NCBI GenBank assembly: GCA_951406725.2 | Contig: OX597814.1 | Coordinates: forward strand, 213,032,001 to 213,096,000 | Source of the DNA: Octopus vulgaris | Lineage: Eukaryota | Reading direction: 5' to 3' | DNA: 64,000 nt | In this document: positions 1 to 64,000 of the stretch, piece after piece | Layout of the letters: every line of letters starts with the position of its first letter | Position numbering within the stretch: position 1 is the first letter of the stretch | Notes under the pieces: generated by a model | The model's database searches: none | Told to the model about the DNA's origin: nothing | The model's input: only the letters and a program-made list of their open reading frames with translations | Position numbers and translations under genes: made by a program

Positions 1-180
1 TAACTGCGCTGGCCAAAATGCTTAGCCGCATTCCGTATGTCTTTACGTTTTAAGTTCAAATTCCACCGAGGTCAGCGTTACCTCTCATTTTATCAAGGTC
101 AAGAGTAGTTGAGCACTACGGCTAATGTAATTAACTTACTGGTACCCGAAATTGCTGGCCTTGTGCCAAAATTTGAAACC
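1..180 (+). mobile_element. Decayed SINE, family A (tRNA-derived), truncated by window start
   Basis: Shares gttcaaattccaccgaggtc and gaaattgctggccttgtgccaaaatttgaaacc with other family A copies in the window. Confidence 0.7.
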
Positions 181-540
181 GATATAATGCTACAAGTTAA
201 ATAACTAAGCAGTTCAAATTAAGCTAATGTTGACTTTTTCCACTTTCGGGGTTATACATTAAAAGTTGGTATTACCAAATCCTAAAATAATCTTCTCTTA
301 TCAATCGATAGCTTCGTACCAACGTGACGGATTACTAATTAAGGGCAACAAATGGTAAAATGTTATCTATAATTTAGTGTTTAGTACGTGTATGTAATCC
401 CAAAATTTATTTGTCATGTTGCCAAGCCGAACGAGTTCATTTTTATAGATTGTAATTAAGAGAAAATTGGCAACAGTGATTAGAGTTTCCAGTGTCTACT
501 GTTTCATTGTATATTTAGTAGCAATATACCGGCTTTCGTA

Positions 541-742
541 AGGCGTCGATCTGGCAGAACCGTTAGCACGCCTGACAAAATTCTTAGCGGCATTTCGTCC
601 ATCTTTATATTATAAGTTCATATTCCCCACGAGGTTGACTTCGCATTTCAACATTTCGGGGTCGATAAAAGAAGTCAGAATTGAACACTGGGGTCGATGT
701 TATCCCCCGAAATTGCTTGCCTCGTGCCAAAAATTTAAAACC
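541..742 (+). mobile_element. Decayed SINE, family A
   Basis: ctggcagaaccgttagcacgcc head, ttcggggtcgataaa, and ccaaaaatttaaaacc end. Confidence 0.7.
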
Positions 743-807
743 AATAAATCGGCTTCTGAAATTCCAGGCAGATATATAGTTGACTATATCACCCCATCTA
801 TCTCAGT

Positions 808-1015
808 GGAGGCACATGGCCTAGTGGTTAGATCAGCGGTCGAGGGATCGCGGGTTCGAATCTCAGACCGGGCGATGTGTGTGTTTATGAGCGAAACACC
901 TAAGCTCCACGCGGCTCCGGCAGAAGGTAATGGCGAAACTTCTGCTGACTCTTTTGCCACAACTTTCTCTCACTCTTTCCTCCTGCATCTTGCAGCTCAC
1001 CTGCGACGGACCGGC
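808..1015 (+). mobile_element. tRNA-derived SINE, family C (partial)
   Basis: A box tggcctagtgg and B box gggttcgaatc; homologous to 11587-11878. Confidence 0.75.
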
Positions 1016-1336
1016 CCTTATGAGCCAGGCATGGCTCGAGAAGGAACATACAACAAGATCTATCTCAATTGTACAATATTTTATCGATTCTAGAAGAATG
1101 AAAAACAAAGTTGGCTTCAGAAGGACTTAAACTCAGAATCTGAAGAGCGGGATGTCATATTGTGAATTAATGTTTTCCACGCTCTGATTATATCGCCAAA
1201 CCAAGAGTAATATTGTGAGTGATTCGTATAATTACAAACTATAGAATTGTTTTCAGTTTAGAAACAAGAACAGCAATTTGGATAGGAGACATAAAATCAA
1301 TAGTATTGACCTCAGTACTTGACTGGTACAATATCG

Positions 1337-1553
1337 ATGGTGAGCTGGCAGAAACGTTAGCACGCTGGGCGAAATGCTGAGCGGTATTTCTTCTTTACGA
1401 TCTGAGTTCAATTCCCGCCGAGGTGGAAAGGATGAAGGGCAAACCCTTCATCCTTCCGAGGTCAATAAATTAAATACCAGTTGCGTAGTGGGGTCGATTT
1501 AATCAACTGGCCCTCTCCCCAAATATTTCGGACCTTGTGCCTAGAGTAGAAAA
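1337..1553 (+). mobile_element. SINE, family A
   Basis: gagctggcagaaacgttagcacgctgggcgaaatgc head, gagttcaattcc B box, ccttgtgcctagagtagaaaag tail. Confidence 0.75.
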
Positions 1554-3057
1554 GTATATCTGATCGATTCTGGAGTGACGAAAAGAAAAGGTGACCTTAG
1601 AGGAACTTGAAACGGGAATATGAAAAAGTCGCTAGAAGCACAGCAAGGTTCTGTGATGATTTAGCCTGTCATACACATTTATATCTAATATAACGTGTAA
1701 TATTATGACTAATATAATTATCACCACATACTGGAATTGTTTATTTCGATGTGTAATAATAGTAATCCATAATTTGAATTGCTTCCTGCACTTAATCATA
1801 CAAGAATAACAGATTATAACCTTTCAGTGTAATGACTAGAAAGTGCTTGAGATATTAAACATGATTTGGAAAGCATTATTATTGATTTGTTTATTTTTTA
1901 TATCATAACCTGCTCTTTCCCAGAATGTCGTTTGTATGTAATTGACAGAAAAGGAATTTGAAATTTGAAGTCGTTTGCCCTCCGATATAAATGTATATTA
2001 ATCCTTAAAATTAATCTACAATATTCAATTCATATTGCTTGAAACACCAAATCTATGGAGTTTGCGTTCTGTTGTAAAATAATACGTTGTTTCCACATTC
2101 ATTTACAAAGGTATTTTTCTTTTCATTTCCTTTTCCGAATCATTGCATCATTCCTTCATGCAATTACAGTTTTTGTTCTTGTTATCATTTTACATTCCTC
2201 CAAGTGAGTGGCAACATAAATGAAAGTTTTACTAACATCACTGACATAATTTCTGTACGTTCTTTCTCCAGCTTCTGTTTCGCAATTTCGATTCTTCTTC
2301 GCTTATTTCCCTATGATATCCAAACATAGCTTATTTTTATATTCATTTCCATGTCTACAATTTTACCTTATTTTATATATTATTGATATGTCATGTCAGC
2401 AGTTAAATATACACATCTATATCTATAATTCTAACAATTTTATGTTTGCAAAAACTGAGTCTTGCTTTTCCTTCATAACAGAAATTCTAATAGATGACAT
2501 ACTTCATTTCAAGTAGTGAGATATTTTTAAAGCCTATGTCCCTTTTAAATATAAGTGAATGCGTGTATTGAAAAGTTTCTTCACATTTTCATTCTATCTT
2601 AGTTCCTGCATTTGAAAGATTCTTGTTAGTGGCGAAACTAATTTTTAGTAATGTGTTCGTAACAAGGTTACTCGTAGATCGCAGTTCCCATACACCAGTA
2701 AAATTAATGACAAGAACAACATGAAAGACTGACAAAATTTAAATGATACCTTGAAATTACAATATCGTAAAAAATCTAAATGGATTTCCATTTAACTACT
2801 TTCGAGCGGTTAAACTGAAGATTTGCTAAGAAAGGAATGAATTTCAAAAAAGCAATTTAACAATTACACCAAAATAATGTTGATTTTAATGTAAAATCAA
2901 ATTCTTATAAACGATACATTAGTGAATTATCTTTGCATCATATATACATAAACTTCTTCTGTGAAACTGTAGGTGTGTGTACACACACACACACACATAC
3001 ATATATACATGCATACATACATACACACACATATATATATATATATAAACATATATA

Positions 3058-4301
3058 TTGGGTCATCCCATAAATAATGCAGTTTTTCTATACTACCTAT
3101 ATTTTTCAAAATTAAGATAAACAAAGTTCTTTTCTAATCTAAATTATATTCTCCTTTATTTTCTATAAAGCTATTCCGTCTGGTAGACTCACAAGGCCCC
3201 TCTTCCAAAGTTCACCTGTTCGTGACGAAAAATACTCCTCCAGTACTCTTCTCACCTTGTTTACAGAATTCATATATTTTGCATCCCAATGCTTTTGAAG
3301 ACTGCGGAATAAATGATAACCTTAAGGGGCAATATCCGGTGAATATTGTGGGTGGGGCATCATTTCCCATTGAAACTGCTCCAGCTTTTGGAATGTCATC
3401 CTTGCTCTATATGGTCGAGCATTATCGTGATGGAAGAACACATTTCGTCTTGAAACCAAAGGTGGTCGTTTTTCATCTAGCGCTGACTGAAGCCACACAA
3501 GCTGCTCGCAGATCTCCTTTGTTATCGTCTGGTTTGGTTTTAAAATTTATGGACTAAACATTTCATATCCCATCAAACAGATAACAACTCCTTACGTGGT
3601 TGAAGGCCTTCTTTAGCCTAGGGTGCCGATATTTCTCCTTTCCCTACCCACTGTTTTCGGCGCTTGATATTTTAATAGAGAATCCATTTCTGCTTACAAG
3701 TCACTATTCTGTCCAGAAGAAAATTCCTTCGTGAGACGTGACAGCTAAAAAGAGCACACATTCACTCCCTGTGCGCGATTAGCCTCGGAAAATTTGTGAG
3801 GGATCCATTGACCCAATTTGCTGATTTCTGCGATGGCAGGCAGACGTCGATGAATGGTTGAATGACCAAATCCAAGCTTCTGTTCTAGTTCCTCAACGGC
3901 TACGATTGGATTTTGTTCCACCTAGGTTTGCAGGACGTCCTCGTCGAGCTCTACAGATATTCCAGGTCGAGGCTCGTCTTATAGGCTGTAGTTTCTGGCT
4001 CGGAAATTCTGGAACGACCGTTGACATTGGCTTACGCTTATAGTCCGATCTTTATATACTGCATTAATATTCTTTGCACTTTCCCTTGCGTTGTTACCTT
4101 TATTGAACTCATAAATCAAAATATACTGAATATGTTCCGTTGTCACTTCCATTATGACTTTAAAAAAATAATTGTTCAAATCATACTGCACTCCCCAAAA
4201 CTTGCTTTTATAGCAAGGTGATGTAGGTAGTTTATTCCGTCCTCTTCTGAGTTTTAGATCATGCAATTGAAAAAATACGCATTGTTTATGGGCTGACCCA
4301 A
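3058..4301 (-). mobile_element. Mariner transposon, full-length but decayed (~1.24 kb)
   Basis: Imperfect TIRs ttgggtcatcccataaataatgc / gcattgtttatgggctgacccaa with TA on both sides; minus strand encodes HTH (HIQYILIYEFNKGNNARESAKNINAVY), HDNARP and PHPQYSPDIAP motifs with stops and frameshifts. Confidence 0.9.
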
Positions 4302-5059
4302 TATATATGTGTGCTTGTGTGTGTCTGTAATTGAAACTATTAATTGAAAATCACTCGGTTCTTGGAGCTTTGCCTAAACAATAGGTATCCACTGTTCAAA
4401 TTCAATACGCTTTGAATTTAAAAGGAATTAATTGCTCCAATTGTTGCTATTATTTTCTAAATTAGATTTATTTAAAACAAAATTGCTTTATATATGCATT
4501 CAATTATAAAAAAAATTTAATAGAATATTTTCCCAAGTTTTGAAGTAATATAAACATTTATGATATATATATATATATTGCAATTTGATTACACACCAAA
4601 GCTAACGGCATAAAGATCGGGTAGAATTGCCTGAGGGTTCTGTGTTACGTATTGCTGTTATATTCATATTAAAACACATAAGACACATGTATGTATGTCA
4701 ATGTTCTTAACCAAATGTATATATATATATATATATCCGTGTGTTTATGCATGTATATATATATGTATACGTGTGTTTGTGTTCTTTGTGTGTGTGTGTG
4801 TGTGTGTGTGTGTAGAAGGTTGAAAAGGAATAAACGAGTTGATATGTATAAGGAAAATGTATCAAGATAGGAAATGCTAAGATAATTTTATCATAAAAAC
4901 TTTTTAGAACCAGTTTCAATCCTTGGAACTTTTTCAACTCTAAGTATGGAAAGCAGTTAAATTTTGGAAAAATTAGATGAAAAGTCTTTAAAAGAATATT
5001 TGCATAGTATTCAAATACAAGGGGCATTTTCCTTGTTTCTGTCTGTCTCTGTCTATTGA

Positions 5060-5703
5060 GAGACTCTCATATCATTATCCTTCTCCTCTCCGTCTTCGCC
5101 CGTCCTCACCATGAATACTGTTCGTGGTCTCCTTACCTGAAACAGAACATTGCAAAAATTGAAGCAACCCAAGGAAAATACACAGCATGACAAGTCTTGG
5201 TTAACGGAATCGTTTCGTTAACGGAATCGTTTCGAGAAACACAAACGTCATTACCACCTGCATCACCGCGAGCGCTATATCATTTATACGATGAGAAAAA
5301 CATCCTAACAGCACTACACAAATGATGTTGGCATCTTCTTTAAAATTCACCGGGGCTTCTTCTCCTTGCTATCAGTCTTTTACAAAAGTCATAACCACAT
5401 CATACCACAATACTAAGAGAGACCTATTTGACCACAATTAGTCCTGCTCTCTTTAACATTATACCAAGACAGATAAGAGGAGAAAAAGTTCTCTTCATAT
5501 TTAAACGATTCCAAGACGAATATCTTCAAGGAAGTCTACACAAACTACCTACATCCAGATACATCCCTGAAAACAATATCTCTTTAATCGAATGATCAAT
5601 GGTACCCACAGCATGACTAATGTGGAAAGTCTCTGAATGTATTTTCAAGCTGGGCTGTTAACTAGGCATGGCCTGTGCCAATGCTGACTGAAACATATTT
5701 AAG
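5060..5703 (+). mobile_element. CR1/L2-group LINE 3' fragment (decayed ORF2 end and 3' UTR)
   Basis: Translates to WSPYLKQNIAKIEATQGKYT-like RT C-terminal motif; ends ggcatggcctgtgcc...gaaacatatttaagt, like the tails at 14.9 and 50.2 kb. Confidence 0.65.
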
Positions 5704-5721
5704 TATATATATATACATACT

Positions 5722-6030
5722 GCAGGTGTGACTGTGTGGTAAGTAACTTGCTTAACGTCCACATGGCTCCGGGTTCAGTCCCACTGCGTGGCACCTTGGG
5801 CAAGTGTTTTCTATTATATCCTCGGGTCGACCAAAGCCTTGTGAGTGGATTTGGTAGACGGAAAGAAGGCAGTCTTATCCCCACCATCGCTTGTCAACCG
5901 GTTTTGGTGTGTTTACGTCCTCGTAACCTAGCTGTTCGGCAAAAGAGTCCGATAAAATAAGTACTCGGCTTACAAAGAATATGTTCTGAGGTCGATTAGT
6001 GCGACTAAATGACTGAAACAATTAAAAAAG
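5722..6030 (+). mobile_element. tRNA-derived SINE, family B (internally deleted)
   Basis: ccgggttcagtcccactgcgtggcaccttgggcaagtg and gtgagtggatttggtagacggaaa shared with four other copies. Confidence 0.85.
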
Positions 6031-6070
6031 TAAATGATTATATATATATATATATATATAAAGCTTCCCG

Positions 6071-6136
<66 letters not shown>

Positions 6137-9100
6137 GGTTTTCAACCGTTTTATATGTATTACGCTAAGCTTGGTGGTGAAGCTTTATGGTTGTAATATT
6201 AATCCAATTTAATGGCTTATGTTCGCGACAAATATTTTAATAGATTGTTGATGGGATGAAGAGAAATAAAACTTCATTATAATTAGTCTTGTTAGTATAT
6301 TAAATTGCAGTTAATTTTTCAAGGAGGAGGAGTTTACAAGGGATTAAAATAAAGCAAGGAATCTATGAGTTCTAATTTCGCAGGCGCAGTCGACTTTATT
6401 ATGTTGTCATATGGGGTATATTTCACGTGAGAAGGAAGATGTTGGTTTTACTTACTATTATTTGCAATCATGAACCACCATCTAAATAATAAAGGCAACA
6501 GAGAGGACGGATTCTTATGCAAGTCCCTATTTAAAGAGATCAGCTTTGTGGCTTGATTTTATATGTCACGTGGAAATATATGTTAAAACCTTTCGTAAAG
6601 TATGTTAAAGTAAACAAGTTATTTAATTTAAAACTTGCACCGACATGGATTTTTTAACTGATGATATATGTGAAATGTTTTAAACTTTCATAAAATCTAA
6701 CATTTAGGTCTTCTGCCTTGATATATTTGCTTAAATGTTTCCAAACATATAACAAACAAAACCCCAATAACTCAACGCTAAGTGTAATGAAGGAAAGTTA
6801 ATGATCTAAACTAGAATTTAGTGTTTCTTTGTTTTCTAGATCCTTTTGTCTGCCATATTATATCTTCCCTATTTCTTCATCCTTTTATTTGTCTACATTT
6901 AGTCTTCTCTCCTTATTCCCTCTTCACTTCCGTTCCCTACACACATCTATTGAATACACTTATCTGTAATTTAATATATAATAATAATTTAGGCTTGTTA
7001 AAATTAATAAGCTAGTATGGCTACCTGATACTTAGAAAGTGATTATGGTGACGTGAAGAGAATTAGTGACATTATAAACATTAGCTGTATGAAAAGCATA
7101 ATGAAGAGATAGGTAATCCTAGAAGATACATAATGAGAATTCAGTACTGATAATTAAATATGATGATTAAAATTTAAATTTAAATTTACAATTAAAAACT
7201 TAAGTAAAATAACGTGAAAGAGAATTATTTAAGGAAAAGCGCTAGAAAACTTTAAAGTTGACGATTCGCAGGCGTGTAATGTTATGTGTGTACCAAATAA
7301 AACATGAACATAAGAGATGCTATACCTGAGGAATGTAAGACGGATTTCTATATATAGAAATGCAAAAGGTTATACAAAATATACTGATATATATATGGAT
7401 ATAAATATATGGACACGTGTGTTTGTGAGTGTGTGTGTGTATGTGTGTGTGTGTGTATGTGTGTTCAAATGATAAAATACCAACGAAACTATGAGACTGG
7501 TGTCAGTGTCTTAGACATAACATAGTTACAAGGTAATGCAGCCGGTTGTGCTGCACTGTATTGGTAAGAAGGGGTAACATATGTTGCAGTGGCATGGCTT
7601 CGAACTTTGAATAGAAGATTCAGTTGAAATTGTTATGGCTGTCAACAATATCTTTTTCAATTTGCGTATGACTGAAGCACGTAAAGTGTCTTTCGTTACT
7701 TGCCCACTGCAACATACAACCTCAGACCTGACAATCTCATGTAAGCTGAATACCCCAAAATAATTTTCAATAACTTTTACTTTAACTGACCTTTAATGTT
7801 TCCATATACTTTTCACTGGCGTCATAGAGAAAACGTTTCACTGCCATGAGCCGTTATAGTCTGAATGTTATACTTTCATCTATTAATTCAACTTCGGTGG
7901 TTGTCTTATATCTAGTTCCATTAATATCATTTGAAATCCACTTGTATATAAACTGTGAGCTATTGTACTATTGATATTCCCCTAAGTATTGAAAATGAAA
8001 TCCCCCTCTACAATTCCTTACTTATTATCTCTTTTATGTTTATGTTCTTCTCTAATTTATTGCCATTTACACTTATTAGCACACTTAATTACCGTTACCT
8101 AATTTCATTTTGTCTTTTGTCATCTTTGTTTAACACTAAGTTAACTTTCTCCTTTCCCGATTTCGACTTCTCATTTTCATTTTCAATTCTAGCCTCTAAT
8201 TTATTAGCCTTCATTTTAAATTGTATCACTCAATCATTAATAAGGTATCCTCACACTATCAACAGCCCAGATATCATTTGCCCTGGACGCATTTTAAAAG
8301 ATTCAGCATTAGATGAAAAGTGAATTTAGCAATTAGTTATTGTGCTTTTATGACTTATGATTCAGATTAACACACGGGTTCAGATCATATAGGCGTAGGG
8401 TTTATCAGTAAGAACGAAAATAATTAATATTAGAAAAAATGAATTTGTTTTCAGAGGAGTGTTTTGTGCAGAGTTAGCTTCAGTCTCTTCTACCACCAAC
8501 CACCCCCACCCCCACCCCCAGCAATTGAATCGCATCTACTAGTACCGTGTATTATGTGGTAGCGAGAAAAGAACATAAGCTAGAAAATTTAAGACAAAAT
8601 CTAAACAAAGGGATATTCACTTTCAAAGTACATCATACGTGAAGTTTTGTTGTTTATCTTATAACACCAAACATACATTTAACATATATCTAACACCTAC
8701 GGATATCCTATACAAATCGGAGGATAGTAAAATAAGATACATATCTACAATATGATACATGAAGTTATGACTAAGGTTTATAGTTTTGAAATGTTTTACT
8801 TTTCCGTGATGTTATATGAAATAGTAGTATTATGCTGGAAATATTTAAATGTGATCGCGTAAACTTAGTTGTTTGGCAGTGCCCGACCGTATGTTGGGCT
8901 CATTTATCTATTTGACAGGACTTGCTGTTTTGCTGGGTTTTTCACATACTCAGAATACTAGGCTGGAGGGTGCAGGTTTAGTTGCCCCCAGACTCACCGT
9001 GTAACTTGTAATATTTTACAACAGATTTTATCCAAAAACGACAAAAAAATTAGATGAATTTTTAAAACAGTTATTTTCTAGTTATTTGTCATCATGTTGT

Positions 9101-11423
9101 AAAACCATAATTTTCAAAAATGGTTTTTACTTTCCATTTACAGCTCTACCTTTTGCAAAATTGAAAAGGCTCGATTGTGTTCTGGAAAAAAGAAACATTT
9201 GTTTTAATAATTTGATCCTGAAAGTCAGGTAGAATTGATATCTCGTAGAAAAGAAGAACATGATATTTACACATAACTCTTCTTAATCTTAGTGATCTCA
9301 TTTACTATATTAGGATTAGCGGCTCTTTCATCAAACTCTTCTGATCTAAATTTATGTCATTTTCACTGTCTGCTCTTCTATAGAATATAGATACACCGAG
9401 TGGTATCTACCACCCTCGGATTTATTCCAAAGCGCACTGTGTCGTCTGCTCTATGACATTCTAGTGTTCTTCCACAGTCAGTGCTATGTATGGAGGCCTT
9501 CCCTAGATGCCCACAACGAATTCGGTGCATAAACGAAACACACACCCCGTGTGTATGCGATGGATAATGTTTATATTACTAGAGATTCTTTTTATTTATA
9601 ATTTAATTGACTTCCACACCTGCTACATGTAGTAGTTTTCATACAACTTTCATATAAATCATAGGCCAGGGATTTTATTCGTTTCAGAATTCTTCGATTG
9701 TGTAGTATTGATAACTGACAATAATAGCGAAATATCACATTTCCATTCATTCTAAGGCGAGTTGTCTCACCTATACTATGATACACAGGTGATTTTTAGC
9801 ACTCATCGTTATGTAGGGAGCATTCCCCAGACGCCAACCTGCAGCAAATTCAATATGCAAGCAAAACACATACTATGTGTATGTGCGCTAGATAATGTTT
9901 ACTTTAAGAGGGTTGCTTATAATTCGCAATTTAATAAGGGTAAATTTTTTTAACGTAATATCTCAGGTTGCATCGATTCTAGCCACAAACTTGAGAAATG
10001 AACTTTTGTTTTTTATACGTGATAGCATTATTAGTAAATGAGAGTTGTATTTTTTTTAATTTCGACTTTTACATTTAAATTAGTTCCTTTCAATTATGAT
10101 ATTGCTATGACGGTACTAGTGATAATTTCTAATTTAGGCACTAGAAATTTGGAAGTAAGGTACAGTCGTCTGCATCAACCTTAGTGATGAGGTTTGCTGT
10201 GTTTTAAAGAACCTAGATGAATTAAGACAACGTTGACCAGGTTGCAGTAAGAACTTTAAGAATATTTTAACAAAGTTCGAACAACTGTACTTCTTCACCA
10301 TCTTAAACGGTCACCAATACGCATTAGCAGATTCTCATGATTAAAAAATATATAAGTATAAATCGCATCTACGAAACAACGAAAGCAAAGCACATAATCC
10401 ACGTAATTCGCGGTGTCAAAATATTGATAATCGTACTTTTCTACAAAGCGAACTAGCAAAATTGTTAGTAAGCCGAATGAATGAGTCCATTCGTCTTTAC
10501 GTCTTGTGTTCATATTCCGTCGATGTTGACTTTGACTTGCATCCTTTCAGGGTCAATAACATAAGTAATTGACCAACACGTGTCCCCACGGAATTCCAGG
10601 CCTTGTGCCTATAGTGGTAAGGATGGTTTAACGGGATAATAACAGCTCTAATCATAGTATAGATGAGGTTTCGGAAAGTAAGTTAGGAACCGCTATTTCC
10701 AAAATACCCACAGAACATACATGCGTGGGTTTGTATTCTAAATAATAAATATCGCAAAATTGTTTCAAAAGTATAGTTTATATATTTTTATATTTTTTTA
10801 TTTCCTAATTTACTATAAAATGCATATAAAATTTAATAGGTATTATAAATTCTAAAGTTAATCTACGCCAAATCAATATTATCAATATTTGCAAAATGTT
10901 GCTATATTAAATGAAAGATATATGATGGCTGTTTTCCTTAAATGTTTGTACATAAGTTTTAAAATGCAGTTATATAGTTAGTGAAATCAGTATTTCGAAG
11001 TAAATTTAAAAAGCTATAATGATAATAGCATATACTAATGTTTTATATGCAAACTAATTACGTCACACAAAATAGAAGGAATCAAATGCTACAAGGATAA
11101 AATAGAATTCAAAACAGAAAAAAATTTGCAGTTGTAAAACGAGTATATATTAAGTTTTGTAAACTGTTACAAGGTATAAATTACCATTAATATGGCAAGC
11201 TTAGAATTTTTTTTAAAAAAACACATAGAACATAATGGAATGCTTTGCTGAGAATAAAAAATACTTAAGAATTTGAAATTTATATAGGATTAATTTGATA
11301 GTGAGAGAAAATTCGTCTTTGAAATATTTTATTGATCCAGTTGTGTAGCAACATATCAAGCGCAATAAAGAGTTTATTGAGTAAACATTTAACAAACTTA
11401 AATGAGTACTGATGTAATTTATA

Positions 11424-11466
<43 letters not shown>

Positions 11467-11586
11467 TTAGAGACAAAACCACTATTTTGTAAATCAAACA
11501 AGGAAAGACTTAATCAATACATAAAAAAATTTTAATATAAAGTAAATAAATCGCCACTACAATTGTTTCCTGTCTTATATATATGT

Positions 11587-11877
11587 GGAGGCGCAATGGC
11601 CCAGTGGTTAGGGCAGCGGACTCGCGGTCGGAGGATCGCAGTTTCGATTCCCAGACCGGGCGTTGTGTGTGTTTATTGAGCGAAAACACCTAAAAGCTCC
11701 ACGATGCTCCGGCAGGGGGTGGTGATCCCTGCTGTACTCTTTCACCACTCTTTCTCCCACTTTCTTCCGTTGGCCTGCTCGCTTAGCTAGCGGGGTGGCG
11801 TCGATCGAAGGCTAAAACAAAGCGAACGCATTGTGACCAGCGATGTGTAGCAACATCTGATGGTCTGGTCGGTCACG

Positions 11878-11878
<1 letters not shown>
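11587..11878 (+). mobile_element. tRNA-derived SINE, family C, full length, within a TA-rich microsatellite
   Basis: ggaggcgcaatggcccagtggttagggcagcggactcgcgg tRNA-like head, B box gtttcgattcc; absent from the paralogous segment. Confidence 0.85.
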
Positions 11879-11913
<35 letters not shown>

Positions 11914-13032
11914 AGAGGTGCGTGTGTGTATGCGTGTATATGTAGACGGATGTGTATATGTATGTATAGACCCATATGTATATATTCATTTTTATATATC
12001 TATATATAAATAGTTACATGTATACTCATACCTATATACACATACTCACACACAACAACATATGCAAATCATATATATATATATGAACATTTATATTATT
12101 ATTAATGGATCTACTAAAGAATTTAGAGCATTTCCATTAACCATAACTGAAGTGTTAGCATATTGAATTCTCATAGGAAAAGTAGTTATTACTTCGCTTG
12201 AAGATTTTAATGGATAAGATATTGGTTGTGTATAGAAAGATGATTTGGGCGAAATAGAATTTAAAAACAAGTGTTTTGCAAATTATTATTTTTTTTTAAA
12301 ACCTTTTTTTTTCTGCAGTATTTGTTACTACCAAGTCATGTAAAAATCTACCTTCTGTTGGACTAACCGTTACCACACTATAATTTTTTCTTGCATTCTC
12401 CTTGCAATAACATGTTTATTATTATCTCTAGGCTACGAAACTGTCACATGCAAAGAAGTGTAAGATATATTTTTTTTAATAGATCCACAGGAATATTGGT
12501 TGTAAGAGTAAGAATTCTCTACACAAATGACTGCACAACAATGTTTATCAATATTCGCTTATGTGTAACCTACTTTGAATGCGTTGCTTAGTGTGAGCTG
12601 CACACCACCACCCAACGTGAGGGAAGTTATTTACTAGAATAGATGTTTTATTGCATTGCTTTAAAGCAATCTTTTGCTGAAATAACCAACATAAATATAA
12701 TCATTATAATTAAGTGTAGCTATTTAGAGTTTTGGGTTTTATTTCTTTAACATTTCGGTAAGTGGACATCAGAATTAAGGTTTACTCAGGCTTAGGATAT
12801 TAGTAGCAACTGATCTCTTATTCCTGGATACGCACAATACTCCATTCTATGTTTTCATCGCAAGACATTACGTGATGAGAGACTGGCGAACTGCTATGAT
12901 TTTTGTGTAAACGAAGTCTGCCATTGAAACATTTGAATTCTCGCTAATCACATTCAACTATGCATTTTCGGTTCACATTTGTGGTTATATCACCGATTTA
13001 TGGTGGAGTAAGAAAGAAACTTTTATTACATC

Positions 13033-13108
<76 letters not shown>
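13033..13108. repeat. (TAG)n microsatellite
   Basis: About 25 perfect units; the paralog at ~16017-16051 is shorter and interrupted. Confidence 0.95.
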
Positions 13109-13109
<1 letters not shown>

Positions 13110-14554
13110 TAATGCGATGAAGACGAGGAGTCACGGTATCAGTACCTATGAACGATTTTATTTAACTTAATACGGACCCTCATAACCGTAAACCTGCGAG
13201 TGAAAGCATTTCAAATATCTTATCTTACCAATCCTTTCATACCTAATGTATATAAAACTATATTAACCAACATATACTTCCAATTTTAAGACAATGTAAT
13301 GAGATTTCGCACATATTTCTAGCAGATTGAGCGACATGTCTTTTATAAAATATTTCAGAAACATTTTTGTTTTGTAAATTTTCAGTTTATGTTAGCAAAT
13401 ATAGCGGCATTAGCTTCTAAACGAAGCTGCACTTTTAGCACATTAAAACCTAAAACCAGCTTCTATTTTTGGATGTTCATATTTCAATTGAATTATTCAA
13501 ATATAATGAAAAATATTTTTATTTAATTGAATGATTCAAAATAAATGTAAAGATTATTTTAATTGTTGTCTTCTTCATACTTAAATATACTTTACGATTA
13601 CTGTAAATGTAATATAATATAAAATTTTATTCATTATGAGTCGATAATTATTTTATAACAATATGGCAAGTATAAGTGATAATTAACAATTATTTTCCCC
13701 CATATCGTAATTACACTGATTAAAAAAACACCGAAAATAGCTCTTATTATGAATATTAGTTGATTTGTCTCTGTCTGTTATTATATAAACCTTATTTTCA
13801 TTGATGTCGAGATGATTTGATTAATTATATGCCAAGTAGCAATGAAACTTTAATTTACTTGAAATAAGAACACACGTTAATCTCCCTATCCAATTCGACT
13901 TATAAGACAGATAATTATGCTTCTTTCGGGATGTCGATATTTTTCTTGTTACAATGTTGGTATTTTTCATAATTCATTTTATTTAATTTCTATACATTAT
14001 AACAGAGCAGTAGAAATTCTATAAAATCGTTTATCTTTATGCTAATGCCTAATTGCAACTATTTTTGGTTTGAAAATAAAAATTTTCTTTTTACATGTAA
14101 AATAATTACATTTAGATATGAACAACATTTCTTGAACTCTTTCTCACATAATATGAAACAGAACCGAAGAACTAAAATTTATATAATCTAAAGCACTTAA
14201 GCCAGTAAAAGCGGAAATAGGTATTTCGCCCGTCGCTACGTTCTCAGCTCAAATTCCGCAGAGGTCGAGTTTCCCTTCAAATTACTGCCCTAGAGGCAAA
14301 ATTTGAAACAATTATTATTATTAATATTAAAAACACGGCGAACCTTCAGATTCGTTAGCACGCTGGACGAGATGCTTAATGATATTTCACCCGTCAATGC
14401 TTTCTGATATCACATACTTATATTAGAAAGTATTATTGTTACAATCAAGAGGCCGGACAGCTGGCAGAATCGTTCGCACGCTGGGTAAAATGCTTATCGG
14501 CATTTAGTCCGGCATTATGTTCTAATTACAAATTCCGCCGCAGTCGATATATGA

Positions 14555-14653
14555 TTAATTTGATAGTTGTGCAGAATTATATATAGCGTAATAGAGAGAG
14601 TTTATTGAGTAAGTCTAACAGTCTTAAATGAATACTGATGCAATTTATATGCA

Positions 14654-14705
<52 letters not shown>

Positions 14706-14716
14706 AAGATTTGGGC

Positions 14717-14749
<33 letters not shown>

Positions 14750-14965
14750 TCAAAGAGGAAAAGGAAGAGTCTGGATAGATTCCTTCAAAGAATACCAGAC
14801 AAGCCACCCATAATTGGATACAACTACCCAACAAGAACTCACTATGGATACAACTCACCCAACAAGAACTCACTACTTGAACAAAACTACTTATTCGATA
14901 TATATGGTGCTATTATTAGACATGGCCTGGACCAATCTCTGGTCGAAACATATCTAAGTTTTTAA

Positions 14966-15008
<43 letters not shown>

Positions 15009-17050
15009 GTTTTTATTTATTTAAATATAAACATTTGTATGTATACTCATAACTGAATACAAATACTTACACCCGAACATTTGTATATCATATATATAGG
15101 CATTTATATTTTTATAAATTGATCTACTAAAGAATTTAAAGCATTTCCATTAACCAAAACTGAAGTGTTAGCATATTGAATTCTCATAGGAAAAGTAGTT
15201 ATTACTTCGTTTGAAGATTTTTAATGGATAAGATATTGGTCGTGTATAGAAAGATGATTTGGGCGAAATAGAATTGAAAAACAAGTGTTTTGCAAACCTC
15301 TTTTCTTTTTCTGCAGTATTTGTTACTAACCAGTCATGTAAGAATCTACCTTCTGTTGGACTAACCGTTACCACACAATAAATTTCTCTTTTATTCTCCT
15401 TGTGGTAACATATTTATTATTATCTCTAGGCTGCGAAACTGTCACATGCAAAGAAGTGTAAGATATATTTTTTAATAGATCCACAGGAATATTGGTTGTA
15501 AGAGTAAGAATTCTCTGCACAACAATGTTTATCAATAGTCGCTTATGTGTAACCTACTTTGAATGTGTTGCTTAGTGTGAGCTGCACACCACCACCCAAA
15601 GTGAGGGTAGTTATTTACTAGAATAGATGCTTTATTGCATTACTTTAAAGCAATTTTTTGCTGAAATAACCAACATAAATATAATCATTATAATTACGTG
15701 CAACTATTTAGAGTCTTGGGCTTTATTTCTTTAACATTTCGGTAAGTGGACATCAGAATTAAGGTTTACTCAGGCTTAGGATATTAGTAGCAACTGACCT
15801 CTTATTCCTGGATACGCACAATGCTCCATTCTATGTTTTCATCGCAAGACATTACGTGATGAGAGACTGGCGAACTGCTATAATTTTTGTGTAAACGAAG
15901 TTTGCCATTGAAACACTTGAATACTCGCAAATCACATTCAACTATGCATTTTCGTTTCACATTTGTGGCTATATCACCGATTTATGGTGGAGTAAGAAAG
16001 AAACTTTTATTACATCTAGTAGTAGTAGTAGTAGCAGTAATAGTAGTAGTAGAATGGGATGAAGACGAGGAGTCTCAACACCAGTATATATGGACTATTT
16101 TGCTTTGTTTAATACGGGGCCACATAACTCTTATCCTGCGAGAAAAAATATCTTATTTTACCAATCATTTCATACCTAACGTATCTAAAACTACATTAAC
16201 TAACTTATCCTTCCACTTTTAAGACAATGTAATGATATTTAGCGCATATTTATTGCAGATTGAGCGGAATGCACCTTAGAAAATAATGCAGAATATTTTT
16301 TTGTATTCTTTTTGTAAATTTTCAATTTAAGTTAGCTAGAATTACGGCATTTACTTCTTTACGAAGCTGCACTTTTATCGCATTATAACCTAAAATGAAT
16401 TTCTATTTTGGATGTCCGTTTTTCAATTGAATTATCCAACTACAATGCAAAATATTTCTTTAATTAAATGGTTCAAAAATAAATGTAAAGACTATTTTAA
16501 GTTTTTTGTCCTGCATATTTGAATATGCTTTAAGATTACTTTAAATGCAATAAAATAAAACTTTATTCGCTACATGAGTTGATAAATATGTTATAACAAT
16601 ATGGCTAGTATAAGGGAAAATTAACAATTCCCCTCTCGTTCTAATTACTCTGGTTAAAAAACACCGAAAATATCTCTCATCATTAATATTAGTTGATTTG
16701 TCTCTGTCTGATATTATATAAACCTTATTTTCATTGATGTCGAGATGATTTGATTAATTATATGCCAAATAGCATTAAAACTTTCATTTACTTGAAATAA
16801 GAACACACGTTAATCTCTTAATCCAATTCGAATTATAAGACAGATAATTATGCATCTTTCAGGTTACTGATATTTTGTCGATATTTTTCTCGTTATAGTT
16901 TTGGTTTGTTTCATAATTTAGTTTATCTAATTTCTATATATTATATCAGAACAGTGGAAATTATATGAAATCGTTTCTTATCTTTAGGTTAACGCCTAAT
17001 TGCAACCATTTTTGGTTTGAAAGTAAAACTTTTCTTTTTACTTCTAAAAT
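14555..17050 (+). repeat. Copy 2 of the ~3 kb segmental duplication
   Basis: Colinear with 11290-14105 but with different inserts in the shared (TA)n. Confidence 0.9.
14755..14965 (+). mobile_element. CR1-group LINE 3' end inserted in (TA)n
   Basis: [26 protein letters not shown]2 C-terminus, then 3' stem-loop gacca-atctc-tggtc; second copy at 50047-50292. Confidence 0.7.
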
Positions 17051-17399
17051 AACAGCACCTGTAGGAAGACACACAAACACATCATTATCAAAAGACACCC
17101 ATCCTGAACATCGTGTAAGTAAGGTGCATTAACAAAACAAACTGGCACACAGATAGCTGCTTTAATCCAATACCGCTTCTAATGCATGTAATGTATTTGG
17201 CTTCAGCCAAGTGGGGAAGTACAACACCACGATATTTCAACCACTGTTCTTCTACATTAGTCAGCAGCGAGTACACCCAACTGAAAAAGCCCAAGAAAGC
17301 AAAAATACACATCTAGCATACTCATCGCCGTTAATCATCTACTACTGTTGACGTATATTTGATTTTAAAGATAGTTTTAATGTAGGAGATTATATATCC

Positions 17400-17931
17400 A
17401 GAAGTATGTCGTAGCTAACTCCACCCAATACGTGACACAGACAGACTGTATGTACCAAGAAAATGAGGGGGAAGAGGACTTATTGCATGCAAACACAACA
17501 TTAGAGCAGAGGAAAACAACATAGCATGGCATGTAAAGAAAATGCCACAGAACCGCTAATATTAGAAGTAGGAATGTCAGGCTTGTGTAGCATGAAAGAT
17601 TGTACTATGAAAGATAAATCACTAAACAAGGAACTGAAAATTAGATGAAACTGAAAATAGGTGGGTAACGAAAAGAAGGCATGGTCAATTTCATAGAGAC
17701 GTTAAAGATAGGACATTTAAAAAGATGGCTGAGGATGACTGAAAGTGGTTTAAAACCGGAAACGGAGGCTCAAATATATGCTGCCCAAGAGCAAGCACTA
17801 AGAACAAACTACATAAAATACAGAATAGACAATACAGCAGAAAGTGCTAAGTGCAGAATCTGTGGAGAAAACGGTGAAAACGTATGTCATATTACCAGCC
17901 AATGTACACCACTAACCCAGATGGAATATTA
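17400..17931 (+). mobile_element. R4/Dong-like (RLE) non-LTR retrotransposon fragment
   Basis: RLYVPRK.GGRGL, HGQF, LKPETEAQIYAAQEQALRTN and CCHC knuckle CRICGENGENVCHITSQC; stops present. Confidence 0.8.
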
Positions 17932-18047
17932 AGTAGTTGAAAAGAGCAGATAGCATTCTACTGTCGGCTGCAGGCAACAAGCTGGCTGCATATGCAAGAC
18001 TCTGGGAGTTCCACCAAAAACCTGAAAAAAAATAATAACAATATTTC

Positions 18048-18050
18048 TAC

Positions 18051-18143
<93 letters not shown>

Positions 18144-18195
18144 CATCATCATCATCATCATCATCATCATTATTATTATTATTATTATTATTACT
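18048..18195. repeat. (ATT)n/(ATC)n compound microsatellite
   Basis: Direct reading. Confidence 0.95.
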
Positions 18196-18908
18196 ATTTG
18201 CGGATTAAAGGGATATAAAAATGAACGTTTAATTAATTTAAATTATATAGTGTGTATATTAAACGATATTTTTCTCTCAGCGGATGGAGTACTTGTTTTG
18301 TTAATCTTAATTACATTTAACAGTATACTATATACCTCCAAGACGTGGTTTTCTACTGCAAATTTATAATCTTCATGATTAACGTGATAGTTGATTAAGC
18401 TGATTAACTAAAGATTAACTAAATTAAGCTGATTGACTAAAGATTTTAGCAATTTACACACTATTATGAATTGTATATATACATATATATGTATATATAT
18501 ATATATACATATATAAACATATATATAAATATTAAGTATATGATTTAAGTTATTAAACTCAGTTCAACACATTCATTCATATTTATGAAAATTGAAGTGA
18601 TTAGATGTTAAAATGTCTAATAGTTTCTGTTACTCATGCTGCTACAGAATTTGTTTCGTAGAGAAAGACAGAGATATTAGAAAATCAGAGTTATCAGAAA
18701 GTACTCGTCAGTAGCTAAGATAGAAACTAAAGAGACGTTGGAATTACATTGGTATGGTGCTAATTTTCTAGTTTTCATTTTATCTGGGAAACCTTTTCTA
18801 GACTTAAAATTCCTTCATTTGTAATTTCGTATAAATTCCCTTCGGTATTGTTTATTTTTATCATGGAGCAAATCCTCCTTCCATCTCATCTTCTTGTTAA
18901 TTCATGGA

Positions 18909-18947
<39 letters not shown>

Positions 18948-19653
18948 CGCATGCACACACACACACACACACACGTGCACACACACACACACACGCACAC
19001 ACGCACACACGCGCACACACATACATGTACACCTCTGAATACCCACTCCTTTTCATAACTCTTTGGAGCTGCGTGACACCTTACTCTACGTGCAAAAAAT
19101 GTTGAGTCACATGTGCATATACTTACATATTCACACCATTTTAAACGTATACAGTAGGCCGAATGGAAGGAGATAAAGAGATGCAGTGCCACAGATCTTC
19201 AAGGCAATATAGTTCCATCCTAAAACACTACAGCAACATGACGCCAAGATGTCCTTTCAGAGAGACATTGAAACACCAACGATAATAGCAGTGGTAGGAA
19301 GGCAGCTTTGGCACCAGTATAAATCTGCATCAGAGGCGTTGTTTATGGTATCAGTTATAAACGCTTTGCTGTCTGGTCGACAGAGAACGTTGATACACAT
19401 TTTGTAGTCATCTGATCCCTCAGTCCTATCATTTACACGCATTAACCCCAGTATAAATTCTCAAACTTTTAAAGGCATACAACTTAAATTTTCCTTATGC
19501 TTGGTTCAGTCATTAGTGTTCAGCATGCAGAGGTACTACACATACTCGACGCATGATTCATGTGCACTTACAAAAATAAGAGCTACTGATAATTTCTTGC
19601 CATTGAAACACGGTTAGACAAAATTCTATAACGTACCGTATATATCCGAGCAA

Positions 19654-20060
19654 TACTCTTTTACTCTTTGACTTGTTTCAGTCATTTGACTGCGGCCATG
19701 CTGGAGCACCGCTTTTAGTCGAGCAAATCGTCCCCGGGACTTATTCTTTGTAATCCCAGTACTTATTCTATCGGTTTCGTTTGCCAAACCGCTAAGTGAC
19801 GGGTACGTAAACACACCAGCATCGGTTGTCAAGCAATGCTAGGGGGAGAAACACAGACACACAAACACACACACATACATATATATATACATATATACGA
19901 CAGGCTTCTTTCAGTTTCCGTCTACCAAATCCACTCACAAGGCATTGGTTGACCCGGGGCTATAGCAGAAGACACTTGCCCAAGATGCCACGCAGTGGGA
20001 CTGAACCCGGAACCATGTGGTTGTTTAGCAAGCTACTTACCACACAGCCACTCCTGCGCC
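19654..20060 (-). mobile_element. SINE, family B, full length
   Basis: Minus strand starts ggcgcaggagtggctgtgtggtaag, has an internal (TA)/(TG) tract and ends in a taaaagag tail. Confidence 0.9.
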
Positions 20061-21238
20061 TATTTTAAAATTCTTAGCACGTGGTTTGTTCTACTTGAAA
20101 ATAAGGACACAGATACATGAGAAATGAAAAAGAAATTATAAGGCTAATGCTAAAATACGATGAGAGGACAAAGGGGTTTTTAAAACAGAAGACAGCAAAG
20201 AATGGAAGCAATTCAGATGTATCTAGCCTTTGAGAGTCTTCCTTTCTTTTTCCGTATATATTCACCCCTTCTCTTCCCATCCCCTTTTAGCTTCAATTAC
20301 CTGTCGTTTTTTTCTCCGTGGGTTCTCATCTATCATGTGCCCCCCATCCTGAGGAATGGCACTTTATAAGAATCTACTTAACCACGTTTCTCAATAGCAA
20401 GAAACTATGAGTAAAATTCATTCAGTGTATATTAAGTCATATTTACTTTTCATTCAGTGGAGTATATATATTTTGTTGCTAACCTCACCTTAACGAAACA
20501 GTAAAATAATATATATGTATGTAATTCTATATGCATGTATGTATGTATGTATGTATGTATGTATGTATGTATGTACGTATGTATGTATGTATATATGTAT
20601 GTATGTATGTATTTCTATATGTATGTATGTATTATGTATTTATGTATGTATGTATGTGTGTGTATGTATGTATGTATTATGTATTTATGTGTGTGCGTAT
20701 GTATGTGTGTATGTGTGTATGTATGTATATTTATATAATTGGAACTCACCAGAAAAGAACATTATTCGAAAACGACATGATTTAACAAATAGCAAAGCAT
20801 CATTCTGTTTCTATATTTTCAATTCAAAAACTATCTCACTGAAAACGTATGTTTTTTATTGCATGTAACATTTCTATATATTTACTATACATAATATATA
20901 CATATTCTTTCTTAAATTCGAACTTTTATATCATAAGATTCTGAAAATATTAATGTGCTATTTTTTATTACACAAATTTTATTAGATATTCGTATAATAA
21001 AATATTTTATCGTTACCATTTTTCATACGTTTTCATATTTTATGTGAAATTAAATAAGCAGGCAATGCGATGATAATTGTACGTGTATTATTTTATATCG
21101 TCTTAACAATATATAATTAAAATAATTTTCCCTAATATTAGTATGATTCAAATGTAGACAGTGAAAAGTGGGAATATATATATATATATATATATATGCT
21201 TATATATATATATATATTCATATATATATTTATATATG

Positions 21239-21273
<35 letters not shown>

Positions 21274-21291
21274 GTATATATATATATACAT

Positions 21292-21335
<44 letters not shown>

Positions 21336-21561
21336 ATATAAGTATTTGTGTGTGTGTCTGTATGTTTATATAAATATATATATATAGTATCTATATGATA
21401 ATATATCAGTGATGATATATATATATAATCCTGTCGAAAGCAACATTTATATATAAACAATTCACAGAAAAATGATAAGTTAACTCAGCAAGGAGTGCTG
21501 TAGACGTTGACTTGTGGGCTCGACTCTGGTCTGGGTTAGCTTATCCCTTTCCAGACTATTG

Positions 21562-21609
<48 letters not shown>

Positions 21610-21746
21610 GCTTTAAATTGGAGTATATATATTAATTTTATCATCATATATTATTATATAGGTATCATTGTACTAATAGACTTCCATAGTTGCTCTATCT
21701 CTATACCTTACAAAGTCTTCTGGCTTGTTTACAAATATTATATATA

Positions 21747-21805
<59 letters not shown>

Positions 21806-21818
21806 ATATATATATATG

Positions 21819-21852
<34 letters not shown>

Positions 21853-21859
21853 TGTGTGC

Positions 21860-22132
21860 ACGCACACCTTCATTTTGGGATCACTACCACTTTGTTATCT
21901 CCCCTTCTCCCTAGCTCTCCTGTGCGACGAACGTGTCCGGCCTTCGCCATGATAGATCGCTAGCCACTACATATTTTTTATTCTCTCTCCTTTCTTTCTG
22001 TGTTAATTTCTGTGGAAGAGCGTAGGCTCGAAACGTTAAAGACGTTTTCACTTCCTGAGCATTATATTAATACCTCTGCTTGTTGTTTACACCACCTGTC
22101 TTTGTCTTTTGTTTTATTTTCCTGTGAATTCT

Positions 22133-22135
<3 letters not shown>
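21860..22135 (+). mobile_element. Short (TA)n-flanked element carrying a variant hammerhead-like motif
   Basis: Homologous to 51803-51975 (minus); both share gaagagcgtaggctcgaaacgt and both are flanked by TA runs. Confidence 0.6.
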
Positions 22136-22189
<54 letters not shown>

Positions 22190-22190
<1 letters not shown>

Positions 22191-22477
22191 TATGTATGTA
22201 TATATGTATGTATATATATATAAGTATGTATGTATGTATGTATGTATGTATGTATGTATGTATGTATGTATTTATGTATGTATGTATGTATGTAAATATA
22301 TATTTATATTTATACATTTGTATGTGTGAAATTAATATGTATAACACACACAGATATATATCCATGTATATACACACATATTCATATATGTAGAAATATA
22401 TATATATGTATAAGTATATACATATATACATACACAAATATATATATAGATATATATACATAAATATATGTATATAC

Positions 22478-22508
<31 letters not shown>

Positions 22509-22583
22509 TATATATACATATATATATACATATATATATATTTATATATATATATATATATACATACACACACACACACACTC

Positions 22584-22614
<31 letters not shown>

Positions 22615-22940
22615 CATACATACATACATATATATATATATATGTATATACATATATTTATATATATCTATCTATATATATATTTGTGTATGTATATATG
22701 TATATACTTATACATATATATATATTTCTACATATATGAATATGTGTGTATATACATGGATATATATCTGTGTGTGTTATACATATTAATTTCACACATA
22801 CAAATGCATAAATATAAATATATATTTACATACATACATGCATACATAAATACATACATACATGCATACATACATACATACATAGATACATACATACATA
22901 CATACATACATACATACATACATGCATACATACATACATA
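22190..22940. repeat. ~750 bp fold-back (inverted duplication) of degenerate microsatellite DNA
   Basis: 22311-22425 is the reverse complement of ~22705-22810, including unique interruptions such as gtgtgaaattaatatgtataacacacacagat. Confidence 0.9.
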
Positions 22941-23989
22941 CTTATGTGCATACATACAAGTTAGGATAAGATAAACAGAGCACGATTTTCAGTCTGCAAC
23001 ACACATCTCATTAGCCGTTACACACTTTAATATCACAATTTCTTTGTTAATCCGGTTGGTGCAAATTGTTACCTGAATTTTTGAGATATTATGCTTGTTG
23101 GCATTTCACTATCTTTCGCGCAATTTCTCAAGAGATAGTTTATCACCTTCATCATTACCATCATTATTATTGTTGTTGATAATGATGGCGCTGAAATGGT
23201 AGAATCTTTAGCACGCCGGACGGAATGCCTTGCAGCGTTTTGTTTCTTCCGACTTCATGTTCCGTGTGCAAATTCTGCCGACATTGACTTGGCCTTTCAA
23301 GTTTCGCGGTCTATATAGTACCAGTCGAAAAGTGTGCCCCATGTAATCGCCCCTCCCTCTTCCCTGAAATTGCTGTCCACCTAGCAAATTTTGAAACCCG
23401 TTATTTTTATCAAGTTAGTATATTATGAGGAGGTTTGGTGATAACAGGTTATCTAAAATCATAACAACCTTTCTTATGATTCTTGCATGATATAGGATTG
23501 TGATTTTCTGCTGGTCGACAATGTGTGTCCCAACTCCAATAACTTTCGGTATTTTACTTACATTTTTGTTAATGTGCAAATTGCAGCAATTAGCACAGGA
23601 GTAATTGATGTTTTAGTCTTCCCAATCTCAGCAGCTATCTGCTGAAATCCTACAAAAGTTTCCAGTTTCTTTGCTATAGCGTTTGTTATCGTTAATTTTG
23701 TTGGCAGTGGGCTTGCAGAAGTATTACTGCTTTGGAGAAAATACTTAGCAACATTTATTCCAACTCTTCACGTTTTCCGTTAAAATTCCGCTGAGATCAA
23801 CTTTGCTTTCATTCCATTTTGGGGTTAATAAAATAAGTATCAAAATTTCAGACATTCTACCGTAGTAAAAAGGATTACTATTATTCCAAGTTTTTCCTAC
23901 AGACCTCATGTAGCAGGAAGTTGGATATTTAAATGTGGGTGGAAATTCATAACTAGTAATAATGTATTTGCAGAGACCAAAAAATGAAA

Positions 23990-24900
23990 CTTACGATTTT
24001 CTTAAAGGCTTGGTGATTTTGAACGGCCTTAAATGCTCAGATACTCTCGGTTGACAGTGTTTCCCTCTGCATGTGGAGAGTGTCCTCTCTTGTAATTCTG
24101 ACACTTTTAGGTTTCCTGGTATATGGCCAAAACGTTTAAGATTGTTATCTACTATTATCCCCAAAGCTCTGAAATCACAGCTACAACTGTCGTTCATTGA
24201 TGACACCACTTTTTAGGTAAATATTTCTAGCTACAGGTATTTAATTACTCTTTCAAACATTAACACAGAAGTGTTGCAGTCTGCTGGCATAGACACATCT
24301 ATGAGAAAACACGTTTTGTCAACGTGAATAGTTTGAATTCTAAAGAATCATAGAACGTTGATGTCTTTTGTTTCAGTAACATGGGCTTTTCTAAAAGAGT
24401 ATCTTTGATATAGGAGCCCAAATGGATGGCATATCATCCAGTACAAACACTGACAGAGTCTATCATAGCGTTTAGTATATTCAGTTAAAACTAGCATGGA
24501 GCAAGCAGAGACAATGTAGTCAATTATTTCTCTGGTTTTACCACCAGAGCCGTAAGCATCTCTTTTTGAGAATCCTGGTTTGGTAAATATTCTAGCTGGC
24601 ATACACTTATTCTTAGTTGCAATAATGAAGCTTTGTGTTTCTGATTACAGTCCCCTCGGTGTCAGCCACTGATGAGTCATATTTGTATAAACATTAGCAT
24701 TGCTGACGGCTTGTAGAGTATTTACCATGTAATGCCTTATGTTTCAATCTATTAGCCAGCTCTGAGATTTGGTTTATGCGTTTATTTGTTTTGCCTTCAC
24801 AGTGGGTTTTTCTGTTTCACCTCCTTGGCGATCTTTAATTCGTTAACATATTTCCTTCTCTCTTCTGATATTGACTATAGTTACTTGGTAGTTACAAACT
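23990..24900 (-). mobile_element. Decayed R4/Dong-like RLE LINE fragment
   Basis: Minus strand gives ETQSFIIA, IIDYIVSACSMLVLTEYTKRYDRLCQCLYWMIC and RALG-like RLE motifs with frameshifts. Confidence 0.65.
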
Positions 24901-24932
24901 TTCAGAGTGATGCATTGTGAGAATCATAAGTA

Positions 24933-25195
24933 TTTTTTTTATCAGTTTTACAGTTATCATTGATGGGTGATTTTATGATTTCAAGGTTGTAGATAACAAA
25001 AATTTAGCCAGAAAATTCATGGCATAAAAACTGTCATATTTCGTTCGCTGTTTCAGACATACGTATGTTTTTTTTTATCAGTTTTACAGATATCATTGAT
25101 GGGTCATTTTATGCTTTCAAGGTTGTAGATAACAAAAGATGTAACCAGAAAATTCATGGCATTAAACTGTCAAATTTCGTTCGCTGTTTCAGACA
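24933..25195 (+). repeat. ~135 bp tandem duplication
   Basis: tttatcagttttacag...ttcgttcgctgtttcagaca occurs twice. Confidence 0.9.
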
Positions 25196-25298
25196 GTTCT
25201 AAATCTACAATAATTCGATTTGACTTTGCTTTCAAATAACCAAAGTGTAATTCTCCCTAATGAACAAATACATGCACACATGCCATCATGCACAAACG

Positions 25299-25335
<37 letters not shown>

Positions 25336-25529
25336 ATACATACATGCAAAGACATACACATATACATACACACACAAAGTAAGATCTTCTGGCATCAATG
25401 CGCTTGCCGAGCTGCAACCACATCATTAAAGCTCAGGGACGTTCTCCAAAATAAAAGTACCCAGGACCATCTCACGGCCTCCTTCAGCGTCTCATTGTTT
25501 TTGAAAACAACTGCCTCAGGTTCTCAGCT

Positions 25530-26420
25530 TGGAGAACAACCAAAAGGTACATAAATCTAGGTCCGGAATGTAGTGAGCGGGTGTGTAACAGTTACAATAC
25601 CAATATATCTCAAGTAGTTGGTTACCAGTACGGAATTGTGAACTGGTGCATTTTCCTGGAACAGGTACCATCACCCGAGTGGAAGAGCTCTGTACTTTAG
25701 CGACGAATCACTTCCTGAATTTCATTAACACCTCTACAAAGGACTCTTCGTTAACAAACTGACATGGAGGAGCCCAGGGGACGTAGATAATGCACCCGCT
25801 GTCTAAAAACTGGATCATCATGAGCCTTCCAATGGACTTGAATTGTCTGACGTACTTAGGACTGGAGGAACCGGGATGCTTCCATCGCTCACTATGTTTC
25901 TTGGTCTGTGAATTTTAACCATAGATCCAGCTTTCGTCGTAGGTTACCAGACACTGAGGCACTCTTGAATTGAATGTTCTGAGCTTAACCATCTTCCCCT
26001 TGAATACAACATGTCTTTCCTTCTGTTCATCACTGAGCACCCTGGGAACAAATTTACCACGAATTTTGCGCAAGTTCAGATCTTCACAAATAATCATGTG
26101 TTCTGTAATCACACCAACTCCAAAGTGTATGCTTATCGTGTTTATAGACTCGCGACGGGCTGCAATCATAATAGCGAATTTTCTCAAAAACTTCTAATGT
26201 TCTGACACCCCTCTATCATTCACCCCTCTCATCACTTTTTTTCCCCTTTAACGGCCTTGAACCACATTTGCCAGCGAAAAATGCACTAGGCTCTTCTAAA
26301 TTAATTTATACTCAGTCTGCAGTATTTCATGAGTTTCAGTAACGTTTGTACACCGTTTAACATAAAACTTTAGTGCACAGTGAGCTTCTAAACTGTCTTC
26401 ATATCCCAGCCGCATTGCGC
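25530..26420 (-). mobile_element. Decayed mariner transposase
   Basis: GKFVPRVLSDEQKERHV, LVTYDESWIY and a YSPDL-like (YIPDL) motif. Confidence 0.8.
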
Positions 26421-26494
26421 AAATTAGTCATCGATGACAAGCAGTGTTTAGTAGAGTGTGTTCAAAACGGTGTTACAGATCTCTCCTATACATA

Positions 26495-26690
26495 ATCTTT
26501 TTCTACACTAGGCGCAAGGCCCGAAATCTTTGGGGAGGGGCCAGTCGATGAGATCGACCCCAGTACGCAACAGGTACTTAATTTATTGACCCCGAAAGGA
26601 TGAAAGGCAATGTCGAACTCGGCAGAATTTCAACTCAGACGAAATACAGACGAAATACACGGCGAGCTAACGAATCTGCCTGCTCGCCGC
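26495..26690 (-). mobile_element. SINE, family A
   Basis: gaccccgaaaggatgaaaggcaatgtcgaactcggcagaattt matches the reverse complement of the family core. Confidence 0.8.
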
Positions 26691-26849
26691 TTTCCTTCTT
26701 ATGTAGAATACGCAGGTGATAGTTCAGCTTATTAGAAGTATAGTAATAATATACTGAAATTACAATAATCTAGTATTGATATGAATATGCGTGTGTTTGT
26801 GTGTGTGAGTGTCTACGCATGTGAGTGCATGTATTTGTATATGTGTATG

Positions 26850-26897
<48 letters not shown>

Positions 26898-26972
26898 TAC
26901 ATATATATACATATATATATTAATGATAATAATAATAATAATGTTAATAATAATAATTGTTATTATTATAAT

Positions 26973-27029
<57 letters not shown>

Positions 27030-27031
<2 letters not shown>

Positions 27032-27551
27032 TTCCAGTACATACAGACCGAACCATCAAGGCCAATAAACCAGATATTGTTGTGAAAGACCAAAACAATA
27101 AAGTTTGCTTATTGATCGACATGAGCATCCCCTGTGATCATAATATCTCAGCGAAAGAGCTTGACAAGCTCAGAAAATATAAAGACCTACTCATTGAAAT
27201 TGAGAAAATGTGGCATCTCAAGGCGGTTACAATACCAGTAATCGTAGGAGCACTAGGAATGATCAAGAAGGGAACCGAAAATTATATGAGAATGATCCCT
27301 GGCTTACCATCCCTGCAAGAAGTGCAAAAGATTGTCTTAACTGGTACATCAAACGTATTGAGAAGAGCATTGTCGATGTGAGAACTGTTGCTGTTCATGT
27401 ATTTTAATTTAACTTAAAAAAAAAAATAAAAAAATGAACGAACTATTGAGTTTGGTTTAATGGCCTACCAATGTACACTATGAGTTTCTTTGCCCTAGGA
27501 GTCGGAAAGACACTCGGCAACAAATGGAAGCAAATTTGAAAGAAGAAAAAA

Positions 27552-27552
<1 letters not shown>
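27030..27552 (+). mobile_element. 5'-truncated R4/Dong-like LINE 3' end (RLE endonuclease and 3' UTR) in (AAT)n
   Basis: DRTIKANKPDIVV..LIDMSIP..KELDKLRKYKDL..PVIVGALG is a PD-(D/E)xK restriction-like endonuclease; (AAT)n on both sides, the known target of Dong elements. Confidence 0.85.
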
Positions 27553-27602
<50 letters not shown>

Positions 27603-27814
27603 CAACGACATTCACTAGTACAACACTAAATACAAAATCAAATATATAGTTAAGTTAAGTTAATTTTGGGGCTCAAAAGGCAAAAAGCAAGGCCATGTAG
27701 GGGGGCATGGAATTATGTACAGGGTGGTGTTCATGCAAAGAGTTCAGGCCATTTAGGCATAACAACAACACGAACTTCCGACCTGTTGTCTATTGAGGGC
27801 TCTGGTAATAATAT

Positions 27815-27879
<65 letters not shown>

Positions 27880-27900
27880 ATAATAATAATAATAATAATG

Positions 27901-27960
<60 letters not shown>

Positions 27961-28320
27961 GCCCTGATGCAGTACCAGGCAGAGGCTCTCATGGCTTCTG
28001 ATCTTAACTGATTGGAAGTGTTATCATGTACATTGTTTTGTCTTGGTATAAAAGATGGGCTACAGCAAATATTCTGCTCAATACCACAGATTTGCTTGTC
28101 AGTTGTTTGACCTTAACCAGTTGAGCATGTCCCTTAGTGGCTGACGATATGTGCATCTCTGATCACGAGCAGAAGTAGTGGGGGAGCATCATAGCCATGT
28201 GTTGAGAGGGATTCTTTGGGGTTTGAATAGTTCACCTCTGGAAACATGGGTGGTTCTTTCAACATCCTTAAACAACCCTTATTCAGAGACCGTTTGATGG
28301 CATGAACTGCTCTCTCACTC

Positions 28321-28364
<44 letters not shown>

Positions 28365-28367
<3 letters not shown>

Positions 28368-28889
28368 TTCCAGTACATACAGACCGAACCATCAAGGCCA
28401 ATAAACCAGATATTGTTGTGAAAGACCAAAACAATAAAGTTTGCTTATTGATCGACATGAGCATCCCCTGTGATCATAATATCTCAGCGAAAGAGCTTGA
28501 CAAGCTCAGAAAATATAAAGACCTACTCATTGAAATTGAGAAAATGTGGCATCTCAAGGCGGTTACAATACCAGTAATCGTAGGAGCACTAGGAATGATC
28601 AAGAAGGGAACCGAAAATTATATGAGAATGATCCCTGGCTTACCATCCCTGCAAGAAGTGCAAAAGATTGTCTTAACTGGTACATCAAACGTATTGAGAA
28701 GAGCATTGTCGATGTGAGAACTGTTGATGTTCATGTATTTTAATTTAACTTAAAAAAAAAAATAAAAAAATGAACGAACTATTGAGTTTGGTTTAATGGC
28801 CTACCAATGTACACTATGAGTTTCTTTGCCCTAGGAGTCGGAAAGACACTCGGCAACAAATGGAAGCAAATTTGAAAGAAGAAAAAAAA
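28365..28889 (+). mobile_element. Second copy of the R4/Dong-like RLE 3' end
   Basis: Same 117 aa translation as the first copy. Confidence 0.85.
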
Positions 28890-28954
<65 letters not shown>

Positions 28955-29166
28955 CAACGACATTCACTAGTACAACACTAAATACAAAATCAAATATATA
29001 GTTAAGTTAAGTTAATTTTGGGGCTCAAAAGGCAAAAAGCAAGGCCATGTAGGGGGGCATGGAATTATGTACAGGGTGGTGTTCATGCAAAGAGTTCAGG
29101 CCATTTAGGCATAACAACAACACGAACTTCCGACCTGTTGTCTATTGAGGGCTCTGGTAATAATAT

Positions 29167-29296
<130 letters not shown>

Positions 29297-29655
29297 CCCT
29301 GATGCAGTACCAGGCAGAGGCTCTCATGGCTTCTGATCTTAACTGATTGGAAGTGTTATCATGTACATTGTTTTGTCTTGGTATAAAAGATGGGCTACAG
29401 CAAATATTCTGCTCAATACCACAGATTTGCTTGTCAGTTGTTTGACCTTAACCAGTTGAGCATGTCCCTTAGTGGCTGACGATATGTGCATCTCTGATCA
29501 CGAGCAGAAGTAGTGGGGGAGCATCATAGCCATGTGTTGAGAGGGATTCTTTGGGGTTTGAATAGTTCACCTCTGGAAACATGGGTGGTTCTTTCAACAT
29601 CCTTAAACAACCCTTATTCAGAGACCGTTTGATGGCATGAACTGCTCTCTCACTC

Positions 29656-29728
<73 letters not shown>

Positions 29729-29869
29729 TGAAAGCAAAAGAATGAATGAAACCTCGATATTATGTAAATAGAGGAATTTATAAATATATGATATAGGATA
29801 ATCAGTAAGTTGTAATAATTCTCGGATATTTGAAACACCTTACTGATTGTCATATATCATATCTGTATG

Positions 29870-29912
<43 letters not shown>

Positions 29913-29916
<4 letters not shown>

Positions 29917-30342
29917 TGTTTTGCGAAATGAGATGAAAACCAGGGCTGTATAGATATTAGAGCATTTATAGATAAATGCTCTAATATCTGTACACCCTTG
30001 GTTTTTTCTATCTCATTACGCAAAAAATGCTTATATACAAGCGCTGACATAGAACCAACGTCGAACCCTTTATTGGCAATATTACCGAATCTGGAACTTA
30101 TCCATGGTCTGTCTATAGCACTTATTCAGCATTACCTGACACCTTTGGGTCTCAATGACACCATTTAGGGAGTCATCGTAATTGTTATAATGTCTTGTTG
30201 TTGAGATAGGCTCTCTCTTTTTCCTGATGAGACGATTGCATTTTACACCGTTTATTCCTTTGGAATAAAACCAATGTTGTCTTCGAAACATGTCGAAAGT
30301 AAAAGAATCTTAATAACATCTGCGTTCAACTCCATTTATTTA

Positions 30343-30345
<3 letters not shown>
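29913..30345 (+). mobile_element. Non-autonomous PLE/retrozyme-like element: 5' hairpin plus hammerhead, flanked by (TA)n
   Basis: Inverted repeat at 29919-30025, HHR at 30219-30299, TA runs on both sides. Confidence 0.65.
30219..30299 (+). ncRNA. Type I hammerhead ribozyme
   Basis: ttttc CTGATGA [gacga...tttattcc-ttt-ggaataaa...ttgtcttc] GAAAC AT GTC gaaag; palindromic stem III ACATGT; GUC triplet ending at 30294. Confidence 0.75.
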
Positions 30346-30399
<54 letters not shown>

Positions 30400-30790
30400 G
30401 TTGCTGACCACCTTTTGTACTTACACTTTAGGTCCATCATAGCGTTTGATGTGATTCTTTAAACCAGACAATGTATTGAAAAGACACACATATGTTGCAT
30501 ATCTGATTTGGACCAGCTTGAGCTGCAGTTAAGTTCTCATCTCTGTGGATCTTAAAATGTCTTTGGAAGCCTCCGTTAGCTTTGCAGACCTTATGACATA
30601 CACGGCATTCAAAGGTTTGCACAAATATGTAGGCAGTGTAATTGGTGGAAGTTCGCTTTTCATGTGTCCGCAAATGAGATTTGAGCGCAGCAAAAGAAAG
30701 GCACTGTCTATCATAGATTGTGAACCAAAAATGGTCGCTGAGATTCACCTCATTGATCGCAACTTTCTTTATTAATTCTCCCTTGAGTTT
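30400..30790 (-). pseudogene. Degenerate C2H2 zinc-finger cluster, probably an RTE LINE ORF C-terminus
   Basis: LSFAALKSHLRTH, CRVCHKVCKANGGFQRHFKIH, then CNIC with a frameshift; the upstream part of ORF 30437..31408 is microsatellite. Confidence 0.55.
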
Positions 30791-31084
30791 TGCATGTACA
30801 TATCTATGTGTGAGAGAGAGACACACACAGACAGACATAGAGAGAGAAAGAGTGTTACGAGATTTAATGCTGGTATACCGAGAGATGGATTCTAGCGATT
30901 TGAGTGCATGGCTTGAAAATACCTCGGGTGGATACCCCTGGAAATATTTTCTTGTTGAATTCAATACTTTTGATTCGGTTTTCAAAGAGAAAGTTTTCGC
31001 TAACGCGGAAACATTGTTCAATCTTTGTAATGAAGAATGGAATTTATCGTTAGAGACAGAAGTTGAAGTCACAGTAGCGATAGT

Positions 31085-31420
31085 AACATCAGCTTCCGCT
31101 GCACTAGCAGTAGCAGACGAGAAGAAGGAATAGGAGTAGGAGTAGGACCAGGAAGAAAAAGAAAAAGAAGAAGAAGAAGAAGACGTTGATGATGATGATG
31201 ATGATGATGATGAAGTAGAAGAAGAAGAAGAAGAAGAAGAAGAAGAAGAAGAAGAGGAAGAGGACGAAGAAGAGGCATGACAAAGATGAAAAAGAACAAC
31301 AACAACAAGAACGCCAACAGCAACTACTACTACTATTACAACGACAAAAACAAAGAGAGGAAAGAGGGAAAAGTATGATGATAGCGTGATGATGATGGGG
31401 ATGAACATATCATCATGAAG
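31085..31420. repeat. Compound trinucleotide microsatellite (GAA/GAT/AAC/TAC)
   Basis: Direct reading. Confidence 0.9.
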
Positions 31421-33149
31421 ACGGAGATAATGGACATGTGGATGTACATGATAATGACGATTTTAATGATGTGAACGTCAATTATATTTCAGTTTTAACT
31501 AAATGTTGGATGGCATGTAATAGCTTATATTTCCCTTTCTGATCGATTAACCAAATAACTGTTATAGATTAATTATATCGTTAGTATCACTTCACTTCAA
31601 CTCATTGTCTTTTATAATGGCGTAATTTTTGCCTACTACTTCTGAATTTGAAAGCAATTTGCAATCGAATGAGGTTCATTAATTCATTTTCGCAATTATT
31701 TACTTTAGTTAAAGCTGTAGCGCGTCTTTATTGCTATATTTCCTTTAACTAACGCTCATTAGTTCGCTTAATTTAACAGTAAAATCTTGGTATTTGATCA
31801 CTGTCTCCATCGTCTAAGAAGTGTTGCCTACATTACTTTGCTGTTCAAACTTACAAATAGATATGTTACAGATGTAATAATAGAATTTATTCCGTCCCCG
31901 CAAAAGTATTTCCTAGATATATTTTGTAATGTGTAAATTAACTGTCAGCCATCTAGCCATTTTAGAATATGGTTATGTGTCTGGTTTTATAGCACTCGAC
32001 AATTTTAATATATTTATTACATTTTATCGTTATTTACTTTTGTATAATTTCTGTCGCTTTTGGTATGATGTTCTCTACTGTGCATTGCACCATTTCATTA
32101 ACGACTGCTGCTCACATAAGTATGACAGAACAATTACATTGAAGTTATATATGTATTCTAGGAGGGAGAATATTTAATGAGACATGAAGAGAAAATATAA
32201 AAAATATTGAAGGTGCTATGGGCATATATAATTGTATATAAAAATGTTTCAGAAATGTTAACATTAACCGTAACCTACAAGCACGTTTACCATGATGTAA
32301 ATCTTCCCAGAAAATCCTCAATTGCCCACGAGAGGTAAGAAACAATTTAGGTAATCCTACGCAATCATTCAATCTGCTAGATATACCAGTCAAGCTTCCC
32401 TCAAGTCACATTATACATTTTAGAGAAAGAAGAGCATATTGAATAAGTTAGTCCTAGGAAATCGAGATAAGGATGTTATACCAAGAGAGCTTTTAATCCG
32501 CACACAATCACAAGAAATGAGCGAATATCTACAAGAATTAGCAAACTCTTATTATATATTAATTCTTAACATAAAGTATCTATCATGAACGTACTCAAAA
32601 GATGTGTTTTTATATAATAGCATTGAACAAAGTGCTGCAATAATAGCAATGGTGAAAAGTGACAAAGCTGTTAGAGACAGCTCCAATTTATAGAAAGAAT
32701 AAACAAAATGAGTAGGAGAATAAAATAAGATGCTCCATAACAAAGCATTATTAGGTAGTATATAGATAGATAATAATAAACAGAACTCACATAAATAAAT
32801 AATAATATATAAAATAAATAACACTAGCAAAACGAAAATAACATGGCAGCTGCAATGAAATTGTGTGTGATATTCATCATCTCTCACACAATATTAATGC
32901 ACGTCATACGTACATTAAGTGTATTCTTTAATTCCTGGTATCAGCTACGAAGCCGTACGCTTAGTGTGGGCATATTAATCAGACTAATTACACTCTTCTC
33001 TCGACCTAGCATAAAGAATTTCAGAAGAGTAAAAATTCTGACTTTATCATCTCTTTTTTGCTCAATTGACTCTTGATTAAGTTGATGGAAGTTAGGCCTG
33101 AGCAGCAACGCTGTCCTTCAGAATTCCAACCATTTGAAGCATCTTGCCT

Positions 33150-34300
33150 TTACTTCAGAATATGTTTCATATAAATAACAATCACATATATTGATCAATA
33201 CCGTGATTACCCAAGAATCTCTGAGGTTACATCGGTCGCTGCGTATTCAAACTGATCACGGGTTTTCTTGGAGAAAGAATGAAAGGCTGGTGATAGAAAC
33301 ATACCAAAGTTATATAGGGTTAAACTCCCATCCGCAGGTTTTTCAAGGACAGTTACTGAAAAACTGAGTGGAACTGACCACTCTGTTCGCGTCTGCCTAT
33401 AAAAAAAACCCAATAATTGGACACGCTGTCCAGGGGAGAAGTTGCATTTCCGGATTCTGTTTCGAAGTATCACCTATGGTTAATGCATGTCCTCATTAAG
33501 TCAGTTTTTGCACAAATTTAGAGAGATATTGCCCATCTCGATTTTTGAGATACGATAATGGTGACGTCGGTGACATGTACAGAACCATCTCTACATTTGG
33601 AATGAGATGAACTTTACAGCCTCCAACCAGCAAAGCAAATTCTCCATAGCCGAGTAAGGTGTAAATCATGCCTGGCGAAAAGGCCGTAAAATGTGAAAAC
33701 ATACCTATAAGCGGCGTACTTTTGACGGACGAAAAAATGCCACTGTACATCCAGCTTCTGAAGACGTGGTTGAAAGCAATGGTTTTTATGAGTAGTTGGG
33801 TAGTGATGGTCAATGCTGTCGTATGTTTTAGCCTAATCTAAATTTACCAAAAACTCATCGAAGTCATATCTATAGAAAACCTTCTAAATCTTTGCTGAGA
33901 TCGATTTTCGCAACATTTCACATCTTCGATCGCTCGTCACTGCAAGCTGTTTTGGTAGGAATCGATGTCCACATTATTGTGTCCATCACTCTTCGCGAAC
34001 AGTTCGGCAAAGTGCTACTGAAAAGAAGCACCCGGTTCAGAGGCATTATATGTTGGTTGATGTAGCGTAAGTCATAGGAGAACGAAATCTATATTTGCGT
34101 CAGCATCGTATTCACCTGCTTCGAGTTATTGGGAAGCACCCGGAATCCTGAGACTAAATCGTTATTTACTTTGTGTTCATTTAGAGTTCAGGTGATTTAT
34201 GGCTATAGAGACACAATGTGACTAAAAACTGGTGTCGCATATTGCCGTACACCAATTAACCGTGTGTGGTCATCGCAGTGTCATCAAAGAAGAACAAACA
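33150..34300 (-). mobile_element. Heavily decayed Tc1/mariner-superfamily transposase
   Basis: SLTLYNFGMF resembles PDLTPxDFFLWG and KKTRDQFEYAATDVTSEIL resembles the C-terminal helix; many frameshifts. Confidence 0.4.
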
Positions 34301-34391
34301 ATTCTCCTATGATATATACTGCACCGACTACTATACTTTTCATCTGAACCTGCCTAGATATGTAAAGAATAAATATGGGAATAATCGTTTT

Positions 34392-34392
34392 A

Positions 34393-34428
<36 letters not shown>

Positions 34429-34491
34429 TGTATGTATGTATGTATGTATAAGTGTACACACATATATATACACACATATAGGGACACAGAT

Positions 34492-34569
<78 letters not shown>
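34392..34569. repeat. (TATG)n and (TG)n microsatellites
   Basis: Direct reading. Confidence 0.95.
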
Positions 34570-34572
<3 letters not shown>

Positions 34573-37500
34573 CACTGCATCAGGAATGATTCTGTAACTT
34601 ATTATTTTAAGATATGATCAGCTTTGTTCCGAATGTTTCCCAAGTGTTTATTAGCTCTGCTATAACAGCATTTAAATTTTCCTCAAATCAGTATTCGCGT
34701 CCGAAAAGTTTTCCTCAAATCTAGTACTCCAGTTCGAGAAATACTACTTCTCCAAAAATATATAGAAGTGACGTTTATTATTGGGGAAAGGTTTGGTGTA
34801 AGTTGTAGCCAGGCAACAACGAATTCATCCCATTCCCTTTTTTTCATACAGATCGCTCTCGTACTAGCATATGATATAGTTATTACGTACTGAAAGAATG
34901 AAGGGAAAGAAACATAAATTTTTCAAAAACTATTGTGGTTAGGAACTCGATGGTTGTACGTGTATAGGTGTTCTGCGTGTGAAAACCATGAGAGAAGATA
35001 TTTAAATCTAGATTGCTCTTGTTCTGAGAGATAGCATGGTCAGACTGGACTGCGTTAAATGCAGAAGTCAGGAGGAAAAGAACCGTGTGCTTGGTTGGAT
35101 TTAGCGAAGCATTCCTCAATCTACTAGTTTAGAGTTTTTCATTCCACGATTACTAGAACGCTGCTCTACGTTAGTGGATGGATGGCACTAAGAGGAGTAG
35201 CTTTCTTTGAGTGTTCCGGGGAATATTTCTTAGCGTGTCTTATAATATATCAGCAATTGCGCCTAGTGCTCTCTGGCTTGCTAGCTCCTCAAACCGTACA
35301 GCCCATGCCACCATGGAAGTCGGACGTAAAATGATAGTGACGGTAATATGATGAGCTTCTGTACAGTTTCCATCTACAAATTTCACTCAGAAGGCAGTGA
35401 TCAGCTCAGTGGCATGCTACTTGCCTAATGTGCCATGCAGTGGAATCGAACCTGAAATCATGTGTTTGTGAAGGGAACTTAAATACACGGCTATGCCTGC
35501 GTTCATTGGGAGAATTAAAAAGTTCCACACTTTCCAATGAAGCGTGGTTTATTGCATTCACATAGACTAAATCATTTTCCAGTTACTCAGCTGGAAAAAA
35601 TGAATGGTACCTGTATTTCAAAGGGCCAGCCTTGTCACACTCTATGTCACGTTGAATCTCCCTGAGAACTACGTTAAGGGTATGCGTGTCTGTGAAGTGC
35701 TCAGCCACTTGCATGTTAATTTCACGTGTAGGCTTTTCCGTTGATTGGATCAGCTGGAACCCTTGTTGCCGTGAGTGACGGAGTGCCAAGAATAGCGAGG
35801 TCAAATATGTATTTCTATTTTGATGAATCATATAACCGACAGTGAAAAGAAATTCGTGTTTTGAGGAGCTTTACTTGCAATATTGTAAGTACAAATTTGT
35901 TATGGTATTTCGTTAGTGAATATAAATCCGCGTTGGATAAGAAAAACAAAGGCCCAATAATTAATGATTGTATGTTGAAAGTATCAAATTTATGTAAGGC
36001 AAGAGTTAAAGCAAAATACAATTTCTATCAATTAACATACTCGAGTTTTCCTCTGGATATTCAATTATGCTAAAGTTCAACAAACACAACTAAAGGTAGC
36101 TTCATACTGTTAAGTTCCTTACAAAATTTGGTTTCCCTTCCGTAGAAATAATAAATCATTTCTATTGCTTTCTAAAATTTGCATGATAAGAACTGCATAG
36201 TTTATGTCTGAATGGTTAACTGTAGCTTTTGCAAGACAGTGAATACATGATTATTATTTTGCTCTTCTCCAATATGTATGATATTGTGTTAATATAAGAA
36301 ATAAAAATTGGGTGATAGCTAAATGTCTTTGTGTATAGAGTACAACAATCATTTTATTCTTCTGATATCAACAAAATCGGTGTTAGTAATATGCAAGCAT
36401 GACTTCTTTCAAAAGTTTCAAAACAATCGCCTTGATGTTCAGAATATTAAATTTCGTCACATGATTATTGTACACAGAGATTCTATACAATTACAAATAT
36501 GAAAACGTTTATATTACTATATGTCGCTTCATTTTATAAATGTTATGTATTAATGCCTTATAATTATTGGTAATTAATATCTTAGCTAATTGGCTCTAAT
36601 GTGATTAGTGTAATGGTGTAATCTGTCGATGTATTAACTTTTCACCCTTTCGTAAACTGCGGAGAGTAATAAAATTATACAATGTACATCTACATCAGAA
36701 AACCTACGAATATCAACATATTACATTTGCAATCATTGTCAATAATAATTAAAACGTCTTATCAAATACATTTATTTCTCAAGTATTGAGGGTTGAGTGT
36801 GATTAATATACAATTATTGATGCTGTCTACTGGTAATGTTTGTTAATTATAGTCCTCATAGAGGTCACTTTTGATTTAATTGCTTCATGGAGAGAAAGAA
36901 ACGTTTTGGTTCAAGGAGATGAATTAAAATTGACCGCTCAAAATGTATTAATGTTGGAAAGCTTCGCAAGTGCGGCGAGTGGCAGAATCATTAGGATGGC
37001 AGTCTCAATTATGTTGTCTTCAATACATTTACCTTGGAAAGTGTATTGAGAACATCCAGAACGCCTCAGATATCCTATCATAGGATCAACATTTTCGAAA
37101 TGGGATTAAATTAAATTTGAAATTTGTTTAATATACAGAGAAAACTTATATAAAGGAAATTCAAATATCTACCTACGAAATTTGAACGTTTATTGATATT
37201 GGTTTTAAATTTTGGCGTGAAATCAACAATTTTAAGGGAAGATATATGTGGATTATATTGACACACTACTCAGATGGTACTTATTTTATGGACCCCCAAA
37301 GGATGAAAGGCAAAATCGTCCTCGTCGGAATTTAAACTCAGAACGTAAAGACGGACGAATTGCCACTAAGCAATTTGTCCGGGGCGCTAACGATTTGGTC
37401 AGTACATACATATATGCATACATATATATGCGTTTATGAGTGAATGTATGTATAATAGGTACACATACATTCGCAAATACGAGAGATGGAGGGGAAATGT

Positions 37501-38366
37501 GTGAGAAAATAAGAGAGAGAAAAAGAAGATTGAATGAAGGCAAAAACAGTCTCTGACACGAAAACATCACATAGTACAGAACGATATTAAGTGAAGTAGC
37601 ATATCCACACCATCTCAGAGCTTTATACGCGAAAGGGAACAGTATACGCAATCACTCATCTTGTAAGAAATAACGACCATTTCTCTAACAAATCACACCT
37701 CACCATTCCAGAATATTCATGTCCCATAGAATACCGTAATCGTAAATACATTGTCCTTAAAGCCAGACAGTATTATCACCACTCCATGAAATTTCACTAA
37801 GTTCTACGTAACAGCCATCTCCTTTGAATAATAATAATATATTCTTCAATGATATTATATTACACAACAATACATTTCTAATGCATATAATATATTAAAT
37901 ATTTTCTAATAATATATTTATTCAATAATAATATATTTCCATAATAACATATTGCGACAACTGTTGATGGATAAATATTGTTAATTTTTTTTTATATAGA
38001 TATAAGTTCAGTAATTGTAATGTAGTGTAATATATCGTTCTTTGTATGTTATCGTCGATTACTTTATGGAACTCCGCCGTATGAAATGCAAATTACGATT
38101 AAAAATTGAAAGCAAGATTTCAAGCAGAGTTGGTGAACCTAAACGCTTTACTACTTTCATTCCGATTCTATTTGCCTCAACCTTATGCACTGCTCTTGCT
38201 TGAAGTAACACATGAAATAATCAATTATTGAAACTACATGAAATATTAAAGGGAATTAATATGATAAAATCAACATTTCGGATGCAGTATCCAATGGCTG
38301 AAATGTTTAGTGGTAATTTTATTATTATTTGCTTGACGAGGGCAAAAAACTATTCCACCAGAACTA

Positions 38367-38481
38367 TTGTATTTGGAATCCTAGAAAGAATATATTATCG
38401 TAAACATTAAAAAAAAAGCTAAATTTGTATTTGGAATCCTAGAAAGAATATATTATCGTAAGCATTAAAAAAAATCTAAAT
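38367..38481 (+). repeat. ~57 bp tandem duplication
   Basis: ttgtatttggaatcctagaaagaatatattatcgtaa occurs twice. Confidence 0.9.
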
Positions 38482-39801
38482 TAAAATACCTAAACTTGTT
38501 CATGTGCAGACCACTGCTGGCTGAAATACAGCTCTCTGATAGCCGGAACTATCACTGGATTACCACATTTCAACGATGGATGTCTCGTTTCACTAGAGCT
38601 TTTGTATAAAGCTTACGGTTCATTTCAAATGTCATGTCCGCTTGAAAACATATTTGGATGTTATTCTCTCCCCACCTCGCCTCTCCTACTTTCACACTCT
38701 CTCTTTCAAATTCCCACTCTTTCTAATAAAATTGTCATCCAAAAGATTATGAAATGAATTGTTTCATACCCACAGACAAGATTTTTTTTTTATGTTTCTT
38801 TGTTACAGGTTTTTTGTAAATCTGTTTCTTATACACCACCTATTTATTTCAGCGGTTTTAACACTGATGGAATTCTATCCTTCCAGTTTATTGAAGCCAT
38901 TATAGTTTCTATGACCGCAATACTAACACGCTTCCAACATAGAATAATGCTTATGTTCCATCGAAGTTAAATGTTTTTCCATAATTTGTACCAAGTCAAA
39001 GCTTTCTCATCGTCCGTATCATTTTATCAGAATCTATTCTTCCAGTTAGAAAATGCAGTTATGTGCAAATTAAATTAAACAAACGCTCCGAAAGAACGTA
39101 GATTCAACAGCTGAATACTATGTACATTATGGGCTACATTTGGAGGGGAAAATCAATTTCTTTTTCCTAATGTTCTGGTATGTTTCAATATTTACGAAAT
39201 ATAAGCCAGGTTACTGCGCTAACGATTGCAATCCATGCAGCGCTCCTAGAGCTGTATGAATTCCAGTCGTTTAAATATTCCTTGACTGCAAATCAATTAT
39301 ATAAGGGATAGGAAGTAAGTGTGTCTTAACTCATCGATTAATTCTGGGGTTGTAACAGAAACAGCCTTAATGAAATTCAATTCTCGTAATTTATTTATTT
39401 TCTGGCTAATTACTTCACCTCCACATGGAGTTGAGATATCTGTAGCCGTTTAAGCGTAACGTTTTAGGGAGTATTCTCCCTAATTTGTTATAAACCACGT
39501 ACAATTTAAAGTTAATACTAATGGCTAATGAATTATTATGTAACTGTTCAATATTACAGACACTTCACACAGTTTTATTACTCTTCAGTATTACATTTAG
39601 AGACGTTACCTTATATTGAACAATACCTAATTCAAAGGACATTCTAACCATCTAAGAATTTTATACTATCATTTAATGAAAAGAGCATCTTTGTAGTTTT
39701 TCAGGTTAACTATTGTAGAACTTACTGTCGCAAACGACAGATGAAGGCTCTGCAACATATTGCTGAACAACCAGCACAGGTGATTTGTTTAGCAAATATT
39801 T

Positions 39802-39939
39802 GTGCGGTAACCAACCACATGGTTCCGAGTTCAGTCCCACTGCATGGCATCTTGGGCAAGTGTCTTCTACTATAGCCCCGGGCCGACCAATGCCTTGTGA
39901 GTGGATTTGGTAGACGGAAACTGAAAGAAGCCTGTCGTA

Positions 39940-39996
<57 letters not shown>

Positions 39997-40215
39997 CTGT
40001 GTTTGTCTCCCCAGCATTGCTTGACAACCGATGCTGGTGTGTTTATATCCCCGTTACATAGCGGTTCGGCAAAAGAGACCGATAGAATAAGTACTGGGCT
40101 TACAAATAATTAGTCCCGGGGTCGATTTGCTCGACTAAAGGCGGTGCTCCAGCATGGCCGCAGTCAAATTACCGAAACAAGTAAAAGAGTAAAAGAGTAA
40201 AAGAGTAAAAGAGTA
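39802..40215 (+). mobile_element. SINE, family B (5'-truncated) with (gtaaaaga)n tail
   Basis: Matches the other family B copies. Confidence 0.9.
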
Positions 40216-40478
40216 CTTTCGCTACACAACCCATCGCCATCAAATCGGCAGTGCCTGTTGAAGTTCACGGCAGACGAACGGAAAATGTACTATTTTACTG
40301 AAGAACACAAAGCACCGCCCGATCCGGGAATCGGAACATTAATAGATAATGCAACACGTTAAACACTGGGCCACACGCTTTCACAAGATGGTGTAATTAA
40401 GTAATAAAAAATGTTTAGCCTTTATCTTCTCAGAGATTTCAAAAAATTACATCTGTTTATGAAATAAAGATCATTAAA

Positions 40479-40648
40479 GGCGCAGGAGTGACTGTGTGGT
40501 AAGTAACTTGCTTGTGAACCACATGATTCCGGGTTCAGTCCCACTGCGTAGCACCTTAGCCAAGTGTCTTCTACTATAGCAACGGGCCGAGGAAAGCCTT
40601 GTGAGTGGATTTGGTAGACGGAAACTGAAAGAAGCCCATCGTTTTATG

Positions 40649-40708
<60 letters not shown>

Positions 40709-40903
40709 TCCCCCCAACTTGACAACCGATGCCGGTGTGTTGACGTCCCCGTCACTTAGCGGTTCGGCAAAAGAAACCGATAGAATAAGTACTAGGCTTA
40801 CAAAGAATAAGTCCTGGGGTCGATTTGCTCCACTAAAGGCGGTGCTCCAGCATGGCCACAGTCAAATGACTGAAACAAGTAAAAGAGTAAAAGAGTAAAG
40901 AGT
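40479..40903 (+). mobile_element. SINE, family B, full length
   Basis: ggcgcaggagtgactgtgtggtaag head and gtaaaagagtaaaagag tail. Confidence 0.9.
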
Positions 40904-41096
40904 TCGTCTTCGAAAATTTATATCTACTCCAAAAATGAAATCACGACGCCTTAGGATTGGTATGGCCGTTCTAAATGAATTATCCCCAAGTATTCACTCA
41001 GGATATTACAAATAAGGTTATATTTGTATTTCATTTTGGGATTTGGTTTGCAAGATTCTTTCTGTGAGTTAGTGCGTTGAAGCATATGTTTTTCTT

Positions 41097-41700
41097 TCTA
41101 GGGAGAGTCATTCTCTTTTAGTGCCATACACATTCACCGGTAAAATTTCCACTCATTTATCTTTCTAAAAATTTCGCTGCATCTTGCAACCTTTTCAATA
41201 CTTGTTGACTCTGTCCGTTATTCAAGTTGCATTATTTTTGCTTGTGTGCATGTATGTGGGTCAGTGTGTGTGTGTGTGCATACACATGTATGCATGTATG
41301 CAACCATGTACGTTTATGTATGCATGTATGAATATATGTGTGTGTATGTGTATACGTATGTGTGTATATTTCTATGTATGTATTCTGCATATTCATGTGT
41401 TTGCGTGTTTTTAAATGCGTGTGTGTTTTCGGATGCGTGTGTGTACCGCTGTGTCCTTATGTGTGCATGTCTGACTCTGTGTGTATGAGTGTGTGTGTGT
41501 GTGTATGTATGTGTGTTGTATGGCTGTGTGTTGACTATCTATTATTCAAGAATGCGGCTTCAATAACTGACAAAGTCAAAACTATTGAAAAGGTTGCAAG
41601 ACGCAACAAAAATTTTAGAAAAATAATTAAGTAAATGATTGAAATTTTACCGGTGAGTGTGTTAAATTATAAGGCACTAAAAGAGAATGACTCTCCCCAG
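41097..41700. repeat. Diverged inverted repeat (~140 bp arms) around a degenerate TG/TA tract
   Basis: gggagagtcattctcttttagtgcc...cttgcaaccttttcaata mirrors tattgaaaaggttgcaag...ggcactaaaagagaatgactctccc. Confidence 0.85.
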
Positions 41701-41935
41701 ACACAATGTTATATTAGTATTAATTCATTAATAATTAAATCCGTGACATTATTTTCTTAATAATAGAATTGTTTTCCTTCCCTCTAGTGCATCTCCTAAT
41801 GCCAATAATCATGTACATATAAATTTGTGCGTGTGCGCATGTGCATGTTTGTGTGCGTGTGTGCATGTGCGTGTTTGTGTGTGTCTATATATACATGCAT
41901 GTATATATACGTACACACACACACACACACACACA

Positions 41936-41981
<46 letters not shown>

Positions 41982-43185
41982 CATAAGTGAATTGCTCACC
42001 ATACTTTGCCACAACAGACCCCCATTACTTAATAGATTCTCAGATCTAATACTATCTTATAAACACAGTTTTTACTCATCATTTGCATAATTTATTAAAT
42101 ATATGTATTCCCATAACTATAAGTATCCTTACTCAAAATTAATCCTGTGGTACGACAAGGTCAGCCTACCAACTTACTACCTCAACTAATACTACCATCA
42201 TTATTATACTATTCGTTTTCATTGTTACCTTTGCAAAATCGTCTAACCCACTACCTTCCATCTCCCTTATAGCTACCCCACCCTTACAAGTGGTCTCTTC
42301 CCATTTCTCCTCCTCAACCAAAAGCACTTACCGCTACTCCCACTGATTTGGATACTAACCTGTCAACTCCTACCCCCTCCTTATTCACTTCCCTCTGTTC
42401 AATTCCATACACCTCTGCATGTCACTTCGTTCCCTCACCAATACCAACCCACATTTATAATCCCACAAACCTCTGCTATTTTGACCACGAACTCTGTTCA
42501 GCCCTTCTACCCTCTCCCATACTGTTCTACATGCCTCAGTAATCTCTGTTTGTCGGTGAACTAAACACCTTACTTTCCTCAAATAATTACCATTCCTTCT
42601 TTCACGACCTCAAAAATAATTCTATAGTTTTCATCCCTACACTTTAACAAACTCAACACAATAGACTACTATTCATATACTAACTATCCCACCCTCCAAT
42701 TCATCGTCCTACTCCTAACGCTACTACTACTTACTTGCTAGCCACATTATTAAACCCTAACACTTCTTGAACTATCTTTTCTAGTCTCACCATTCTCGCG
42801 TCTAATACACCCAACCCTCCACATTTAATCATTCCATATTTGAACTCTGCATTAAGATATGAGATGTATGATCCTCTCGACCCTGAGGACCAAGACTCAT
42901 ATCATCCTATATCAAATGCATCCACATATATCGGGCATATATCGTGACAGTCTAAATCCACTAATGTTTTTACACATCGCCAAGCTCCCAGAAACAGCTG
43001 TTAAATTTATAATGCATTTCTTCCAACATTTCTTCCAACATAAATTATTAGAGAGTTATCCCTATGTGGATAGCTCTAGTGCTAAAAATAGCTCCGTTAG
43101 TATAGCCACAGAAAATATGTTTCCAAGTAGAAATAACATTACATTTTACGGAAGGAAAGTGAAACATAACGAATAAATAGATTGA

Positions 43186-43259
43186 CACTGAACAATTGTT
43201 TCATTACTAATGTTATATGTAATTTTACTTACATAGACATCTATAAATCATCAGCAGAG
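43186..43259 (-). ncRNA. Type I hammerhead ribozyme
   Basis: Minus: ctctg CTGATGA [tttatagatgtctatgtaa-gtaaaa-ttacatataacattagtaat] GAAAC AATT GTT cagtg; palindromic stem III; GUU triplet. Confidence 0.75.
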
Positions 43260-43477
43260 GTTTGTCTTAAATACAATTTATTAGACCAACACGAGCGTCA
43301 ATTACACGTGCGGTTTAACCAATTGCATTTTTAGTTATGCCTCAAAATTCCCCGCGAAAAGCATGCTAAGACTCGCTGGAAACGTATGCTGCATCAAATA
43401 AAATATTTACTGCCGCATAATTAAAATTTATAAATTTATAAATGAGGGTGAGAAATTGATATTAATTTAATAATACC

Positions 43478-43708
43478 TATTTCTTTATTACCCACAAGGG
43501 GCTAAACACAGAGGGGACAAACAAGGACAGACATAGGTATTAAGTCGATTACATCGACCCCAGTGCGTAACTGGTACTTGATTTATCGACCCCGAAAGGA
43601 TGAAAGGCAAAGTCGACCTCGGCGGAATTTGAACTCAGAACGTAACGGCAGACGAAATACGGCTACGCATTTCGCCCGGCGTGCTAACGTTTCTGCCAGC
43701 TCGCCGCC
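43478..43708 (-). mobile_element. SINE, family A, young, with 16 bp TSD
   Basis: ttaatttaataatacc at 43462-43477 and 43709-43724; near-identical to 48903-49133. Confidence 0.92.
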
Positions 43709-44253
43709 TTAATTTAATAATACCATTAATTTAACACCAAGTAGCTTAGCACAAAAAACTAGGGAGATAATACAAATTTCTACATAAATTATTAAAGAGT
43801 TACCACTATGTGGATAGCTCTAGTACTAAAAATAGCTCCGTTAGTATAGGCTATACTAACGGAGCTATTTTTAGCACTAGAGCTATCCACATAGTGGTAA
43901 CTCTCTAATAATTTATGTATATATATATATATATATATATATAGATAGATATATATATATATATATATATATATACACTTATAAATTCATCATTTATCAT
44001 CTGAAAGTTTCAACCTTTCGCTTTCTCCCGTTTTGCATGTATACATATATACATGGATTGTATTTTATGCACTTAATATATTTAATATATTTGATGCGTC
44101 TAATTTCCTTCTCCCCATAAGTACCTCTATACCTGCTCAACTTGATCTCACTTATAGTCTTTCTTTACCTTGTAAAATGAATCCCTGTAGAATGATCAGC
44201 ACTACTAAGTGACATCTACACAGAGAATATGTAGATCTCATCTGTGAACTATA

Positions 44254-44296
<43 letters not shown>

Positions 44297-44299
44297 ATG

Positions 44300-44356
<57 letters not shown>

Positions 44357-44393
44357 ATGTGTACGTTTGTATGTATGTATAAATGTATATGTA

Positions 44394-44441
<48 letters not shown>

Positions 44442-44445
44442 GATG

Positions 44446-44499
44446 ATATTGGTACAGATTTTTTATAAATTGTTGTCTCCAAGGATATATATATATAAG

Positions 44500-44562
<63 letters not shown>

Positions 44563-44602
44563 CCTGGGAGACAACAATTTATAAAAAAATCTGTACCAAT
44601 AT
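44446..44602. repeat. 40 bp inverted repeat around a (TA)n spacer
   Basis: atattggtacagatttttt...gtctccaagga mirrors tcctgggagac...aaaatctgtaccaatat. Confidence 0.9.
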
Positions 44603-45635
44603 GATCTCTAGATGCAACTGGCAAAAGATTTCTTTCAGGAAGCATATGCGTTTGCTTGTTTAAACGTTTTAAAGCACGATTAAATAGATTTTTAGTCCTG
44701 TTCGCAAATCATGCTTCAGTAGAAGAGAATAAGCAAATATTAGATTAAGTAATTAGATCATACGATTGAAAATAATTCGCCTTATCTAGTATAATTCTTG
44801 TATGACGAAATGTTTCCAGGATCCACATAAAGCTAGCAATAAATTAACTTTCCAGATAGAGGTAACCCAAGAGATTCTATTACATTTCTTGCAGCATTTG
44901 ATTGATGAAAGTATTTCCTAACAATCCCTCTTTTCATTTTCTGCATTACATAGTAACAAACATTGACAAATGAATTGCGAAATAGGCTAGACGTTTCCGT
45001 TTATTGTCTTACCACCAAAGCCATTATAATTTACTGGATGAATAACAACACTACACGATAATTATGTCGTAACATTAACAGATAGTGTTACAACACCATA
45101 CACATGCAATAAAAATTAAACGATAATGTAGGAAAAACTGATAATTACTAAATGAAAATAACAGAATTTTTTTTTTCATTATCTCTTAAACGTATTCGAA
45201 GCGCTAGCTGAAAAGAAAGCGCTCAATGTTTTATGACTATATTATATTTTGCACAGGAAATTATATATATTATTAATTCATTTACTAAGCATTAAATTAA
45301 TCGGGAAACAACATGATATATTAATCTTTACTTTACTTCATAGAAGGATACTAATGAACTTCGGTACGCTGACTGCACAACAAAGTAATGAGAGAGTCTC
45401 CGTCTTTATTTCACTGTTGTTGCTACAAATCTGTCAAACGTTATTTTCTGTATGTTATCCGCTGTTCACTCTTTCTGTAATCTATTTTCATAACACAGTC
45501 ATATGAGTGTGTGTGTATGTGTGTGTGTGTGTTTCTACACGCGTACAAATGTACAGGGCATATGCATTCACCTCAAAAGAAACAAGCGCTCAACAGAATA
45601 CCGATGTAGTTAACAATACGATTTACCTTGTGAAT

Positions 45636-45707
<72 letters not shown>

Positions 45708-45771
45708 GTATATAAGCAACAATAAATCTCAGAGCGAGTTATAAACAGTAGCTACAAACATCGTTACGCAC

Positions 45772-46065
45772 ATTTGCCATTTAAATATGGCTAACCCCTA
45801 AGAGTGGATGCTACTGTAGTTTGTAGCCCCAGGTGGACACCTCCTCCAGCTGGCCATAGACCCATTTTCTTTGCCCTATCAGTGTTTGCAAAGGGAAGCC
45901 ATCCTTCCCGTCTTCAACTTATGATACGGGAAGGATGGCTTCCCTTTGCAAACACTGATAGGGCACAGAAATTGTGTCTATGGCCAGCTGGAGGAGGTGT
46001 CTTCCTGGGGCTACAAACTTCAGTAGCATCCACCCTTAGGGGTTAGCCATATTTAAATGGCAAAT
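45772..46065. repeat. Near-perfect 140 bp-arm hairpin (14 nt loop) between TA microsatellites
   Basis: 45772-45911 is the reverse complement of 45926-46065 with a few mismatches. Confidence 0.95.
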
Positions 46066-46621
46066 ATACGTATATATACATACATATATATATATATATA
46101 TATACTTCATACTTACATGTATGTATTTTATACACATATACGGAGGATTCTAAACTATGAAATAGTATAAGATTATCGTCAACAGAGCATTGAAAAGATG
46201 ACTAGAAACACAAAATTTGGTGAAGCTACAAGAAGAAACACTGGATACTTGAGGAAGCAAAAATAACACAGTAAGGAAAATACAGGTTTCCCAGTGTGCA
46301 AATATAGCGGAAGAAATGATATAGTCGAGACAGGTATATTGAGTCCGCACTGCTCAAGATAGAAGCAACATTTTAGATCCCATTAACTTTTATAGTGGGA
46401 AGCACTTCAGTCTGCTACAGTTATTATTCGATAATAGCCAACGAATTAAGTATTAAGATGCATACCAGCAATGAATCGACAAATGGTGTTTCTGATTCAC
46501 AAGTAGTTCTTTCTAAAAAAAAAAATTATGAATTTCTCGCTTTCTCGCTCAAGTAGATTGGACATCTCGGAGAAGTGCGTGGTAACCGTGCTTTGACGCA
46601 CTAGCGCTTTCTATATAGCAA

Positions 46622-46677
<56 letters not shown>

Positions 46678-46689
46678 TATATATATACG

Positions 46690-47262
46690 CTTAGCGTCTT
46701 GCTGGTAATTAACATCATGATTTCAAGTCTTCCCCTACCCAGCTTCTTTTTTATAGACAGTTACATATATCCAATTTGACAACTCCTAATATTTTATTTC
46801 CTCCCTGAGGAAAAGGGGTACATATGATAATATTTATGACCATACCTAGCCACGAGCTGTCATTTCACTCTTGCCCCTTATTGAAAATAAACAAGGTCTT
46901 CTAATCTTAGATTTAGTAGCTGATAAAGAGATAAATGAATTATAAACGAATTACAATCCCTTACAGTATTATGATCCCCAATAAGCTTCAAGCGATTTTT
47001 GGAAATGTAATCTATCCGTAGCTACAATAACTACAACGTGAATTTCTTTCATCTTGTTCTCTTAAAATACTTTAGAAAAATTATGTCAATGTGCCATACT
47101 TGTTAAAATTCTATTTATTTATTTATGTGGGCAGCTAAAGATAGCACTACGTTGATGTAGTGCTATCTTCAGCTTAAATTGTTGTAAAGTTTGCATTGTG
47201 CAATTAAATGGAGCCGCTTGAAACTGCATTACAACTCGATATTATGTTGCTTATTTTGATTA
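46690..47262 (+). mobile_element. (TA)n-flanked element homologous to 51110-51590, with a decayed hammerhead
   Basis: Shares gtcttcccctacccagc..ttttatagacagttac, tagctgataa and caattaaatgga.ccgcttgaaac. Confidence 0.65.
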
Positions 47263-47278
47263 CATATATATATATATC

Positions 47279-47315
<37 letters not shown>

Positions 47316-47706
47316 ACCCGAATATTCAGATGAATATTTCTGCATTAAGTAACTTTTAAATAGGTTTTACATCAACCTATACACATCTTTTGCCTTGCCA
47401 ATTCATATCGTGTGAATTGGCAAGGCAATTTCACACAGTGTACGTTTTCTTGAGCCAATCAGTGAAAATCGTGGGTACCTTTATTTGGATCTATGTATTC
47501 AAAATCCAAACTTTAAATATAATTGCTCAGAGAGCATTTTAGCTTTCAATTTGTTAAGACAAGAGGTAGTGTTTTAGAAAACAAGGTTACGCTCGAGTAC
47601 GTTTCGATAAAGAACTTATGCTACCTGTTTCCCCTTTGTGGAGATCCGAGAGACTCGATAAAGAAAGCTGCTCAATAATTCGTTGCATTTAAGTTAATAG
47701 TTGGAA

Positions 47707-48105
47707 TCTTCTTTATATATAAAAGTCAAGTTGTGTGTCTGTCTCCTACGATTTAGATTCCTAACTACTCCCACATTTTGCGGTGCAGTTTAACCAAAAC
47801 CGGGTATCTTATAGTCGTGATTCATATCGAGCCCTTCTGGGTATTAGCTCGCGTCTACGATGAGTCTACGATTTTAAAAAAAATTACCATAATTTTTCCC
47901 ATTTTTAATGCATTTTTTCGCTATTATATAAGGGAAGTAACTCTCTAAAAATGTATACGATGAGTCAACGATTTAAAAAGAAAATTACCAGCATGTTTTT
48001 CCATTTCCAATGCATTTCTTTGCTATTTTTTGGCTATAACTCTCTAAAAATGCTTATATAGTTATTTCCCTTACAAACCCGAGCAACGCCGGGCGATACT
48101 GCTAG
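47707..48105 (+). mobile_element. Non-autonomous Helitron
   Basis: 5' TC, subterminal hairpin cccgagcaacgccggg, 3' CTAG, inserted between A and T with no TSD; internal tandem duplication. Confidence 0.85.
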
Positions 48106-48902
48106 TTAATAAATAAACAATTTCTTCGTTCTCGTCATCTTTTTATTCATAGAGCTCGCAAATCTAAATCGCCACTGTTGTTTTAAGATGTTGAGTGGAT
48201 GGAGTATAATTTGTAATATTTACTGCATTTTTGACACTAAGAAGAATCTTAAGTGTACACTACCTTACAAAAGTTATATCCACCAATCAAATGACCTTCT
48301 CTAAAAAGCATTAAACACACTATAACATATTCAGAACACTACTTCAAAAAATAATTTCCATTCTCTTTGAGCGTACAAAAGACAAAATAAGTACAACAAA
48401 ATAATGTAAATTTGCCTCTTCAATTCTTTGGAATTACTTTCGAAAAAAAACTTCTATTCATCAATATCCATTCTTAGATATCAGCAAGATCAAAAATGCA
48501 ACAAGAGTTTAAAATATGTATGTGATATGAGAGACGATCGTGGCAAAGTGGCGTAGGATATGAAATTAACGGAACTCGACTAAATCTAAAAAAACTCTAG
48601 ATAAATATTTTCTATAGCTTCTGCACAATCTACCGGAGTGTCTCTCTTCCAGAATATATTTACCCACCATGCATGTGCGGTAAAAAGAATTATTGAAATT
48701 AGCCATTTCCCATTTTGCACCACTTTAGACAGGTTTTGAAAATTGATTATTACCAAACTAGACAGTGTGGAGAAAATTGAACTGGAAACCAATAGAGAAA
48801 AGAATTGTCATTGTTAATCACCAAAGATTATCGAGATATTTTGTAAGCAACCTCAATTACAATCGAGTCAAATTTGAGGAAACATTTTTTTGAAACTAAT
48901 GT

Positions 48903-49133
48903 ACCTATTTCTTTATTACCCACAAGGGGCTAAACACAGAGGGGACAAACAAGGAAAGACATAGGTATTAAGTCGATTACATCGACCCCAGTGCGTAACT
49001 GGTACTTAATTTATCGACCCTGAAAGGATGAAAGGCAAAGTCGACCTCGGCGGAATTCGAACTCACAACGTAACGCAGGCGAAATACCGCTAAGCATTTC
49101 GCCCGGCGTGCTAACGTTTCTGCCAGCTCGCCG
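48903..49133 (-). mobile_element. SINE, family A
   Basis: Near-identical to 43478-43708. Confidence 0.9.
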
Positions 49134-50046
49134 TCGCAGGATTTCAAAAACAACAACTATGCTGACCAATTTTTACCTCCAAAGATGATGCAAAAGTACA
49201 AAATGGTGATGCAATACTTTCAATTTAATGATATTAAAGAGATAGGAAAAAATAACACTAAATCAATAATTACTCATTTGTGTCCAGGCCCCCACTAAGT
49301 TAAAGTTACTGCCATATACAGATCAAGAAGGGTTACCTTCGCTCTTAAAGGTGCTGCAATATATAGATCAAGAAGGGTTACTTTCGCTCATATTCGGAAA
49401 TAGACTCCAAAAAATATTAAGAACAGGAGAATATTAATGTAAAATAATTTTTATTTAAATTTTCATTTGTGCTGCAGTTAAGATGTAGGTGTGTTCGTTT
49501 ATGCGTGAGTGTGTGTGTGTGTGTGTGTGTTTGTATGTATATGTGTACGTGCCCGATAGTTAGTATCTATATATGTGTATATGAAATTTTTAATTTGATG
49601 GTGCTTCCTGTAAATTGTTTGTATCCACATTATCATATTAATTTCGTCCTATAATTATGGAGAGATGATTTGCGAACTATATTATGTTTTAGACAGAGGT
49701 ACCACTGAATGTTTTAACTTTAAACAGTATTCATACACTACACAAGTATATGTGTAGTGCATATTTTATTGATGCAGGGAGGATGAAACAGCGAGGTCGA
49801 AAGGCATCCGGCAGGATTTGGACTGAGAGCGAAAATCCACCTTTGAGTGCTTCACGAACTTTTCCATCTCCAGTTAATGTTATAAATTAGTTCAGCAATG
49901 TTAATGCTCTTTCAAAATATGGAAACATTGTTGCAGATCAGTTTATAGAGTTTATCTTGCTTTAATATTTCTGTTAGGTTGACTTAAGCACCAACTGAAA
50001 ATAATCTATGCAGTATGTATTCAGAATATCGCAGTGACATTCTATG

Positions 50047-50292
50047 TCTGGATAGATTCCTTCAAAGAATACCAGATAAGCCACCCATAATTGAATACAA
50101 CTCACCCAACAAGAACTCACTACTTGAACAAAACTGGATACAACTCACCCAAGAACTCACTACTTGAACAAAACTTGACATAAACAAAACTTGACTTAAA
50201 CAGGATTCGAATAATCCTATCAGGTGGTGCTATTAAGTCAGACATGGCCTGGACCAATCTTTGGTCGAAACATATCTAAGTTTATCTAAGTT
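50047..50292 (+). mobile_element. CR1-group LINE 3' end
   Basis: Homologous to 14768-14965; ends in an (atctaagttt)2 tail. Confidence 0.7.
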
Positions 50293-51472
50293 TATATATT
50301 GTATATGGTTGTAATTCCATGTAACTCTAGTTATATATATTTTCCCCTGTTTTCTAATCATTCCTTAGGCACCTATTATGAGGATGGGTCTTTTTTATCT
50401 TTTGACATTCTCATTGTCTCTCTCTATCCAGTCATTTGTATATATCTTTTTCGTTTTATTATAGAAATGCATTATACACAACTGGAATTGATACATCAAC
50501 TTGGAGAGCTTTACTTTTCTAATAGTATTTGACTATAATATCCACCATATTTTATTTCTCTGTTTAAATTAACATATTCCAGTAAGTGGGGTCATTCTCT
50601 TTTACTCTGGAGCTTTTTGTAGCGTGTAATCATGCAGTTCAGTGTGTAATACATAATATTGGTATAATTGCAATTGTATTAATCTCTATTTCTTAACTAT
50701 GCATATACATATATATGTATATGTGTGTGTGTGTGTGTTTGTGTCTGTATATATTTTTTCTGATTCTTAGCTTATTATTAATATATAGATAGCATGATGT
50801 ATCGTCCCAGTATTCCATAAGTAAATACCCAGAGCAGTTTTTATAGAAACCACCTAATAAGTAGATAATTAAGGACATGAATGAATATTAAACTAATTCT
50901 ATATGATCTTCCCTTTCTAATGTCGAAAATTGGTATATATACACATTTTATGTATTCTTGTTATAATATCATTTTTAGTAATCTTAAATTTTATCCTTAT
51001 ACAACATAACAATATTGTTTATATACAATCACCCATAGTACCCGATAATAATTTCCTCTGTTTTAACATCATAAGTTTTATTAGCATCTTGCTCCTTTAA
51101 TTGGTAATTAACATCTTGATTTGGGGGTCTTCCCCTACCCAGCCTCCTTTATAGACAGTTACTTAATACTAATCTTAAAATCCTGGCAATATTTATGACT
51201 ATACTATGTATTGTCAACTCACTCCTGCCCTCCATTCTAAACAGAAGCAGTCCCTTAGTTTTTGGTTTGGTAGCTGATAATAAGACTAATAAATTGAAAA
51301 AGAACCACGGTCCTTTACAAGCTATGACCTCAACAAACTTCATAGACATCTTAGTAGTGTAGTATATTCTTAGCTACGTTAGTGGCAACATGGAATCTTA
51401 CCCTATTCTTGGTCTATTAGAGCATTTGAGTAAAATTATAGTGTCCAACTGATTAAGAAATTCTATTTATTT

Positions 51473-51560
51473 ATGCAGCTGAGGATAGCCCTACGTTTAA
51501 ATTGATATAGTGGTTGCATTGTTCAATTAAATGGAACCGCTTGAAACGGTCGTACTGTAT
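51473..51560 (+). ncRNA. Type I hammerhead ribozyme
   Basis: atgcag CTGAGGA [tagc..cgtttaaattgatatagtg-gttg-cattgttcaattaaatg..gctt] GAAAC GGTC GTA ctgtat; 6 bp stem I; GUA triplet ending at 51554. Confidence 0.8.
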
Positions 51561-51758
51561 CACATCTTGATATCCTGTTGCTTATTTTAAATTTCACCTT
51601 ATTTTGAGTGGTGCGGATAATACCGCAATGATCTGCAGCTTCATCTTAAGTAAATTATTCAACTGAATGTCAATTGTTTCTTAACTTGTGAACCGAGCCT
51701 ATATATATATATATATGTGTGTGTGTGTATGTATGTATGTATGTATATATATAATATA

Positions 51759-51802
<44 letters not shown>

Positions 51803-51803
<1 letters not shown>

Positions 51804-51972
51804 CGGGAAGATTTATGAAAATAAACAAAAGACGAAGGCAGGTGGAATACAGACAAACAATTGCATTAGTATGGCGCTCAGGAATATAAATAAAACAAGT
51901 CTTTTACGTTTCGAGCCTACGCTCTTCAACAGAAAGATACGCAGAAAAGAAACACGGAGAGAAACAAGGAGA

Positions 51973-51975
<3 letters not shown>
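51803..51975 (-). mobile_element. Short (TA)n-flanked element with a variant hammerhead-like motif
   Basis: Homologous to 21980-22135; long TA runs on both sides. Confidence 0.65.
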
Positions 51976-52043
<68 letters not shown>

Positions 52044-52251
52044 TACGTATGTATATGTATATACACGTATGTATACGTGTATGTATGTACGTGTATGTGT
52101 GTGTGTATGTGTATGTGTATTGTATCATATTTCGTGTAGGCCGAAATTGGACAGCGAGAAAAACTGTTAATTCATTGCACTGTCGGCGTCTCCGTGGTTT
52201 ATGGTCATATAGTTATATATGCATGTATGTACATACACAAAGCGCGTGCAG

Positions 52252-52309
<58 letters not shown>

Positions 52310-52391
52310 AAATATATATATATATATACATGTATGTATATACATATACATATTTTTTTTTCTTTTTCTTTTTCTTTTTTTTTTTTAATTT

Positions 52392-52596
52392 TTTCAGTCA
52401 TTTGACTGCGGCCATACTGGAGCACCACCCTTAGTCGAGCAAATCGATCCCGGGACTTATTCTTTGTAAGCCCAGTACTTATTCTATCGGTCTCTTTTAC
52501 CGAACTGCTAGGTGACGGGGACGTAAACACACCAGCATCGGTTGTCAAGCAATGCTAGGGGGGCAAACACAGACACACAAACACACACACGCACAA

Positions 52597-52629
<33 letters not shown>

Positions 52630-52800
52630 CATATATACGACAGGCTTCTTTCAGTTTCCGTCTACCAAATCCACTCACAAAGCATTGGTCGGCCCCAGGC
52701 TATAGCAGAAGACACATGCCCAAGATGCCACGCAGTGGGAATGAACCCGGAACCATGTGGTTGGTAAGTAAGCTACTTATCACACTGCCACTCCTGCGCC
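52392..52800 (-). mobile_element. SINE, family B
   Basis: Near-identical to 19654-20060. Confidence 0.9.
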
Positions 52801-54963
52801 TATATATATATATATATAATTTTGAATTATCTAACATTTTGTCACTACGTATTGATATATATATATATATATACACCATATCGTTGTCAGTTATATAAAA
52901 TTCTGCTTTATATTTTGCTGTTTTGTGCGCGAAGGACCGGCAGGGTTGTAAGGGAAAGATATTTGAATTTCGTAAAATCCCTTTGCGCTATAATAACGAA
53001 TCCTACCAAGACAACTTTGCATTTCATTCTCCCGCATAACATTTAAACCTTGGAGTCCATTTGATCGATCTTCACTAACCCAAAATTTTGTATCGTGTTA
53101 TTCTTAAGTTAGAAATCAATATGTTCTAATATTCTAGACGAATTTATGATTCATTAGTTTTGATTGTTTGTATAATGGCACTTCTCTTTTGTTCTGGTTG
53201 CTTGTCTTTATTTCCATGCTGATAATACCCTTTAACAATTGAAATGGTCTGCTGATAGATATTTATTTTTCCCATATGTATGAGCACTTGTGTATGCGCT
53301 TGTCTGTGTGCGAGTGCGCGTGTGCATGTGTGTGTGTGAGTGTATGTGCGCGTATGAGTGTTTCTCTATGTATACATTCACATTGTGTGTGTATGCGTGT
53401 ACACCAATACGCATATGGTAAATGAATGATGCGTATTATCTCTTGTTACGTACTCTACTTTATAGAAAGGATATATTTAAGCCCACTTAACTCATTACTG
53501 AAACAGTGGAGACTCACGATGACATCCATTAATTTATTTTAGGCCTATGATGTCACGAATAGATATAGAAGGTTCCCCGGCCCTTATATTCTGGACCTAA
53601 AGCCAGTGATAGATGGAGGGGAGAGTTCGCGGCAGCAATTCTGAAACGGTACTCATTTCCTGATGTAGAACATTGGATTAAAATTAAATAAATGCAATAC
53701 CTAACAAAACCACGCTACCTCCAGAGTTGAACCAACAATCCCACGCTCTAAACTCTGAGTTACTAGCCTTCGCACATTTTGTTATTATAAGTATTATTTT
53801 CAAAGCTCATATAATAATGAATTTATTGCAATTATATTCATTATATTCTCAAATGAAAAGAAATTTGCTTTTGAATTTCAGAATTTAATCAATTATATAT
53901 AATTTTTTTTGATGTTTTGGGTTTTTTTTTTTTTTAGCAATGGAGTTTCATATGAAACTTGTTCAAAATGTTCTTGCCGATAGTTTTTTTTCCTTTTTTA
54001 TTAAGCCTACTATATTTTACATGATGTTTGTCTCCAAATCGCTCTCCGAGCTTGCTGTCTATTCCAAAACGTATATGAACTGACGAGTAGCAATATGTGT
54101 TACATATTCAGTATTCACATTTACATTGCAGTCAACTAATCAATTCATCGTTTTGGAACCAAACCTCAACTGAAATGAGAATAATACATAAATCTATTGT
54201 TACCATATTTTCACTGAACTCGCTTGATTCAAACAGAAATTTATATTACTGAGGCACATAATGCAAACAATGCAATGTCTCCTATCAAATAAATATCTTC
54301 GTCTAGCCAAGATCTATCTATCGTCTACGCTGTTGAAATGGTTTCGTATCTAAAAGAAATGATATTAATGTAGCTTATAGACTGTTTGTCTTCGGCATGG
54401 TACTAAATGATGATATGTCTATTACAGCATTAGACATTTAATGTCCCCAACAATGAACATCAGCTTAATAGAAACTTAATGCGTTTCTTCTATTGTCATT
54501 GAACATAAGTTTCTAAATTCTGGCAGCGATATAGCGATATCTTGCGATAACAAAGTTATTTATTTTATTTTTTTTATTCATTTTGTGAATGGTATTGATA
54601 TCGAAAAGAGAATATTCGATTATGGTTCATGTCGCCATTTTTTCATTTTGCTGATATTTATCGTTTTAATTATGGACTATTCAAAACTTTCCATATATCA
54701 TGCATTAATGTCACACCGCTGTAAATGAAGAAAATTTTGAAAACTTAATATTTAAAAATATAATACATTATATTTACTAAATTATACATTATTATAACAA
54801 AACTCGATGTTATCTTTGAAATACATGTCTTTTTTATTATATGAATTATTTGAATGTAAATTATGATTTTCGCTTACATATGTGCGCGTATTCAGATACA
54901 TTTTGTATTTTTATGAATATAGACTTAATTTAAAACTGACAATTATTAACATATTATAATGAC

Positions 54964-55003
<40 letters not shown>

Positions 55004-55049
55004 TAAAATTCTGATATCATGCAATATTGGTAGTATAAATGAGTGTTGC

Positions 55050-56350
55050 TTTCGACTAATGATCGCTTATCATAATTGTTGATAAATGAAAATTCGCTGG
55101 GACAAACGGAAGAAGACGCCTAAATACATGATTAACACTCACTAGTTTTGAGCAGTACATGATGCGATATCATATCTTGCAAAGATAAGCTTTCCATTTG
55201 TCCTATTTATTCCAAATGAAGTTTAGATATTTTAGTCTGGTGAATTTATTGAAGAAATATTTAGCTTGAAGAATTGCATTGTGTGAATACCTGAGTTACC
55301 TACCAAGGCTTTGCATCAATGGTGAATTTTTAATTTTTCTTCATCACTTAGTAATGTACCATGCCGTGATTGAAGTTTTTCTTTTGGTGGGTGAAAGCTA
55401 ACTAGTATCTAGCAGTTAAATAACGACTCTCAAGCAAAAACGAGGACGAAGTTTGATATTATTAAGGATTTATTTGATAACATATATTTACCAAATTTTA
55501 ATCTCTGTTTACAAGGAAATGAGCTGATACGACATTTTTTGCTCTTAAAACGTTGGATCACCAGTTGAAGTGTTTAACAAACGGTCAAAATTATGATATT
55601 CCGAGAACCGATTTAGATTCAAACCACGTGTTGGCGGATTCATGAGATATCACTGAGGATATCATTCAAACTACAGATTCTAGCAGCAAAGAGTGATGGA
55701 TTGGTAGCACAGTTTCATCTAGAGTACATGAGCCGTATGCTTTGTGGGAAATAAAACACAGATTTCAGGAGTACACTCATCTAAGAGGAAAAACACAACG
55801 TCAGCCTCTAGATATTGCCTGCAGGGTGCTTCTGAAATATCACTTGAAATCTAAGTCAATACAACTCACTGTTGACACTCTAGGAGCGATGCATATCACA
55901 CAACGATCAGAGTCTGTTAGGCAGTTATTGATGCTGAGCTGCAGAGAAATTCTCAAATCGACTAATAAGCGTACATCTGTGAGTGTTGTAACTACTTAAA
56001 ACTGGCGAACCTGACAAATAAATTGAAAATCCTACACGGAAGAGCAAACTAGTTGCTCGAGTAGTCAAATGCAAATTAGTGTACTTCGCTAAAAGATGTG
56101 CCTCTGTTACAGAAGCCGTTAAAATCCATTTTCGATTCTTTCACGTTGTTTGGTACATACGAAAACTGTCAGAGAGATCTTTCGTGTGACTTTATCATTT
56201 AATCAAGTGGGATAAACTACTGCTTCCATATGCTAACGAAGCCTTGTTTGCAACGAAAAAGTGATGGAGAACTACAACTCGGGTACAAAACAATACACTG
56301 AAAACGTGATGCACATTGTGTACGTAGGATGCAATGTACGCAATGCACAA
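55050..56350 (+). mobile_element. Possible decayed hAT (Buster/Charlie-like) transposase
   Basis: NFNLCLQGNE resembles LNxxLQG and LLLPYANEALFA resembles the dimerisation-domain LLPFxxxYLCExxFS; very degenerate. Confidence 0.35.
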
Positions 56351-57155
56351 GTCAGCTTAAATACAATACTGTTCATCAGGTGACCCATAACGATGTTTGC
56401 AACATACAGTGGATAAAGACCTCAAAATTGTTTGAAAAAGACGGAGGATATTGATAATTGTTTATTAAAGTTTTACTAAAAGTGCGTTGTAATATAGAAA
56501 TACACATATGCGCTTATGTATGGTAATATTTATATATGTATATTACAAGTTAGTACCTTCAGCCAATTCTGCTATTTTCCACTCGTTCTAGTGGAATTCT
56601 TCATTTACTTGTTGGTTCCAGCAAATACATCGCCTCCTTTCGCTGTCTTACTTTAGTGCCTTTTTCTGTTTAGTACTATTCTCAGCTTTCCTCTACAGAA
56701 GGGGGCATTCAGTTCTATATATTACACATCTTTTTTTCTTTTTTAAGAAAACCTAACAAACATTGACAAAATACTTCTCGTGACTTGTTTTATCTATAGG
56801 ATATGACAAAGTGTTCTTCCATCCACTATCTCCCATTTGATTTGCACGTGTTTTCTTGAAGAACAAAACATTTTTCACCTTTGTGTATATTCTAATAATT
56901 TCTAAAGCAATTTTTATAATTATTTAAAACATTGATGTACATTGTTGTAATAGGAATTTCTTATCATTCTAATATTTGCTCTTTCGATTGCTCATTGCTT
57001 CGTGTAGCACGCTATTTCGTTTTTTATATTCTTTCATGTGTTCTCTTGTGCATAATTTATGACACTAGTAAATGAAAACAGGAACGGCAGATATATATGA
57101 GGGTGCGTGTCAGATTGTGTTTATACTTACACACACACACACACACAAACGCACT

Positions 57156-57210
<55 letters not shown>

Positions 57211-57225
57211 ACCGATAATTTTAAC

Positions 57226-57301
57226 AACTCGTACCGCGGTTTCTGCTTCTTTCTAGCAAAACACAGAATATGTTTGCTAAGGCTGGCTTCATCAGCGAGT
57301 C
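57226..57301 (-). ncRNA. Type I hammerhead ribozyme (inverted copy)
   Basis: Reverse complement of 57755-57830. Confidence 0.8.
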
Positions 57302-57754
57302 GCCTGAATTTAATCGAGGTCAAGCCAGCCTTAGCAAACATATTCTGTGTTTTGCTAGAAAGAAGCAGAAACCGCGGTACGAGTTGTTAAAATTATCGGT
57401 AAACGTTTTTGATTTTCACTCTCGATAAATTCATCCCCTTTTTGTGTTCCCAGCACTTGGCATCTTTATTTAGGAGCCTTTAATTGTATAACCACATGAA
57501 TAATATTTTTCTATATGAATAATATTTTCGTCTTATGACTAATTCGTCTTTTGTGCTGGGCACCTGGTAGTAAATAATATTACTACCCTTCTTGTTTATA
57601 TTCGCATACTACATGATGAATTTATTCGTAAAATTCTTCCCGGCATGCCCGTGTAAATTTTGCGTCTGCGCAGAGATTTGAAAAGTTAAGATCTGCTAGT
57701 AGTCGGGTTTAACATATAGCCCCACATCGCTGCGGACCTCGATTAAATTCAGGC

Positions 57755-57830
57755 GACTCGCTGATGAAGCCAGCCTTAGCAAACATATTCTGTGTTTTGC
57801 TAGAAAGAAGCAGAAACCGCGGTACGAGTT
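57755..57830 (+). ncRNA. Type I hammerhead ribozyme
   Basis: gactcg CTGATGA [agc..tagcaaacata-ttc-tgtgttttgcta..gca] GAAAC CGCG GTA cgagtt; palindromic stem III ACCGCGGT; GUA triplet ending at 57824. Confidence 0.85.
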
Positions 57831-58063
57831 GTTAAAATTATCGGTAAACGTTTTTGATTTTCACTCTCGATAAATTCATCCCCTTTTTGTGTTCCAGCAC
57901 TTGGCATCTTTATTTAGGAGCCTTTAATTGTATAACCACATGAATAATATTTTTCTATATGAATAATATTTTCGTCTTATGACTAATTCGTCTTTCGTGC
58001 TGGGCACCTGGTAGTAAATAATATTACTACCCTTCTTGTTTATATTCGTATATATATGTATAT

Positions 58064-58065
<2 letters not shown>

Positions 58066-58150
<85 letters not shown>
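58066..58150. repeat. (GATA)n microsatellite
   Basis: Direct reading. Confidence 0.95.
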
Positions 58151-60147
58151 CACTTAGCTGTGAAGTAATCGTTCATTTACTTTCACATTTGCATGCAGTT
58201 GCCACACTACAAGACTGTGCAATGTGGAAGATAATGTGTATCTAGGAAAATTAAGGCAAAAATATTTGCGACCTCGACCTTAATATAAGTCCTTGTGAAA
58301 GATGATCCTATGTTATAGTGGAGCGCAAAACTGCCGCCTGTCCTATATATTGCCACACCTTAATGTACTACTTAAGAGGAAAATTGAGCTGCTTTCCTAC
58401 CAGCTGGGTCTAAACCAATTAAACACTCAATCGCGCATCTGAGCTGTTTCCATACTGTTCCCGTTAATTTATTTTGGTCTGATTTTTTTTGTATATTTTG
58501 TATTTTTTTTTTTCTTATTTCTATTAATTTATTCCTGGCATTTTTTCATTATTTGTATCTCTATTTAGTTCTGTGTTGCTCTTTGTCGACAGGAAGCTAA
58601 AAAAAAAATCCAATTTCTCCCTAATTGTATACTTCAGTGTAAGAACTAACATCATTATAAAATGCACGTATAAATTTTATATTCCGTTAATGTTTGAGAT
58701 CACTCTCTGTAAAAAACCTGTAGATTTTCCTCTCTAGGTGTCCAGTCTTCTGCCATGCTTTTGCTGTCAATTTCGGTGAATGAGCATTTTATTTATCTTC
58801 CACATGCCTTCTCTTGTTCTAATACAAAACTGCCACACTTGACTTCATCATTATCCTCTTCTTATCATTTGCCAGTGTAACAGAATTTTGTAAAATTTTA
58901 AAAAATATTTCTGTGTGCGTGTGTGTATAGGTGTTTGTGAGTTTAAGATGTTTGTCATTTAGGGAGCAAATCTGGCAAAATTCTCCACACCTGTCTTAGA
59001 TAAGTTACACTTCATTTCATGGCACACGTATGATATCAAACACATATATAATATTTCCAGAAGTCTCAAGGTGTCGGTGTATTCTTTCTTCTCCTCATTT
59101 GATTTATGAATTGTCTCAGACTTCTCGGATCTAATTTGATCCAAATTTTGGTAGAAAGACATAGTGTCCTCGTGGGTATATTCCACTCTCATATCATTAG
59201 AATAATCATCCACAACAAGTGAAAAAAAAACGAATAGCAATCATAAAAATGTTTCGTGATCATCCAAGTCTTCTCATTTGAATGACAAATGAATTTAATG
59301 GTTTATGACAGATCGAACTTTTTAAGATCTTTGAATTATCTGAGATTTCAGGAGTGGCTCCTAATAAGCGCTATAATTTCATATTTATTGGAATAGCAGG
59401 ATTTTATCCCGTATTTTAGGAAACTTACATGCTGCTGCGACATGCTGAGAAATTCCAGGAGTCTTGTAAATTGGACATTTCTCCTTGGACGTAACTTCAT
59501 TCAATATCAATATTTTTTTCAGGAACCGCATCTAATTAGTGCCAGTCTTTATATCAGTAGCAGCGGTTTCACCAGCTACTTACATTAGATCCATACTAAA
59601 TGTTCCTAGAAACGATGTTTAATCACAGGTTTTATCTTCCATATCATCATACAAAATGAATGCGCCAAAAAGCCAGGAGAACTTGTTGAATGTGGCGAGA
59701 TTCGAAACAAGTCTTATAGTAATATTAGATTCTTCTATGAATTGTAAAAACTAGCCCAGTTAAAATTGTTAAAATTTAAAAAGTTAAAATTGTTGAAATT
59801 GTTGAAATGCACCGTCTTCTATAATCGCAAGATATACTGAAAATATGGTCCGATATTACAAATTTGTATAAGACAAGAAGTCTGTGAGCAATGATTCTAT
59901 ATCGTGGATTATACCTGTATTGTGTAAGTTATACTCCCTTGCAGAATAAACACAAAATCTCAAAGGACTCAACCTAGCTATGATCCCCTTCACAAATGAG
60001 CAACGACTGACACCGCTCCGCAAATTAGATGAATGTATGCGACCATTCGGAATTTTATAAGTCGTCGTTTCTTCTTTAATCAGTCAATTAGTTGTTTGAC
60101 AAAGCGCCGGTAACTATAAATGGTGACAGCTTCAAGCAATGTAAATT

Positions 60148-60358
60148 CTTTTCTACTCTAGCCACAAGGTGCGGAATTTTTAAGGGGGGGGCAGTCGATT
60201 AGATCGACACCAGTGTGCAACTGGTACTTAATTTATCGTCTCCGAAAGGATGAAAGGCAGAGTCGACATCGGCGGAATTTGAACTCAGAACGTAAGGACA
60301 TACGAAATACTGCTAAGCATTTTGCCCAGCGTGCTAACGTTTCTGCCAGTTCACCGCC
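60148..60358 (-). mobile_element. SINE, family A
   Basis: gaaaggatgaaaggcagagtcgacatcggcggaatttgaactcagaacg...ttctgccag. Confidence 0.85.
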
Positions 60359-60805
60359 TTTCAATCAATGTAAATTATAATACAGCTTGCCATCTTCTGT
60401 TTCTTTCATTCGTTAATGCATACATGCATTTGTATATATACATACATATATATATATGTATGTATATGATTGTGTATTGTATCTTCGTATATAATTTTTT
60501 GTAAATGTGTGCGGCTGCGTGTGTATGTACGCTTTTGTGCGTGTCTAAGGAGGACTTTTAATTCCTATAAATCTAGAATGAGCATACGCTTTAGTCTGCA
60601 GGAGCGGATAGCAGTTTAGGTGATAGAAACTAGTATCCGCTCATCATCGATAAAATTATCTACAAATTGTTGGTCAACGATAAACGACATCCCATTTAAA
60701 AAATTGTATTTTTTCTATTTTCTCCTATTTTACTGCATCCATATTCAGCAATCCCTCGGAATATGTGTGTGTGTTTGTGTGTGTGCGTGTGTGTGTAGGT
60801 GTGTA

Positions 60806-60837
<32 letters not shown>

Positions 60838-60989
60838 TGCGTCTGTGTGTGTCTGTGTTTGTGTATTTATCATATACACACTTAAAATAATTACTATCTG
60901 TGAACGAGGGGCGAAAGATTCAAAATAGAATTTATGTAAGCAATTCACCAATAAAACTTCTGACTTTTACTTAGAGTAATCTCATCTCA

Positions 60990-61400
60990 TGGTGTGAGAT
61001 TCATAAGGCAGCTGTTTTCTTCCAGCATAGATACTTTGTTGCATTTGTTCCAATTTTTGTACTAATGAGTCTTGATGTTTCTCTGAATGCCCTGTCGACG
61101 TCACTGTTGGCATCGCTTGCCAATTGACAAGTAAACATCACCAGCCATATCAAAACTGATGCAGCACCACAATGTTTACTAGTGGTTGTTGCATTTGCTA
61201 TGCAGCGGAATTTCCTTATTTTTAATTCTATTTTGCTATGTGGCTTTCAGGCTTTCGTAAACATCGTTTGTGAAACGCATCAAGCTTCTTGGCCACCTTC
61301 GATGATATTCTTTTTGTCTCACCATCATACAAAACGTTGACAGAAATGCTGTGTTATAGGAACAGACATTGATGTTAGTACCGACATCTATATAATTGAT
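60990..61400 (-). mobile_element. Decayed RTE-clade LINE ORF fragment
   Basis: Minus strand: YNTAFLSTF, YDGET, KKLDAFHKRCLRK, QNRIKNKEI, typical of the RTE post-RT region. Confidence 0.65.
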
Positions 61401-61691
61401 CAGATGTGGGTGATACGCTGATTGAAATTCCAGTCAGAGCGCGTGTGTGTGTGTTTGTGTACAAATTAATTTGGAAGAAAGTATAAAAATTGTTATAATA
61501 TTTGCTGGAAAACTGATGAAGTGTTAAGCTTGTCTTCTTTCGTTTGTGCAAGTGTTTTCCTTCTTTTCTCATTTTTGCCTATACACATGTGCATATTCAT
61601 ACGTGTATACATACATACATACATACACATATATATATATATATATATATTTGTATGTATGTATGTATAGATACATACTTACATACATAGG

Positions 61692-61722
<31 letters not shown>

Positions 61723-62009
61723 ATAGACACAGACGCACACATTCACATGTGCACACACACCCGCACATATATATATATGTATATTTATATATATATATAT
61801 TATGTGAAATAGAAAGATGAATAATCTTGTAGTAGATTAATCAAAAGTTTAACCGATACCTTAGTAGCAAAAATCACAGCAGTAAACAGCACGGTTGGAG
61901 GTACAACCATATGGTGTTGCAACCGTGCGTTGGTGCGGATAATTGAAATTAAAACATTATTGGTGAATTGAAGAAATGGAGCTGAACGCAGATTGAACAG
62001 AAATCGTTT

Positions 62010-62103
62010 TATTTCATTCTACACGTGTTTCGAAAGGCAGAAATTACCAAAATCCGATTGAATAATGGGACCATATTGTGTCTTTCTCTTCAGGAAGAAA
62101 ATA
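62010..62103 (-). ncRNA. Type I hammerhead ribozyme in the PLE 3' region (pLTR)
   Basis: Minus: tattttcttc CTGAAGA gaaagaca...tgcctttc GAAAC ACGT GTA gaatgaaata; palindromic stem III ACACGTGT; same strand as, and downstream of, the GIY-YIG ORF. Confidence 0.85.
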
Positions 62104-62689
62104 GGAAATCCGTTGGAAAAACAAAAACAGAACAGAGGCGGAGCAAAAACAAATCGAACTATGCTCCTAAGAGCCCATGGCGAAACTGTTTATCAGTGTA
62201 TGTTGAGAACCGGTGGCTGAAGAATTTAACGGGTCAGGCATCGGTCAATCATGTGGGAGAGGGTGTGTAGGTGTTCTTTGTGACCGAGAATAAAGTTCTG
62301 ACTATTTAAGGAATATTGGATGTTTTATAAGGGGCGAGAAAAAATCTACTTAGAGACGTGTGTGTGTGTATACTGTTCTATATATGTGTGTTGGCGTAGG
62401 GGTAGAAAACATTTTTTGTGTACGTGTGTGTGTTTGATCGTTCGGCTGTCAGTGGCTACTGCCGTCAGAACCGTTGGGCGGCAGAAAAAAAAATATATAT
62501 ATATTATGTTTTATGTGTGTGTGTGTTCATCTAAGCCTGCCTTGTCAAGGAAACCCCCCGCTGTGAAAAAACCAAGCCCCGTTTGTCTTACAGGAGTAAT
62601 TCCCCTTGCAGTGGCTAATCGTAGATATCTTAAAGGCTATTTCAGAATTTGTTACCAAGGGCTATGGGTGCCGGTATTATTTATAAACG

Positions 62690-64000
62690 CTATTTAAAAG
62701 CCAGATAAGTGTAGCGCCGCCAATGGGGGCATCGAAAAGCCGACTGTAAAAGCCCGTTTACCATCCGGCCTCTGGCAAACAAAATATGGAAGAGTTCGGA
62801 GACACAAAGGTTGCACTGCCTTCTGCCCCTATCAAATGGGAGGGCCACCGACAAAATTGACCATTCCAGCCTGTAGCTTAAGTTCGTATCCTTCAGTCGC
62901 CATATTAGCTTACTGAGTCCCGTGGTCTGGCGCTTGTTCATGTCCCGAAAAGTTGCGTAATGGTTGGAGACACGCAAAGACAATCTTGAGGATGAGGCCC
63001 CTACATAAATGAAGACATCTGAGTCCGTGTAAACCTTGCATTGGTAGACGGCGTTTTTGATCTTGGAGTTCGCCGACGTGAATCTTATTCTGCTAGGATT
63101 AGTTTCTGAAATTAGAACTGCGTTCCTGTCACTATATTCGTTCCGAGACCTGCAGCCGCTTACTACTCTATTTTCCACTACGTCACTATTAACTATAGGA
63201 ATAACACCTGATTCTCCACTATCTATCAGAGTGCTGTCATTGCTACTGCCCGTGGTGCTGCTATTGCGGGAAATGATGCTGGGGATGCTATTGGGGCTCT
63301 CTACCCTACTCCCATTGTTACCGTCAACCACAACACCCCTATTTATAACTATACCCCTAGTGGGTACTCCCTGGCTGGAGCTGAGATTATGTGTCACTGT
63401 ACTGGCTCTCATATCATTATTACTACTATAACTATTCCTACTGAGCATTAAACCGGGAGCGGAAGAGGCTGTGCCTCCGGAAAAAGGTGATAGGGTCTTA
63501 GTAAGTAGCCTATTATTATGGGAGGCGATTATCTGGGCGAGGTTTTTAGTGTTGGAGAAAGCTATCCTAACTTTATGCGAGTTAACCGTGGAGTAATATT
63601 TGGAATTTCTGGGGAAGTTATTGGCGATGGCTTGTCTAAACATGAGGGGGAGGTTAGTTCTAATCTGCTTACCAAAGGGGATTACAAACCATATATGCTT
63701 ATTCCTATCAGTGTGATGGGTCGGGACGCCAGCTCTCGCGTTCGGGTGGGTGATTCTCGGATGAACAACGGGTCTTGGGTTAGTGTAAGACCTCCCGGAC
63801 CGATAATTATCCTTGTTCGCTAAATTAAATGCGGGAGCGACTACCCCGGCATCCGCCAGCTCCCGTCCTTACTTAAAATGTTAATGTTATTATATACGGC
63901 CCTATCCTGATGACCGAATGATGGCATCGGAAGAGCCGGATCAATATAAATTACCTTCTGCCTATAACCGGCCTTGGATAGTGCGGCGTTATAAAATTCC
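62690..64000 (-). pseudogene. Penelope-like element ORF: RT thumb/linker plus GIY-YIG endonuclease, frameshifted and running off the window
   Basis: EFYNAALSKAGY at 63999 down, RNKHIWFVIPFGKQIRTN, KVRIAFSNTKNL, NAVYQCKV..YVGAS..RVSNH..TGLSKLIW..CNLCVSE; the thumb is out of frame with ORF 62690..63643, whose frame has a TAA at 63871. Confidence 0.88.

Follow-up and report, generated by a model that had tools for sequence, protein, structure and literature searches.

Background

Animal non-LTR retrozymes have been described as ORF-less tandem units with one type I hammerhead motif (HHR) each, low GC content, a self-paired circular fold and co-occurrence with Penelope elements (PLEs) (PMC7229834; bioRxiv 10.64898/2026.07.22.740005), all of which recur in two of the families reported below. 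Their units were first put at 150-450 bp (PMC7229834) and range from 51 to 972 bp in the text of the preprint, which also gives one of nine predicted retrozyme dimers of Xenopus as cleaved in vitro (bioRxiv 10.64898/2026.07.22.740005). The Hydra clade of PLEs, including Hydra-1_Obim, is characterized in the published account by DKT, an RW motif plus a GIY-YIG at the C-terminus that is without CCHH but with CxxC and CxH, together with a 3'-region HHR, (TA)n targets, partial tandems, an inverted 5' copy and a tail at one end; for Hydra-1_Obim itself, (TA)n preference and an HHR are listed in the supplement (PMC8557442). Minimal PLE hammerheads, as described in PMC4209133, form many divergent HHR families per genome, lie mostly in truncated PLEs, have a long helix II, a short helix I and a palindromic helix III, and cleave weakly as dimers. 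For another PLE, Poseidon of Anolis, the report describes reverse transcription in vitro from two internal sites downstream of the HHR, nicks on both strands, each of them being cut and then extended, targets rich in AT, plenty of template left uncut, and insertion for which HHR cleavage is dispensable (PMC11167929). In this study, we compare these systems with a 64,000-nucleotide stretch of Octopus vulgaris contig OX597814.1 (positions 213,032,001 to 213,096,000), referred to as the window, which shares features with each of them.

Results

Six type I HHR cores were located by a motif scan of the 64-kb window, at 30224 (+), 43254 (-), 51479 (+), 57295 (-), 57761 (+) and 62093 (-). All six have the CUGANGA, GAAA and NUH core and three helices in type I order, kept across copies, and the motifs are real, as a previous sequence-only reading of this DNA had claimed for these sites. 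The HHR descriptor matched 6 times in the window, while 200 block-wise dinucleotide shuffles averaged 0.065 matches (maximum 1), a comparison that is post hoc because the descriptor, tuned on the window's own motifs, was relaxed after they had been seen. A strict HHR descriptor gave zero matches over the window, and Rfam gave no hammerhead among the 150 of 174 window matches listed, which were microsatellite-driven. Stem III is palindromic in five motifs and near-palindromic (CGGTCG) at 51479, as that reading had also noted. Its description of the HHRs as complete holds for core and helices, but not for position 10.1/11.1, where the usual G10.1-C11.1 is replaced by U.U in B and C and by A.A in D, nor for the GUU cleavage triplet of family B, nor for the window copy at 30224, which has two changes relative to its family. 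G10.1-C11.1 is given as highly conserved in minimal PLE HHRs (PMC4209133), whereas a symmetric mismatch takes its place in B, C, D and F; U.U at the base of stem II also occurs in the axolotl HHR_Amex2 (PMC7229834; bioRxiv 10.64898/2026.07.22.740005).

All families are multicopy (1040 to 4335 first-look candidates per query), and a relaxed HHR scan over the fetched loci (1.19 Mb) turned up 24 motif clusters, which bears out the earlier claim of a dense and varied HHR-bearing, TA-targeting set with PLE-type inverted arms. The covariation across copies that had been proposed as a check did not appear within families: the helices of C, A2 and B hold 1 two-sided change, 21 one-sided and 40 broken among ~850 cells. 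Between families the stem sequences differ yet still pair, and compensatory change was seen at this level only.

The HHRs at 62093, 30224 and 51479 are the 3' ends of three Hydra-clade PLE families. Family E, a young PLE with a 3626-bp unit, occupies 61802-64000 (-), with the first base after its predicted cut at 62019 and an EN-coding frame at 62690-63868 (-); the GIY-YIG ORF noted earlier for the fifth HHR is present. The window copy has a frameshift near 63868 and extends 1346 bp beyond the window, ending in a 118-bp inverted arm and (TA)n; an 899-residue frame is present in copy L182. The E protein carries RW, DKT, YRDD, a GIY-YIG at the C-terminus that is without CCHH, and also CxxC and CxH, matching the published Hydra description, while a Pfam search of the PLE protein gave nothing significant. 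E and A2 show the Hydra-clade motif set with RWL in place of RWK. The CxCx5C linker, found in C and its relatives, is, in contrast to the published Hydra clade (PMC8557442), absent from both, yet they target TA; by these motifs both appear to be Hydra-like variants. The same source gives published families as generally shorter than 3 kb, compared with 3.6 kb for E, and tails of 30-40 nt, compared with about 100-155 nt here; judged by eye, E and Hydra-1_Obim are separate families with distinct HHRs (PMC8557442).

Family A2 is represented by the 3' end of a 5'-truncated Hydra-clade PLE at 30166-30344 (+), followed by (TA)n at 30345-30396, with its HHR at 30219-30299 (+) and a predicted cut after 30294. 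Its protein is 67% identical to that of E, and the flanks of the 30224 and 62093 motifs share 72% identity over 64 nt; the earlier view that the HHR flanks are unrelated thus fails for this pair, although the two still form separate families. What the window has of family C, an older Hydra-clade PLE, is a portion of its long 3' UTR at 50754-51699 (+), followed by (TA)n at 51700-51802, with its HHR at 51473-51560 (+) and a predicted cut after 51554. C copies are 80-87% alike, and longer ones (L195, L235-L264) have a CxCx5C/GIY-YIG frame upstream of the HHR-bearing 3' UTR; this linker/GIY-YIG frame is the part of the C protein that was recovered, and DKT is present in the C-related L269. Four HHRs, including those of A2 and C, had been assigned to short ORF-less elements, but the fetched longer A2 and C copies continue into Hydra-type ORFs, which sets both apart from the ORF-less tandem units of non-LTR retrozymes. 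We therefore rejected A2 and C as mini-elements, and the 30224 and 51479 HHRs belong to 5'-truncated PLE 3' ends.

TA was found adjoining the 3' end in 76/76 E and 25/29 B copies and 86/91 D arm ends, all counted after removal of duplicate and overlapping loci, as well as in 26/30 A2 copies and, within 50 nt, in 69/90 F copies. The background is 5.6% for the window and 5-10% for distal flanks. TA arrays thus adjoin the elements, and the enrichment for which a check had been proposed is present. For B, A2 and C, sampling took the 30 best matches to each window copy, a choice that favours similar copies. Inverted arms occur in 46/76 E, 31/60 D, 47/90 F and 12/29 B copies. Two start sites, both located downstream of the HHR, go with the arms in D, E, B, A2 and F. 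They lie at +110 and +221/224 in D, where 20 of the 31 two-arm loci use both sites, one per arm, at about +62-67 and +219 in E, and at about +155 and +255 in B. They fall mostly in short UA runs (runs of at least 4 at 6/11 sites, compared with 3-18% of positions), whereas Poseidon starts are described as not target-homologous (PMC11167929). Truncated 5' ends, partial tandems, an inverted 5' copy, a tail on one side and (TA)n, which together make up the PLE insertion pattern, are shared by E, D, B, F and A2. In family C it was seen, uncounted. Such features are already published for PLEs, and retrozymes are already published as PLE dependants.

The family B copy, with a 496-bp unit, spans 43039-43919 (-), with an inverted arm at 43852-43919 and a direct arm at 43851-43039 (about 1.1 units); its HHR (core 43254, -) has a predicted cut after 43191. 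(TA)n lies at 43914-43975, and the 43039 end is without TA. An unrelated SINE-like insertion sits inside this copy at 43478-43708 and has a target duplication of 16 bp (43462 and 43709). In family D, the inverted arm at 57210-57321 (-) runs from unit +355 round to +22, includes a whole HHR (core 57295) and adjoins (TA)n at 57165-57211; the direct arm at 57322-58048 (+) holds 1.6 copies of a 444-bp unit, with HHR core 57761 (+) and a predicted cut after 57824, and ends in TA followed by (GATA)n. The two direct repeats reported earlier are present. B forms partial tandems and D up to 9 units in tandem (the 9-unit array at G000:C5:72.14 Mb), the D arm being at least 1 unit long in 36/60 loci and at least 2 in 12/60; D copies are 93-99% alike and thus young.

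Both families consist of few-hundred-bp tandem units with a type I HHR each and no ORF, which is the sequence criterion for non-LTR retrozymes, and among the window families only B and D would be ORF-less retrozymes, two rather than the four of five proposed before. Their units lie at or above the size first described (PMC7229834), and their circular self-paired fold is modest (z -2.8 for D and -3.9 for B against 60 shuffles). From known retrozymes they differ in a long stem II (44-57 nt between core boxes) and in the A.A of D; they also bear the full PLE insertion pattern, while the words 'inverted' and 'microsatellite' are absent from the main text of PMC7229834. A look-up of sequence sets that hold D listed none of RNA. 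Contigs of 444-475 nt within the D unit occur in 4 runs guessed as RNA (run type unrecorded), and one has a 445-nt 'goes back' joint; as a circle and a tandem DNA array yield the identical joint, the contigs were set aside as evidence. This type of system is known from published precedents and is not new (PMC7229834; bioRxiv 10.64898/2026.07.22.740005; PMC8557442).

It is conceivable, though improbable, that B and D are pLTR fragments of undiscovered autonomous PLEs with arrays enlarged later by unequal crossing-over. A2 and C themselves resembled mini-elements until longer copies came in, each search scored 40 of about 1000-1500 candidates, and the preprint proposes local tandem growth out of pLTRs (bioRxiv 10.64898/2026.07.22.740005). 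An autonomous partner for B, D and F was sought among Neptune-like and Hydra-like loci and none was found, nor did B, D or F match, at the nucleotide level, E, A2, C or the ORF-linked ends of 80 PLE loci. L209, the sole B match in the PLE-locus search, is a B copy near a PLE fragment and was rejected as a partner; PLE fragments in 4/60 D and 3/30 B loci lie, from their coordinates, on the opposite strand or past the TA tract. Against undiscovered autonomous PLEs, the upstream sequence in 60 mostly position-ordered D loci is unit, inverted arm or flank, without a single contiguous ORF on the same strand; in a full PLE unit the HHRs would be separated by an ORF, as they are in E; and array boundaries are the same start sites and TA tracts as in single copies. 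It is highly improbable that B and D were moved by non-PLE machinery (a LINE or rolling-circle DNA), the sharing of TA being due to common TA tracts. TA tracts are abundant in the window and LINE ORFs present in the flanks, but TA adjacency is 10- to 20-fold above background, B and D have no poly(A) tail, and their overlapping inverted arms and paired internal starts match those of the PLE E in the same genome.

The hairpin at 29914-30165 comes from a further HHR family, the sixth (F), and is here fused with the end of a PLE. This copy (L344, +) has an inverted arm from +81 back to about +10 and a direct arm from +9 to about +206, adjoins (TA)n at 29852-29913 and is without an HHR, which lies directly upstream in longer F copies. 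With 29914-30344 as the query, 39/40 of the best genome matches stop no later than base 252, and this stretch is a fusion of F and A2, joined at a CATT microhomology; three inverted segments had been reported and are present, but the one at 29919-30025 does not belong to the 30224 HHR. A fixed HHR-less element at 29914-30165 was considered and rejected, as copies picked by the 3' part show variable arms and an upstream HHR. The longest F copies share about 1 kb, a sequence that stops short of the F 5' end, and in 90 copies no tandem unit was noticed and no same-strand contiguous ORF occurs within 1.25 kb. Most F copies have the core CCGAUGA (U4C), with A.A or A.G at 10.1/11.1.

Pile-up of ends at the cut site was scored in F, D and E. 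What is new here is that F arm ends stop just past the predicted cut: in 90 position-ordered copies, 26/64 arms end at +1 to +20 and 0 at -10 to -1, and three scoring schemes put 15-16 ends at +1 to +10 but not one at -10 to -1. For Poseidon, by contrast, no reads ending at the HHR site are reported (PMC11167929). Family D has a weak excess (9/95 vs 83/1922, p=0.026 uncorrected), two arms being left out of the count, one in L476 as a duplicate and one in L469 as a stray, censored piece. E ends pile up at -168/-167, likely the transcription start. Among the papers listed in literature searches outside subscription journals, Repbase and bioRxiv supplements, none dealt with cephalopod retrozymes or described 5' ends piling up at PLE hammerheads.

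Discussion

Taken together, the window probably holds the 3' ends of three Hydra-clade PLEs (E, A2 and C), ORF-less tandem HHR repeats (B and D) and a piece of F, all likely inserted by PLE reverse transcriptase/GIY-YIG proteins. We propose that the PLE protein would nick both strands of a (TA)n tract, and that reverse transcription would begin internally on the RNA, from two sites that lie 50-260 nt downstream of the HHR, usually with one cDNA per start site; joining at the 5'-truncated ends would leave a direct and an inverted arm between TA tracts. For B and D, multimeric or circular RNA may be the template, copied in trans to yield arrays longer than one unit. The HHRs would cut slowly, probably as dimers via the palindromic stem III, and most templates would therefore be uncut or re-ligated, a fraction of F templates apparently being cut before copying. 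The partnerless state of B, D and F, the want of within-family compensatory change and the non-canonical cores count against this explanation, as do the low yield of cleaving Xenopus dimers (1 of 9) and the dispensability of HHR cleavage for insertion of the anole PLE.

If so, the F copy ends may record in vivo cleavage, ~40% of F cDNAs having run off a hammerhead-made 5' end, with germ-line cutting despite U4C and A.A or A.G; the E ends would reflect transcription start, the PLE dependence of B and D would be readable from paired starts and inverted arms, and E and A2 would target (TA)n although they lack the zinc-finger linker suggested for this role. We hold this combined reading only tentatively, at close to an even balance. 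It is also quite possible, if somewhat doubtful, that the HHRs are inactive passengers or folding signals and that the F pile-up arose, instead of by cleavage, where the polymerase stalled on the folded HHR or through TA/GATA microhomology located at +5 to +15. The F mode, +10, lies next to TATA and both arms end there in 16 loci, but these 16 two-arm junctions are all different, and the excess survives in copies without an inverted arm (7/34 vs 25/563, p=0.001). The D ends at +7/+8 coincide with a TTAA palindrome, whereas in F the edge is hard despite an 8-bp palindrome at -9 to -2 that gathers no ends, and a longer TATATA at +74 collects only 2-3. Inactivity would agree with the U4C of most F copies, which reduces activity in vitro according to PMC3088659, and with E, which has a canonical core and no cut-site peak (1/60); against it, stem III is a perfect palindrome in 14/24 motif clusters (counted by eye).

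The role of the HHR in PLEs is open, with weak cutting in vitro, dispensability in one reconstituted system and no cut ends in the RNA data there, as the published texts have it (PMC4209133, PMC11167929). The pile-up of insertion ends at the cut site offers a test from genome sequence only, applicable to many families in parallel. So far, retrozymes have been linked to PLEs through co-occurrence and pLTR homology; here, young D retrozymes and E, an intact young PLE, show one shared insertion pattern within a single genome and thus make a ready enzyme/template pair. If the cleavage reading is true, F would be a rare genomic trace of HHR cutting in a living animal.

Hammerhead motifs of the window

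The six type I hammerhead ribozyme (HHR) motifs reported by a sequence-only reading were present, and a descriptor allowing a mismatch at 10.1/11.1, tuned on these same matches, gave six matches in the window, where 200 shuffles averaged 0.065. Their stem III loops were CATG, CAATTG, CGGTCG, CCGCGG and CACGTG, with 19/30 copies having CATATG in place of CATG. At the base of the long stem II, pair 10.1/11.1 was U.U in families B (HHR 43254; 43039..43919, minus strand) and C (51479), and A.A in 21/21 copies of family D (57295/57761). Covariation of the stems within families, to which that reading had looked, did not appear, changes there being mostly decay. The window's plentiful microsatellites and its SINEs, presumably similar to octopus SINEs, suggest a cephalopod host; the assembly (G000) comprises 227 contigs and 2.8 Gb.

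When 1.19 Mb of fetched loci were scanned with relaxed settings, the HHRs fell into 24 clusters. One further family (U.U, CAATTG) occupied 21 loci (L065:2147 and 20 others) of those fetched; other clusters lay at L081, L093, L110, L154, L249 and more. At window position 47172 (minus) a perfect inverted repeat comes after CTGAAGA, and 18711 (minus) has a degenerate HHR-like motif; both are possibly additional PLE (Penelope-like element) junctions.

Penelope-like elements and retrozymes

Family E (HHR 62093) has a tandem unit of 3626 bp with an 899-residue frame containing RW, DKT, YRDD, CxxC, CxH and, at the C-terminus, a GIY-YIG without CCHH, a motif set agreeing with the accessible part of the published description of Hydra-clade PLEs. 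An exact 40-mer of its 3' end occurs 731 times in the genome; the window copy is almost full length, with one frameshift and its inverted arm beyond the window edge. Just past the window (L181:2900-5700, G000:C1:213.099 Mb) there is an array rich in TA, some 2.7 kb long.

In family A2 (30224), PLE coding sequence lay within 1.5 kb upstream in 11 of the 30 best matches to the window copy, and one copy had an RT frame with 67% identity to E. Longer C copies extend about 1.4 kb upstream, reaching a CxCx5C/GIY-YIG frame, and loci retrieved by that peptide carry C sequence downstream. Since longer copies enter PLE coding frames, A2 and C are truncated PLE ends, and HHRs 30224 and 51479 do not belong to ORF-less mini-elements as had been supposed. 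The proposed retrozyme identity of such mini-elements thus fails for A2 and C and stands, by sequence, for B and D, which form tandem ORF-less units of 496 and 444 bp, respectively. D copies are 93-99% alike, with an exact 37-mer found 245 times and one array of 9 units. No ORF-bearing partner of related sequence was found for B or D among the PLE loci and D/B locus flanks compared. By the sequence criteria in the accessible parts of PMC7229834 and bioRxiv 10.64898/2026.07.22.740005, B and D are non-LTR retrozymes.

At L185 (G000:C12:39.71 Mb) a B copy immediately follows a D array, and at L018 an A2-type HHR lies beside a separate D copy; such nesting is compatible with TA tracts that each received more than one insertion.

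The inverted segment within 29914-30165, previously assigned to the 30224 HHR element, belongs to a separate hairpin, family F (29914..30165, plus strand). In longer F copies the hairpin centre is preceded, a few bases upstream, by an HHR belonging to F itself, with core CCGAUGA about three times as frequent as CUGAUGA (21 vs 7 matches); its stem III is CAGCUG and its 10.1/11.1 pair A.A or A.G. An exact F 36-mer occurs 410 times in the genome.

A young Neptune-like PLE was present at L265 (G000:C5:63.76 Mb), L266 (C5:143.70 Mb) and L268 (C2:55.96 Mb) in many identical copies, with frames of 776-876 residues (DKG, CxxC linker, CCHH), an upstream ORF and a 3' region that is long and (TG/TA)-rich; no HHR was among the descriptor matches at these three loci. 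Window positions 26809-29700 hold repeated element 3' ends with (TAA)n tracts between them, which we take to be a non-LTR element with a C-terminal restriction-like endonuclease frame.

Insertion pattern

The (TA)n preference suggested for HHR elements was borne out, TA adjoining 76/76 E, 86/91 D, 69/90 F (within 50 nt), 25/29 B and 26/30 A2 3' ends (the last two among the 30 best matches to the window copy) against a background of 5-10%. A CxCx5C linker has been proposed, in the accessible part of the literature, as what steers PLEs to (TA)n. E (62690-64000) and A2 (L197, L198) have low-complexity Asn/Ser-rich sequence in its place, and TA touches all 76 E and 26 of the 30 A2 3' ends despite its absence.

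Inverted arms occurred in 41-61% of E, D, B and F loci. Downstream of the HHR there were two sites at which outer arm ends fell, mostly one arm per site, as in 20/31 two-arm D loci; in E, 38/46 inverted arms ended at +50 to +70 from the predicted cut and 0 at the distal site. This outer region is the published PLE "tail", for which the accessible part of PMC11167929 gives two internal start sites, in vitro, as the explanation. No copy of the counted families had its 3' end at the cut site, therefore templates run beyond it, as would be expected of circles or read-through multimers.

5' ends at the predicted cut

A pile-up of 5' ends at the cut was first noticed in best-match samples and then re-examined in a position-ordered F sample: of the first 100 matches listed for the 3' 36-mer, in genome order, 90 were used, a few of them overlapping earlier sets. 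Among 64 direct arms reaching +20, 26 stopped at +1 to +20, compared with 52/880 bin crossings elsewhere (Fisher p 6e-14); the corresponding figures were 15/32 vs 23/165 for inverted arms and 7/34 vs 25/563 for copies lacking an inverted arm. Under three scoring schemes, 15-16 ends fell at +1 to +10 and 0 at -10 to -1, and 39 arms continued past the site. A folded ribozyme that stalls the polymerase, or microhomology at TA, may possibly produce such an edge; run-off from a cut 5' end accounts for its hardness, and we tentatively suggest, as a reading that falls just short of probable, that the F pile-up reflects HHR cleavage before copying. In D, 6 arms ended at +7/+8, its top two-base window, with a weak bin excess (p 0.026, uncorrected), and E showed no pile-up at the cut (1/60 arms). 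E arms peaked instead at -168/-167 (n=9; window 62187, minus strand, 168 nt upstream of the cut) over ACAGTT, which we take to be initiator-like; this peak is likely a pLTR transcription start. Most F copies carry U4C, which, according to the accessible part of PMC3088659, lowers HHR activity in vitro, yet leaves enough in vivo for a viroid.

HHRs in pLTRs, Octopus Hydra elements that target (TA)n, inverted arms and the dependence of retrozymes on PLEs are in print, as far as the accessible parts of PMC8557442 and PMC7229834 go. In the open-access literature searched, we found no report of families E, A2, B, C, D or F, none of retrozymes bearing the PLE insertion pattern and none of 5' ends piling up at an HHR cut site. 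These families would thus be additions to known kinds of element, and the F pile-up gives a single lead on cleavage in vivo that can be tested.
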